Assembly: GCF_020745735.1 (NCBI RefSeq)
Contig: NC_083435.1
Location: 35,818,121-35,882,120, forward strand
Direction: 5' to 3'
DNA from: Hemiscyllium ocellatum
Taxonomy: Eukaryota
Length of the DNA: 64,000 nucleotides
How positions within the stretch are numbered: the stretch's first letter is position 1; the number at the start of each line of letters is the position of its first letter. The notes beneath the pieces are model-generated. The model saw only the letters and a list, made by a program, of their open reading frames with translations. It had not been told where the DNA came from and did not search any database. A program made the position numbers and the translations under genes. Below are positions 1 through 64,000 of this stretch, piece by piece.

Positions 1-346
1 GGGATGGAGTTTTTACAGGGGGCAGGGTGGGAGGAGGTGTAGTCCAGGTAGCTGTGGGAGTCAGTCGGTTTATAGTAGATGTCTGTGTTGAGTCGGTCAC
101 CCGAGATAGAGATGGAAAGGTCTAGGAAGGGGAGGGAGGAGTCTGAGACAGTCCAGGTGAATTTGAGGTCGGGATGGAAGGTGTTAGTAAAGTTGATGAA
201 CTGTTCAACCTCCTCGTGGGAGCACGAGGCAGCGCTGATACAGTGATGAACGGTTCAACCTCCTCGTGGGAGCACGAGGCAGCGCCGATACAGTGATGAA
301 CTGTTCAACCTCCTCGTGGGAGGATGAACTGTTCAACTTCAACCTC
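1..346 (-). mobile_element. Penelope-like element, 5'-truncated end (RT C-terminal part), copy A
   Basis: Minus strand reads CSHEEVEQFINFTNTFHPDLKFTWTVSDSSLPFLDLSISISGDRLNTDIYYKPTDSHSYLDY. The end shows serial repeats at 195-346. Confidence 0.85.
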
Positions 347-639
347 TGTAATGTATCAGAGGTGCATGTAGATGCATTGCACAGCCTTCTCCTTGGAAGA
401 CCCATGATCACTGTATTGCAGTCTGTACTCAAACCTCATTGTTGTTTGGTGCAACCATTCAGGCATCACATGACTGAGAAGCTGTACTATTTCTAATATT
501 TCCCACATCGAATCATCACAACCATCCAGAAAGGGTCCAGCAATGAAGATACTAGTGTTTTTTTGGCATTGTCCAAAGACAGAACAGAAAAATTCAGGTG
601 CTAGAAAGCTAAGAGCGAGTCTCAGGCCAGAATAACATC

Positions 640-1076
640 CAGCAACTATCAAGAATGGCTAAACAGGTTTAACCTGTATCCATTCGGGTTTACTAGAATG
701 GGAGGTGATAGTATTGAAACATACCACATTTTGAGAGTGGGTAAATGTTCAGAAGGCATTTTCATTAATTGGGAATCTTGAACAAGGGGGCATAGTTACA
801 GAAAAATGAGACACTCATTTCGAATGGAGGTGGAAATGAATTTCTTCTCCCAGAGGATGGTGAATGTCTGGAATTCTCTATCCCAGAGATTTACAGAGGC
901 TAGAATACTGAAAACATTTAAAAAGTGGAGGGAGATAGGTTTTTGAAATAGTAGGTAGCTGAGGGTGATGAGGAGATGAGACCTGAGACAGATCAGCTAT
1001 GACCTTGTAAATGACAGGCCAGGCTGAAGAAGGGGCTAACTGCTTCCTGCTGCTCCGATTTCTCATATTCTCGTGA
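640..1076 (+). mobile_element. CR1-clade LINE 3' fragment (old)
   Basis: Decayed YQEWLNRFNLY..IETY..RGHSY..FFSQRMVNVWNSL ORF2 tail plus 3' UTR. Confidence 0.7.
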
Positions 1077-1546
1077 AATCAGGTCTAAGTCCCCATTCCC
1101 CTTCGGGCCTTGTCAGTAATGTAAAGCACCATCAGCCAGACTGATGGAGTGCAGCTCTGTGTATGTTATCGGCTGCCACGGAGTATGTACTGGCCCAGAG
1201 TCTCCATGGCAACTGCTAAACTCTCCATGGAGACAATCAGACACATGGTATGTAGACCCAGCCCAGAAAAACTAACATCGATGGACTCTTCTAACCTTCA
1301 ATCCAATGTCTCTGAACAAACCTGCCCGCTGCTGCTATGCCTGTACAGTTTAGTGAAATCATGACTGACCAATCACCTGCTCCCTGGGACTGAGCAGGCA
1401 CTCAGTCTCTGACCATCCTCCAAATGCCAGGGGCCTGGGCTGTTCCTTCCACAACCCACTGCAGAGACGTGCCAGAGATGTGCCCACCAGAATGTGGGGC
1501 TGTGTTAACGGGAGAAAGAGATCCCACTGCAGTGAATGTTACTCAC

Positions 1547-1677
1547 CTGGTGGGGAGTGGGAGAGGGGGTTCAGTTGGTGCACCCTCTGAGGGTGTAGTG
1601 ACGCCTCCCCAGCAGTGGAGGAGGAGCTGACACACGGAGGGGTTTGCCTCTTTGGGTGGGGGCTGTGTGGCTGCTGC
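1547..1677 (-). other. Orphan exon-like segment (131 nt), product unknown
   Basis: Acceptor CTCTTCCCTTTTACAG and donor CAG|GTGAGT both match consensus, and two of three frames are open (Pro-rich). Confidence 0.4.
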
Positions 1678-2051
1678 CTGTAAAAGGGAAGAGTGGGCAT
1701 TCATTGTCCAATAGGTTTGTGTATACTAAGATGTTGACAGTGCTGGTGATGGATGTACAGAGCAGTCCAGATTAATGTAGCTCACTGGGTCACCAAGACA
1801 TGCAGCTATCAGTATTTCCACATGAATGGTTACACTCCTCTCCAGCAATGTCGAGGGTCTTCTCCACTTTGGGACTAAGGAGTCAAACGGTGGTGAGCTG
1901 TCACTTCCACCTTGGTTTGGTCAGCCTGAAGGTATGAGAAATTCTCCAGCAATGTGACAAAGAAAGGGAACACCAACTTAATATTTCCAATCTGATGTGA
2001 CTCTTTTTTGGAACTCAGCATTCGGAACGGAATTACAAAGATGAGCCAGAC

Positions 2052-2170
2052 TGAACTCAAAATGTTCGGTCTGTGTTTCTGTCCCCACAGATGTTGCTTG
2101 ACCTGCTGAGTTTCTCCAGCACTTTCTGCTTTTATTTCAGATCTTCAGCAGCTGCAGTGCTTTGCTTTGG
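2052..2170 (+). mobile_element. Short Penelope-type terminal fragment (copy B at 37678-37796)
   Basis: AGATG..GACCTGCTGAGTTTCTCCAGCAC motif, related to the termini at 13659, 24108 and 34511. Confidence 0.55.
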
Positions 2171-2222
2171 TTTGAGGCAAAGGGAGGGATTGAGTCAGAT
2201 GACAATGCATGGAGGAGCAGTT

Positions 2223-4230
2223 CATAAGACCATAAGACCATAAGACATAGGAGTGGAAGTAAGGCCATTTGGCCCATCGAGTCCACTCCGCCATTCAATC
2301 ATGGCTGATGGGCATTTCAACTCCCCTTACCCGCATTCTCCCTGTAGCCCTTAATTCCTCGTGACATCAAGAATCTATCAACCTCTGCCTTGAAGACATT
2401 TAGCGTCCCGGCCTCCATTGCACTCTGCGGCAATGAATTCCACAGGCCCACCACTCTCTGGCTGAAGAAATGTCTCCGCATTTCTGTTCTGAATTGACCC
2501 CCTCTAATTTTAAGGCTGTGTCCACGAGTCCAAGTCTCCTCTCCTAACGGAAACTATTTCCTAGCGTTCACCCTTTCCAAGCCATGTATTATCTTGTACG
2601 TTTCTATTAAGTCTCCCCTCAATCTTCTAAACTCCAATGAATACAATCCCAGGATCCTCAGCTGTTCCTCGTATGTTAGACCAACCATTCCAGGGATCAT
2701 CCGTGTGAATCTCCGCTGGACACGTTCCAGTGCCAGTATGTCCTTCCTGAGGTGTGGGGACCAAAACTGGACACAGTATTCCTAATGGAACCTAACCAGA
2801 GCTTTATAAAGTCTCCATAGCACAACAGTGCTTTTATATTCCAACCCTCTTGAGATATGTGACAACATTGCATTCGCTTTCTTAATCACGGACTCAACCT
2901 GCATGTTTACCTTTAAAGAATCCTTGACTAGTACTCCCAGATCCCTTTGTACTTTGGCTTTACGAATTTTCTCATCGTTTAGAAAGTAGTCTATGCTTTT
3001 ATTCTTTTTGCCAAAGTGCAAGACCTCGCATTTGCTCACGTTGAATTCCATCAGCCATTTCCTGGACCACTCTCCCAAACTGTCTAGATCCTTCTGCAGC
3101 CTCCCCACTTCCTCAGTACTACCTGCCTATCCACCTAACTTCGTATCATCGGCAAACATTGCTAGAATGTCCCTAGTCCCTTCATCCAAATCATTAATAT
3201 ATAATGTGAACAGCTGTGGCCCCAACATTGAACCCTGCAGGACACCGCTCGTCACCGGCTGCCATTCTGAAAAAGAAACTTTTATCCCAACTCTCTGCCT
3301 TCTGTCAGACAGCCAATCCTCAATCCATCCCAGTAGCTCACCTTGAACACCATGGGCCCTCACCTTGCTCAGCAGCCTCCCGTGTGGCACCTTATCAAAG
3401 GCCTTTTGGAAGTCTAGATAGACCACATCCACTGGGTTTCCCTGGTCTAACCCACTTGTCACCTCTTCAAAGAATTCCAACAGGTTTGTCAGGCATGACC
3501 TCCCCTTACTAAATCCATGTTGACTTGTTCTAATCAGACTCTGCTCTTCCAAGAATTTAGAAACCTCATCCTTAATGATGGATTCTAGAATTTTACCAAC
3601 AACCGAGGTTAAACTGATTGGCCTATAATTTTCCATCTTTTGTGTTGATCCTTTCTTGAACAAGAGGGTTACAACAGCAATCTTCCAATCATCCGGGACT
3701 TTCCCTGACTCCAGTGACTCTTGAAAGATGTCAATCAATGCCTCCACTATTTCCTCAGCCACCTCTCTCAGAACTCTAGGATGTATCCCATCGGGGCCAG
3801 GAGATTTATCAATTTTAAGACCTTTTAGCTTTTCTAGCACTTTCTCTTTTGTAACGGCAACCATACTCAACTCAGCCCCCTGACTCCCTTTAATTGTTGG
3901 GATATTACTCATGTCTTCCACTGTGAAAACTGACGCAAAGTACTTGTTAAGTTCTCCTGCTATTTCCTTATCTCCCATTACTAGGCTTCCAGCATCAGTT
4001 TGAAGTGGCCCAATGTCTACTTTTGCCTGTCGTTTGTTTCTTATGTATTGAAAGAAACTTTTACTATCATTTCTAATATTACTGGCTAGCCTACCTTCAT
4101 ATTTGATCCTCTCCTTTCTTATTTCTCTCTTTGTTATCCTCTGTTTGTTTTTGTAACCTTCCCAATCTTCTGATTTCCCACTGCTCTTGGCCACTTTATA
4201 GGATCTCTCTTTTTCTTTAATAGATTTCCA
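2223..4230 (-). mobile_element. CR1-clade LINE, 5'-truncated, relatively young; RT largely intact
   Basis: ORF 3127-4311 has [44 protein letters not shown] and FADD. The frame continues past stops at 3127 and 2782 to the end of ORF2. The 3' tail is (CATAAGAC)x3 on the + strand at 2223-2246. Confidence 0.95.
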
Positions 4231-4699
4231 TGACAATGCAAGAGCAGGAGAGGTGGTGAAATATCCCCAGTGAGGGAGTAAGAAACACAGAGGGCAGGTA
4301 GGGTTAGTCATTTAGGAGGATGAAGTGGGTGAGAGTCAGTGAGAGGTGATGCTATGAATAATGGTGACAGTTGTAAACCATGAGCCTTTTGAGCTTCCTG
4401 TGCAGTGATTATGGAGAAGCAGAGTGAAGGTGGTGACACTTACACCAGCAGCGTAAAGAATATCAGCAACTTTCTTCCAGCACTGCTGTGCCTTTATATG
4501 CTTGCACAAAGTGGAACTGACTTGGGTGACTGCATTAATCCAGGCTCCCTGGATCTGGGGGCAAGGCCTCCTTTATCAGTCAGCAGGATACATCACTGCC
4601 CTCCTCTCTACTGTCTAGTCCCCCAGCAAAGGATTCTGGGTAATCCAAGATGGAGGACAGGAAAGCTTTCTGGCTGTAAGAGCTGCTCCTTTTTGTGAA

Positions 4700-5000
4700 G
4701 TATTTTAGGTGCTGGAGGTGATTTTCTCGAATTCCAGGAGCAGCAATTACTGTTTTATTTGCTGTTGCATTGTTTTGGAACTTTGGGGGGAAAAAAAGTC
4801 AAAACAACAGCAGTTTTTAAAGGGAGAAGAACAGACAAAGGAAGCACATGGTGAGGACATTGCAGGGGGGAGAGAGAGAGAGAGAGAGAGAACCTGCACA
4901 GTACTGCCTTTGCTGAATTTGAATTCATGTGTCGCTGGATATCGGAGTGCGTCTGGGAAAATTAACAAACAGTGAATTTCACAACTAAACTTGGAGCAAC
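4700..5000. repeat. Interspersed repeat fragment, possibly LTR-derived (copy B 40325-40625)
   Basis: Resembles elasmobranch LTR-type repeats from memory only and contains a (GA)n run. Class not established. Confidence 0.25.
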
Positions 5001-5006
5001 CTGTTA

Positions 5007-5212
5007 GCTGCCAGAGGATGTGGTGGAGGCTGGTACAATTGCAACACTTAAGAGGCATTTGAATGGGTATATGAATAGGAAGGGTTTGGAGGAATATGGG
5101 CCGGGTGCTGGTAGGTGGGACTAGATTGGGTTGGGCTATCTGGTCGGCATGGATGGGTTGGACCGAAGGGTCTGTTTCTGTGCAGTACATCTCTATGACT
5201 CCATGACTCTCT
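5007..5212 (+). mobile_element. CR1 3' end (copy B 40632-40837)
   Basis: CR1 3' UTR ending CTATGACTCCATGACT. Nearly the same sequence occurs at 30865-31070. Confidence 0.85.
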
Positions 5213-5784
5213 AACTCCAGGTCCCTGTCAATGAAGCTTCACATCCTCATTGGAGCAGAACAGTGAGAGGGCAGTCTCAGGCTTCGAGGTTTTGAAGTGT
5301 TGGGGAACTGGATGTTAAACATGACTCCAGCATCGAAGCAACTCAAGGCCCCTGTGCAGTGGTAATTATCTCCGGTAAGATCCGAAAGCCCAAAAGGACA
5401 TCTAACTGTTAATTAATGAACAGCAAAGCATAGAATTGTACAACACAAGTCACCATGGGTCATGGTGGGAAATTCATCAAGAAACCTCCGGAAATCTACA
5501 CACAGCTTCAAAAGGAGAAGCTTCAGCCCCGTAACCTGTTATTGATCATCTCCACTTCCTTATCTCTGAGGTATTTAATTTAGAGATCCCCATCTCTTTT
5601 CATATTTGCTCCTGGATTCATATCGTCCATTCTGTAACACGGGAGAGTATTGATCTCCCCCCTTTATGTATGAATGGACACTGAGACCCCGTGAGATGAC
5701 AGAATTCCCCAACAATTCTCCTGGAGGATCACAACCACCTGACTGGATTCTTACTTGCACAATCTCAAATCTGTCCCCAGGGGA

Positions 5785-6105
5785 GCTGGTGGTAACATGG
5801 TACTGTCACGAGATTTGTAATCCTGAGGTTTAGGTTAATGTTCAGGGGACACATGTTCAACTTAACCAAAGCAGCTGGTGGAATTTAAACTGCAAGAATA
5901 AATCTGGATTCTGAAGCTAATCTTGGTTGTGGTGACCATAGCAATTTTCATTGTTTTAAAAACCTATCTTTTCAGAAAGGAAATGGCCATCCACACCCAG
6001 AGTAGCCAAAATATGATTCCTGACTGACCTTCTTAATGGTCCTTAAACTATCCAGTTGGAATAGTCAGGGATGGAGAGCAAATGCTGCCTTATATGTATA
6101 ATGTC
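5785..6105 (+). mobile_element. Old tRNA-derived SINE with L2-type tail (copy B 41410-41730)
   Basis: Shares GGTGGAATTTAAA and the GGGATGG..AAATGCTG tail with the inverted copy at 10595-10970. Confidence 0.6.
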
Positions 6106-6139
6106 TAAAGAGATGTAAATCTCCTGATCTTCATTCCCA

Positions 6140-6624
6140 GTGATCATTATTCTGAAAGATTGAACATAGTTATTGGTAAGGATAAGGCTGGTCCTCAGGT
6201 GAAAGGGCGAAACTGGGTAAAGGATAATTCCAAACGGATTTGGCAGGAATTGGAGAAATTAGATTGCGGGGGACTGTTTGATGGTCAATCCACATCTGAC
6301 ATGTGGGAAGACTTTTTAAGGCCAGTTGATCAGAATTCAGGACCAGCCTGTTCCTGTGAGGATGAAAAATAAGGATGACGAGATTTGGGAATCCTGGATG
6401 ATAAGAAATATTGAAAGATTAGTTAAAAATGAGAAGCAAAGTATGTTACGTTTAAGAAACTGAAATCAGACAAAGCAATTGAGAAGATAAAGGAAGTAAA
6501 GAAGTATTTAAATAAGGAATTAAGAGCAATAAAATGGGCCATGAGGTGTCCTTGGCAATCAGGATTTAGGAAAATCCCAAAGCATTTTATACATATATTA
6601 GAAAGTGAGCAACTACGGAAAGGG
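6140..6624 (+). mobile_element. CR1 ORF2 internal fragment between endonuclease and RT (copy B 41765-42249)
   Basis: Decayed KDKAGPQVK..NW..STSDMWEDF..IRENPKAFYTY; abuts the 40-bp minisatellite. Confidence 0.75.
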
Positions 6625-8128
6625 CAGTGTGGGGGTTAATGGGGTGGATCATCTACAGAGAGCCCAGTGTGGGGGTTAATGGGGTGGGTCATCTACAGAG
6701 AGCTCAGTGTGGGGGTTAATGGGGTGGGTCATCTACAGAGAGCTCAGTGTGAGGATTAATGGAGTGGGTCATCTACAGAGAGCCCAGTATGGTGGTTATT
6801 GGTTTGGGTCATGTACAGAGAGGCCAGTGTGGGGGTTAATGGGGTGGGTCATGTACAGGGAGCCCAGTGTGGGGGTTAATGGGGTGGGTCATGTACAGAG
6901 AGCCCAGAGTGAGGGTTAATGGAGAGGGTCATGTACAGAGAGCCCAGTGTGGGGATTAATGGAGTAGATTGTGTACAGAGAGCCCAGTGTGGGGATTAAT
7001 GGAGTAGATTATGTACAGAGAGCCCAGTGTGGGGATTAATGGAGTAGATTGTGTACAGAGAGCCCAGTGTGGGTGTTAATGGAGTAGATTGTGTACAGAG
7101 AGCCCAGTGTGGGGATTAATGGAGTAGATTGTGTACAGAGAGCCCAGTGTGGGGATTAATGGAGTAGATTGTGTACAGGGAGCCCAGTGTGGGGGTTAAT
7201 GGGGTGGGTCATGTACAGGGAGCCCAGTGTGGGGGTTAATGGAGAGGGTCATGTACAGAGAGCCCAGTGTGGGGATTAATGGAGTAGATTGTGTACAGAG
7301 AGCCCAGTGTGGGGATTAATGGAGTAGATTATGTACAGAGAGCCCAGTGTTGGGGTTAATGGAGTCGATTGTGTACAGAGAGCCCAGTGTTGGGGTTAAT
7401 GGAGTAGATTGTGTACAGAGAGCCCAGTGTGGGGGTTAATGGAGTAGACTGTGTACAGAGAGCCCAGTGTGGGGGTTAATGGGATGGGTCATGTACAGGG
7501 AGCCCAGTGTGGGGATTAATGGAGTAGATTGTGTACAGAGAGCCCAGTGTGGGTGTTAATGGAGTAGATTATGTACAGAGAGCCCAGTGTGGGGATTAAT
7601 GGAGTAGATTGTGTACAAAGAGCCCAGTGTGGGGATTAATGGAGTAGATTGTGTCCAGAGAGCCTAGTGTGGGTGTTAATGGAGTAGATTGTGTACAGAG
7701 AGCTCAGTGTGGGGGTTAATGGAGTAGATTGTGTACAGACAGCCCAGTGTGGGTGTTAATGGAGTAGATTGTGTACAGACAGCCCAGTGTGGGTGTTAAT
7801 GGAGTAGACTGTGTACAGAGAGCCCAGTGTGGGGGTTAATGGAGTAGACTGTGTACAGAGAGCCCAGTGTGGGGGTTAATGGAGTAGATTGTGTACAGAG
7901 AGCCCAGTGTGGGGGTTAATGGAGTAGATTGTGTACAGAGAGCCCAGTGTGGGGTTTAATGGAGTAGATTGTGTACAGAGAGCCCAGTGTGGGGGTTAAT
8001 GGAGTAGATTGTGTACAGAGAGCCTAGTGTGGGGTTTAATGGAGTAGATTGTGTACAGAGAGCCCAGTGTGGGGTTTAATGGAGTAGACTGTGTACAGAG
8101 AGCCCAGTGTGGGGGTTAATGGAGTGGG
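6625..8128. repeat. 40-bp minisatellite, about 37.5 units (AGCCCAGTGTGGGGGTTAATGGAGTAGATTGTGTACAGAG)
   Basis: Exact 40-bp register with no indels from 6661 to 8100 (36 units), plus partial end units. Confidence 0.98.
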
Positions 8129-8134
8129 GTACAT

Positions 8135-8990
8135 CTTAAGATCAGCCAAAATAGGAACAGAAGGAGGTCATTCGGTTCCTCCTCCATTCAATAGGATCGT
8201 GGTTGGTCTGACAATCTTCACATTAAGTTTGTTGCCTTTTTCACATTACTCTTAATCTCATCCTGATCAAGAAACTATCTCAGCCTGAAAAACCCACAAG
8301 GATTCTACCCCACAGTTGTCTGTAGCAAGGAGTTTCAAACTCCCCGAAGCCTCTGAGAAAAGAAATGTCTCCTTAATTTAAATTGGAACCCCTTTCATTC
8401 TGAGACAATACCTTTTGAGTCCTCAGCTCTCTCTTGAGGGAAACGTTCTTTCAGCATTGATGATGTGAATCTCCTTAAGAATGGTACATGTGACCATGTG
8501 ATCACCTCTCATCCCTCAAAACTGCAGGGAGAAGAGTCCCAACCTGGTGAAGCTTTTCTCACAAAACAATCCTTCCATACCAGGGATTATCCCAGCAAAC
8601 CTTCCCTGACCTGCCTCCAAATCTGTGATATCTGTCCTTAAATCAGGGATCCGAAACTGCTTACCCTGCTTCAGTGATCCCACAGCACTAGGTACAGTTG
8701 CATTTAGACCTCTCAACTCTTCGACTCCAAGCCCCTTGAAACAATGGCCAGTATTCCATTTACCTTCCTGATTACCTGCTCTTCCTGTGTGCTCGCTTTC
8801 TGTGTTTCCTGCACAAGGATCCCTTAGCGTTCTGCAGTTTTTCTCCATTTAACTGATATTGTGTTCTTTTGTCCCCCTTCCAAAATGAATACGTTCACGT
8901 ATTCCCACGTTGTACTCCTTTTGTCCACTTATTTATTCTTTTGATATTTTTCCATCAAGTCTATATCGCAACTTGCTTTCTCATTTAATG
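8135..8990 (-). mobile_element. CR1 3' portion, old (copy B 43760-44615)
   Basis: Minus strand gives decayed ..LEAGQGRFAGIIPGMEGLFCEKSFTRLGLFSL.. and the CR1 3' UTR. Confidence 0.75.
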
Positions 8991-9007
8991 TTCATGGGAG
9001 ATAATGG

Positions 9008-9082
9008 TTGTGTAGAGAGCCCAGTCTAGGGGTTAATAGAGTCGGTCATACAGAGAGTCCAGTCTTGGGGGTTAATGCAATG
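9008..9082. repeat. Two diverged units of the 40-bp minisatellite (copy B 44633-44707)
   Basis: GAGAGCCCAGTCTAGGGGTTAATAGAGT and GAGAGTCCAGTCTTGGGGGTTAATG. Confidence 0.75.
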
Positions 9083-9084
9083 GA

Positions 9085-9490
9085 TGAGAAATGAATCATC
9101 TCAGACTGCCTCCATGTGAACTGATTGCAGTTCACTGCTTAATTCATCAAGAGGATCCGTCCACACAGACCCTACTGCTGAGCACCATCATGTCAAAAGG
9201 AGCATTAAGCTTTAACCTTATTAAAAGTGGACATTTAAATAGCCATCAGTTGAAAGAGTTACCGAAAGCCTTGGAATCAGAGTTCAGTGAGTTAATGTAC
9301 TTTTATGAAGAGAAATGACTCCTCCACAGTGGGAGGACGAGGCTGATGTGATTTCACAAACTGAGGCGCAAAGTGAATATTTTCATGAAGACAAAGGAAA
9401 AAGCTGCTTCTGACCTGAGTGAGAGCAAGTGACTGCGATACTGGGCAGTACCTGCCTGACCTCAGTGTCACATTGCAAGTTCCTAATCAT
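9085..9490 (+). mobile_element. hAT (Charlie/SPIN-like) transposase fossil fragment
   Basis: LIAVHCLIHQE (CxxH motif), ..LNSHQLKEL..LESEFSELMYFYEEK*L (conserved W of EVRWL mutated to stop), ..KLRRKVNIFMKTK. Confidence 0.75.
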
Positions 9491-9498
9491 CCTCATGT

Positions 9499-10361
9499 TT
9501 TTGCAAGGTTTGTGAAGGTTTGTAGCTCAGGTTGAGGTTTAGGGTGTAGGTTTGCTCGCTGAGCTGTAGGTTTGATATCCTGACGTTTCAGTACCTGGCT
9601 ACGTAACATCATCAGTGGCGACCTCCAAGTGAAGCGAAGCTGTTGTCTCCTGCTTTCTATTTATATCTTTCTCCTGGATGGGGTTCCTGGGGTTTGTGGT
9701 GATGTCATTTCCTGTTCGTTTTCTGAGGAGTTGATAGGTGGTATCTAGATCTATGTGTTTGTTTATGGCGTTGTGGTTGGAGTGCCAGGCCTCCAGGAAT
9801 TCTCTGGGATGTCTTTGCTTAGCCCGTCCCAGAATAGATGTGTTGTCCCAGTCGAAATTGTGTTTTTTTTCATCCGTGTGTAGGGATACGAGGGAGAGAG
9901 GGTCATGTTATTTTGTGGCTAGCTGGTGTTCGTGTATCCTGCAGCACAGATGAACTTCAGAAAACAGAGGAGAACCATCTATACAACGTATTCAAGAAGA
10001 ACGGATACTCAAAAAATACAGTGCGCAGATTCCTCAGGAACAAACCACGACAAGCAGACCAAACACAGCCAGAAACCCTAACCACCTTACCTTACTTCAA
10101 AGAAATTTCAGAAATGACAGCCAGACTACTAAGACCCCTCGGAATCCTAGTAGCACACAAACCCACCAACACTCTCAAACAAAAACTAACAAACTTTAAA
10201 GACCCAATACAACCCATGGACAAAACCAATGCCATCTACAAAATTCCATGTAAGGACTGCCACAAACACTACGTAGGACAAACAGGAAGAAAGTTAGCCA
10301 CCAGGATACACGAACACCAGCTAGCCACAAAAAGACACATCCCTCTCTCCCTCATAGCCCT
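9499..10361. mobile_element. Penelope-like element (second family): inverted terminal part (9499-9941, -) joined to sense GIY-YIG body (9939-10361, +)
   Basis: + ORF: YKIPCKDCHKHYVGQTGRKLATRIHEHQLATK. The - part continues RIHEHQLATK*HDPLSLVSLHTDEKKHNFDWDNTSILG..REFLEAWHSNHNAINKHIDLD and carries a hammerhead-like core. Confidence 0.9.
9578..9619 (-). ncRNA. Minimal type I hammerhead ribozyme relic in a Penelope terminus (copy B 45203-45244)
   Basis: Minus strand CCA-CUGAUGA-U-GUUACGUAGCCAGGUACU-GAAAC-GUC-AGG. The core is intact, but helices I and II contain mismatches. Confidence 0.6.
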
Positions 10362-10594
10362 GCGAATCCAGCTCAGATTAGATTTAAGCTGCCACATCCA
10401 GTCCTGATGGCAGTGACTAATTCAGCAACTCACTGGCAGAGGAGACTGTACAAATATCCCATTGTCAATGCTGGGGGAGGCCAGCACATTAGCTGCTGCC
10501 TCCGATGCCTTTGTCAATGCTGGGCAGGCAATGAGTTTCCTTCCTTATTTTACACTTTGATAAGTTTGACTTTACTCATGAGACTATTCAGTGA

Positions 10595-10970
10595 TTCTTT
10601 ATTTGTTCAAGGATGTGGATGTCACGGGCAAAGTATGTATTTGTTGTTCATCATAATTGACCTTAATTGAGTGACCATTTCAGAGGACAGTTCAGAGTCA
10701 TCCCCATCTGTGTGTATCTGTAATCACATACACGACAGGCTGGGTGAGGATGGCAGATTTCATTCCTCAAAGAACAGTAAAGATTGAAGATATCTTTTTC
10801 CCACAATTGGCATCCAGAGTAATTTGTCACAATTCTGATACCAATTTTCAATAGCAGTTTTTATTAATTGAATTTAAATTCCATCAGTTAAATCCTGTCA
10901 GTTTTTAGCCTATATCCCAGAGAAGTATCCTGGGCTTCTGAACAATTAGTCCAATGATATTAGCACTTCA
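10595..10970 (-). mobile_element. Old tRNA-derived SINE with L2-type tail (copy B 46220-46595)
   Basis: Reverse-complement relative of 5785-6105. Confidence 0.6.
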
Positions 10971-11489
10971 CCAGTGTCTCCAAAAACAGGCTAAAAACAT
11001 TACTATCCAGGTCGTAATGCTGCTTATTGATTGGAGAGACCCCAAAATAAACGGACAGTTGGAAGTATAACTTTTCAGCATCTTTCTGGGACTTGGAGGA
11101 TGATTAGTGTGCCCCTGGTCATCACAGCTGCTTTCATCATTTTTTATGTGTTCGAACATCGTGCCCTCTCTTCCCAGTGAAACAGCCCAGACCCTCTTTA
11201 ATCTCTAAGAAAGAAAACACCCAGGTTTGTTGTCAGACAGATGTCAGACAGGTCTCAGTTTCACCTTACCTTTGTCATACCTTAAACACACAGTCCCAAA
11301 CAGTTGTAAAGTTATAAATCTGATGATAAATGGGACTGGCAATCCGTGAGAATAGCATGTGGTGGGATATCCCATGCAGGGATATTGTAGAATTACCTCG
11401 GGCATACAGCAGATGAACAGCCCAGTGAATGCAGTTAGTTCAGACCAGTATTTGTGCTCCACTTGAGCCTGTCTGGAGATCCCTTCTCA

Positions 11490-12330
11490 TCATTTTTGGT
11501 CAATATAGCCCTCTATACTCTTCTTCTTTTGATTGTCTTTTAACTTCCTGCTCAGTGCATCTGGGCTGCAACCACTCCCTGTGGAAGGGAGTTCCTTATT
11601 CCTGCCACTATCTGGGTGAGGAATGCCCTGTCAGATACCTTGGTGATGAGGGAATATTGACATCCTCTTATATTTCTTTTCCCCAAAGTGGAATTGTTTT
11701 TCTCAGGATCTACTTCATCAAACATTTTCAGAATTTTAAAGACCTCTATTAGATCAACCCTCAGCTCTTTTCAATAATAAACAAACACAGCTTGGTCTTC
11801 CTTGCCTGATTTGCACATCCATGTGAATCTGGCATTGTCCTTGTAAACTGTCTCTGCAAACTCTCCATCCATTTCATAGAATCCTTCCAGTGTGGAAACA
11901 GGCCATTCAGTCCATCAAGTCCACACCAACTCTCTGAAGGGTTCCTCAGCCAGACTCACCTCCCCCCACCCAACCCTATCATCCTGCATTTCCCAGGGCT
12001 AATCCACTGACATTGCACACTATGGGCAATTTATCATGGCCAGTCCACTTAAACTGCATATCTTTGGTCTGTGGGAAGAAACCACAGCCAGCCCACACAG
12101 ACACAGGGAGAAAGTGTAAACTGCCACCAGACAGTCACCCAAGGTGGAATTGAGTGCTCTGGCACTGTGAGGCAGCAGTGCTAACCACTGCACCACCATG
12201 CCACCCCGGTGCTCTTTCATAACGTAGTGACCAGAACTCTATGCAATATCCTCAGATATGACCACATTCCATGCTGTTTTTTCATAACTTCTCTAATTGT
12301 CAATTCTATGCCTCGACAAACATTCCACAG
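11490..12330 (-). mobile_element. Old CR1 fragment interrupted by a SINE (copy B 47115-47955)
   Basis: CR1 3'-type sequence on both sides of the SINE at 11876-12205. Confidence 0.5.
11876..12205 (-). mobile_element. HE1-type tRNA-derived SINE (copy B 47501-47830)
   Basis: Reverse complement starts GGGGTGGCATGGTGGTGCAGTGGTTAGCACTGCTGCCTCACAG and ends in a CR1-like tail. Confidence 0.85.
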
Positions 12331-13044
12331 GGCTTGGTTTGTTTTTGTCAGGATTTTCATACTGTAGTGGTTTACCTATTGCCTGATATCGCTTTGCTGC
12401 ACAATACAATTTAGTTTCTTCATTTCAAATAATGTGTGGCTTCTTTATTTTAGTCTCCAAAATGCAAGCCAATCATCTCATGTTGCCAAGAACAAAGCTC
12501 TGGAATATAGCAATGCATCACAGTAGACCATCATATTTCTTTCTATTACTGCAAGGAAATACAAGTCTCCTGCTATAGGGGAGAGGAGGAGAGGGGGGTA
12601 AGTGTGACAGTCCCCCAGTGTAAGTGCTGCCTTCAGATGTGAACGCACTTGGACATCTGTATGTCTGCTGAAGTCTAGCGGCCTGGGGAATTGCTTCCAG
12701 CCTGGATCCAAGCTCTGCCCTGGTTCCTGCTGCTCACCATGGAGACCATTTCCCATCATGCTCTCTTGGTCATTGTGGGCAGGATTCCACCAGCCACTTG
12801 GGTCCAATATCAAAATCTATCGACCTACCTGAGCAGGAGCTGGTAATCTTGGCAGCCCCTCCGAGCTATTCCTCACTTTGTCTCCTTTGTTGCATTCTGC
12901 CTTTTTATTTATTTAAATATAAATATGGCTACGTAAAGATTTCAGCTTCAGTTGGTTTCACATTAAACAGATGCTTGCTTATATACAAACCTATGCTCTC
13001 GAACTCAACAATGCCTGATGTTGGTGAGTTTGTGGCTGGTATAG

Positions 13045-14122
13045 AAGCATAATAGAAAATTGCCCAATAGCAGGACAATCCACCCCAGCTACTTACTGCC
13101 CCATCAGTCCACTCTCAGGCCTCAGTAAAGTGACTGAAGGTGTCATCAAGCAGCACCCACTCAGTAATAACCTGCTCAGTGACACCCAGTTTGGGTTCCA
13201 CCAGGGTCACTCAGCTCCTGACCTCATTCCAGCCTTGAATAAAACATGGATAAAAGAGTTGAATTCCAGAGGGGAGGTGGGAATGACAGCCCCTGACATC
13301 AAGGTCACATTCGACCGAGTGTGACATCAAGTAGTCCCAGCAAAACTGGAATCCATGGTTATGAGGGAAAAATCTCTCTGGTGCTTGGAATCATAACAGG
13401 CACATAAGAAAGTGATCTGGTTATTGGAGGTCAGTCATTTCAGTCCAGAATATCTCTGCAGGAGTTCCTCAGGGCAGTGTCCATCTTCACATGCTTTATC
13501 AATGACCTTCCCTTCATTATAAGGTCAGAAGTGGGGATGTTTGCTGATGATGACATAATATTCAGTCCAATTCGTGACTCCTCAGATACTGAAGCCATCT
13601 ATGTTCAAATGCAACAAGATCTGGGCAATATCCAGGCTTGGACTGACAAGTGGAAAGTCAAGATTAGAATGGTGCTGGAAAAGCACACAGGTCAGGCAGC
13701 ATCCGAGGAGTAGGAAAATCCACGTTTTGGGCAAAAGCCCTTTGTCAGGAATGACAAGTGGAAAGTAACATTCATGCAACACCAATGTCAAGCAATGACC
13801 ATCTCCAGTAAGAGACAATCTAACCTCTACCCTTTGACTTTCAATGGCATTAACAACATTGAATTCTCACTATCAACATCCTGGGAGTTATCATTGATCA
13901 GAAACTGAACTGGACACGCCACATAAATACAGTGTCTGCAAGAGCAGGTCAGAGGCTCGGGATAACGCCATAAGTAACTCATGTCCTGATTCGCCAAGGC
14001 CTGTCCGTAATCTACAAGGCATAAGTCAGGAGTACGATGGAGTACTTTCCTCCTGCCTGGAGCTCCAACAACATTTAAGAAGCTTGACACCAGTCAGGAA
14101 AAAGCAGCCTGTTCGATTGGCA
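13045..14122 (+). mobile_element. L2-type LINE RT region, resuming at 14975-15225 after a CR1 insertion (copy B 48670-49747 and 50600-50850)
   Basis: QFGFHQGHSAPDLI..WIKELNSRGEV..DIKVTFDRV and FINDLP..VGMFADD. The 3' end GGGCAATAAATACTGACCCAGCCAGTG is at about 15170-15200. Confidence 0.8.
13659..13751 (-). mobile_element. 93-bp Penelope-terminus insertion with a 15-bp target-site duplication (copy B 49284-49376)
   Basis: TGACAAGTGGAAAGT flanks both sides (13644-13658 and 13752-13766). Confidence 0.8.
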
Positions 14123-14975
14123 TTACAGCAAAGGGATCGTGATCAATTGGGCCAATGGGCTGAGGAGGAGCAGACGGAGTTTAATTTGGATGAAAGCGAA
14201 GTATTGTATTTTGGTAAAACAGACATAGGCCGGACTTGTACAGTTAATGACAGGGCCTTGGGTAATGCTGCTGAATAGAGAGACTGAGGGGCTCAGGTAC
14301 ATAGTTCTTTGAGAGATGCGTCACAGGTAGACAGATTGGTTAAGAAGCCGTGTAACGCACTTGCCTTCATTGCCCAGACTATCGAGTCTCGGAGTTGGGA
14401 TGTCATGTTGAGGTTGTACAGGACATTGGTAAGGACATTTTGGAGTACTGTGTCCTGTTATGTTCACTCTGCTTTGGGAGGGATATTATTAAGTTGCAGA
14501 GGATTCAGATAATGATTTATCAGGAAGTTGCAGGAGTGGCGGGTTTGAATTATAAGGATAGGCTGGATAGGCTGGGATGTCTTTTTACTGGAGCGTCGGA
14601 AGGTAAAGGGAGACTTTATAAAGGTTTATAAAATCATGAGGGACGTAGATAAAGTGAATAGCCTTTAGATGGGCGTGTTCAAAAGTAGGGTGCATATTTT
14701 AAGGTGAGAGGAGGAAGATTTAGAAGGGACCTGAAGGACAACTTTTTCACCAGCGCAGGGTTTATGTGTGGAATGAGCTACCAGAGGAAGTGGTAAATGC
14801 AGGTGCAGCTACAGCATTGAAGAGACATTTGGACAGGTACATGAATGGGAAAGGTTTGGAGGGCTATAGGCCAAATGCAGGCAAGTGGGACTAGTTAGTT
14901 CGAGAAACTTGGTTGGCATGGCCGAGTTGGATGGAAGGGTCATTTTCCATGCTCTCTCACTGCCTGACTCTCTGT
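14123..14975 (+). mobile_element. CR1 3' about 850 bp inserted in L2 (copy B 49748-50600)
   Basis: LQQRDRDQLGQWAEE.., IESRSWDVMLRLYRTLVR and the 3' UTR. Confidence 0.85.
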
Positions 14976-15515
14976 GACCACATTCATCTCGAAGCGTAAG
15001 GGCAGCTGATACATGGGAAATCCCACCACTTCAAGTTCCTCTCCAACCCACTCACCATCCTGATTTGGAAATATTTCACCAATTCTTCAGTCTCACTGGG
15101 TCAAAATCCCAGAGATCCCACCCCCCCCAAGAGTATTGTGGGTCAAGTGAAGCACATGAACTACACGTGGGCAATAAATACTGACCCAGCCAGTGATATC
15201 CGTCTACCACGAGTGAATACAAAAGGCAGTGCATCATAGTTAACCATCACACATTCATCTATCACTGTGTGTACAGCTACAGGAACAGTTTGGAAATGCT
15301 GTCGGAGGGTTACGTTTCCAGTCTCTCAGCACAGATGCAGGCTTCAGATGTGAAATCATTTAGACACATGAAATAATTCAAAGCCTAGCAACCTGGAGAA
15401 TCTCTTAGAATAGAATAGACTATCCTTTATTGTCACGTGTACTCCAACACAGAACTACACAACACAGTGTAAAGCTTTTAACAGCTGCCTTTAATAGTGC
15501 CATCTTTATGTTTGG

Positions 15516-15860
15516 GTGTCTCTGGAGAAGGAGCATGCAGTGTCTACCAGCACCCTGAGGTTTTCAGGGAGAGCTGGGTGCCACGGGGAGTGGAGTGCTT
15601 TATTTGCCCCTCCAACTCAATTTTGATTTAATCCCTGCGCCCCCCCCCCACTTCACTTTTTTGACCATGCAGCATTGCCGTCTGAGAAGGGCACGACTTG
15701 TCATTGGCCACTTGGACGTTTCCTCTCTTTCTGGTGGTGGGAATTGAATAAAGATTTGTATAGCTGTTGTGTCACACACACACACACACACCACACACAC
15801 ACACACACACACCATGGGTGCTGGGGGGCGTACAGGCTCTACCGCTGTTCGGCGGTGGGG
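15516..15860 (+). mobile_element. Tx1/L1-clade LINE 3' end with internal (CA)n (copy B 51141-51486)
   Basis: VSLEKEHAVSTSTL..RESWVPRGVECFICPSNSILI*, homologous to the inverted copy at 16885-17160. Confidence 0.7.
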
Positions 15861-16152
15861 TGGGGGAAATGAAAAAAAGGAGAAAAAGATAGTGCCAGCT
15901 TCGGTACAAGTATCGAGGTACAAATCTTGCACAGTGAATCAAAACAGTGCAGCTACACAGTAAAATGGAATGTAAGTGAGCGGTGAACAGTGAAGAAGCC
16001 CAGAATTATGAGAAATGACCATGAGAGCTGAAGTCCCAGTCCATGCCCACAGACTCCACAACACGAGTTCATGCTGCCTCCACGTGCCGGACTCCATCCA
16101 GGACTCACAGCAACGGCGCTCCAGGAATCGCCCATTCGCTCCACTCCGTGCC

Positions 16153-16870
16153 AGAACACAGCCCGTACTCACTCCATCCCGGGACACGGCCTGTGCTCAC
16201 TCCATCCCGGGACACGGCCCGTGCTCACTCCATCCCGGGACACGGCCCGTGCTCACTCCATCCCGGGACACGGCCTGTACTCACTCCATCCCGGGACACG
16301 GCTCGTGCTCACTCTGTCTTGGGACACAGCCCGTGCTCACTCCATCCCGGGACACGGCCTGTACTCACTCTGTCCCCGGGACACGGCCCATGCTCACTCT
16401 GTCCCCAGGACACGGCCCATACTCACTCCATCCCAGGACATGGCCCGTTCTCACTCTAGCCCTGGACACGGCCCGTGTTCACTCCATCTCGGGACACGGC
16501 CATTGCACACTCCCCCCCACCCCCGGGACATGGCCCATGCTCACTCCGCCCCGGGACACGGCCCGTGCTCACTCCGCCCCAGGACACGGCCCGTGCTCAC
16601 TCCGCCCCGGGACACGGCCCGTGCTCACTCCGCCCCGGGACACGGCCCGTGCTCACTCCGCCCCGGGACACGGCCCGTGCTCACTCCGCCCCGGGACACG
16701 GCCCGTGCTCACTCCGCCCTGGGACACGGCCCGTGCTCACTCCGCCCTGGGACACGGCCCGTGCTCACTCCGCCCCGGGACACGGCCCGTGCTCACTCCG
16801 CCCTGGGACACGGCCTGTGCTCACTGCACCCTGGGACACAGCCTGTGCTCACTCTGCCCCGGGATACGGC
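16153..16870. repeat. 28-bp GC/CpG-rich minisatellite, about 25 units (CACGGCCCGTGCTCACTCCGCCCCGGGA)
   Basis: 28-bp periodicity is visible. Left units carry CCATCCC and right units CCGCCCC. Confidence 0.97.
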
Positions 16871-16884
16871 CTGCCTGCTTTTTT

Positions 16885-17160
16885 TTGTGCGAAGGGGAGG
16901 GCAGGGACTAAATCAAAATAGAGTTGGAGGGGGAAACAATGCACTCCACTCCCTGCGGAGCCCACCTCTCCCTGCACAACTCCAGGGTGTTGGTGGACAC
17001 CACGTGCTCCTTCTTCAAGGACACCTGGGCTCGAACGTAACCATGGAAGAGGGGCAGGCAGTCGCCCCTGAAGACCTCCTCCACGCCCGCTGCCTGGACC
17101 TGTTTATGGCCAGTTTGGCCAGGCTCAGGAGCAGACCCACAAGGAGGTCCTCGCACCTGC
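16885..17160 (-). mobile_element. Tx1/L1-clade LINE ORF2 C-terminus (copy B 52511-52786)
   Basis: ORF 16908-17240 ends DCLPLFHGYVRAQVSLKKEHVVSTNTLELCRERWAPQGVECIVSPSNSILI*. Confidence 0.75.
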
Positions 17161-19129
17161 CCTACGGCCTGCCTGCTTCCTGCTTGAATCCATGATCTGA
17201 TTGGTGCCTGCTGCTCAGTGCAGAGGGCATCTCCCATCATGCTCTCTTGGTGACTGTGGGTGGGGTTTCATCAGCCACTTGGGGCCAATATTAGAATCTA
17301 TTGATCTCCTTGAGCAGAATTTATAAATCTTGGTCTTGGAACCCAGGGCCAGCACCCCACCTCCCAATACTCCTCACCTCTGAATGGTATTTAAATACAA
17401 ACATAAAGATTTCTGCTTTGATTGGTCTCACAGTGAATGAATATTTGCTTACATCCATGAACCCATGTTCTCAAGCACAGCAGGATCTGAAGTTGGGAAG
17501 TTGGGGGTCGGATAGGGGGTTTCAGGCGGTCATGGAGAATATTGCTGAACCAATGCACAGTCATCCAGAATGTGTCCCTGTTTTGTGCTGAACAGAGATT
17601 CCTGCTCTCATCCTTGTGTTCCCCATTTCTCTCTCACTACCTCATATTGTACAGCACAACTGTTAAATCAGCAAACAAGAACTTTCACTATTGCTTGGAA
17701 ATGATTCGGTATTCATTAAACCAAGCAGAACTTAAAGTTTTGCTGAATCTCTTTGGTCTGTTGTGGAAAATGAAACTCTACAATCGGCATTTCAGGAAAA
17801 CGGTTACCTTATGTTGGAAGAACAGAGTTAAAGTAAAATGTTTTGACACCTCATTGCTGAATCTCGGAGACAGCAGCAGCACTCCCTGGACAAGTTCAGA
17901 AGGTTACTATCTGCAAACAGGATCATCAAGTGTCCACAGTAATTATTCCTTTCTTGCATCTGATCACAGTGTTTTTCCACATCCCAATACCAGTTAACGT
18001 GAGACTTTCAGTCACTGAAACAATCAGAGACTGACTACAATTCCCACCGAGGATGAGAGTCTGACCAGTGTTTCTGTTTTCTACCAGATACAATTATTAC
18101 AGGAGCTGAGATCTCAGTGACAACCCTGGTCCATCCAGTCCGGATAGTGATTCTCCCACAGCTGAATCACAGACAGCTCAGTGAAACAGACTGCTGTTTG
18201 TAAGTGATGGTTATGGGGATGATCTTCTACATTATTCTGAGACAGTGAGAGGGTGGCTGAATGTGATAAAAATCAGTGTAACAGTTTGAGATACCATTCA
18301 AGTGTTTGTGAAATATTTGTGGAAAAGTGTATAACTGTAAAGCATATATTATGCTTCAATGGATATGTGCTTGAGACAATCCGAAGTGAAAGCCAGTAAA
18401 ACAGGAAAATGAGATATATCCATTGGATTCATCTTTTATACCTCCAGGTATGACCAGTTCATTTCCAGGTATGTAACTGTTGTTCCTCTCTCTGAGTTAT
18501 TCTGGTTATTTAGTAACATCAGCTTCTGAGTTGGGGGTTGCTCCTGCGTTGTGATGTATTAAACATGTTGAATCAGTACATTGCACTTCTCTGACAAATG
18601 TGACTGAGAGACTTCAGTTTTCTACTAACACTGTATCTGTTCTTCTTCAACACCTTTAGTCTGCTCCTGAGCAGAATGCCATCTTTTTGCAATTGTTGAA
18701 TTTTCAACATTCTTCAATGTTGGCATTGTTATTCTGTCTGAATGTTCATTTCTGTGAAACGACCATGAATCAGGAACGACTGACAGTTTTCCTGTTTTAT
18801 ACCAAGTGCTGTTGCTCCAGGAGGTGAGATCTTAGTGAAATCACTGCGTCTCTCCACCTACTACAGTGATTTCCCACAGAGCTGGAACTTCATGTATGGA
18901 TGAGTAGAATAATTTCATCTCAAGGGATCCTGTTGAAAGGGAGTATAACTGTCTGAGTATGAAGGTTCCTGGTGTATTATTGTGAGACAGCAAGAGTGTA
19001 TGTGAGTGTGACAGTTGTGTGAGTATATCTCATTAAGTGTGTATGTATGTGTGTGAGACAATGTTTTTGGAAATGTAAATGACATTATATTGTACTTCCA
19101 TGTGCGCAAACTTTCCTATAAAAGTCAGG

Positions 19130-19620
19130 AAGTTATGTTGTCATCAGAAAGGACACTGGTGTAACCACATCTGCAGCTCTGGGTACAGTATTGGTCTTTC
19201 ACGGAGGATGTAAAGGCATTGGAAAGAGTTCAGAGAAGGTTTACCAGACTAATACCTGGATTGGTCGGGTGACCTGATGACGAAAGGTTGGACAGGCTAT
19301 GTCTGTATCTGCCGGAGTTGATATCTGCCTGTCAAGGCAACCTGATTGAAACAGATTCGATCCAGCGGGATCTTGACAGATTGATTTGGAGGCGGTGTTT
19401 TCTCTGAAGGGAGAATTGAGAAGGAGGGATGACTCCTTAAAGTGAGGGGGACGTTCATTGAAATCAAAGACCAGGTACATTTCTTTTTGTCTTGAAGGGT
19501 TCGTGAGGAACTGGAACTCTCTCACTGAAATGGCAGTGGAAACAACCCCTTGTGTATTTGTGAGTTGAAGGCAGAAGGATTCTTAGGGATAGAGAAAATT
19601 TTCCAACTTTTCCATGAAAA
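19130..19620 (+). mobile_element. Old CR1 3' fragment (copy B 54756-55246)
   Basis: ..DVKALERVQRRFTRLIPG.. remnants. Confidence 0.7.
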
Positions 19621-20784
19621 GCTGCAGAGAAGGAGGTGACAATGACCTGGTGCTGAGTTTCTGAGTGAGCACACACACAGAAATACAGCAGCATCCTGAA
19701 GCTCAGTGACAGAGTGTGGAGTGATTCAGATTAAAGGGGGTGGGATTGAGCAGTTTCCTGCCTGTTGTGTATAATATCTCCAAGGCAGGGTTTACTGACA
19801 CCCACATTGCTTTGCAGCCTTACCTTCTCTCAGGAGCTGTCTCTGAGAGTTTGGGACTTTAGAACAATTTAAATCCTGGAAAGGCCACGTTTGCTGACAC
19901 CTGGGCAGGTGCATTTAGACACAGTGAGTTCCAGGGGGATGGTGTGAGTAACTGGGAGGGTGTTCAGTTGTGGGGATGGGGGTGGGTGAGCTGAGTGATT
20001 GGATGCTTTCTATGTATGTGGTTGGTAGTGATCAGTTTTATATCTAAGTCAGTAGTTAGAGATGGTTTAATTCCCTCTGTATTTTGCTGGCTAAAGTAAG
20101 TCAGTCAGAACCCTCTAATATCCCCAAAATCCGCTGAACAGTCGGGACCTTTCCCAATGGGTTTGTATGTTATGCAGAGACCCTCTGATATTCAGTTTCC
20201 TGGGCAGTTCCCGCACAGTCAGTGCATTCCCTCTTTCAGGATGTTCCAGTGGGTATCTTCCCATGTCTCCCCTTGAATGTTGTCCTGATCAGTTGCTGTG
20301 GGCGAGTGTCTAATGGCAGGGATTGTGGAGAGATCACTCCTTCTGGGCAGTAGCACTGCTTGCTTGGAAGGTTTTACTGACCCAATAATACTGTCTATTT
20401 CCTCTGGGATTTTCCAATCAGGAATTCCGGGCTGGGAATTCAGTAGCTGCAGGAGGTGGCCATTCAGCCCTGAAGATCATGGCTGGTCTGACTGAGGCAT
20501 CAGCTCCACTTTGAGATCAGCCACATGATCAGATTGAATTTGTAGAGTAAATCAATACATCACAATTCAAACTTCCTGGGGAATTACAGACTGGCTGTGT
20601 ATTGTGTCAGGATTTCCAACAGGAGCATGGGATGAGGTTTTCCCTGATATCGGAGAATGGGATTGTTGTATATTTGATGAGAGATTACCGAATCGACAAT
20701 AAGTTTGAACAAGAAGTGGTTTGTCACATGTTGAGGATCTGTAGACAGTCTTCCATGTGGACCACTGTCTCCATTAGATCCAAC

Positions 20785-21088
20785 ATAGAAACCCCACAGT
20801 GTGGGAAACAGGCCCTTCAACCCTTCACATCAACCCTCTGAAGAGCATCCCCCTCCCAAACCCATTCCCCATTACTCTACATTTAACCCCAGAATAACCT
20901 ACACATCCCTGCACATCATGGGCAATAATCTTTGGATTGTGGGAGGAAACCAGAGCACCCGGAGGAAATACATGCAGACATGGGGAGAATGTGCAAACTC
21001 CACACAGTCTCCCAAGGGTGGGATGGAATCTGGGTCCCTGGTGCTGTGGGGCAGCAGTGCTAATCACTGAGCCACCGTGCCACCCCTA
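20785..21088 (-). mobile_element. HE1-type SINE (copy B 56411-56714)
   Basis: Reverse complement GGGTGGCACGGTGGCTCAGTGATTAGCACTGCTGCC..; homologous to 25834-26146. Confidence 0.85.
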
Positions 21089-21112
21089 GAATCTATGGTG
21101 CATCTCACAAGT

Positions 21113-21170
21113 CGCTCTCTCTCTCTCTCTCCCTCTCTCTCTCTCCCTCCCTCTCTCTCTCTCTCTCTCT
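21113..21170. repeat. (CT)n microsatellite (copy B about 56739-56794, 2 nt shorter)
   Basis: Interrupted CT run. Confidence 0.95.
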
Positions 21171-21394
21171 TGCTCCCTCTTTCCCTCGTGGTCTCATATG
21201 TCCACAGTTGAGGTGTTACTCACACTGTACCAGAGAGTGACGCTTTCAAACCTTTGATCAAGGGCAGGGATTTTCTTTTAAACATGTTTGATAATTAGTC
21301 AAAGGAAAGTTCTGGAATGTGCCTTTGTAAAAGAAGTCAGGAGAAAGAAGCAGTTGTTTTTTGTTGCGGTTCATCCAGAGCAACTCGATGAAGC

Positions 21395-21870
21395 AGGACT
21401 CTGTGCTCTATGGGCTGTTCCCTGGGCCACACACTGAGACAAACGTTGAGCGTACCTGCAGGACCATCAATTCAGTGAAAGATCTCTTTGGGGCCTTTGA
21501 GTTGCCCCTGACCAAGTGTTGCTGACTGGCATATTCCAAGGTCCAAGGACTACGTGCTGAGGGATCACTAAAGCTTGAGGCAGATGCTGTCAAGGCACGG
21601 TGAGGAAAGACCACTATCTGAGGTCTTTCTGCCAAAGTTTAATGGGGTTCGTTCAGTTACCAGATCCACTGGTGCTTCATATGCAAGTTAATATAGTTTT
21701 GTACAGTAAGAGATACCTTTGGTTTATTTGTTGGATAGAATCAAACTCCAATGTTTGTTTTTTTCCTTCACATGCTGTTTTACAGAACAGAACTGTATTT
21801 GTGATTATGTGTGTATAAAGAAGTATTTTTTTATGAGTAAAGCATACTTTTGAATGAGAACATATAAAAG
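21395..21870 (+). mobile_element. Second Tx1/L1-clade family, ORF2 end + 3' UTR (copy B 57019-57495)
   Basis: SVLYGLFPGPHTETNV..TINSVKD..CC*LAYSKVQDYVLRD..LEADAVKAR*GKTTI*. Confidence 0.65.
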
Positions 21871-22019
21871 GCCTAATGCCTTGGTTGAGGCTGTGACTGG
21901 GAGAATATATCTCTCTATCCTTCACAAAGATGTTGTTGCTGTTATACTGCCAGAGGAGGTAGGTAAGACCCTGGCTGGACGGCAAGTTGAAACAGTTATG
22001 TTAGAAAGGCTGGGCTGTA

Positions 22020-23070
22020 ATTTATGTTGATAAATCATCAGGACTGAATGATTTTGCATCCAAGGTTTCTGATGGAAGACAGTAGAAATTGCAGAGGCTC
22101 CGATCAGTATTTCTCAATCTCTACAAAGACATTGAGGTGCCAGAGGATTGGGGAATTGTAAATGTTTCTCTAGAAGCCCAGAGATTCAGAATGGTTATGG
22201 TGTAGAAGGAGGCCCTTCAGCCCATCCTGTTTGCAATGCCTCCCTGTTCAGTCTAACTTATCTCCTGCCTTTTTCCCATATCTCTGCACATTATTTCCAT
22301 TCAAACCATCCGATACCCTCTTGTCTGTCTCAATTAATCCCGTCTCCACCATACTTTTAAAAGTGCATTCCATTCCCTCACGATTTACGGTGTGTAATTA
22401 CTTTACTTATCTCATTTTTGCTTCTTTTTCAAAATCACTTTAAAACTGGGCACTCTGGGTCTTTATTTATATGTGTGTGTGAAAACAGATTCTCCCTACT
22501 CATTCTATTCAGACCACTCTTTTGGAATACTGTGTACAATTCTGGTCACCCATTTATAGGAAGGATGTTGTTAAACTTGAGAGAGTGTAGAAAAATTTTA
22601 CAAGGAAGTTGCCAGGACTGGAGGGTTAGGCCTATCAGGACAGGCTGAATAGACTGGGGCTGTTTTCCCTGGAGCATCAGAGACTGAGGGGTGACCTGAT
22701 AGAGGTTTATAAAAACATGAGGAGAATTGATAGAATGAACAGCCAAGGTCTTTTTCCTTGGCTGGGGGAGTGCAAAACCAGAGGGCATAGGTTTGAGGTG
22801 AGAGAGGAAAGACGTAAAAAGGATCTGAGGGGTGATATTTTCAAGCAGAGGGTGGTGCATGTCTGAAGTGAGCCACCAGAGGAAGTGGAGGAAGCAAGTA
22901 AATTTAGAACATTTAAAAGGCATCTGTATGGTTGGATGAATGAGAAGGAGTTAGAGGGATACGGGCCAACTGCTAGCAAATGGGAGTAGGTCAGATTGGG
23001 CCGTCTGGTTGGTGTGGATGAGTTGGACCGAAGGATCTGTTTCCATGCTGTACAGCTCTATGACCCTATG
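22020..23070. mobile_element. Cluster of CR1 fragments: + 22020-22160, - 22180-22500, + 22500-23070 (copy B 57645-58695)
   Basis: CR1 ORF2 remnants; the final piece ends CTCTATGACCCTATG. Confidence 0.75.
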
Positions 23071-23269
23071 TACCTCGCGAGTTTGTAAACTTTGATCAAA
23101 TCTCTTCTTGGTTTTCATTTCTCCAGGGTAAAATGGTTCCAACATCTCCAATCTCTCCTTCTAGCTGGACAGAATATAAACAAAAACACAGAGAATTACC
23201 AAATGATTAATAAGGAGAGAAAAAAAAATAGAGTATGAGAAAGTTACCCAAAAATATCAAAACAGATAG

Positions 23270-24650
23270 GAGAGGTTTCTTTAAATGTTTATCAGAAATT
23301 TAACAATATCAGTGTGGGTCCTGTACAAACTGAGTCTGGGGAGTTAGTAATGGAGGATCAGGAAATAGCAGACAAATTGAACAAATATTTTACATCGATC
23401 TTTGCAAAAGAGGATACAAGTGACATCCCAAACAAAGCTATAAATCAGGAATGGTGAGGGTGGGTGAAATGCAAGAAAACTATAATTACCTCAATGGAAT
23501 ACTAAGTAAGCTGCTGGAACTGGGAGATGACAAGTCCCAGGCCCTAATGAATGTTACTCTTGGGTCTTAAAAGAAGTAGCTTGTGAGAAAATTAATGCGA
23601 TCGTTTTCATTTTCGCAAACTCATTAAATTTAGGGAAGATGCTCTTACATTGCAAAGTTGCAATTATAGCTCCTTTATACAAAACGGGGGGAGGCGAAAA
23701 GCAGGAAATTATGCTAACGAAAGTGAGCTTAACAACTGTCATAGAGATAATGTTAGAAGGTATTATTAAAGATTGTATAACAGGGCACTTTGGATTCATT
23801 CAAGACAATCAGGCAGAACCATAACATCTTTGTCAAAGGGAAATCAAGTTTAACTGATTTATTGGAGTTATTTGAAGAAGTAATTTATGCTGCAGAGAAA
23901 AGGGAACCAGTAGATGTATTCAGATATCCAGAAAGTATTTAATAAGGATCACATCAAAAGATATTGCAGATTGTAAACTCTTCTGGCGTCAGGTGTATCA
24001 TATTGGTTTAGACAGAAGAGCGGCTGGCTAACAGGAATCAGAGAGTAGGGAATAAGTGGGACTTTTTCAGGGCGGAAGTGGGTACTGCAGATGCTGGAGA
24101 TTAGAGTCAAGATCAGAGTGGTGCTGGAAAAGCACAGCAGGTCAGGCAGCATCCGAGGAGCAGGGAAATCGACGCTTCAGGCAAAAACCCTTCTTCAGGA
24201 ATTCCAAAATGTCAACTTTCCTGCTCCTCAGATGTTGGCTGACCTGCTGAGCTTTTCCAGCACCACTCTTGGTCTTTTTTCAGCCTGGCATGATATCATT
24301 AACGGTGTGCCATAGGCTCATTGCCAGCATCTCAACTGTTTACAATTGGTATTCATGATGTGGATCAAGGGATCAAAGGTATGGCAGCTAAGTTTGCTGA
24401 TGATACAAGAAAAGGAGACAAAAGGAACCTACAAGGGGTGTAGATAATTTAAGTGAGCGGGCAATGATTTGGCAAATGGAGTGCACTGTGGGAAAGTGTG
24501 AAACTGTCCAGTTTGACAGCAAGAATTAAAAGAGTATGTATCTAATGTTGTGAGGGATCCTAGAGTGCTGAAGTGAAAGCGAAATGGTGTCTCGGTGCAT
24601 GAATCAGAGAAGGTTAGTCGACAGGCACAGCAAGTAATCAGGAAAACTAA
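23270..24650 (+). mobile_element. Old CR1 ORF2 interior interrupted by a palindromic insertion (copy B 58895-60281)
   Basis: Decayed IADKLNKYFTSIFAKED.., LLELFEEV and KFADDT segments. Confidence 0.75.
24108..24269. mobile_element. Head-to-head palindrome of Penelope termini (copy B 59733-59901)
   Basis: Arms 24108-24173 and 24211-24269 are reverse complements around a 37-nt loop. Confidence 0.8.
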
Positions 24651-24651
24651 T

Positions 24652-26795
24652 TGAAATAACTTCACAGAGGCTGGTACTCTGTCACTGAGTCACCCTTTAT
24701 TTACTTGTGTGCAGTTCTCTGGCTGAGACCAGCCAGTTCGGGGCCAGTCCCATGAACCAATGAGACTCTGATTCTCCTATTTATATTTGTTTGTTTTTGG
24801 TTATCCCCACATTACTACAATACAATAGTGTTACTTGTTCTCCCCCACAGCACCTGGGTTGTGTGTGTGTGTAAGTGCACGGCCTCAGTGAAAATCCCAT
24901 TGTGCAAATAACTTTACTCAATATTTCTACCACCAGGAAAAATACCCACGTGGCCAAAGAACCAGAAACAAGCAAGACCCAAAAGGGGTGATGCTTACAT
25001 GAAAATCACGGTGAAGCGGGAGGGTGGGGATTAAATGAAATTAGAATTGGAGAGCAATCCACAGACCCAAAGTGCCTATCTCTAATTCCCCGTGTTTATA
25101 TTTTTCTTCAAGGTATGATGTTGGAAATGCTTATTCCAATTCCAAGATGGTTGTTGCAAGCAAATGTTCTTTAGGCACATCCTGTCTTCTCCCCTCACCA
25201 CTGAAATAACTGCACGAAAGCTGGTATCCCAACACCAAGGCCCCCTTTATGTATTTGGGCGCAGTACACTGGCTGTGGCGAGCTAGCTCAGGTTCAGCTC
25301 CCTGCACTGAGGAGATTTTAATCCTCTGATTTTATACATACATATTTGATATATATATAAAATGTTAATACTCCTACACTACTGCAGTAAGGCTTATATT
25401 CCCCAGCACCAGTGTTTGTGTCTGTGTGCAGGTGTAAGACACGGTCAAAAAGGCCAAGTGTAAATAACTTTATTCACACTGTGCCACCAGGAAAGACCCC
25501 CGTGTGGCGAGTGGCCAGGGAGAAACACAGCCCGGAGTGAGCATTGCTCACGTGAGAAAGGTGAACAGGAGGGAACGGGCTAAATCAAAACCGAGTTGGA
25601 GAGGGAAATAAAGCACCCCATCCCCTCCCCACGGTGCCCACCTCTAATCCCCAGTTTATATATTCATTCTTTCCTTTTTTAGCTCAAAGAAACAAAACAG
25701 AAACAAAAAAAAAAGGAAGGCAATGTCTCAGACCAAGAGGAATTTTCCACAGAGGGCACTGGCTGCGGCCGACCAACTCACAGTCAGTCCCCGGAACTGA
25801 GGAGATTCTCATCTCCTGGTTTTATATATTGGTGGGCGGCACGGTGGCACAGTGGTTAGCACTGCTGCCTCACAGTGCCTGAAACCCGGGTTCAATTCCC
25901 GACTCAGGCGACTGACTGTGTGGAGTTTGCACGATCTCCCCGTGTCTGCGTGGGTTTCCTCCGGGTGCTCCGGTTTCCTCCCACAGTCCAAAGATGTGCG
26001 GGTCAGGTGAATTGGCCATGCTAAATTGCCCGTAGTGTTAGGTAAGGGGTAAATGTAGGGGTATGGGTGGGTTGCGCTTTGACGGATCGGTGTGGACTTG
26101 TTGGGCCGAAGGGCCTGTTTCCACACTGTAAGTAATCTAATCTAATATTCACGTGTATGGATATTCTTTATTTCTGTTCTTCCACACAGAGAAGAAACAT
26201 CAAGTGCAAAAAAACTTCATTCATATTCCACCACAGGAAGACCAAAGCACCCACGTGGCCAGTGATAAGCAGAGCCCTTCTCATCAAAGGGAGGGCAGGG
26301 ATTAAATCAAAATAGAGTTGGAGGGAGAAATAAAGCACTCCACGCCCTGGGGTGCCCACCTCTCCCTCACACCCTCGGGGGTGTTGGGTTGACACTGCGT
26401 GCTCCTTCTTCAGGGATACCTGGGCCCAAACAGTCCCCTGGTGAATATTTTCTTTATTGAGGAGTTTCTAAATCTCCTGGTTATATATTTTTAATTCATC
26501 CCCCCCACACAGACACACCCACGTTACCACCTAACAGCAGTAGTGCTTATATTTTTCCCCAGCCCCCATCTGGTGTGTGTGCAGGTGTCGAACACAGTGA
26601 AGAACAATAAGTGTGTAAACCATTATTTATATTTCACCACCAGGAAGAATGGAAACACCAGGGTGGCCAGTGACAAGCAGTGTCCTTTTCAGAGGGCGTT
26701 GCTGCGTGATCAAAAAGGTGAAGGGGAGGGCAGAGATTAAATCAAAACAGAGTTAGAGGGGAAATAATGCCCTCCACTCCCTGTGACGCCCACCC
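24652..26795 (-). repeat. Four diverged tandem modules, each joining a Tx1 3' end to an LTR-like segment
   Basis: Recurring blocks (CTGGCTG..GAGGAGATT..TTTATAT; CCACCAGGA..GTGGCC; ATTAAATCAAAA..GAGTTGGAG) start at about 24652, 25202, 25738 and 26440. TGAAATAACT occurs at 24652 and 25202. Confidence 0.65.
25834..26146 (+). mobile_element. HE1-type SINE, well-preserved copy
   Basis: Pol III A box TGGCACAGTGG (25845), B box GGTTCAATTCC (25889), CR1-like tail ending TAATCTAATCTAAT. Confidence 0.9.
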
Positions 26796-27920
26796 GAGGA
26801 AACTGGTGAAGTCCACATTGATGCCGGGTGATTGGAAGGTCCCAAGGTGGAAGATGAGGTGTTCTTCCTCCAGGCGTCGGATGGTTGGAGGGTGGCGATG
26901 GAGGAGATCCAGGATTTGCATGTCCTTGACGGAGTGGGAGGGAGAATTGAAGTATTCAGCCACAGGGTGGTGGGGTTGGTTGGTGTGGGTGTCCCAGAGA
27001 TGTTCTCTAAAGGGCTCTGCAAGTCGGCGTCCTGTCCCCCCAATGTAGAGAAGACCTCATTGATCTTTTTATTTCAAACTGCCGCCTTGATCACCTTAAC
27101 CTGTCTACCACCCCTCCCCCCACTCCAACCTCTCACCCTCGCAACACATAGCCCTCCACTCCCTCCGTTCCAACCTCAACTTCACCATCAAACCAGCGGA
27201 TAAAGGGAGTGCAGTGGTAGTTTGGCACACTGACCTCTACACCGCTGAAGCCAGGCGCCAATTCGAAGACACCTCCTCCTACTGCCCCCTTGACCATGAA
27301 CTCACCTCCCAACACCAAACCATCATCTGCCAGACCATACACTACCTCATCACCTCAGAGGACCTCTCACCCACAGTTTCCAACACCAAGGTTCGGGAAC
27401 CCTGCACTTCATGGTTCTGTCTCCTACCCAAGATCCACAAGCCTGACTACCCTGGCCAACCTATCATCTCGGCCTGCTCCTGTTCCACCAAACTAGCCTC
27501 CACCAACCTTGATACTGTCCTATCCCCCCGGTCCAGAAACTCCCCACATACATTCGGGACACCACCCATGCCCTCTGCCTCTTCCAGGACATTCATTTCC
27601 CTGGTCCCCAGTGCCTCATCTTCACCATGGACAGCCAGTCCCTATACACCTCCATCTGCTATGACCAAGCCCTCCGTTCTTCCTCTCCCAGTGTCCCCAC
27701 CAGGACCACTTCACTGACACTCACATTTGTTTGACTGAACTAGTCCTCACTCTCAAGAATTTCTCCTTCGAATCCTCCCAGTTCCTCCAGATGAAAGGTG
27801 TAGCCATGGGCAGCCGCATGCGCCCCAGCTATGCTGGTCTCTTTGTTTATGTGGAATAGTCTATCTTCCAACAGTTCCACTGGCACCTCTCCACGTTTCC
27901 CTCCGCTACATTGATGGCTG
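26796..27920. mobile_element. Penelope-like element: inverted GIY-YIG piece (26796-27058, -) plus sense RT (27072 onward, +), cut by the gap
   Basis: - strand: AEYFNSPSHS..LEEEHLIFHLGT. + strand: TIKPADKGSAVVVWHTDLY..LLPKIHKPDYPGQPIIS. Confidence 0.88.
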
Positions 27921-27933
27921 NNNNNNNNNNNNN
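27921..27933. other. Assembly gap, exactly 13 N
   Basis: A run of 13 n cuts a Penelope RT region that continues uninterrupted in copy B (63553 onward). Confidence 0.99.
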
Positions 27934-27959
27934 TTTACTCAATCTCATTCCAACTTCTC

Positions 27960-28330
27960 CTTTACAATAGCTTGAGAGACAGCAATATCTCATCTTTCTA
28001 TTTGCAACCTTCCAGACTCAACATCAAATTCAACAATTTTACTTCCAAATTGCCGACACCATTGTTTTTGGGTGATGTGTTTTGGCGATGTTTCTGTGAT
28101 TCCTATCAATATGCCATTGAAATACACCTTTACATGTCCCACTGCTATTTCCTCCTGCCTTGCTCTCACCATCACTTCACCATTTCGCCTTCCGCTCTCT
28201 GCCGTCTTCTTTCTGCATTGCCTCCTGTTCTTATCGCACCACCGCATTTTTCCCTGCGCTCCACAAACATAGAATCTGCAACATTTTTGGCCTTTTCCCA
28301 GTTCTGATCAAAGTTCACAGAACTGAAACG
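27960..28330 (+). mobile_element. Highly decayed Penelope 3' fragment
   Basis: ..LQPSRLNIKFNNF.. remnant and a CUGAUCA..GAAAC hammerhead relic at about 28303-28330. Confidence 0.4.
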
Positions 28331-28579
28331 TTTTGATTTTGTGAAAGTGCGATCCATTGGATGTGATCGACACTGACAGAATGCCGCAGTTCCGTTTGTC
28401 GCCAGGAGGTGGCAGCCCTGTACCATCAGCGTCACCTGCGGGATAATGTTTTGCTTGCAGTACCAGACACCACCAGCAGGTGGACATATTGCACCGACTG
28501 GGACAAAACTGTTCAGATCCATTCAATGTGACAGGAGGCACAGAGGGGAAAATTGTCTAGAAATACCGCACCTTAAAAT

Positions 28580-29000
28580 CCAATGGTCTTACCGTCCCTG
28601 AATCCACCAGGACCAACATCCTTGGGTTACCATTGACCAGAAACACCACTGGACTCAGCACATACACACAGAGGCTACAAGAACAGTCAGAGACTCGGAA
28701 TACTGCGGTGAGTAAGTCACCTCCTGACTCTCCAACACCTCTCCATTACCTACAAGGCACAAGCCAGGAGCCCTCTTACCTGGATAGGTGCAGCTCCAAC
28801 AACACTCAAGGAGCTTGACACCTTCCAAACCCACGGCCACTTCCATCAGGAAGGAGATGGGCAGCAGATATACAGGAACACCACCACCCTCAAATTCCCC
28901 TCCAAGCCATTCACCATCCTGATTTGGAAATATATTACTGTTCATTCACTGTCACTGGGAGAACATTCTGGAATTCCCACCCTCAGGGCACTCACCCCAT
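28580..29000 (+). mobile_element. L2-type LINE 3' fragments
   Basis: Homologous to 13850-14100 and 15020-15100 (CACCATCCTGATTTGGAAATAT shared). Confidence 0.75.
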
Positions 29001-29156
29001 TTGGATGATGTTTTGATCTCTGCCCTTGGCTTCCTGCCCATAAATTCTGTTTCCTGTGCTTCCCTCTCACTCCACCTGACCAAGGGCTGATGCTCCAAAC
29101 ACCAGTGATTCCGAAGGAACCGATTGGACTCTAACCTGGTGTCATGGGAATTCTGA

Positions 29157-29402
29157 CAGTAACCTGGGACACACCAGGTCTATCATTAACCAGGGTCAGT
29201 AACCTGGGATACACCCGGTCTATCACTAACCTGGATCAGGAACCTGGGACATAACTGGTCTATCACTAACCAGGGTCAGTAACTGGGACACACCCGATCT
29301 ATCACTAACCAGGGTCAGTAACCTGGGATACACCCGGTCTATCACTAACCAGGGTCAGTAACCTGGGACACACCCGGTCTATCACTAACCAGAGTCTGTA
29401 AC
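29157..29402. repeat. Second 40-bp minisatellite, 6 units (CAGTAACCTGGGACACACCCGGTCTATCACTAACCAGGGT)
   Basis: Units start at 29157, 29197, 29237, 29277 (39 bp), 29316 and 29356. Confidence 0.95.
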
Positions 29403-29564
29403 GTGCGACCCTGTTTTACTCGTGGTTCTGCCCAAACCATTGTCTCCCTGACCTTTGTCCTGGAACAGTAACCGAGGAGACAGCAGGTTTATCTCAGAGA
29501 AAGATAAAGTGGAATAAAGTCAATGTGAACATAAGGAAACGAAGTCTCGGACACCACACATCAC

Positions 29565-29850
29565 ATGACAGGCGAGACAAAGACACACACGAGAATCCTT
29601 AGAGACACGGCACTCGAACCAGAACTCCATCAATAAACACATCCATTTCGATCCTATCGACCTACCCTTGAATAAAAGAACCGGAAATGACATCACCCAC
29701 CTTATAAACAGAGAGACAGGACATCCCACCGGGGCTTCACCGGAGACTCTCACTGAGGGTGTGACTGCATATGCTGATGAAACATCTGAAAACAAGCCTT
29801 CCAGCTCAGTGAGCTAACTTACAGACTTATCATCAAACTGAGCTACAAAT
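29565..29850 (+). mobile_element. Penelope-like 3' end (relative of the 9499 family)
   Basis: QARQRHTRESLETRHSNQNSINKHIHFDP.. and a terminal AGCTACAAATCTTCTCAAAA. Confidence 0.7.
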
Positions 29851-30267
29851 CTTCTCAAAAACCGCTAAGGTGCTGAAGTGTTCCTTTTTGCCAGAGAACA
29901 TCTGGAGAGAGATATTGAGGAGAAACTCCTGCCCAGGGAACACCTGGAGTGAGGAATTCAGGATAACCTGGGGCAGGTCTATGGTTCACCACCAGAACCA
30001 GGAAAGGTGTTGGGTGAATGAATCCAGATTGAAATGAAGAGAAACAGGAATATTTGGGAGGATGAAGTGTGAGACCATGGGGGACAGTCACTGTGTGAAC
30101 AGTCTCTCTGTCAAACAGGGGGATGGACAATCCCGAGCAGGATCCCCACTGTCCTTCACTGAGCTTTTTAATCAGCCCTTTATACACGGCCAGTAGGATG
30201 TTGGTGTCTGAGATAACCCGGCCTATTCAACCAAGAGGGCATCACAGCTGGGCCTAGGCTGGGTAGT

Positions 30268-31070
30268 GAGTTTTATTCAGATAAAGTTGATGTGTTGAAT
30301 TTTGGGAAAGCAAATCTTAGCAGGGCTTATACACTTAATGGTAAAGTCCTAGGGAGTGTTGCTGAACAATGAGACCTTGGACTGCAGGTTCATAGCTCCT
30401 TGAAAGTGGAGTCGCAGGTCGATAAGTTAGTGAAGGTGTTTGGTATGCTTTCCTTTTTTGGTCAGATTATTGAGTACAGGAGTTGGGAGATCATGTTGCA
30501 ACTGTACAGGACATTGGTTCAGCCATTTTCAGAAGATTGCATACAATTCTGGTCTCCTTCCTTTCATGAGGATGTTGTGAAACTTGAATGATTTACAAGG
30601 ATGTTGCCAGGGTTGGAGGATCTGAGCTATAGGGAGAGGCTGAACAGGCTGGGGATGTTTTCCCTGGAGTGTCGGAGGCTGAGGGGTGACCTTATCGAGC
30701 TTTATAAAATCATGTGGGACATGGATAGGATAAATAGGCAAAGTATTTTTCCTAGGATGGAGGAGCCAGAACTAGAGGACATGGTTTTAAGGTGAGAGGG
30801 AAAAGGAATAAAAGAGACGTAAGGGGCAATGTTTTCCCACAGAGGGTGGTGCGTGTATGGAATGAGCTGCCAGAGGATGTGGTGGAGGCTGGTACAATTG
30901 CAACATTTAAAAGGCACCTGGATGGGTATATGAATAGGAAGGGTTTATAGAGGGATATGGGCCAAGTGCTGGCAAATGGGATGAGATTAGTTTGGGATAT
31001 CTGGTCAGTGTGGACAGCTTGGACTGACAGGTCTGTTTCCGTGTTGTACATCTCTATAACTCTATGACTG
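30268..31070 (+). mobile_element. CR1 3' about 800 bp
   Basis: IEYRSWEIMLQLYRTLVQP..MLPGLEDLSYRERLNRLG..; tail CTATAACTCTATGACT. Confidence 0.9.
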
Positions 31071-31310
31071 ACTAAGTGTCTAAGTGACTCTGATTCCTTG
31101 CTTATTCCCTGTTCTGAGAGGCTGCAGCAACTAATTCTGACCCAGTTGAATCTGGCTTTGTTTATAATATCAGACAGGACTCTGACAGTGTGATGATGTG
31201 GTGAATTATTGGTGCTTGTCACTGTCACTGTACGGATGGGACCTCACTTTGTACTGAGAGGAATGTGGATGAGTGTTTGTTAAAATGTCCCTTTAATTTT
31301 TGTTTTCCAG

Positions 31311-31545
31311 ACAGCAATTTCAGGTACTGAAGATTTTCCTGTTGTAACAAAAGTTGCCATGGTGAATGGAGTTAGAGTTAATTATCATGACTGTAATATT
31401 CAATAAACACTGGTCAGGCAGCAATTCATGGCAGAATCTTCCAATCAGTCAGACTGGAAGTAAATCACAGCATTTGGAAACAATCATTCAAACTTCACCA
31501 AGAAATATCTGTGTACAATAAAGAAGAGCATGAACCAGACACCAG
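31311..31545 (+). pseudogene. MHC class I-like heavy chain, alpha1-domain exon remnant
   Basis: Translates TAISGTEDFPVVTKVAMVNGVRVNYHDCNIQ*TLVRQQFMAESSNQSDWK*ITAFGNNHSNFTKKYLCTIKKSMNQTP(G), matching the class I alpha1 pattern including the terminal NQT glycosylation site. TAA stops at 31404 and 31461. The phase-1 end is followed by GGGAGA (a probable mutated GT donor). Polypyrimidine-CAG at 31291-31310. Confidence 0.85.
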
Positions 31546-32191
31546 GGGAGAGAATTGATTCAGAAACTCCCCCTGGTCTGTCCGGTGTTCCCAGTCCCAT
31601 AGCCAGACTCCACACTGGAATACCATGAGTTATGGACACAGGGCAAGTTCTTCTGTTCTCTCTCTTTTTCCTGAAGAAGATATTTGGAAAGTTGTGATGC
31701 ACTGAGGAAGGTCAGGAGGTGGGTTTGGGATCAAGTGGGCACCTGGTTGGATGGTTAAGATTGTCCAGGGATGAGCAGCTTGTTGGATAATTCCTGTCAT
31801 CCCACTGGATCTCAGTGTCTATTCATATAGCAAAGCTGGGAATGGGAACTCGATCTTAACTAGGATTACGGAATGGGCAGTGTGGATCCAGGAGGCAGTG
31901 TGAACAGGGAATAGAAATCTCTGTAGGAAGTGTTTCTGAGAGATAAAGAAGGGGAGATGATCAAGGACAGAGTCAGTCCCTCGTGGAGAGAGACCGTGAG
32001 GGGAATCAATCGGCAGAAATGAATGTGCCGGAGTGTTTGCTGGAGAGGATGGCTCCCTGGTCCTGTTCAAACTGCCAGGGCTCAATCAAGATAATTAATT
32101 CCACACCTGCGCGGTCCAGCTCTAACTGACCAATCAGCTGATGAAACCGATGGGTTGGTGAAGGGGGGGGCTCCTGTCTGACCAACCTCAC

Positions 32192-32343
32192 TGACTGTGA
32201 GGGGGAGCTGACTGACACGGTGTGGAACAGGTTGGCTTTGGATCTGGTCCATATGGAGTTCCAGACGTTCATTGCTAAGGTTCCACACCACACAATTATT
32301 GACCATAAGAAGACTGTCGGAAATTGGAGGGGGTCAGGCAATG
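32192..32343 (-). pseudogene. Possible connecting-peptide/transmembrane exon of the class I-like gene
   Basis: Acceptor TTCTGATTTATTTCAG is phase-compatible with alpha3: (A)LPDPLQFPTVFLWSIIVWCGTLAMNVWNSIWTRSK, a hydrophobic run followed by basic residues. The donor (GTGAGG at 32191) is uncertain. Confidence 0.3.
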
Positions 32344-32723
32344 CTGAAATAAATCAGAACAATAGGGTTCCATTCAGCCGACACAGCCAAGAATCTCAGA
32401 ATTGACTCTCAACTAACGCGACTTGGAACATACACTACAATGACCACAATGTTCAAATTTTCATTATTTGTGAATAATTCAGAGATGGATCTACTTTTTA
32501 AAAAAATTCATCTTACTTCTAAACTCTTATCATGTGTGTTGCGTCCCGATTTTCTCTTGTAGTTAATATTAAATATACTCAGTTTTTATTAATGCTGGAT
32601 ACTCTGATTACATCAGAAAAATATCAGTACATTCAGGTGATTAACCAGGGCTGAATGCAGCCACACACAGACACAGACACAAGGGCAGATACAGATGCAC
32701 AAACATTGGGCCCAGTCCCTTAC

Positions 32724-33001
32724 CCCACTGATAGAGCTTGCCCTCTGCCAGGCTGCTGTGTTCAATTTGACAGGAGTATTGATCCTCATTCCCAGCATTG
32801 ATCTCAATCTCTTTCTGGATCTGATGGGTCCCATCGTGTTCGGTCGAACCCCTGAGGATTGGGTCTCAGACATGACCTCTCCATTCCTTAGCCAGGTCAC
32901 CTCGATGTCTACAGGATAAAACCCAGTGACCAGGCAGGAGAGAGTGAGTGGCTTGTCCTGACCATTGGGCTCCCTCCTGGAGATGAACACTTCAGGCTGA
33001 A
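32724..33001 (-). pseudogene. MHC class I-like heavy chain, alpha3 (Ig C1-set) exon with a 1-nt frameshift
   Basis: AG/GT-bounded, 278 nt, 112-nt intron from alpha2. VQPEVFISRREPNGQDKPLTLSCLVTGFYPVDIEVTWLRNGEVMSETQSSGVRPN then, after restoring 1 nt near 32838, HDGTHQIQKEIEINAGNEDQYSCQIEHSSLAEGKLYQW. Both Cys, the FYP motif, the Trp and the YxCxxxH motif are present. Confidence 0.93.
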
Positions 33002-33113
33002 CTGTGATGGGAAAGGGTGAAAACACAAACAACAGACAGACACTGAATGGAATGGGAGAACGGTTTCATAGATCAGTGAGGTTAGATCAGAACATTGAAA
33101 CTAAAATACGTAC

Positions 33114-33375
33114 CTTTCCTTGTGAAATATTCCTTTCCAGCTTTCAAGTATTGCTTCAAACATTGAACAGACACACCCAGCAAATATCGTTCCCAGTATT
33201 TGTTCCAAGATTCATCCGAATCTCATTTCTTCTTCGCCTTTTGTGCAAAGTGATTTGCGGCAACCCATCTCATCCTGTCTGGTTCTAAACTAATGTAGTC
33301 CTTTCTATCAAATCCAAATTGTATTGACCTCATCACTGACCTCAATGGAACATATCCATTGCAGAGTGTGAATTC
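33114..33375 (-). pseudogene. MHC class I-like heavy chain, alpha2-domain exon remnant
   Basis: Bounded by AG (33377-33376) and GT (33113-33112). Translates GIHTLQWICSIEVSDE..[frameshift]..QFGFDRKDYISLEPDRMRWVAANHFAQKAKKK*DSDESWNKYWERYLLGVSVQCLKQYLKAGKEYFTRK. Length is 262 nt (not a multiple of 3), with TGA at 33225-33223 in place of the conserved Trp147. Confidence 0.92.
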
Positions 33376-33966
33376 CTGTCAGTGACCAAGCAGGGATCAA
33401 TCATCAGTAATTAATAGATAATCACCCACTGTCTGATCAGAGAGGAAAGGGGGTGCAGTATCAGACTGAAATAAAGAGACCAGGAGTTGGTGGGGATTTG
33501 TTGCAAATGACCATAATCACAAAACACCGATAATGTTGGTTTGACATTGAGACAAAGCCTGGATCTTACAGTAAGCCAGGTTTGCATTCCATCTTGTACC
33601 CAATCTCCACTGCACAATAAGGAGGAGAAATGTGTGCCAGTTCTCTGACAGAGAGTGCAGTACATTTGTTCTGTTTGGTCTTTGGAGGTAAGATGTACTT
33701 GTGGCTAAGGTGAGGCCCTTCAGGAGGTAGATGCATTAATCAGGCATTGTAGGGTCAATGATGAGACACATTCACTATCAAACTACTCTTCACTTACAGC
33801 TCACCCCTTGACCAACAATATACAGCCTCAAACAGGAAACCTGGCTAGCATGGATGAGTTGGGCTGAAGGGTCTGTTCACTGTATGATTCTTTGAATCTA
33901 TGAGCAATCATGTCCATTCTATTGAACAGGACAATTTCACTTCTTGGAAGCAGAACAGATATTGAT

Positions 33967-34260
33967 ACGGTGGCTCAGTGGTTAGCACTGCTGCCTCACA
34001 GCACCAGGAACCCAGGTTAGATTCCAGCCTTGCGTGACTGGATGGAGTTTGTACATTCTCTCCGTGTCTGTGTGGGTTTCCTCCGGGTGCTCCGGTTTCC
34101 TCCCACAGTCCAAAGATGTGCAGGTCAGGTGAATTGTGCAGAGTGTTAGGTGCATTAGTCAGAGGGAAATGGGACTGGGTGGTTTACACTTCGGAGGGTC
34201 GGTATGGACTTATTGGGCTGAAGGGCCTGTTTCCACATTGTAGGGAATCTAATCTAAAAA
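33967..34260 (+). mobile_element. HE1-type SINE
   Basis: ACGGTGGCTCAGTGGTTAGCACTGCTGCCTCACAG head and AATCTAATCTAAAAAAA tail. Confidence 0.88.
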
Positions 34261-34510
34261 AACCAGTGTTGCTTGTAGTCACCAATTCTCAAATGTATTA
34301 TAAAGTTCTCATGACTACACAAGGTCTCTGAGCTGTTTCCCTCTCACAGTGAACTGTAAGTAACTGTAACATGTGCACTGACATTCACTGCTGTCTTTCA
34401 TGGTGACAGATGGGATGGGAGCTGGGTTGTAACATGGAGGACGTATTCATCCCATGGTTATAATATCCCAATGTTTGTGAGTGCCATAACTTATGTTGGG
34501 TGTAATGTGT

Positions 34511-35972
34511 CACAGCTGAAAATGTGTTGCTGGTTAAAGCACAGCAGGTCAGGCAGCATCTCAGGAATAGGAAATTCGACGTTTTGAGCATAAGCCCTTT
34601 ATCAGGAATGAGGAGAGTTTGCCAAGCAGGCTAAGATAAAAGGTAGTGAGGAGGGACTTGGGGGAGGGGCGATGGAGGTGGGATAGGTGGAAGGAGGTCA
34701 AGGTGAGGGTGATAGGCCGGAGTGGGGTGGGGGCGGAGAGGTCAGGAAGAGGATTGCAGGTTAGGAGGGCGGTGCTGAGTTGAGGGAACCGACTGAGACA
34801 AGGTGGGGGGAGGGGAAATGAGGAAACTGGAGAAATCTGAATTCATTCCTTGTGGTTGGAGGGTTCCCAGGCGGAAGATGAGGCGCTCTTCCTCCAGCCG
34901 TCGTGTAGTTGTGTTCTGCTGGTGGAGGAGTCCAAGGACCTGCATGTCCTCGGTGGAGTGGGAGGGAGAGTTAAAGTGTTGAGCCACGGGGTGATTGGGT
35001 TGGTTGGTCCGGGTGTCCCAGAGGTGTTCCCTGAAGCGTTCCGCAAGTAAGCGGCCTGTCTCCCCAATATAGAGGAGGCCACATCGGGTGCAGCGGATGC
35101 AATAGATGATGTGTGTGGAGGTACAGGTGAACTTGTGGCGGATATGGAAGGATCCCTTGGGGCCTTGGAGGAAGTGAGTGTGGAGGTGTGGGCGCAAGTT
35201 TTACATTTCCTGCGGTTGCAGGGGAAGGTGCCGGGGGTGGAGGTTGGGTTGGTGGGGGGTGTGGACCTGACGAGGGAGTCACAAAGGGAGTGGTCCTTGC
35301 GGAACGCTGATAGGGGAGGGGAGGGAAATATATCCTTGGTGGTGGGGTCCGTTTGGAGGTGGCGGAAATGACGGCGGATGATACGTTGTATGCGGAGGTT
35401 GGTGGGGTGGTAGGTGAGAAACAGTGGGGTTCTGTCTTGGTGGCGGTTGGAGGAGCGGGGCTCAAGGGCAGAGGAGCGGGAAGTGGAGGAGATGCGGTGG
35501 AGGGCATCATCGATCACGTCTGGGGGGAATCTGCAGTCCTTGAAGACGGAGGCCATCTGGGCTGTGCGGTGTTGGAACTGGTCCTCCTGGGAGCAGATGC
35601 GGTGGAGACGAAGGAATTGGGAATATGGGATGGAGTTTTTACAGGGGGCAGGGTGGGAGGAGGTGTAGTCCAGGTAGCTGTGGGAGTCAGTCGGTTTATA
35701 GTAGATGTCTGTGTTGAGTCGGTCACCCGAGATAGAGATGGAAAGGTCTAGGAAGGGGAGGGAGGAGTCTGAGACAGTCCAGGTGAATTTGAGGTCGGGA
35801 TGGAAGGTGTTAGTAAAGTTGATGAACTGTTCAACCTCCTCGTGGGAGCACGAGGCAGCGCTGATACAGTGATGAACGGTTCAACCTCCTCGTGGGAGCA
35901 CGAGGCAGCGCCGATACAGTGATGAACTGTTCAACCTCCTCGTGGGAGGATGAACTGTTCAACTTCAACCTC
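34511..35972 (-). mobile_element. Penelope-like element, RT C-terminus + GIY-YIG endonuclease + terminal region
   Basis: ORFs 34843-35556 and 34742-35197 give GTFPCNRRKCKTC and IYCIRCTRCGLLYIGETGRLLAERFREHL (GIY-YIG), with one frameshift. Decayed hammerhead-like motif near 34577-34610. Confidence 0.9.
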
Positions 35973-36265
35973 TGTAATGTATCAGAGGTGCATGTAGATG
36001 CATTGCACAGCCTTCTCCTTGGAAGACCCATGATCACTGTATTGCAGTCTGTACTCAAACCTCATTGTTGTTTGGTGCAACCATTCAGGCATCACATGAC
36101 TGAGAAGCTGTACTATTTCTAATATTTCCCACATCGAATCATCACAACCATCCAGAAAGGGTCCAGCAATGAAGATACTAGTGTTTTTTTGGCATTGTCC
36201 AAAGACAGAACAGAAAAATTCAGGTGCTAGAAAGCTAAGAGCGAGTCTCAGGCCAGAATAACATC

Positions 36266-36702
36266 CAGCAACTATCAAGAATGGCTAAACAGGTTTAACC
36301 TGTATCCATTCGGGTTTACTAGAATGGGAGGTGATAGTATTGAAACATACCACATTTTGAGAGTGGGTAAATGTTCAGAAGGCATTTTCATTAATTGGGA
36401 ATCTTGAACAAGGGGGCATAGTTACAGAAAAATGAGACACTCATTTCGAATGGAGGTGGAAATGAATTTCTTCTCCCAGAGGATGGTGAATGTCTGGAAT
36501 TCTCTATCCCAGAGATTTACAGAGGCTAGAATACTGAAAACATTTAAAAAGTGGAGGGAGATAGGTTTTTGAAATAGTAGGTAGCTGAGGGTGATGAGGA
36601 GATGAGACCTGAGACAGATCAGCTATGACCTTGTAAATGACAGGCCAGGCTGAAGAAGGGGCTAACTGCTTCCTGCTGCTCCGATTTCTCATATTCTCGT
36701 GA
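36266..36702 (+). mobile_element. CR1-clade LINE 3' fragment, copy B
   Basis: Duplicate of 640-1076. Confidence 0.7.
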
Positions 36703-37172
36703 AATCAGGTCTAAGTCCCCATTCCCCTTCGGGCCTTGTCAGTAATGTAAAGCACCATCAGCCAGACTGATGGAGTGCAGCTCTGTGTATGTTATCGGCT
36801 GCCACGGAGTATGTACTGGCCCAGAGTCTCCATGGCAACTGCTAAACTCTCCATGGAGACAATCAGACACATGGTATGTAGACCCAGCCCAGAAAAACTA
36901 ACATCGATGGACTCTTCTAACCTTCAATCCAATGTCTCTGAACAAACCTGCCCGCTGCTGCTATGCCTGTACAGTTTAGTGAAATCATGACTGACCAATC
37001 ACCTGCTCCCTGGGACTGAGCAGGCACTCAGTCTCTGACCATCCTCCAAATGCCAGGGGCCTGGGCTGTTCCTTCCACAACCCACTGCAGAGACGTGCCA
37101 GAGATGTGCCCACCAGAATGTGGGGCTGTGTTAACGGGAGAAAGAGATCCCACTGCAGTGAATGTTACTCAC

Positions 37173-37303
37173 CTGGTGGGGAGTGGGAGAGGGGGTTCAG
37201 TTGGTGCACCCTCTGAGGGTGTAGTGACGCCTCCCCAGCAGTGGAGGAGGAGCTGACACACGGAGGGGTTTGCCTCTTTGGGTGGGGGCTGTGTGGCTGC
37301 TGC
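37173..37303 (-). other. Orphan exon-like segment, copy B
   Basis: Duplicate of 1547-1677. Confidence 0.4.
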
Positions 37304-37848
37304 CTGTAAAAGGGAAGAGTGGGCATTCATTGTCCAATAGGTTTGTGTATACTAAGATGTTGACAGTGCTGGTGATGGATGTACAGAGCAGTCCAGATTA
37401 ATGTAGCTCACTGGGTCACCAAGACATGCAGCTATCAGTATTTCCACATGAATGGTTACACTCCTCTCCAGCAATGTCGAGGGTCTTCTCCACTTTGGGA
37501 CTAAGGAGTCAAACGGTGGTGAGCTGTCACTTCCACCTTGGTTTGGTCAGCCTGAAGGTATGAGAAATTCTCCAGCAATGTGACAAAGAAAGGGAACACC
37601 AACTTAATATTTCCAATCTGATGTGACTCTTTTTTGGAACTCAGCATTCGGAACGGAATTACAAAGATGAGCCAGACTGAACTCAAAATGTTCGGTCTGT
37701 GTTTCTGTCCCCACAGATGTTGCTTGACCTGCTGAGTTTCTCCAGCACTTTCTGCTTTTATTTCAGATCTTCAGCAGCTGCAGTGCTTTGCTTTGGTTTG
37801 AGGCAAAGGGAGGGATTGAGTCAGATGACAATGCATGGAGGAGCAGTT

Positions 37849-39855
37849 CATAAGACCATAAGACCATAAGACATAGGAGTGGAAGTAAGGCCATTTGGCC
37901 CATCGAGTCCACTCCGCCATTCAATCATGGCTGATGGGCATTTCAACTCCCCTTACCCGCATTCTCCCTGTAGCCCTTAATTCCTCGTGACATCAAGAAT
38001 CTATCAACCTCTGCCTTGAAGACATTTAGCGTCCCGGCCTCCATTGCACTCTGCGGCAATGAATTCCACAGGCCCACCACTCTCTGGCTGAAGAAATGTC
38101 TCCGCATTTCTGTTCTGAATTGACCCCCTCTAATTTTAAGGCTGTGTCCACGAGTCCAAGTCTCCTCTCCTAACGGAAACTATTTCCTAGCGTTCACCCT
38201 TTCCAAGCCATGTATTATCTTGTACGTTTCTATTAAGTCTCCCCTCAATCTTCTAAACTCCAATGAATACAATCCCAGGATCCTCAGCTGTTCCTCGTAT
38301 GTTAGACCAACCATTCCAGGGATCATCCGTGTGAATCTCCGCTGGACACGTTCCAGTGCCAGTATGTCCTTCCTGAGGTGTGGGGACCAAAACTGGACAC
38401 AGTATTCCTAATGGAACCTAACCAGAGCTTTATAAAGTCTCCATAGCACAACAGTGCTTTTATATTCCAACCCTCTTGAGATATGTGACAACATTGCATT
38501 CGCTTTCTTAATCACGGACTCAACCTGCATGTTTACCTTTAAAGAATCCTTGACTAGTACTCCCAGATCCCTTTGTACTTTGGCTTTACGAATTTTCTCA
38601 TCGTTTAGAAAGTAGTCTATGCTTTATTCTTTTTGCCAAAGTGCAAGACCTCGCATTTGCTCACGTTGAATTCCATCAGCCATTTCCTGGACCACTCTCC
38701 CAAACTGTCTAGATCCTTCTGCAGCCTCCCCACTTCCTCAGTACTACCTGCCTATCCACCTAACTTCGTATCATCGGCAAACATCGCTAGAATGTCCCTA
38801 GTCCCTTCATCCAAATCATTAATATATAATGTGAACAGCTGTGGCCCCAACATTGAACCCTGCAGGACACCGCTCGTCACCGGCTGCCATTCTGAAAAAG
38901 AAACTTTTATCCCAACTCTCTGCCTTCTGTCAGACAGCCAATCCTCAATCCATCCCAGTAGCTCACCTTGAACACCATGGGCCCTCACCTTGCTCAGCAG
39001 CCTCCCGTGTGGCACCTTATCAAAGGCCTTTTGGAAGTCTAGATAGACCACATCCACTGGGTTTCCCTGGTCTAACCCACTTGTCACCTCTTCAAAGAAT
39101 TCCAACAGGTTTGTCAGGCATGACCTCCCCTTACTAAATCCATGTTGACTTGTTCTAATCAGACTCTGCTCTTCCAAGAATTTAGAAACCTCATCCTTAA
39201 TGATGGATTCTAGAATTTTACCAACAACCGAGGTTAAACTGATTGGCCTATAATTTTCCATCTTTTGTGTTGATCCTTTCTTGAACAAGAGGGTTACAAC
39301 AGCAATCTTCCAATCATCCGGGACTTTCCCTGACTCCAGTGACTCTTGAAAGATGTCAATCAATGCCTCCACTATTTCCTCAGCCACCTCTCTCAGAACT
39401 CTAGGATGTATCCCATCGGGGCCAGGAGATTTATCAATTTTAAGACCTTTTAGCTTTTCTAGCACTTTCTCTTTTGTAACGGCAACCATACTCAACTCAG
39501 CCCCCTGACTCCCTTTAATTGTTGGGATATTACTCATGTCTTCCACTGTGAAAACTGACGCAAAGTACTTGTTAAGTTCTCCTGCTATTTCCTTATCTCC
39601 CATTACTAGGCTTCCAGCATCAGTTTGAAGTGGCCCAATGTCTACTTTTGCCTGTCGTTTGTTTCTTATGTATTGAAAGAAACTTTTACTATCATTTCTA
39701 ATATTACTGGCTAGCCTACCTTCATATTTGATCCTCTCCTTTCTTATTTCTCTCTTTGTTATCCTCTGTTTGTTTTTGTAACCTTCCCAATCTTCTGATT
39801 TCCCACTGCTCTTGGCCACTTTATAGGATCTCTCTTTTTCTTTAATAGATTTCCA
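37849..39855 (-). mobile_element. CR1-clade LINE, copy B
   Basis: Duplicate of 2223-4230, with an extra 1-nt deletion in a T-run near 38622. Confidence 0.95.
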
Positions 39856-42249
39856 TGACAATGCAAGAGCAGGAGAGGTGGTGAAATATCCCCAGTGAGG
39901 GAGTAAGAAACACAGAGGGCAGGTAGGGTTAGTCATTTAGGAGGATGAAGTGGGTGAGAGTCAGTGAGAGGTGATGCTATGAATAATGGTGACAGTTGTA
40001 AACCATGAGCCTTTTGAGCTTCCTGTGCAGTGATTATGGAGAAGCAGAGTGAAGGTGGTGACACTTACACCAGCAGCGTAAAGAATATCAGCAACTTTCT
40101 TCCAGCACTGCTGTGCCTTTATATGCTTGCACAAAGTGGAACTGACTTGGGTGACTGCATTAATCCAGGCTCCCTGGATCTGGGGGCAAGGCCTCCTTTA
40201 TCAGTCAGCAGGATACATCACTGCCCTCCTCTCTACTGTCTAGTCCCCCAGCAAAGGATTCTGGGTAATCCAAGATGGAGGACAGGAAAGCTTTCTGGCT
40301 GTAAGAGCTGCTCCTTTTTGTGAAGTATTTTAGGTGCTGGAGGTGATTTTCTCGAATTCCAGGAGCAGCAATTACTGTTTTATTTGCTGTTGCATTGTTT
40401 TGGAACTTTGGGGGGAAAAAAAGTCAAAACAACAGCAGTTTTTAAAGGGAGAAGAACAGACAAAGGAAGCACATGGTGAGGACATTGCAGGGGGGAGAGA
40501 GAGAGAGAGAGAGAGAACCTGCACAGTACTGCCTTTGCTGAATTTGAATTCATGTGTCGCTGGATATCGGAGTGCGTCTGGGAAAATTAACAAACAGTGA
40601 ATTTCACAACTAAACTTGGAGCAACCTGTTAGCTGCCAGAGGATGTGGTGGAGGCTGGTACAATTGCAACACTTAAGAGGCATTTGAATGGGTATATGAA
40701 TAGGAAGGGTTTGGAGGAATATGGGCCGGGTGCTGGTAGGTGGGACTAGATTGGGTTGGGCTATCTGGTCGGCATGGATGGGTTGGACCGAAGGGTCTGT
40801 TTCTGTGCAGTACATCTCTATGACTCCATGACTCTCTAACTCCAGGTCCCTGTCAATGAAGCTTCACATCCTCATTGGAGCAGAACAGTGAGAGGGCAGT
40901 CTCAGGCTTCGAGGTTTTGAAGTGTTGGGGAACTGGATGTTAAACATGACTCCAGCATCGAAGCAACTCAAGGCCCCTGTGCAGTGGTAATTATCTCCGG
41001 TAAGATCCGAAAGCCCAAAAGGACATCTAACTGTTAATTAATGAACAGCAAAGCATAGAATTGTACAACACAAGTCACCATGGGTCATGGTGGGAAATTC
41101 ATCAAGAAACCTCCGGAAATCTACACACAGCTTCAAAAGGAGAAGCTTCAGCCCCGTAACCTGTTATTGATCATCTCCACTTCCTTATCTCTGAGGTATT
41201 TAATTTAGAGATCCCCATCTCTTTTCATATTTGCTCCTGGATTCATATCGTCCATTCTGTAACACGGGAGAGTATTGATCTCCCCCCTTTATGTATGAAT
41301 GGACACTGAGACCCCGTGAGATGACAGAATTCCCCAACAATTCTCCTGGAGGATCACAACCACCTGACTGGATTCTTACTTGCACAATCTCAAATCTGTC
41401 CCCAGGGGAGCTGGTGGTAACATGGTACTGTCACGAGATTTGTAATCCTGAGGTTTAGGTTAATGTTCAGGGGACACATGTTCAACTTAACCAAAGCAGC
41501 TGGTGGAATTTAAACTGCAAGAATAAATCTGGATTCTGAAGCTAATCTTGGTTGTGGTGACCATAGCAATTTTCATTGTTTTAAAAACCTATCTTTTCAG
41601 AAAGGAAATGGCCATCCACACCCAGAGTAGCCAAAATATGATTCCTGACTGACCTTCTTAATGGTCCTTAAACTATCCAGTTGGAATAGTCAGGGATGGA
41701 GAGCAAATGCTGCCTTATATGTATAATGTCTAAAGAGATGTAAATCTCCTGATCTTCATTCCCAGTGATCATTATTCTGAAAGATTGAACATAGTTATTG
41801 GTAAGGATAAGGCTGGTCCTCAGGTGAAAGGGCGAAACTGGGTAAAGGATAATTCCAAACGGATTTGGCAGGAATTGGAGAAATTAGATTGCGGGGGACT
41901 GTTTGATGGTCAATCCACATCTGACATGTGGGAAGACTTTTTAAGGCCAGTTGATCAGAATTCAGGACCAGCCTGTTCCTGTGAGGATGAAAAATAAGGA
42001 TGACGAGATTTGGGAATCCTGGATGATAAGAAATATTGAAAGATTAGTTAAAAATGAGAAGCAAAGTATGTTACGTTTAAGAAACTGAAATCAGACAAAG
42101 CAATTGAGAAGATAAAGGAAGTAAAGAAGTATTTAAATAAGGAATTAAGAGCAATAAAATGGGCCATGAGGTGTCCTTGGCAATCAGGATTTAGGAAAAT
42201 CCCAAAGCATTTTATACATATATTAGAAAGTGAGCAACTACGGAAAGGG

Positions 42250-43753
42250 CAGTGTGGGGGTTAATGGGGTGGATCATCTACAGAGAGCCCAGTGTGGGGG
42301 TTAATGGGGTGGGTCATCTACAGAGAGCTCAGTGTGGGGGTTAATGGGGTGGGTCATCTACAGAGAGCTCAGTGTGAGGATTAATGGAGTGGGTCATCTA
42401 CAGAGAGCCCAGTATGGTGGTTATTGGTTTGGGTCATGTACAGAGAGGCCAGTGTGGGGGTTAATGGGGTGGGTCATGTACAGGGAGCCCAGTGTGGGGG
42501 TTAATGGGGTGGGTCATGTACAGAGAGCCCAGAGTGAGGGTTAATGGAGAGGGTCATGTACAGAGAGCCCAGTGTGGGGATTAATGGAGTAGATTGTGTA
42601 CAGAGAGCCCAGTGTGGGGATTAATGGAGTAGATTATGTACAGAGAGCCCAGTGTGGGGATTAATGGAGTAGATTGTGTACAGAGAGCCCAGTGTGGGTG
42701 TTAATGGAGTAGATTGTGTACAGAGAGCCCAGTGTGGGGATTAATGGAGTAGATTGTGTACAGAGAGCCCAGTGTGGGGATTAATGGAGTAGATTGTGTA
42801 CAGGGAGCCCAGTGTGGGGGTTAATGGGGTGGGTCATGTACAGGGAGCCCAGTGTGGGGGTTAATGGAGAGGGTCATGTACAGAGAGCCCAGTGTGGGGA
42901 TTAATGGAGTAGATTGTGTACAGAGAGCCCAGTGTGGGGATTAATGGAGTAGATTATGTACAGAGAGCCCAGTGTTGGGGTTAATGGAGTCGATTGTGTA
43001 CAGAGAGCCCAGTGTTGGGGTTAATGGAGTAGATTGTGTACAGAGAGCCCAGTGTGGGGGTTAATGGAGTAGAGTGTGTACAGAGAGCCCAGTGTGGGGG
43101 TTAATGGGATGGGTCATGTACAGGGAGCCCAGTGTGGGGATTAATGGAGTAGATTGTGTACAGAGAGCCCAGTGTGGGTGTTAATGGAGTAGATTATGTA
43201 CAGAGAGCCCAGTGTGGGGATTAATGGAGTAGATTGTGTACAGAGAGCCCAGTGTGGGGATTAATGGAGTAGATTGTGTACAGAGAGCCTAGTGTGGGTG
43301 TTAATGGAGTAGATTGTGTACAGAGAGCTCAGTGTGGGGGTTAATGGAGTAGATTGTGTACAGACAGCCCAGTGTGGGTGTTAATGGAGTAGATTGTGTA
43401 CAGAGAGCCCAGTGTGGGTGTTAATGGAGTAGACTGTGTACAGAGAGCCCAGTGTGGGGGTTAATGGAGTAGACTGTGTACAGAGAGCCCAGTGTGGGGG
43501 TTAATGGAGTAGATTGTGTACAGAGAGCCCAGTGTGGGGGTTAATGGAGTAGATTGTGTACAGAGAGCCCAGTGTGGGGTTTAATGGAGTAGATTGTGTA
43601 CAGAGAGCCCAGTGTGGGGGTTAATGGAGTAGATTGTGTACAGAGAGCCTAGTGTGGGGTTTAATGGAGTAGATTGTGTACAGAGAGCCCAGTGTGGGGT
43701 TTAATGGAGTAGACTGTGTACAGAGAGCCCAGTGTGGGGGTTAATGGAGTGGG
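42250..43753. repeat. 40-bp minisatellite, copy B
   Basis: Same unit count as copy A, with a few substitutions. Confidence 0.98.
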
Positions 43754-44709
43754 GTACATCTTAAGATCAGCCAAAATAGGAACAGAAGGAGGTCATTCGG
43801 TTCCTCCTCCATTCAATAGGATCGTGGTTGGTCTGACAATCTTCACATTAAGTTTGTTGCCTTTTTCACATTACTCTTAATCTCATCCTGATCAAGAAAC
43901 TATCTCAGCCTGAAAAACCCACAAGGATTCTACCCCACAGTTGTCTGTAGCAAGGAGTTTCAAACTCCCCGAAGCCTCTGAGAAAAGAAATGTCTCCTTA
44001 ATTTAAATTGGAACCCCTTTCATTCTGAGACAATACCTTTTGAGTCCTCAGCTCTCTCTTGAGGGAAACGTTCTTTCAGCATTGATGATGTGAATCTCCT
44101 TAAGAATGGTACATGTGACCATGTGATCACCTCTCATCCCTCAAAACTGCAGGGAGAAGAGTCCCAACCTGGTGAAGCTTTTCTCACAAAACAATCCTTC
44201 CATACCAGGGATTATCCCAGCAAACCTTCCCTGACCTGCCTCCAAATCTGTGATATCTGTCCTTAAATCAGGGATCCGAAACTGCTTACCCTGCTTCAGT
44301 GATCCCACAGCACTAGGTACAGTTGCATTTAGACCTCTCAACTCTTCGACTCCAAGCCCCTTGAAACAATGGCCAGTATTCCATTTACCTTCCTGATTAC
44401 CTGCTCTTCCTGTGTGCTCGCTTTCTGTGTTTCCTGCACAAGGATCCCTTAGCGTTCTGCAGTTTTTCTCCATTTAACTGATATTGTGTTCTTTTGTCCC
44501 CCTTCCAAAATGAATACGTTCACGTATTCCCACGTTGTACTCCTTTTGTCCACTTATTTATTCTTTTGATATTTTTCCATCAAGTCTATATCGCAACTTG
44601 CTTTCTCATTTAATGTTCATGGGAGATAATGGTTGTGTAGAGAGCCCAGTCTAGGGGTTAATAGAGTCGGTCATACAGAGAGTCCAGTCTTGGGGGTTAA
44701 TGCAATGGA

Positions 44710-45115
44710 TGAGAAATGAATCATCTCAGACTGCCTCCATGTGAGCTGATTGCAGTTCACTGCTTAATTCATCAAGAGGATCCGTCCACACAGACCCTAC
44801 TGCTGAGCACCATCATGTCAAAAGGAGCATTAAGCTTTAACCTTATTAAAAGTGGACATTTAAATAGCCATCAGTTGAAAGAGTTACCGAAAGCCTTGGA
44901 ATCAGAGTTCAGTGAGTTAATGTACTTTTATGAAGAGAAATGACTCCTCCACAGTGGGAGGACGAGGCTGATGTGATTTCACAAACTGAGGCGCAAAGTG
45001 AATATTTTCATGAAGACAAAGGAAAAAGCTGCTTCTGACCTGAGTGAGAGCAAGTGACTGCGATACTGGGCAGTACCTGCCTGACCTCAGTGTCACATTG
45101 CAAGTTCCTAATCAT
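44710..45115 (+). mobile_element. hAT transposase fossil, copy B
   Basis: Duplicate of 9085-9490. Confidence 0.75.
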
Positions 45116-45123
45116 CCTCATGT

Positions 45124-45986
45124 TTTTGCAAGGTTTGTGAAGGTTTGTAGCTCAGGTTGAGGTTTAGGGTGTAGGTTTGCTCGCTGAGCTGTAGGTTTGA
45201 TATCCTGACGTTTCAGTACCTGGCTACGTAACATCATCAGTGGCGACCTCCAAGTGAAGCGAAGCTGTTGTCTCCTGCTTTCTATTTATATCTTTCTCCT
45301 GGATGGGGTTCCTGGGGTTTGTGGTGATGTCATTTCCTGTTCGTTTTCTGAGGAGTTGATAGGTGGTATCTAGATCTATGTGTTTGTTTATGGCGTTGTG
45401 GTTGGAGTGCCAGGCCTCCAGGAATTCTCTGGGATGTCTTTGCTTAGCCCGTCCCAGAATAGATGTGTTGTCCCAGTCGAAATTGTGTTTTTTTTCATCC
45501 GTGTGTAGGGATACGAGGGAGAGAGGGTCATGTTATTTTGTGGCTAGCTGGTGTTCGTGTATCCTGCAGCACAGATGAACTTCAGAAAACAGAGGAGAAC
45601 CATCTATACAACGTATTCAAGAAGAACGGATACTCAAAAAATACAGTGCGCAGATTCCTCAGGAACAAACCACGACAAGCAGACCAAACACAGCCAGAAA
45701 CCCTAACCACCTTACCTTACTTCAAAGAAATTTCAGAAATGACAGCCAGACTACTAAGACCCCTCGGAATCCTAGTAGCACACAAACCCACCAACACTCT
45801 CAAACAAAAACTAACAAACTTTAAAGACCCAATACAACCCATGGACAAAACCAATGCCATCTACAAAATTCCATGTAAGGACTGCCACAAACACTACGTA
45901 GGACAAACAGGAAGAAAGTTAGCCACCAGGATACACGAACACCAGCTAGCCACAAAAAGACACATCCCTCTCTCCCTCATAGCCCT
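45124..45986. mobile_element. Penelope-like element with inverted arrangement, copy B
   Basis: Duplicate of 9499-10361. Confidence 0.9.
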
Positions 45987-48900
45987 GCGAATCCAGCTCA
46001 GATTAGATTTAAGCTGCCACATCCAGTCCTGATGGCAGTGACTAATTCAGCAACTCACTGGCAGAGGAGACTGTACAAATATCCCATTGTCAATGCTGGG
46101 GGAGGCCAGCACATTAGCTGCTGCCTCCGATGCCTTTGTCAATGCTGGGCAGGCAATGAGTTTCCTTCCTTATTTTACACTTTGATAAGTTTGACTTTAC
46201 TCATGAGACTATTCAGTGATTCTTTATTTGTTCAAGGATGTGGATGTCACGGGCAAAGTATGTATTTGTTGTTCATCATAATTGACCTTAATTGAGTGAC
46301 CATTTCAGAGGACAGTTCAGAGTCATCCCCATCTGTGTGTATCTGTAATCACATACACGACAGGCTGGGTGAGGATGGCAGATTTCATTCCTCAAAGAAC
46401 AGTAAAGATTGAAGATATCTTTTTCCCACAATTGGCATCCAGAGTAATTTGTCACAATTCTGATACCAATTTTCAATAGCAGTTTTTATTAATTGAATTT
46501 AAATTCCATCAGTTAAATCCTGTCAGTTTTTAGCCTATATCCCAGAGAAGTATCCTGGGCTTCTGAACAATTAGTCCAATGATATTAGCACTTCACCAGT
46601 GTCTCCAAAAACAGGCTAAAAACATTACTATCCAGGTCGTAATGCTGCTTATTGATTGGAGAGACCCCAAAATAAACGGACAGTTGGAAGTATAACTTTT
46701 CAGCATCTTTCTGGGACTTGGAGGATGATTAGTGTGCCCCTGGTCATCACAGCTGCTTTCATCATTTTTTATGTGTTCGAACATCGTGCCCTCTCTTCCC
46801 AGTGAAACAGCCCAGACCCTCTTTAATCTCTAAGAAAGAAAACACCCAGGTTTGTTGTCAGACAGATGTCAGACAGGTCTCAGTTTCACCTTACCTTTGT
46901 CATACCTTAAACACACAGTCCCAAACAGTTGTAAAGTTATAAATCTGATGATAAATGGGACTGGCAATCCGTGAGAATAGCATGTGGTGGGATATCCCAT
47001 GCAGGGATATTGTAGAATTACCTCGGGCATACAGCAGATGAACAGCCCAGTGAATGCAGTTAGTTCAGACCAGTATTTGTGCTCCACTTGAGCCTGTCTG
47101 GAGATCCCTTCTCATCATTTTTGGTCAATATAGCCCTCTATACTCTTCTTCTTTTGATTGTCTTTTAACTTCCTGCTCAGTGCATCTGTGCTGCAACCAC
47201 TCCCTGTGGAAGGGAGTTCCTTATTCCTGCCACTATCTGGGTGAGGAATGCCCTGTCAGATACCTTGGTGATGAGGGAATATTGACATCCTCTTATATTT
47301 CTTTTCCCCAAAGTGGAATTGTTTTTCTCAGGATCTACTTCATCAAACATTTTCAGAATTTTAAAGACCTCTATTAGATCAACCCTCAGCTCTTTTCAAT
47401 AATAAACAAACACAGCTTGGTCTTCCTTGCCTGATTTGCACATCCATGTGAATCTGGCATTGTCCTTGTAAACTGTCTCTGCAAACTCTCCATCCATTTC
47501 ATAGAATCCTTCCAGTGTGGAAACAGGCCATTCAGTCCATCAAGTCCACACCAACTCTCTGAAGGGTTCCTCAGCCAGACTCACCTCCCCCCACCCAACC
47601 CTATCATCCTGCATTTCCCAGGGCTAATCCACTGACATTGCACACTATGGGCAATTTATCATGGCCAGTCCACTTAAACTGCATATCTTTGGTCTGTGGG
47701 AAGAAACCACAGCCAGCCCACACAGACACAGGGAGAAAGTGTAAACTGCCACCAGACAGTCACCCAAGGTGGAATTGAGTGCTCTGGCACTGTGAGGCAG
47801 CAGTGCTAACCACTGCACCACCATGCCACCCCGGTGCTCTTTCATAACGTAGTGACCAGAACTCTATGCAATATCCTCAGATATGACCACATTCCATGCT
47901 GTTTTTTCATAACTTCTCTAATTGTCAATTCTATGCCTCGACAAACATTCCACAGGGCTTGGTTTGTTTTTGTCAGGATTTTCATACTGTAGTGGTTTAC
48001 CTATTGCCTGATATCGCTTTGCTGCACAATACAATTTAGTTTCTTCATTTCAAATAATGTGTGGCTTCTTTATTTTAGTCTCCAAAATGCAAGCCAATCA
48101 TCTCATGTTGCCAAGAACAAAGCTCTGGAATATAGCAATGCATCACAGTAGACCATCATATTTCTTTCTATTACTGCAAGGAAATACAAGTCTCCTGCTA
48201 TAGGGGAGAGGAGGAGAGGGGGGTAAGTGTGACAGTCCCCCAGTGTAAGTGCTGCCTTCAGATGTGAACGCACTTGGACATCTGTATGTCTGCTGAAGTC
48301 TAGCGGCCTGGGGAATTGCTTCCAGCCTGGATCCAAGCTCTGCCCTGGTTCCTGCTGCTCACCATGGAGACCATTTCCCATCATGCTCTCTTGGTCATTG
48401 TGGGCAGGATTCCACCAGCCACTTGGGTCCAATATCAAAATCTATCGACCTACCTGAGCAGGAGCTGGTAATCTTGGCAGCCCCTCCGAGCTATTCCTCA
48501 CTTTGTCTCCTTTGTTGCATTCTGCCTTTTTATTTATTTAAATATAAATATGGCTACGTAAAGATTTCAGCTTCAGTTGGTTTCACATTAAACAGATGCT
48601 TGCTTATATACAAACCTATGCTCTCGAACTCAACAATGCCTGATGTTGGTGAGTTTGTGGCTGGTATAGAAGCATAATAGAAAATTGCCCAATAGCAGGA
48701 CAATCCACCCCAGCTACTTACTGCCCCATCAGTCCACTCTCAGGCCTCAGTAAAGTGACTGAAGGTGTCATCAAGCAGCACCCACTCAGTAATAACCTGC
48801 TCAGTGACACCCAGTTTGGGTTCCACCAGGGTCACTCAGCTCCTGACCTCATTCCAGCCTTGAATAAAACATGGATAAAAGAGTTGAATTCCAGAGGGGA

Positions 48901-51396
48901 GGTGGGAATGACAGCCCCTGACATCAAGGTCACATTCGACCGAGTGTGACATCAAGTAGTCCCAGCAAAACTGGAATCCATGGTTATGAGGGAAAAATCT
49001 CTCTGGTGCTTGGAATCATAACAGGCACATAAGAAAGTGATCTGGTTATTGGAGGTCAGTCATTTCAGTCCAGAATATCTCTGCAGGAGTTCCTCAGGGC
49101 AGTGTCCATCTTCACATGCTTTATCAATGACCTTCCCTTCATTATAAGGTCAGAAGTGGGGATGTTTGCTGATGATGACATAATATTCAGTCCAATTCGT
49201 GACTCCTCAGATACTGAAGCCATCTATGTTCAAATGCAACAAGATCTGGGCAATATCCAGGCTTGGACTGACAAGTGGAAAGTCAAGATTAGAATGGTGC
49301 TGGAAAAGCACACAGGTCAGGCAGCATCCGAGGAGTAGGAAAATCCACGTTTTGGGCAAAAGCCCTTTGTCAGGAATGACAAGTGGAAAGTAACATTCAT
49401 GCAACACCAATGTCAAGCAATGACCATCTCCAGTAAGAGACAATCTAACCTCTACCCTTTGACTTTCAATGGCATTAACAACATTGAATTCTCACTATCA
49501 ACATCCTGGGAGTTATCATTGATCAGAAACTGAACTGGACACGCCACATAAATACAGTGTCTGCAAGAGCAGGTCAGAGGCTCGGGATAACGCCATAAGT
49601 AACTCATGTCCTGATTCGCCAAGGCCTGTCCGTAATCTACAAGGCATAAGTCAGGAGTACGATGGAGTACTTTCCTCCTGCCTGGAGCTCCAACAACATT
49701 TAAGAAGCTTGACACCAGTCAGGAAAAAGCAGCCTGTTCGATTGGCATTACAGCAAAGGGATCGTGATCAATTGGGCCAATGGGCTGAGGAGGAGCAGAC
49801 GGAGTTTAATTTGGATGAAAGCGAAGTATTGTATTTTGGTAAAACAGACATAGGCCGGACTTGTACAGTTAATGACAGGGCCTTGGGTAATGCTGCTGAA
49901 TAGAGAGACTGAGGGGCTCAGGTACATAGTTCTTTGAGAGATGCGTCACAGGTAGACAGATTGGTTAAGAAGCCGTGTAACGCACTTGCCTTCATTGCCC
50001 AGACTATCGAGTCTCGGAGTTGGGATGTCATGTTGAGGTTGTACAGGACATTGGTAAGGACATTTTGGAGTACTGTGTCCTGTTATGTTCACTCTGCTTT
50101 GGGAGGGATATTATTAAGTTGCAGAGGATTCAGATAATGATTTATCAGGAAGTTGCAGGAGTGGCGGGTTTGAATTATAAGGATAGGCTGGATAGGCTGG
50201 GATGTCTTTTTACTGGAGCGTCGGAAGGTAAAGGGAGACTTTATAAAGGTTTATAAAATCATGAGGGACGTAGATAAAGTGAATAGCCTTTAGATGGGCG
50301 TGTTCAAAAGTAGGGTGCATATTTTAAGGTGAGAGGAGGAAGATTTAGAAGGGACCTGAAGGACAACTTTTTCACCAGCGCAGGGTTTATGTGTGGAATG
50401 AGCTACCAGAGGAAGTGGTAAATGCAGGTGCAGCTACAGCATTGAAGAGACATTTGGACAGGTACATGAATGGGAAAGGTTTGGAGGGCTATAGGCCAAA
50501 TGCAGGCAAGTGGGACTAGTTAGTTCGAGAAACTTGGTTGGCATGGCCGAGTTGGATGGAAGGGTCATTTTCCATGCTCTCTCACTGCCTGACTCTCTGT
50601 GACCACATTCATCTCGAAGCGTAAGGGCAGCTGATACATGGGAAATCCCACCACTTCAAGTTCCTCTCCAACCCACTCACCATCCTGATTTGGAAATATT
50701 TCACCAATTCTTCAGTCTCACTGGGTCAAAATCCCAGAGATCCCACCCCCCCCAAGAGTATTGTGGGTCAAGTGAAGCACATGAACTACACGTGGGCAAT
50801 AAATACTGACCCAGCCAGTGATATCCGTCTACCACGAGTGAATACAAAAGGCAGTGCATCATAGTTAACCATCACACATTCATCTATCACTGTGTGTACA
50901 GCTACAGGAACAGTTTGGAAATGCTGTCGGAGGGTTACGTTTCCAGTCTCTCAGCACAGATGCAGGCTTCAGATGTGAAATCATTTAGACACATGAAATA
51001 ATTCAAAGCCTAGCAACCTGGAGAATCTCTTAGAATAGAATAGACTATCCTTTATTGTCACGTGTACTCCAACACAGAACTACACAACACAGTGTAAAGC
51101 TTTTAACAGCTGCCTTTAATAGTGCCATCTTTATGTTTGGGTGTCTCTGGAGAAGGAGCATGCAGTGTCTACCAGCACCCTGAGGTTTTCAGGGAGAGCT
51201 GGGTGCCACGGGGAGTGGAGTGCTTTATTTGCCCCTCCAACTCAATTTTGATTTAATCCCTGCGCCCCCCCCCCACTTCACTTTTTTGACCATGCAGCAT
51301 TGCCGTCTGAGAAGGGCACGACTTGTCATTGGCCACTTGGACGTTTCCTCTCTTCCTGGTGGTGGGAATTGAATAAAGATTTGTATAGCTGTTGTG

Positions 51397-51439
<43 letters not shown>

Positions 51440-51778
51440 ATGGGTGCTGGGGGGCGTACAGGCTCTACCGCTGTTCGGCGGTGGGGTGGGGGAAATGAAA
51501 AAAAGGAGAAAAAGATAGTGCCAGCTTCGGTACAAGTATCGAGGTACAAATCTTGCACAGTGAATCAAAACAGTGCAGCTACACAGTAAAATGGAATGTA
51601 AGTGAGCGGTGAACAGTGAAGAAGCCCAGAATTATGAGAAATGACCATGAGAGCTGAAGTCCCAGTCCATGCCCACAGACTCCACAACACGAGTTCATGC
51701 TGCCTCCACGTGCCGGACTCCATCCAGGACTCACAGCAACGGCGCTCCAGGAATCGCCCATTCGCTCCACTCCGTGCC

Positions 51779-52496
51779 AGAACACAGCCCGTACTCACTC
51801 CATCCCGGGACACGGCCTGTGCTCACTCCATCCCGGGACACGGCCCGTGCTCACTCCATCCCGGGACACGGCCCGTGCTCACTCCATCCCGGGACACGGC
51901 CTGTACTCACTCCATCCCGGGACACGGCTCGTGCTCACTCTGTCTTGGGACACAGCCCGTGCTCACTCCATCCCGGGACACGGCCTGTACTCACTCTGTC
52001 CCCGGGACACGGCCCATGCTCACTCTGTCCCCAGGACACGGCCCATACTCACTCCATCCCAGGACATGGCCCGTTCTCACTCTAGCCCTGGACACGGCCC
52101 GTGTTCACTCCATCTCGGGACACGGCCATTGCACACTCCCCCCCACCCCCGGGACATGGCCCATGCTCACTCCGCCCCGGGACACGGCCCGTGCTCACTC
52201 CGCCCCAGGACACGGCCCGTGCTCACTCCGCCCCGGGACACGGCCCGTGCTCACTCCGCCCCGGGACACGGCCCGTGCTCACTCCGCCCCGGGACACGGC
52301 CCGTGCTCACTCCGCCCCGGGACACGGCCCGTGCTCACTCCGCCCTGGGACACGGCCCGTGCTCACTCCGCCCTGGGACACGGCCCGTGCTCACTCCGCC
52401 CCGGGACACGGCCCGTGCTCACTCCGCCCTGGGACACGGCCTGTGCTCACTGCACCCTGGGACACAGCCTGTGCTCACTCTGCCCCGGGATACGGC
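51779..52496. repeat. 28-bp minisatellite, copy B
   Basis: Duplicate of 16153-16870. Confidence 0.97.
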
Positions 52497-55400
52497 CTGC
52501 CTGCTTTTTTTTGTGCGAAGGGGAGGGCAGGGACTAAATCAAAATAGAGTTGGAGGGGGAAACAATGCACTCCACTCCCTGCGGAGCCCACCTCTCCCTG
52601 CACAACTCCAGGGTGTTGGTGGACACCACGTGCTCCTTCTTCAAGGACACCTGGGCTCGAACGTAACCATGGAAGAGGGGCAGGCAGTCGCCCCTGAAGA
52701 CCTCCTCCACGCCCGCTGCCTGGACCTGTTTATGGCCAGTTTGGCCAGGCTCAGGAGCAGACCCACAAGGAGGTCCTCGCACCTGCCCTACGGCCTGCCT
52801 GCTTCCTGCTTGAATCCATGATCTGATTGGTGCCTGCTGCTCAGTGCAGAGGGCATCTCCCATCATGCTCTCTTGGTGACTGTGGGTGGGGTTTCATCAG
52901 CCACTTGGGGCCAATATTAGAATCTATTGATCTCCTTGAGCAGAATTTATAAATCTTGGTCTTGGAACCCAGGGCCAGCACCCCACCTCCCAATACTCCT
53001 CACCTCTGAATGGTATTTAAATACAAACATAAAGATTTCTGCTTTGATTGGTCTCACAGTGAATGAATATTTGCTTACATCCATGAACCCATGTTCTCAA
53101 GCACAGCAGGATCTGAAGTTGGGAAGTTGGGGGTCGGATAGGGGGTTTCAGGCGGTCATGGAGAATATTGCTGAACCAATGCACAGTCATCCAGAATGTG
53201 TCCCTGTTTTGTGCTGAACAGAGATTCCTGCTCTCATCCTTGTGTTCCCCATTTCTCTCTCACTACCTCATATTGTACAGCACAACTGTTAAATCAGCAA
53301 ACAAGAACTTTCACTATTGCTTGGAAATGATTCGGTATTCATTAAACCAAGCAGAACTTAAAGTTTTGCTGAATCTCTTTGGTCTGTTGTGGAAAATGAA
53401 ACTCTACAATCGGCATTTCAGGAAAACGGTTACCTTATGTTGGAAGAACAGAGTTAAAGTAAAATGTTTTGACACCTCATTGCTGAATCTCGGAGACAGC
53501 AGCAGCACTCCCTGGACAAGTTCAGAAGGTTACTATCTGCAAACAGGATCATCAAGTGTCCACAGTAATTATTCCTTTCTTGCATCTGATCACAGTGTTT
53601 TTCCACATCCCAATACCAGTTAACGTGAGACTTTCAGTCACTGAAACAATCAGAGACTGACTACAATTCCCACCGAGGATGAGAGTCTGACCAGTGTTTC
53701 TGTTTTCTACCAGATACAATTATTACAGGAGCTGAGATCTCAGTGACAACCCTGGTCCATCCAGTCCGGATAGTGATTCTCCCACAGCTGAATCACAGAC
53801 AGCTCAGTGAAACAGACTGCTGTTTGTAAGTGATGGTTATGGGGATGATCTTCTACATTATTCTGAGACAGTGAGAGGGTGGCTGAATGTGATAAAAATC
53901 AGTGTAACAGTTTGAGATACCATTCAAGTGTTTGTGAAATATTTGTGGAAAAGTGTATAACTGTAAAGCATATATTATGCTTCAATGGATATGTGCTTGA
54001 GACAATCCGAAGTGAAAGCCAGTAAAACAGGAAAATGAGATATATCCATTGGATTCATCTTTTATACCTCCAGGTATGACCAGTTCATTTCCAGGTATGT
54101 AACTGTTGTTCCTCTCTCTGAGTTATTCTGGTTATTTAGTAACATCAGCTTCTGAGTTGGGGGTTGCTCCTGCGTTGTGATGTATTAAACATGTTGAATC
54201 AGTACATTGCACTTCTCTGACAAATGTGACTGAGAGACTTCAGTTTTCTACTAACACTGTATCTGTTCTTCTTCAACACCTTTAGTCTGCTCCTGAGCAG
54301 AATGCCATCTTTTTGCAATTGTTGAATTTTCAACATTCTTCAATGTTGGCATTGTTATTCTGTCTGAATGTTCATTTCTGTGAAACGACCATGAATCAGG
54401 AACGACTGACAGTTTTCCTGTTTTATACCAAGTGCTGTTGCTCCAGGAGGTGAGATCTTAGTGAAATCACTGCGTCTCTCCACCTACTACAGTGATTTCC
54501 CACAGAGCTGGAACTTCATGTATGGATGAGTAGAATAATTTCATCTCAAGGGATCCTGTTGAAAGGGAGTATAACTGTCTGAGTATGAAGGTTCCTGGTG
54601 TATTATTGTGAGACAGCAAGAGTGTATGTGAGTGTGACAGTTGTGTGAGTATATCTCATTAAGTGTGTATGTATGTGTGTGAGACAATGTTTTTGGAAAT
54701 GTAAATGACATTATATTGTACTTCCATGTGCGCAAACTTTCCTATAAAAGTCAGGAAGTTATGTTGTCATCAGAAAGGACACTGGTGTAACCACATCTGC
54801 AGCTCTGGGTACAGTATTGGTCTTTCACGGAGGATGTAAAGGCATTGGAAAGAGTTCAGAGAAGGTTTACCAGACTAATACCTGGATTGGTCGGGTGACC
54901 TGATGACGAAAGGTTGGACAGGCTATGTCTGTATCTGCCGGAGTTGATATCTGCCTGTCAAGGCAACCTGATTGAAACAGATTCGATCCAGCGGGATCTT
55001 GACAGATTGATTTGGAGGCGGTGTTTTCTCTGAAGGGAGAATTGAGAAGGAGGGATGACTCCTTAAAGTGAGGGGGACGTTCATTGAAATCAAAGACCAG
55101 GTACATTTCTTTTTGTCTTGAAGGGTTCGTGAGGAACTGGAACTCTCTCACTGAAATGGCAGTGGAAACAACCCCTTGTGTATTTGTGAGTTGAAGGCAG
55201 AAGGATTCTTAGGGATAGAGAAAATTTTCCAACTTTTCCATGAAAAGCTGCAGAGAAGGAGGTGACAATGACCTGGTGCTGAGTTTCTGAGTGAGCACAC
55301 ACACAGAAATACAGCAGCATCCTGAAGCTCAGTGACAGAGTGTGGAGTGATTCAGATTAAAGGGGGTGGGATTGAGCAGTTTCCTGCCTGTTGTGTATAA

Positions 55401-58400
55401 TATCTCCAAGGCAGGGTTTACTGACACCCACATTGCTTTGCAGCCTTACCTTCTCTCAGGAGCTGTCTCTGAGAGTTTGGGACTTTAGAACAATTTAAAT
55501 CCTGGAAAGGCCACGTTTGCTGACACCTGGGCAGGTGCATTTAGACACAGTGAGTTCCAGGGGGATGGTGTGAGTAACTGGGAGGGTGTTCAGTTGTGGG
55601 GATGGGGGTGGGTGAGCTGAGTGATTGGATGCTTTCTATGTATGTGGTTGGTAGTGATCAGTTTTATATCTAAGTCAGTAGTTAGAGATGGTTTAATTCC
55701 CTCTGTATTTTGCTGGCTAAAGTAAGTCAGTCAGAACCCTCTAATATCCCCAAAATCCGCTGAACAGTCGGGACCTTTCCCAATGGGTTTGTATGTTATG
55801 CAGAGACCCTCTGATATTCAGTTTCCTGGGCAGTTCCCGCACAGTCAGTGCATTCCCTCTTTCAGGATGTTCCAGTGGGTATCTTCCCATGTCTCCCCTT
55901 GAATGTTGTCCTGATCAGTTGCTGTGGGCGAGTGTCTAATGGCAGGGATTGTGGAGAGATCACTCCTTCTGGGCAGTAGCACTGCTTGCTTGGAAGGTTT
56001 TACTGACCCAATAATACTGTCTATTTCCTCTGGGATTTTCCAATCAGGAATTCCGGGCTGGGAATTCAGTAGCTGCAGGAGGTGGCCATTCAGCCCTGAA
56101 GATCATGGCTGGTCTGACTGAGGCATCAGCTCCACTTTGAGATCAGCCACATGATCAGATTGAATTTGTAGAGTAAATCAATACATCACAATTCAAACTT
56201 CCTGGGGAATTACAGACTGGCTGTGTATTGTGTCAGGATTTCCAACAGGAGCATGGGATGAGGTTTTCCCTGATATCGGAGAATGGGATTGTTGTATATT
56301 TGATGAGAGATTACCGAATCGACAATAAGTTTGAACAAGAAGTGGTTTGTCACATGTTGAGGATCTGTAGACAGTCTTCCATGTGGACCACTGTCTCCAT
56401 TAGATCCAACATAGAAACCCCACAGTGTGGGAAACAGGCCCTTCAACCCTTCACATCAACCCTCTGAAGAGCATCCCCCTCCCAAACCCATTCCCCATTA
56501 CTCTACATTTAACCCCAGAATAACCTACACATCCCTGCACATCATGGGCAATAATCTTTGGATTGTGGGAGGAAACCAGAGCACCCGGAGGAAATACATG
56601 CAGACATGGGGAGAATGTGCAAACTCCACACAGTCTCCCAAGGGTGGGATGGAATCTGGGTCCCTGGTGCTGTGGGGCAGCAGTGCTAATCACTGAGCCA
56701 CCGTGCCACCCCTAGAATCTATGGTGCATCTCACAAGTCGCTCTCTCTCTCTCTCCCTCTCTCTCTCTCCCTCCCTCTCTCTCTCTCTCTCTCTTGCTCC
56801 CTCTTTCCCTCGTGGTCTCATATGTCCACAGTTGAGGTGTTACTCACACTGTACCAGAGAGTGACGCTTTCAAACCTTTGATCAAGGGCAGGGATTTTCT
56901 TTTAAACATGTTTGATAATTAGTCAAAGGAAAGTTCTGGAATGTGCCTTTGTAAAAGAAGTCAGGAGAAAGAAGCAGTTGTTTTTTGTTGCGGTTCATCC
57001 AGAGCAACTCGATGAAGCAGGACTCTGTGCTCTATGGGCTGTTCCCTGGGCCACACACTGAGACAAACGTTGAGCGTACCTGCAGGACCATCAATTCAGT
57101 GAAAGATCTCTTTGGGGCCTTTGAGTTGCCCCTGACCAAGTGTTGCTGACTGGCATATTCCAAGGTCCAAGGACTACGTGCTGAGGGATCACTAAAGCTT
57201 GAGGCAGATGCTGTCAAGGCACGGTGAGGAAAGACCACTATCTGAGGTCTTTCTGCCAAAGTTTAATGGGGGTTCGTTCAGTTACCAGATCCACTGGTGC
57301 TTCATATGCAAGTTAATATAGTTTTGTACAGTAAGAGATACCTTTGGTTTATTTGTTGGATAGAATCAAACTCCAATGTTTGTTTTTTTCCTTCACATGC
57401 TGTTTTACAGAACAGAACTGTATTTGTGATTATGTGTGTATAAAGAAGTATTTTTTTATGAGTAAAGCATACTTTTGAATGAGAACATATAAAAGGCCTA
57501 ATGCCTTGGTTGAGGCTGTGACTGGGAGAATATATCTCTCTATCCTTCACAAAGATGTTGTTGCTGTTATACTGCCAGAGGAGGTAGGTAAGACCCTGGC
57601 TGGACGGCAAGTTGAAACAGTTATGTTAGAAAGGCTGGGCTGTAATTTATGTTGATAAATCATCAGGACTGAATGATTTTGCATCCAAGGTTTCTGATGG
57701 AAGACAGTAGAAATTGCAGAGGCTCCGATCAGTATTTCTCAATCTCTACAAAGACATTGAGGTGCCAGAGGATTGGGGAATTGTAAATGTTTCTCTAGAA
57801 GCCCAGAGATTCAGAATGGTTATGGTGTAGAAGGAGGCCCTTCAGCCCATCCTGTTTGCAATGCCTCCCTGTTCAGTCTAACTTATCTCCTGCCTTTTTC
57901 CCATATCTCTGCACATTATTTCCATTCAAACCATCCGATACCCTCTTGTCTGTCTCAATTAATCCCGTCTCCACCATACTTTTAAAAGTGCATTCCATTC
58001 CCTCACGATTTACGGTGTGTAATTACTTTACTTATCTCATTTTTGCTTCTTTTTCAAAATCACTTTAAAACTGGGCACTCTGGGTCTTTATTTATATGTG
58101 TGTGTGAAAACAGATTCTCCCTACTCATTCTATTCAGACCACTCTTTTGGAATACTGTGTACAATTCTGGTCACCCATTTATAGGAAGGATGTTGTTAAA
58201 CTTGAGAGAGTGTAGAAAAATTTTACAAGGAAGTTGCCAGGACTGGAGGGTTAGGCCTATCAGGACAGGCTGAATAGACTGGGGCTGTTTTCCCTGGAGC
58301 ATCAGAGACTGAGGGGTGACCTGATAGAGGTTTATAAAAACATGAGGAGAATTGATAGAATGAACAGCCAAGGTCTTTTTCCTTGGCTGGGGGAGTGCAA

Positions 58401-60282
58401 AACCAGAGGGCATAGGTTTGAGGTGAGAGAGGAAAGACGTAAAAAGGATCTGAGGGGTGATATTTTCAAGCAGAGGGTGGTGCATGTCTGAAGTGAGCCA
58501 CCAGAGGAAGTGGAGGAAGCAAGTAAATTTAGAACATTTAAAAGGCATCTGTATGGTTGGATGAATGAGAAGGAGTTAGAGGGATACGGGCCAACTGCTA
58601 GCAAATGGGAGTAGGTCAGATTGGGCCGTCTGGTTGGTGTGGATGAGTTGGACCGAAGGATCTGTTTCCATGCTGTACAGCTCTATGACCCTATGTACCT
58701 TGCGAGTTTGTAAACTTTGATCAAATCTCTTCTTGGTTTTCATTTCTCCAGGGTAAAATGGTTCCAACATCTCCAATCTCTCCTTCTAGCTGGACAGAAT
58801 ATAAACAAAAACACAGAGAATTACCAAATGATTAATAAGGAGAGAAAAAAAAATAGAGTATGAGAAAGTTACCCAAAAATATCAAAACAGATAGGAGAGG
58901 TTTCTTTAAATGTTTATCAGAAATTTAACAATATCAGTGTGGGTCCTGTACAAACTGAGTCTGGGGAGTTAGTAATGGAGGATCAGGAAATAGCAGACAA
59001 ATTGAACAAATATTTTACATCGATCTTTGCAAAAGAGGATACAAGTGACATCCCAAACAAAGCTATAAATCAGGAATGGTGAGGGTGGGTGAAATGCAAG
59101 AAAACTATAATTACCTCAATGGAATACTAAGTAAGCTGCTGGAACTGGGAGATGACAAGTCCCAGGCCCTAATGAATGTTACTCTTGGGTCTTAAAAGAA
59201 GTAGCTTGTGAGAAAATTAATGCGATCGTTTTCATTTTCGCAAACTCATTAAATTTAGGGAAGATGCTCTTACATTGCAAAGTTGCAATTATAGCTCCTT
59301 TATACAAAACGGGGGGAGGCGAAAAGCAGGAAATTATGCTAACGAAAGTGAGCTTAACAACTGTCATAGAGATAATGTTAGAAGGTATTATTAAAGATTG
59401 TATAACAGGGCACTTTGGATTCATTCAAGACAATCAGGCAGAACCATAACATCTTTGTCAAAGGGAAATCAAGTTTAACTGATTTATTGGAGTTATTTGA
59501 AGAAGTAATTTATGCTGCAGAGAAAAGGGAACCAGTAGATGTATTCAGATATCCAGAAAGTATTTAATAAGGATCACATCAAAAGATATTGCAGATTGTA
59601 AACTCTTCTGGCGTCAGGTGTATCATATTGGTTTAGACAGAAGAGCGGCTGGCTAACAGGAATCAGAGAGTAGGGAATAAGTGGGACTTTTTCAGGGCGG
59701 AAGTGGGTACTGCAGATGCTGGAGATTAGAGTCAAGATCAGAGTGGTGCTGGAAAAGCACAGCAGGTCAGGCAGCATCCGAGGAGCAGGGAAATCGACGC
59801 TTCAGGCAAAAACCCTTCTTCAGGAATTCCAAAATGTCAACTTTCCTGCTCCTCAGATGTTGGCTGACCTGCTGAGCTTTTCCAGCACCACTCTGATCTT
59901 GGGTCTTTTTTCAGCCTGGCATGATATCATTAACGGTGTGCCATAGGCTCATTGCCAGCATCTCAACTGTTTACAATTGGTATTCATGATGTGGATCAAG
60001 GGATCAAAGGTATGGCAGCTAAGTTTGCTGATGATACAAGAAAAGGAGACAAAAGGAACCTACAAGGGGTGTAGATAATTTAAGTGAGCGGGCAATGATT
60101 TGGCAAATGGAGTGCACTGTGGGAAAGTGTGAAACTGTCCAGTTTGACAGCAAGAATTAAAAGAGTATGTATCTAATGTTGTGAGGGATCCTAGAGTGCT
60201 GAAGTGAAAGCGAAATGGTGTCTCGGTGCATGAATCAGAGAAGGTTAGTCGACAGGCACAGCAAGTAATCAGGAAAACTAAT

Positions 60283-62427
60283 TGAAATAACTTCACAGAG
60301 GCTGGTACTCTGTCACTGAGTCACCCTTTATTTACTTGTGTGCAGTTCTCTGGCTGAGACCAGCCAGTTCGGGGCCAGTCCCATGAACCAATGAGACTCT
60401 GATTCTCCTATTTATATTTGTTTGTTTTTGGTTATCCCCACATTACTACAATACAATAGTGTTACTTGTTCTCCCCCACAGCACCTGGGTTGTGTGTGTG
60501 TGTAAGTGCACGGCCTCAGTGAAAATCCCATTGTGCAAATAACTTTACTCAATATTTCTACCACCAGGAAAAATACCCACGTGGCCAAAGAACCAGAAAC
60601 AAGCAAGACCCAAAAGGGGTGATGCTTACATGAAAATCACGGTGAAGCGGGAGGGTGGGGATTAAATGAAATTAGAATTGGAGAGCAATCCACAGACCCA
60701 AAGTGCCTATCTCTAATTCCCCGTGTTTATATTTTTCTTCAAGGTATGATGTTGGAAATGCTTATTCCAATTCCAAGATGGTTGTTGCAAGCAAATGTTC
60801 TTTAGGCACATCCTGTCTTCTCCCCTCACCACTGAAATAACTGCACGAAAGCTGGTATCCCAACACCAAGGCCCCCTTTATGTATTTGGGCGCAGTACAC
60901 TGGCTGTGGCGAGCTAGCTCAGGTTCAGCTCCCTGCACTGAGGAGATTTTAATCCTCTGATTTTATACATACATATTTGATATATATATAAAATGTTAAT
61001 ACTCCTACACTACTGCAGTAAGGCTTATATTCCCCAGCACCAGTGTTTGTGTCTGTGTGCAGGTGTAAGACACGGTCAAAAAGGCCAAGTGTAAATAACT
61101 TTATTCACACTGTGCCACCAGGAAAGACCCCCGTGTGGCGAGTGGCCAGGGAGAAACACAGCCCGGAGTGAGCATTGCTCACGTGAGAAAGGTGAACAGG
61201 AGGGAACGGGCTAAATCAAAACCGAGTTGGAGAGGGAAATAAAGCACCCCATCCCCTCCCCACGGTGCCCACCTCTAATCCCCAGTTTATATATTCATTC
61301 TTTCCTTTTTTAGCTCAAAGAAACAAAACAGAAACAAAAAAAAAAGGAAGGCAATGTCTCAGACCAAGAGGAATTTTCCACAGAGGGCACTGGCTGCGGC
61401 CGACCAACTCACAGTCAGTCCCCGGAACTGAGGAGATTCTCATCTCCTGGTTTTATATATTGGTGGGCGGCACGGTGGCACAGTGGTTAGCACTGCTGCC
61501 TCACAGTGCCTGAAACCCGGGTTCAATTCCCGACTCAGGCGACTGACTGTGTGGAGTTTGCACGATCTCCCCGTGTCTGCGTGGGTTTCCTCCGGGTGCT
61601 CCGGTTTCCTCCCACAGTCCAAAGATGTGCGGGTCAGGTGAATTGGCCATGCTAAATTGCCCGTAGTGTTAGGTAAGGGGTAAATGTAGGGGTATGGGTG
61701 GGTTGCGCTTTGACGGATCGGTGTGGACTTGTTGGGCCGAAGGGCCTGTTTCCACACTGTAAGTAATCTAATCTAATATTCACGTGTATGGATATTCTTT
61801 ATTTCTGTTCTTCCACACAGAGAAGAAACATCAAGTGCAAAAAAACTTCATTCATATTCCACCACAGGAAGACCAAAGCACCCACGTGGCCAGTGATAAG
61901 CAGAGCCCTTCTCATCAAAGGGAGGGCAGGGATTAAATCAAAATAGAGTTGGAGGGAGAAATAAAGCACTCCACGCCCTGGGGTGCCCACCTCTCCCTCA
62001 CACCCTCGGGGGTGTTGGGTTGACACTGCGTGCTCCTTCTTCAGGGATACCTGGGCCCAAACAGTCCCCTGGTGAATATTTTCTTTATTGAGGAGTTTCT
62101 AAATCTCCTGGTTATATATTTTTAATTCATCCCCCCCACACAGACACACCCACGTTACCACCTAACAGCAGTAGTGCTTATATTTTTCCCCAGACCCCAT
62201 CTGGTGTGTGTGCAGGTGTCGAACACAGTGAAGAACAATAAGTGTGTAAACCATTATTTATATTTCACCACCAGGAAGAATGGAAACACCAGGGTGGCCA
62301 GTGACAAGCAGTGTCCTTTTCAGAGGGCGTTGCTGCGTGATCAAAAAGGTGAAGGGGAGGGCAGAGATTAAATCAAAACAGAGTTAGAGGGGGAAATAAT
62401 GCCCTCCACTCCCTGTGACGCCCACCC
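60283..62427 (-). repeat. Four-module LTR/Tx1 array, copy B
   Basis: Duplicate of 24652-26795. Confidence 0.65.
61465..61777 (+). mobile_element. HE1-type SINE, copy B
   Basis: Duplicate of 25834-26146. Confidence 0.9.
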
Positions 62428-64000
62428 GAGGAAACTGGTGAAGTCCACATTGATGCCGGGTGATTGGAAGGTCCCAAGGTGGAAGATGAGGTGTTCTTCC
62501 TCCAGGCGTCGGATGGTTGGAGGGTGGTGATGGAGGAGATCCAGGATTTGCATGTCCTTGACGGAGTGGGAGGGAGAATTGAAGTATTCAGCCACAGGGT
62601 GGTGGGGTTGGTTGGTGTGGGTGTCCCAGAGATGTTCTCTAAAGGGCTCTGCAAGTCGGCGTCCTGTCCCCCCAATGTAGAGAAGACCTCATTGATCTTT
62701 TTATTTCAAACTGCCGCCTTGATCACCTTAACCTGTCTACCACCCCTCCCCCCACTCCAACCTCTCACCCTCGCAACACATAGCCCTCCACTCCCTCCGT
62801 TCCAACCTCAACTTCACCATCAAACCAGCGGATAAAGGGAGTGCAGTGGTAGTTTGGCACACTGACCTCTACACCGCTGAAGCCAGGCGCCAATTCGAAG
62901 ACACCTCCTCCTACTGCCCCCTTGACCATGAACTCACCTCCCAACACCAAACCATCATCTGCCAGACCATACACTACCTCATCACCTCAGAGGACCTCTC
63001 ACCCACAGTTTCCAACACCAAGGTTCGGGAACCCTGCACTTCATGGTTCTGTCTCCTACCCAAGATCCACAAGCCTGACTACCCTGGCCAACCTATCATC
63101 TCGGCCTGCTCCTGTTCCACCAAACTAGCCTCCACCAACCTTGATACTGTCCTATCCCCCCGGTCCAGAAACTCCCCACATACATTCGGGACACCACCCA
63201 TGCCCTCTGCCTCTTCCAGGACATTCATTTCCCTGGTCCCCAGTGCCTCATCTTCACCATGGACAGCCAGTCCCTATACACCTCCATCTGCTATGACCAA
63301 GCCCTCCGTTCTTCCTCTCCCAGTGTCCCCACCAGGACCACTTCACTGACACTCACATTTGTTTGACTGAACTAGTCCTCACTCTCAAGAATTTCTCCTT
63401 CGAATCCTCCCAGTTCCTCCAGATGAAAGGTGTAGCCATGGGCAGCCGCATGCGCCCCAGCTATGCTGGTCTCTTTGTTTATGTGGAATAGTCTATCTTC
63501 CACAGTTCCACTGGCACCGCTCCCAACGTTTCCCTCCGCTACATTGATGGCTGCATTGGTGCCACCTTGTGTTCCCATGAGGGGGTTGAACAGTTCATCA
63601 ACTTCACCAACACACTCCATTCGACCTGAAGTTCACCAGGACCATCACAGACACCTCCCTCCTCTTTTTGGATCTCTCCATCTCCATCAACAGTGACTGA
63701 CTCAACATAGACATTTTCTACAAACCCACTGGCTCCCACCTCTACCTGGACTACACCACCTCCCACCCTACTTCCTGTAAAAATTGCTATCCTGTATTCC
63801 CAATTCCTTCGCCTCCGCTGCATCTGCTCCCAGGAGAATCAGTTCCACCACAGAACACACCAGATGGCCTCCTTCTTCAATGACAACAATTTCCCCTCCC
63901 ACGTGGTTGATGATGCCCTCCGGCCCCCTTCCTGTACCTCTGACCTCCAACTGGAACAAGGATAGAACCCCCGATCCTCACCTTCCATCCCGTACACATC
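62428..64000. mobile_element. Same Penelope-like element, copy B, continuing to the window end
   Basis: The RT continues through ..RYIDGCIG..EQFINFTN..LDYTTSHP... Confidence 0.88.

Follow-up and report, generated by a model that had tools for sequence, protein, structure and literature searches.

The locus raises the question of whether a block of DNA that stands twice in the assembly is also present twice in the genome. Within the window (the whole stretch of 64,000 nucleotides that was analysed), two near-identical copies of the block lie on either side of an assembly gap. The pair is very probably an assembly artefact, that is, a false duplication by unmerged contig overlap, and the genome would then hold one copy.

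Extent and content of the repeated block

Main parts of the window, with positions counted from its first base:

1–27920: copy A, as much of the tail of contig 1 as the window shows; its left side is cut by the window edge, its right end is the gap
27921–27933: assembly gap between contig 1 and contig 2, exactly 13 N, the sole run of N in the window
27934–35626: head of contig 2, 7.7 kb, with an apparently decayed class I gene and a minus-strand Penelope-like element
35627–63553: copy B, which pairs with copy A and lies inside contig 2
63554–64000, plus strand: sequence beyond the stop of copy A, in which a Penelope-like reverse-transcriptase (RT) frame runs on (RYIDG-CIGA...)

When 1–27920 was compared with 27934–64000 by BLAST, copy A and copy B were joined in a single HSP of 27,931 columns at 99.903% identity, with 12 mismatches and 9 gap openings; the differences fill 21 rows when listed, or make up 20 events (8–9 indels) when the complex 6-bp indel at 24270 is taken as one. 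The match is colinear, with an offset of 35,626 bp between the copies, and reaches the last base before the gap. It is already under way at base 1, where the window edge cuts copy A, so the repeat is at least 27.9 kb long. The first-pass annotation had equated 1–27920 with 35627–63553 with roughly 20 differences; both the coordinates and the number of differences (20–21 by BLAST, at the identity given above) hold, but its 27.9 kb is a minimum and not the total length of the match.

For the middle part (27934–35626), no long match was found elsewhere in the window, only repeat-family matches at 67–88%. Under the overlap reading, the 35,626-bp offset predicts that this part is repeated in the 7.7 kb left of the window. 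A different account takes the copies (~28 kb) as a dispersed duplication or a complex misassembly, for example a haplotig set in the wrong place or the inserted head of contig 2, around a truly unique spacer of 7.7 kb at 27934–35626, and the lack of a second copy of this spacer inside the window agrees with it. Against this, the match starts at base 1 and so extends leftward, as a boundary would coincide with the window edge by chance in about 1 case in 64,000, and the simple overlap model accounts for all observations with no extra events; we find the dispersed or complex account hardly credible.

The class I locus (31311–33375) lies inside the middle 7.7 kb and outside the visible repeated part. 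It contains the following piece:

32616–33065, minus strand: remnant of a class I alpha-3 (C1-set) exon; Pfam C1-set, E 2e-10, profile positions 2–52 of 86, after which the frame is lost

Because this exon matches just the first 52 of the 86 C1-set positions, the class I gene looks, from its sequence, like a pseudogene. The earlier warning that the class I locus may be double-counted is kept in a refined form: the locus itself is in the middle 7.7 kb, and a second copy, if any, would be left of the window.

Minisatellites and retroelements in and beside the copies:

6625–8125, in copy B 42250–43750: 40-bp minisatellite, 37.5 units in either copy (repeat analysis)
16142–16871, in copy B 51768–52497: 28-bp G+C-rich minisatellite, 25.8 units, identical in the two copies (repeat analysis)
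3127–4311, minus strand, second copy at 38752–39936: retroelement RT ORF of 394 aa; Pfam RVT_1, E 2e-25
34745–35880, minus strand: Penelope-like fragment (linker and GIY-YIG nuclease); Pfam GIY-YIG, E 5.6e-5; inverted with respect to the element that ends the copies

Both minisatellites keep their unit number between the copies (37.5/37.5 and 25.8/25.8), as had been remarked earlier. The 28-bp minisatellite also yields long spurious ORFs that belong to no Pfam family.

Independent contigs encoding the 394-aa RT ORF are not on record, and none of the ten ORFs adjoining 27934 and 63553 was found in the protein cluster collection. The end of copy A falls within an RT-like frame (GVAMGS...YAGLF...RYIDG), which copy B carries past 63553. 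In Pfam scans that left out the ORF at 25812–26141, the RT pieces beside the break had no match. The segment 63565–63921 is 81% identical to 35855–35499 (minus strand), just upstream of the GIY-YIG ORF, and this ORF (345 aa) falls among clusters with HTH_animal, GIY-YIG and RVT_1 in the ESM Atlas (score 0.96). The label Penelope-like is derived from the sister copy, through the 81% match and the ESM Atlas clusters of the GIY-YIG ORF, and from motifs recognised by eye. An element first described as a Penelope element in which copy A stops, and which continues in copy B, was found again here, with the RT frame crossing 63553 and the name reached via the sister copy.

The gap, the scaffolding and the contig end

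The exact size of the gap, given in the first-pass annotation, was confirmed (27921–27933, with no second run of N in the window). The further statement that Bionano writes 13 N for overlapping unmerged contigs is borne out by the BiSCoT paper: for contigs that share labels, the output of the scaffolder is contig 1, 13 N and contig 2, with the shared region duplicated, and one human assembly held 515 such 13-N regions with a mean of 47 kb, 499 of the 515 being mergeable (PMC7649008). The assembly of the species was made with the VGP pipeline 1.6 trio (TrioCanu 2.1, purge_dups, scaff10x, Bionano Solve 3.6.1 and Salsa2) from PacBio CLR reads, the library of which was >20 kb with a mean of 54 kb, and it also went through manual curation (PMC10587355). 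The gap separates the duplicated pair on one scaffold, a configuration that serves as a VGP criterion for false duplication (PMC9516828).

Label sites available to the optical map:

5047, 8135 and 8474, again at 40672, 43760 and 44099: DLE-1 label sites (CTTAAG), common to both copies

The sites are present in each copy, so an overlap could show up on the optical map. The pair may have arisen as follows: TrioCanu, run on PacBio CLR reads, would have left two contigs with ends overlapping by about one long read; purge_dups would have left the overlap untrimmed; and Bionano Solve, having placed both contigs on the optical map and detected the overlap, would by design have written contig 1, 13 N and contig 2. 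In that case a single locus would underlie both the end of contig 1 and the initial ~35.6 kb of contig 2, and an overlap of up to 35.6 kb fits the CLR read length (>20 kb library, mean 54 kb).

A gap of 13 N would also be written when abutting contigs have an estimated gap slightly below zero. The pair could be a true tandem segmental duplication of very young age whose unit measures ~35.6 kb: being longer than most reads, the unit would have defeated the assembler, the contigs would have broken where the copies meet, and the near-zero gap estimated from the optical map would have been entered as 13 N. We give this reading a small chance. With a 35.6-kb unit and ~25x CLR per haplotype, few spanning reads and a contig break would indeed be expected. 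That the repeat outlasted purge_dups and manual curation is likewise a point for the duplication and against the artefact. A real tandem copy, on the other hand, requires both contig ends to meet the copy junction within the resolution of the optical map with no overlap between them, and in overlap-layout assemblers a contig ends where a read ends and not at a branch point; the overlap model is favoured because it needs no such coincidence. The base rate also speaks against a real duplication: in the assembly on which BiSCoT was tested, nearly every 13-N overlap proved to be a mergeable artefact (PMC7649008).

The sequences that would meet at a tandem junction point the same way. Within the window, 63554–64000 matched only inverted Penelope-like fragments and did not resemble the sequence from 27934 on, and the contig ends showed neither overlap nor homology across the gap, at a scale above a microhomology of a few bases. 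No homology that could have mediated unequal crossing-over was found between these two stretches, which weighs against the tandem duplication; unequal crossing-over between direct repeats was rejected as an origin on this ground. Two further points against it are the position of the break, inside the catalytic motif of a retroelement, and the massing of error-like changes at the end of contig 1:

27870–27893, plus strand: terminal cluster peculiar to copy A, made up of a 1-bp indel, a substitution and a 2-bp indel

Where 0.037 differences would be expected, the final 51 bp of contig 1 hold 3 (P(≥3) = 7.9e-6), and at the cluster the RT frame is intact in copy B and frameshifted in copy A. This fits consensus errors at a raw, thinly supported contig end. 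Outside the last 51 bp, no gradient of differences toward the contig end was found (mean position 15.2 kb against 14.0 expected, ~0.7 SD).

An unmerged overlap was the reading proposed in the first-pass annotation, and it is supported here by the gap size, the pipeline, the DLE-1 sites, the terminal cluster and the absent homology at the junction; the caveat attached to it, a very recent true duplication, still stands.

Nature of the differences between the copies

Error-like states specific to copy A are a 1-bp loss in a (CA)n run and two G-runs that are one base shorter; the homopolymer and microsatellite indels are probably consensus errors. The 40-bp minisatellite carries 4 of the 12 substitutions, and at 3 of these 4 sites copy B agrees with the consensus of the array, and copy A shows a rare base that departs from it, present in one or two units. 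A poorer consensus quality of copy A, judged by the terminal cluster and its larger share of error-like states, is suggestive only.

Outside the minisatellite and the contig end, 5 of the 7 substitutions are transitions, two at CpG (P = 0.045 against random errors). This pattern suggests real variants and two distinct molecules, alleles or paralogues, and its resemblance to real mutations is a point for the tandem duplication. Under the overlap reading, the ~20 differences would be a mixture of consensus errors, which would be certain at the extreme end of contig 1, and, possibly, real heterozygous sites that were fixed differently during polishing.

The substitution divergence between copy A and copy B is 0.025–0.043%, that is, 5–8 times below the mean nucleotide diversity (π) of the species, 0.2% (PMC10587355); even between two alleles such a value would be small, and it suits a single haplotype entered twice. 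If the copies were paralogues, they would have separated ~0.18–0.31 million generations ago at the mutation rate of the species, 7e-10 per site per generation (PMC10587355), a plausible time that favours the tandem duplication. Were the duplication real, to which we give little credit, it would be less than ~0.3 million generations old and lack flanking homology, with its junction in a Penelope-like element and each unit carrying a decayed class I gene. The use of microsatellite stability as a clock was dropped, as merely 13 short arrays were available, which is too few.

To return to the preferred reading, an unmerged overlap may be of two kinds. We lean towards the same paternal haplotype written twice (homotype); an overlap of two haplotypes (heterotype) is possible, if rather unlikely. 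In the sequencing runs of organism A, the share of 34 words sampled from copy A at 26535–26925 (3 variant sites) was 0.59–0.79, and 0.59–0.73 within the sample S1; these shares were taken from contigs, which drop one allele at bubbles, and they spread as widely within a sample as between samples.

Consequences and comparison with known systems

The contents of 1–27920 and 35627–63553 are probably counted twice, with no gain of a gene or repeat to claim; the same is probable for 27934–35626, with its class I remnant, and for the twin predicted to the left of the window. Such double counting would affect gene-family and pseudogene counts in the class I region of the shark, censuses of repeats and minisatellites, and claims of recent segmental duplication, as well as mappability and variant calling, since reads are split between the copies. 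The value of the observation is that of an assembly quality flag, not of biology; a real duplication would offer a snapshot of the growth of a class I multigene region.

Young tandem segmental duplications in MHC-linked multigene regions resemble the present pair in their large unit and an identity above 99.9%. Unlike them, the pair has neither junction sequence nor flanking direct repeats, and its supposed junction is placed exactly in an assembly gap.

The homotype false duplications at contig boundaries described for VGP assemblies (Rhie et al. 2021, PMC8081667; Ko et al. 2022, PMC9516828) are alike in that a gap lies between the members of the pair on the same scaffold, the length is about that of one long read, and the copies seem to differ in consensus quality. 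The VGP definition uses depth at or below the haploid level and the lack of single-copy k-mers.

With the 13-N overlaps of Bionano scaffolding (PMC7649008), which are described as usually allelic, the pair differs in that the assembly was trio-binned and the divergence is 5–8 times below π, and a double entry of one haplotype is here no less likely than an allelic overlap. It shares with them a gap of exactly 13 N, a tail of contig 1 that is repeated in contig 2 over tens of kb (mean 47 kb in their case; 27.9 of a predicted 35.6 kb visible in ours), label sites common to both contigs and an assembly made with Bionano Solve.

Extent of the repeat and differences between the copies

The sole N run in the window lies at 27921–27933. 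On comparison by BLAST of the sequence left of this gap with that right of it, copy A (1–27920, the visible tail of contig 1) and copy B (35627–63553, in the interior of contig 2) were aligned as one colinear block, 99.903% identical over 27,931 columns (12 mismatches, 9 gap openings). Because the match starts at window base 1 and is cut by the window edge, 27.9 kb is the minimum duplicated length; the 35,626-bp offset sets an upper limit of about 35.6 kb, at which the duplication would extend to the start of contig 2 (27934). The first-pass annotation had described this near-identical repeat with about 20 differences, a gap of exactly 13 N, and equal unit numbers of both large minisatellites in the two copies; these were borne out, respectively, by the BLAST block and difference listing, by the single N run, and by Tandem Repeats Finder (40 bp × 37.5 and 28 bp × 25.8 in A and B). 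The best reading, and a highly probable one, is that two contigs overlapping by up to 35.6 kb were left unmerged, so that the locus was falsely duplicated.

Four of the 12 substitutions fall inside the 40-bp minisatellite (6625–8125 in A, 42250–43750 in B) and one within the final 33 bp of copy A. Among the 8–9 indel events, two sit at the extreme end of copy A and one is a complex 6-bp indel; the others affect a T-run, one (CA)n and one (CT)n run, and two G-runs. Substitution divergence is 0.043%, falling to 0.025% when the minisatellite and contig end are left out; H. ocellatum has a mean nucleotide diversity of 0.2% (PMC10587355), and two alleles this similar at a non-recombining locus are computed to occur only about 12–19% of the time. 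Low divergence thus favours one haplotype written twice, the more likely form of the overlap, and is still compatible with two haplotypes. In a word search of runs stored as contigs with the copy-A version of 26535–26925, shares were 0.59–0.79, with a spread as wide inside one sample as from sample to sample.

Sequence content and the element at the break

No intact host gene was found in the window. The following features were recorded.

3127–4311, minus strand: reverse-transcriptase ORF, 394 aa (RVT_1, E 2e-25)
9838–10407: Penelope-like fragment, GIY-YIG signature (weak)
32616–33065, minus strand: class I alpha-3 exon in the 7.7 kb between gap and copy B, matching only the first 52 of 86 C1-set positions, after which the frame is lost
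34745–35200, minus strand: Penelope-like fragment, GIY-YIG nuclease signature (E 5.6e-5)
34846–35880: 345-aa ORF, grouping with HTH_animal + GIY-YIG + RVT_1 clusters (score 0.96)

The class I locus (31311–33375 in the first-pass annotation) looks like a pseudogene from its sequence, because the alpha-3 exon loses its reading frame, as would be expected from a frameshift. The G+C-rich 28-bp minisatellite (local GC about 0.57) gives rise to overlapping ORFs of 298 and 374 aa, each starting with ATG, at 16015–17195 (+) and 51641–52821 (+); no Pfam family was matched by these ORFs, and gene finders that work from ORFs will probably be misled by them. At 29157–29409, in the 7.7-kb part, lies a tandem repeat of 6.3 units (period 40 bp, or 119 bp) with no relation to the 40-bp minisatellite found in both copies.

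Copy A ends within a reverse-transcriptase-like frame (GVAMGS...YAGLF...RYIDG), and copy B continues the same frame; its continuation (63565–63921, +) is 81% identical to an inverted Penelope-like fragment at 35499–35855 (−). The earlier claim that copy A stops inside a Penelope element continuing in copy B therefore holds, although the reverse-transcriptase pieces beside the break were not recognised by Pfam. Copy B is flanked by these two inverted fragments of one family, about 27.7 kb apart, and a further fragment of that family lies at 10–229 (−). If the locus is single-copy, the fragments bracketing copy B are one inverted pair. Within the inverted Penelope-like fragment is a tandem repeat with a 50-bp unit (194–322 and 35820–35948; 2.6 units, 96% matches); each unit has an inverted CTCGTG/CACGAG pair, which gives a cluster of BssSI sites.

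Contig overlap or tandem duplication

The final 51 bp of contig 1 carry three of the approximately 20 differences, against an expectation of 0.037 (P = 7.9e-6). Because the retroelement frame from GVAMGS to RYIDG is kept across these sites in copy B and shifted in copy A, the terminal states of copy A are derived, and they resemble consensus errors where a contig ends on thin support. Elsewhere, one base is lost from a (CA)n run and two G-runs are one base shorter in copy A; at three of the four minisatellite substitutions (7449, 7618, 7655, 7780; in B 43074, 43243, 43280, 43405; array 1.5 kb) A has a rare non-consensus base and B the unit consensus. These states look error-like too, and the minisatellite substitutions may stem from polishing trouble in tandem repeats, not mutation.

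Transitions account for five of the seven "clean" substitutions (those outside the 40-bp minisatellite and contig end), with two at CpG (P = 0.045 if errors were random), so some differences may be real variants. Under a contig overlap these could be heterozygous sites settled differently in A and B, possibly through polishing of noisy reads of both haplotypes against three near-identical targets. They are also readable as paralogous mutations of a real, young tandem duplication, which we consider improbable; at 7e-10 per site per generation, its copies would be 0.18–0.31 million generations apart. A 13-N gap is written, too, between adjoining contigs whose estimated separation is a little less than zero, which would accommodate such a duplication. 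No likeness was found between the sequence after the gap and that following copy B, nor any overlap between the end of contig 1 and the start of contig 2; a tandem copy would require each contig to end where one unit meets the next, to the precision of the optical map and with no overlap between them. An overlap of the contigs predicts this geometry without coincidence. Such an overlap could be registered by optical map, since DLE-1 sites are common to both copies (5047, 8135, 8474 and 40672, 43760, 44099). Other layouts are very unlikely.

Assembly history and comparison with known artefacts

The assembly was made by trio binning with TrioCanu 2.1 from PacBio CLR reads (50x in total, from a library with a mean of 54 kb, size-selected above 20 kb), followed by Arrow polishing, purge_dups, scaff10x, Bionano Solve 3.6.1, and Salsa2; in the last polishing round the two haplotype assemblies were treated jointly (PMC10587355). 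That purge_dups and curation left the overlap in place speaks for a real duplication. The finding is ordinary, and its only use is as a warning against double counting. For contigs with labels in common, the Bionano scaffolder writes one after the other around 13 N, and the shared region is thereby duplicated (PMC7649008). In one human assembly, 515 duplicated 13-N regions (mean 47 kb) were counted, 499 of them mergeable (PMC7649008). One hallmark of false duplication according to Ko et al. is a gap between a duplicated pair on the same scaffold (PMC9516828); here, likewise, copies A and B lie on one scaffold with the 13-N gap between them.

Follow-up and report, generated by a model that had tools for sequence, protein, structure and literature searches.

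The 64-kb stretch of Hemiscyllium ocellatum DNA analysed here (the window) holds a dead, unannotated copy of the multicopy non-classical MHC class I family of sharks, with its exons scattered over both strands. Instead of the order leader-alpha1-alpha2-alpha3-TM on one strand, alpha1 was found on the plus strand, while the alpha2 and alpha3 exons and the probable leader and TM exons lie on the minus strand. The remains fall into three blocks. Block A (30184-29893, minus strand) comprises a promoter-like element, the probable leader exon and ~119 nt from the start of intron 1; block B (31287 to ~31600, plus strand) ~25 nt from the end of intron 1, alpha1 and the start of intron 2; and block C (32063-33472, minus strand) the TM, alpha3 and alpha2 exons and the last ~96 nt of intron 2. 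The three blocks follow each other as in an intact plus-strand gene, and the internal order is reversed in A and C. Exons 1-5 were each found once in the 64 kb and span 4.3 kb, or 3.5 kb when a LINE is subtracted. The reading we lean towards is that of one gene, rearranged either by an inversion on each side of alpha1 or in one event with four breaks. Positions of the features are given in Table 1.

Table 1. Features of the rearranged class I locus, with positions in the window.
Feature	Position	Strand	Remarks
Penelope-like element fragment	29546-29863	minus	an element with a GIY-YIG ORF at 9509-9851 is 64% identical
Intron 1, 5' part (~119 nt)	30011-29893	minus	match to P0043
Probable leader exon (exon 1)	30078-30012	minus	ATG at 30078-76 in ccATGg context; one internal frameshift
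TATAAA	30184-30179	minus	promoter-like, as read from the sequence; ~100 nt upstream of the leader ATG
LINE, 3' part	30249-31069	plus	between leader and alpha1 blocks; matches copies at 14156-14900 and 22597-23070
Intron 1, 3' end (polypyrimidine tract, acceptor AG)	31287-31310	plus	P0043 residues 42-50
alpha1 exon (exon 2)	31311-31545	plus	235 nt vs ~261 expected
Interval between alpha1 and TM exon	31546-32062		must contain the inner right breakpoint
Probable connecting-peptide/TM exon (exon 5), decayed	32173-32063	minus	family-tail match (tblastn)
Intron 4	32174-32723	minus	32256-32331 76% identical to intron 4 of contig L002
alpha3 exon (exon 4)	33001-32724	minus	278 nt; 90-96% identical to H. 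ocellatum paralogues
alpha2 exon (exon 3)	33375-33114	minus	262 nt vs 276 expected
Intron 2, 3' part	33376-33472	minus	homology to intron 2 of contig L001

The family to which the locus belongs goes under the RefSeq name "class I histocompatibility antigen, F10 alpha chain-like". A full-length member, P0046, used as query returned more than 100 RefSeq proteins of this name from many shark species, and the many H. ocellatum members in RefSeq are all located on one 49.3-Mb contig. The 52 N-terminal residues of alpha3, searched against the full library, gave single-domain matches of 87-98% identity in shark class I proteins, and the same residues scored 42.2 bits against the C1-set profile PF07654 (cut-off 21). 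The best identities per domain were the 90-96% of alpha3, at most 77% for alpha2 (Stegostoma P0184, 148 bits) and at most 59% for alpha1 (the Mustelus family member P0162 unit 1, 101 bits). The alpha2 exon can be searched in pieces only, and this keeps its matches to PF00129 (MHC_I), 20.4 bits at profile positions 114-146 and 13.5 bits at 150-177, under the cut-off of 28.3. The pieces of alpha1, in spite of their similarity to family proteins, gave no match in the Pfam search. Nor did Pfam return any match for the ORFs between and beside the exons; metagenome scans yielded nothing useful, and a protein search with alpha1 as query yielded no candidates. Exon borders and phases are those of canonical class I genes throughout, and the acceptors are canonical as well (border check of alpha1, alpha2 and alpha3).

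The UBA lineage is multicopy and MHC-linked, in a cluster of its own (PMC10751288). By its multicopy nature and shark-only distribution, the family of the pseudogene probably corresponds to this lineage. UBA is said to have been defined by reference clustering, in work of Almeida et al. in 2021 and Verissimo et al. in 2023, and its cluster reportedly to be flanked by c4 and rxrb. Both of these marker genes are absent from the 64-kb window.

A preliminary description of the locus had listed four pieces, alpha1 on the plus strand and TM, alpha3 and alpha2 on the minus strand. All four were recovered, in place or a few bases off, and the phases it had assigned to alpha1 and alpha2 are correct. 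It had seen no minus-strand alpha1 upstream of alpha2 and no plus-strand alpha2 downstream of alpha1, and this also held when the 64 kb were scanned with about 110 family alpha1, alpha2 and alpha3 domains, which revealed no further alpha1 or alpha2 in either orientation. It had made no mention of damage, which we found in all exons: splicing and translation are impossible, and the locus is therefore a pseudogene. Over the whole locus we counted three stops, four frameshifting indels and the loss of the donors after the alpha1 and TM exons. The alpha1 exon follows an acceptor AG at 31309-10 and starts in phase 1 (G/AC AGC AAT); it suffered a 26-nt deletion with a frameshift at its start, carries TAA at 31404-6 and 31461-3, and its donor has changed from GT to GG at 31546-7. 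In alpha2, both splice sites are kept (acceptor AG at 33377-6, donor GT at 33113-2), and the lesions are a 14-nt deletion near 33336 and a TGG to TGA change at 33225-33223, in the codon of a conserved Trp. In alpha3 one C is lost near 32838, resulting in a frameshift. The earlier suggestion that an inversion had killed the gene is thus unsupported; each exon has its own lesions, and for that reason the inversion cannot be claimed as the cause of death.

The alpha3 exon is conspicuously well kept. It differs from the nearest paralogue in 4 of 93 residues, a decay about three times smaller than that of the other exons, and this difference in decay makes later gene conversion from intact paralogues or neighbours, after the death of the gene, the likeliest explanation. 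The alpha3 frameshift was considered as a sign of orthology with Chiloscyllium P0024 and dismissed, the shift in P0024 being apparently about five codons further upstream when the protein readings are compared.

The interval 32173-32063 probably represents the TM exon, judging from weak tblastn matches of 31-33% identity to the family tails P0184 and P0188 (E 0.05-0.13) with the motifs RFH..LIG..II..PW. It reads EPPPSPTHRFHQLIGQ...IILIEPW, where the family has ...RFHLAILIG...IIIWKKPW; aligned with P0184, it reads EPPPSPTHRFHQLIGQLELDRAGVELIILIEPW against ...RFHLAILIGLVTAVSSIVGIIIWKKPW. It is located 550 nt downstream of alpha3, as expected, and is preceded by an acceptor AG at 32175-4; it has no GT donor, is one nt out of frame with alpha3, and its hydrophobic core carries charged residues. 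Another candidate for this exon, 32344-32230, aligns with intron 4 of L002 and was assigned to conserved intron 4.

Evidence that the 5' end of the gene is inverted as well comes from the sequence to the left of alpha1. The putative leader exon at 30012-30078 shows a hydrophobic run, ...ILP(x)IFLFLFISIWIHSP, ends in the "SP" of the family and stands directly upstream of the intron-1 homology, and together these features make its identification probable. Compared with family leaders, its peptide reached z values of 2.5-3.0 at best (P0026, P0173, P0176), which is weak if taken alone, and in a blind leader-exon scan it was not the top match. The intron-1 evidence was derived solely from P0043. 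The sequence of this predicted white-shark isoform runs on from the end of the leader exon across intron 1 to alpha1, and we assume that it retains intron 1 rather than including a spliced-in distant exon. Residues 13-39 of P0043 match the minus strand with 70% amino-acid identity (E 1e-8), residues 2-13 more weakly, residues 2-39 together covering 30005-29893. The plus-strand match pairs residues 42-135 with 31287-31541 (E 8e-19); in it, residues 42-50 (TVPLMFFFIE) align to NVPLIFVFQ, which belongs to the 3' end of intron 1. The matches complement each other and meet within ~10-15 nt of the same intron position. Two non-overlapping pieces of intron 1 on opposite strands fit one break in one intron: intron 1 is split between blocks A and B, which is direct evidence for the join of these two blocks. 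No further copy of the 5' piece of intron 1 was found in the window. In addition, the 10-row clade that holds the alpha1 of the window (support 98/93) includes P0043 and P0193, so that blocks A and B point to the same kind of gene.

The Penelope-like fragment ends ~30 nt to the left of the intron-1 piece. A 40-nt minisatellite at 29157-29409, ending in "actgtcag/aattc", was considered as intron 2 of a further gene, but its z values of 2.1-2.6 remained under those of the best shuffles.

The flipped 5' block changes the rearrangement that has to be assumed. According to the preliminary description, the only rearrangement was an inversion of the segment from alpha2 to TM, and this does account for the tail-to-tail position of alpha1 against alpha2-alpha3-TM and for the complementary exon content of the two parts. 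It leaves aside the minus-strand block of promoter, leader and 5' intron 1, which lies 1.3 kb to the left of the plus-strand alpha1 and which calls for an additional break 25 nt upstream of alpha1. As sole event, the alpha2-to-TM inversion is therefore hardly credible. What we retain of the proposal is the idea of a single rearranged gene, which is the better reading. The argument that joining alpha1 to alpha2 would rebuild an NQTxGIHTLQ junction carries no weight, the same exon phases being found in every family member. With both the 5' block and block C flipped, alpha1 is flanked by two inverted blocks; it is the odd one against the rest of the gene, and the number of breakpoints is at least four, not two.

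For the right-hand side, intron DNA for comparison was provided by two short metagenome contigs, L001 (JGI) and L002. L001 is 85.6% identical to the window across alpha2, intron 3 and alpha3, and the homology continues for ~96 nt upstream of alpha2. In local alignment with L001 positions 230-308 this intron-2 piece scored 49-53, against a shuffle mean of 23 (SD 3). The position where intron-2 homology ends, ~33472, is a candidate for the outer right breakpoint. At the inner right breakpoint, inverted sequence from downstream of the TM exon must now follow the start of intron 2. In L001, which includes no more of its longer intron 2 than the last 305 nt, no match to the sequence after alpha1 was found. 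No exon was found in the interval 31546-32062, and comparing it with the alpha2 exon, the bases upstream of alpha2 and L001 intron 2 revealed no similarity; a cytoplasmic exon was looked for here and was not found. The reading "LHTGIP" just after alpha1 was rejected as a remnant of a plus-strand alpha2, its nucleotide similarity not exceeding that of shuffled sequences.

Possible histories were searched by enumerating what one or two inversions can make of an intact gene, starting from either strand. The pattern was produced only by two non-overlapping inversions of the flanks or by one four-break event. A flip of alpha1 alone, in place, was discarded, as blocks A and C would then sit on the wrong sides. 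We infer that block C comes from the same gene as A and B, and the mechanism and order of events would be as follows. Both flanks of exon 2 would have been inverted in place, by two small inversions or in a single four-break event, with the inner breakpoints in introns 1 and 2; the inverted left block would have measured ~0.56 kb prior to the LINE insertion and the right block ~1.9 kb. Afterwards, the gene would have decayed through frameshifts, stops and lost splice sites, and the LINE would have been inserted in block A. Two separate inversions hugging one exon of 235 nt are a coincidence in itself, and this speaks against the one-gene reading.

While the join of A and B is seen directly in the split intron, the join of B and C can be judged only indirectly, and the remains could also derive from two genes. 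A and B would then come from one gene, in which the leader was flipped and everything after alpha1 deleted, and C would be the headless remnant of a neighbouring minus-strand paralogue of the P0184 type; the locus would then be debris left tail to tail in a class I cluster, an alternative already named in the preliminary description. The domain trees go some way in this direction. The alpha1 of the window is the sister of Mustelus P0162 unit 1 (100/96) within a Carcharhiniform/Lamniform clade that contains no orectolobiform gene, and its identity to the alpha1 of P0184 is 48%, against 59% for P0162 unit 1. The alpha2, on the other hand, is the sister of Stegostoma P0184 (91/85), which is also the nearest relative of the TM exon. 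On informative sites, the discordance between alpha1 and alpha2 gives a Fisher p of 0.0018, and the rank correlation between the two domains is 0.50 in the window, compared with a median of 0.77 for intact genes.

Such discordance is, however, ordinary for the family. Among intact family genes 16-21% show alpha1/alpha2 discordance that is equal or stronger, many intact members are mosaic for the two domains, and P0184 itself is a mosaic, as is P0180. All relatives of the window alpha1 and alpha2 belong to one lineage, and placing the window exons with each other's partners was not rejected by AU tests (p 0.13-0.26). Separate grouping of alpha1 and alpha2 had been put forward earlier as an observation that would speak against one gene. 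The two do group apart nominally, but given the AU values and the share of equally discordant intact genes this is not decisive, and domain trees and AU tests did not separate one gene from two. Two genes would need at least three events, including two independent truncations both falling within intron 2, and do not account for the single occurrence of every exon. The shares of family-invariant residues lost are similar in the two domains, one of eight in alpha1 and four of 29 in alpha2, as counted by eye in the invariant columns of alignment A1. The presence of each exon once, the compactness of the locus and the similar loss of invariant residues favour one gene, and we regard an origin from two genes as possible but on the doubtful side.

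The layout could also be an artefact, with one or more blocks wrongly oriented by the assembly in a contig that starts after a gap, within a probable false duplication of 35.6 kb. Window positions 1-27920 repeat 35627-63553 at 99.90% identity, and this first copy breaks off exactly at a 13-N gap (27921-27933), so the assembly is imperfect here. The locus is situated within 7.7 kb that occur just once in the window, 2-5.5 kb from the contig start at 27934. Against an artefact, no inverted repeats of at least 25 nt were found in 27934-35626 and there is accordingly no fold-back signature, and the blocks have undergone independent decay and a LINE insertion. Sampled 31-mers of 31250-33960 were present at 83-86% in each of the eight listed sequencing runs of the same organism (five samples, two studies), compared with 10-18% in related organisms, where an orthologous sequence is therefore probable; k-mers cannot show order. 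The orientation of the blocks is known from the assembly only, and taking this evidence together we consider an artefact very improbable.

We favour one gene with both flanks of alpha1 inverted. What is new here is that the 5' end is also inverted; the locus is an ordinary class I pseudogene, unusual in the way it was broken. Annotators are warned not to take the fragments for independent genes or to enter them as two or three loci. The rearrangement is compact and multi-break, with breakpoints bracketing one exon, and it may bear on the discordant histories of alpha1 and alpha2. In the family, introns 1 and 2 each contain a tandem unit of roughly 39 nt. One might picture these minisatellite introns as breakage-prone and bracketing a mobile alpha1 cassette, in which case the pseudogene would be a failed product of alpha1-exon shuffling between paralogues; we find this unlikely. 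That alpha3 is well kept next to alpha1, alpha2 and TM exons in bad decay points to gene conversion that continues even into pseudogenes. By itself the locus is of little weight: another defunct class I copy on a shark MHC chromosome, in a stretch rich in repeats.

With the working multicopy non-classical (class Ib) MHC class I genes of sharks, the locus shares the exon plan of leader, alpha1, alpha2, alpha3 and TM and the phase-1 junctions; it differs from them in that every exon is broken and that exons are found on both strands. HLA class I gene fragments are likewise dead, partial class I copies, situated in the duplication-prone, repeat-rich mammalian MHC, and alpha3 is often the best kept part of them. 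They are mostly simple truncations, whereas here exons 1-5 are kept once each and scrambled in orientation. Among small complex structural variants, multi-break inversions with several breakpoints offer the closest likeness in layout, as the locus has four breakpoints within ~3.6 kb, with the order kept and two of three segments flipped. It departs from them in the age of the event and its fixation in a pseudogene, which make the mechanism unreadable from the junctions.

The exons of the class I pseudogene have decayed unevenly. Alpha3 retains 90-96% identity to intact H. ocellatum paralogues, whereas alpha1 reaches 48% to its best same-species protein, and alpha2 (about 70%) and the TM exon (about 35%) are likewise far more diverged than alpha3. 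Since alpha3 is so much closer to the intact paralogues than the other three exons are, the sequences suggest that it underwent gene conversion despite the pseudogene state of the copy.

Further class I-like traces were observed in the window. The 5' part of the pseudogene intron 1, read in an alternative frame (...CFSSFQSGFIHPTPFLVLVVNHRPAPGYPEFLTPGV), bears a faint likeness to the end of a leader and the start of alpha1, with a PG.PEF motif (E 0.2-2); it may be an ancient pseudo-alpha1 within intron 1, or a chance likeness. An Ig-like exon (…DWILTCTISNLSPGELVVTWY…), decayed and interrupted by a stop, is present in two copies; 81 alpha3 queries from the family matched it weakly, the best at E 0.036.

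Most of the sequence around the pseudogene consists of transposon remains. Three minisatellites were also recorded, one of them (16142-16871) within a 374-aa ORF for which no Pfam match was found. Bases 1-27920 and 35627-63553 are 99.90% identical, forming a 27.9-kb repeat with a period of 35,626, and a 13-N gap directly abuts the end of the first copy. This copy probably continues to the left of the window, because the alignment already begins at base 1. From its sequence, the repeat looks like an overlap of two contigs (or haplotypes) rather than a genuine duplication.

Features of the window, by position
Feature	Position	Strand	Remark
LINE reverse transcriptase ORF	3130-4311	-	
Decayed Ig-like exon	5702-5870	+	second copy at 41327-41495
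Minisatellite	6625-8125		40 nt x 37.5 copies; unit unrelated to that at 29157-29409; copy at 42250-43750
Penelope-like GIY-YIG ORF	9838-10404	+	
Minisatellite	16142-16871		28 nt x 25.8 copies
Gap	27921-27933		
Minisatellite	29157-29409		40 nt x 6.3 copies
Alternative-frame reading	29940-30046	-	
Alpha1	31311-31545	+	
TM exon	32063-32173	-	
Alpha3	32724-33001	-	
Alpha2	33114-33375	-	
LINE tail	33790-33915	+	
SINE	33967-34257	+	shortly to the right of alpha2, as is the LINE tail
Penelope-like GIY-YIG ORF	34745-35197	-	

Several RefSeq isoforms of the family skip the alpha2 exon, alpha1 being spliced straight onto alpha3 (NQTS|VQPEVF); listed here are P0025, P0026, P0030, P0155, P0250 and P0043, a white-shark isoform assumed to retain intron 1. 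Some carry wrong names, class II or beta-2-microglobulin-like. According to alpha1 and alpha2 domain trees built from about 95 proteins of the family, the nearest relatives of the two domains often differ within intact genes, for example P0180, P0229, P0207 and P0184, the Stegostoma member nearest to the alpha2 of the pseudogene. This discordance speaks for frequent recombination of single exons within the family.
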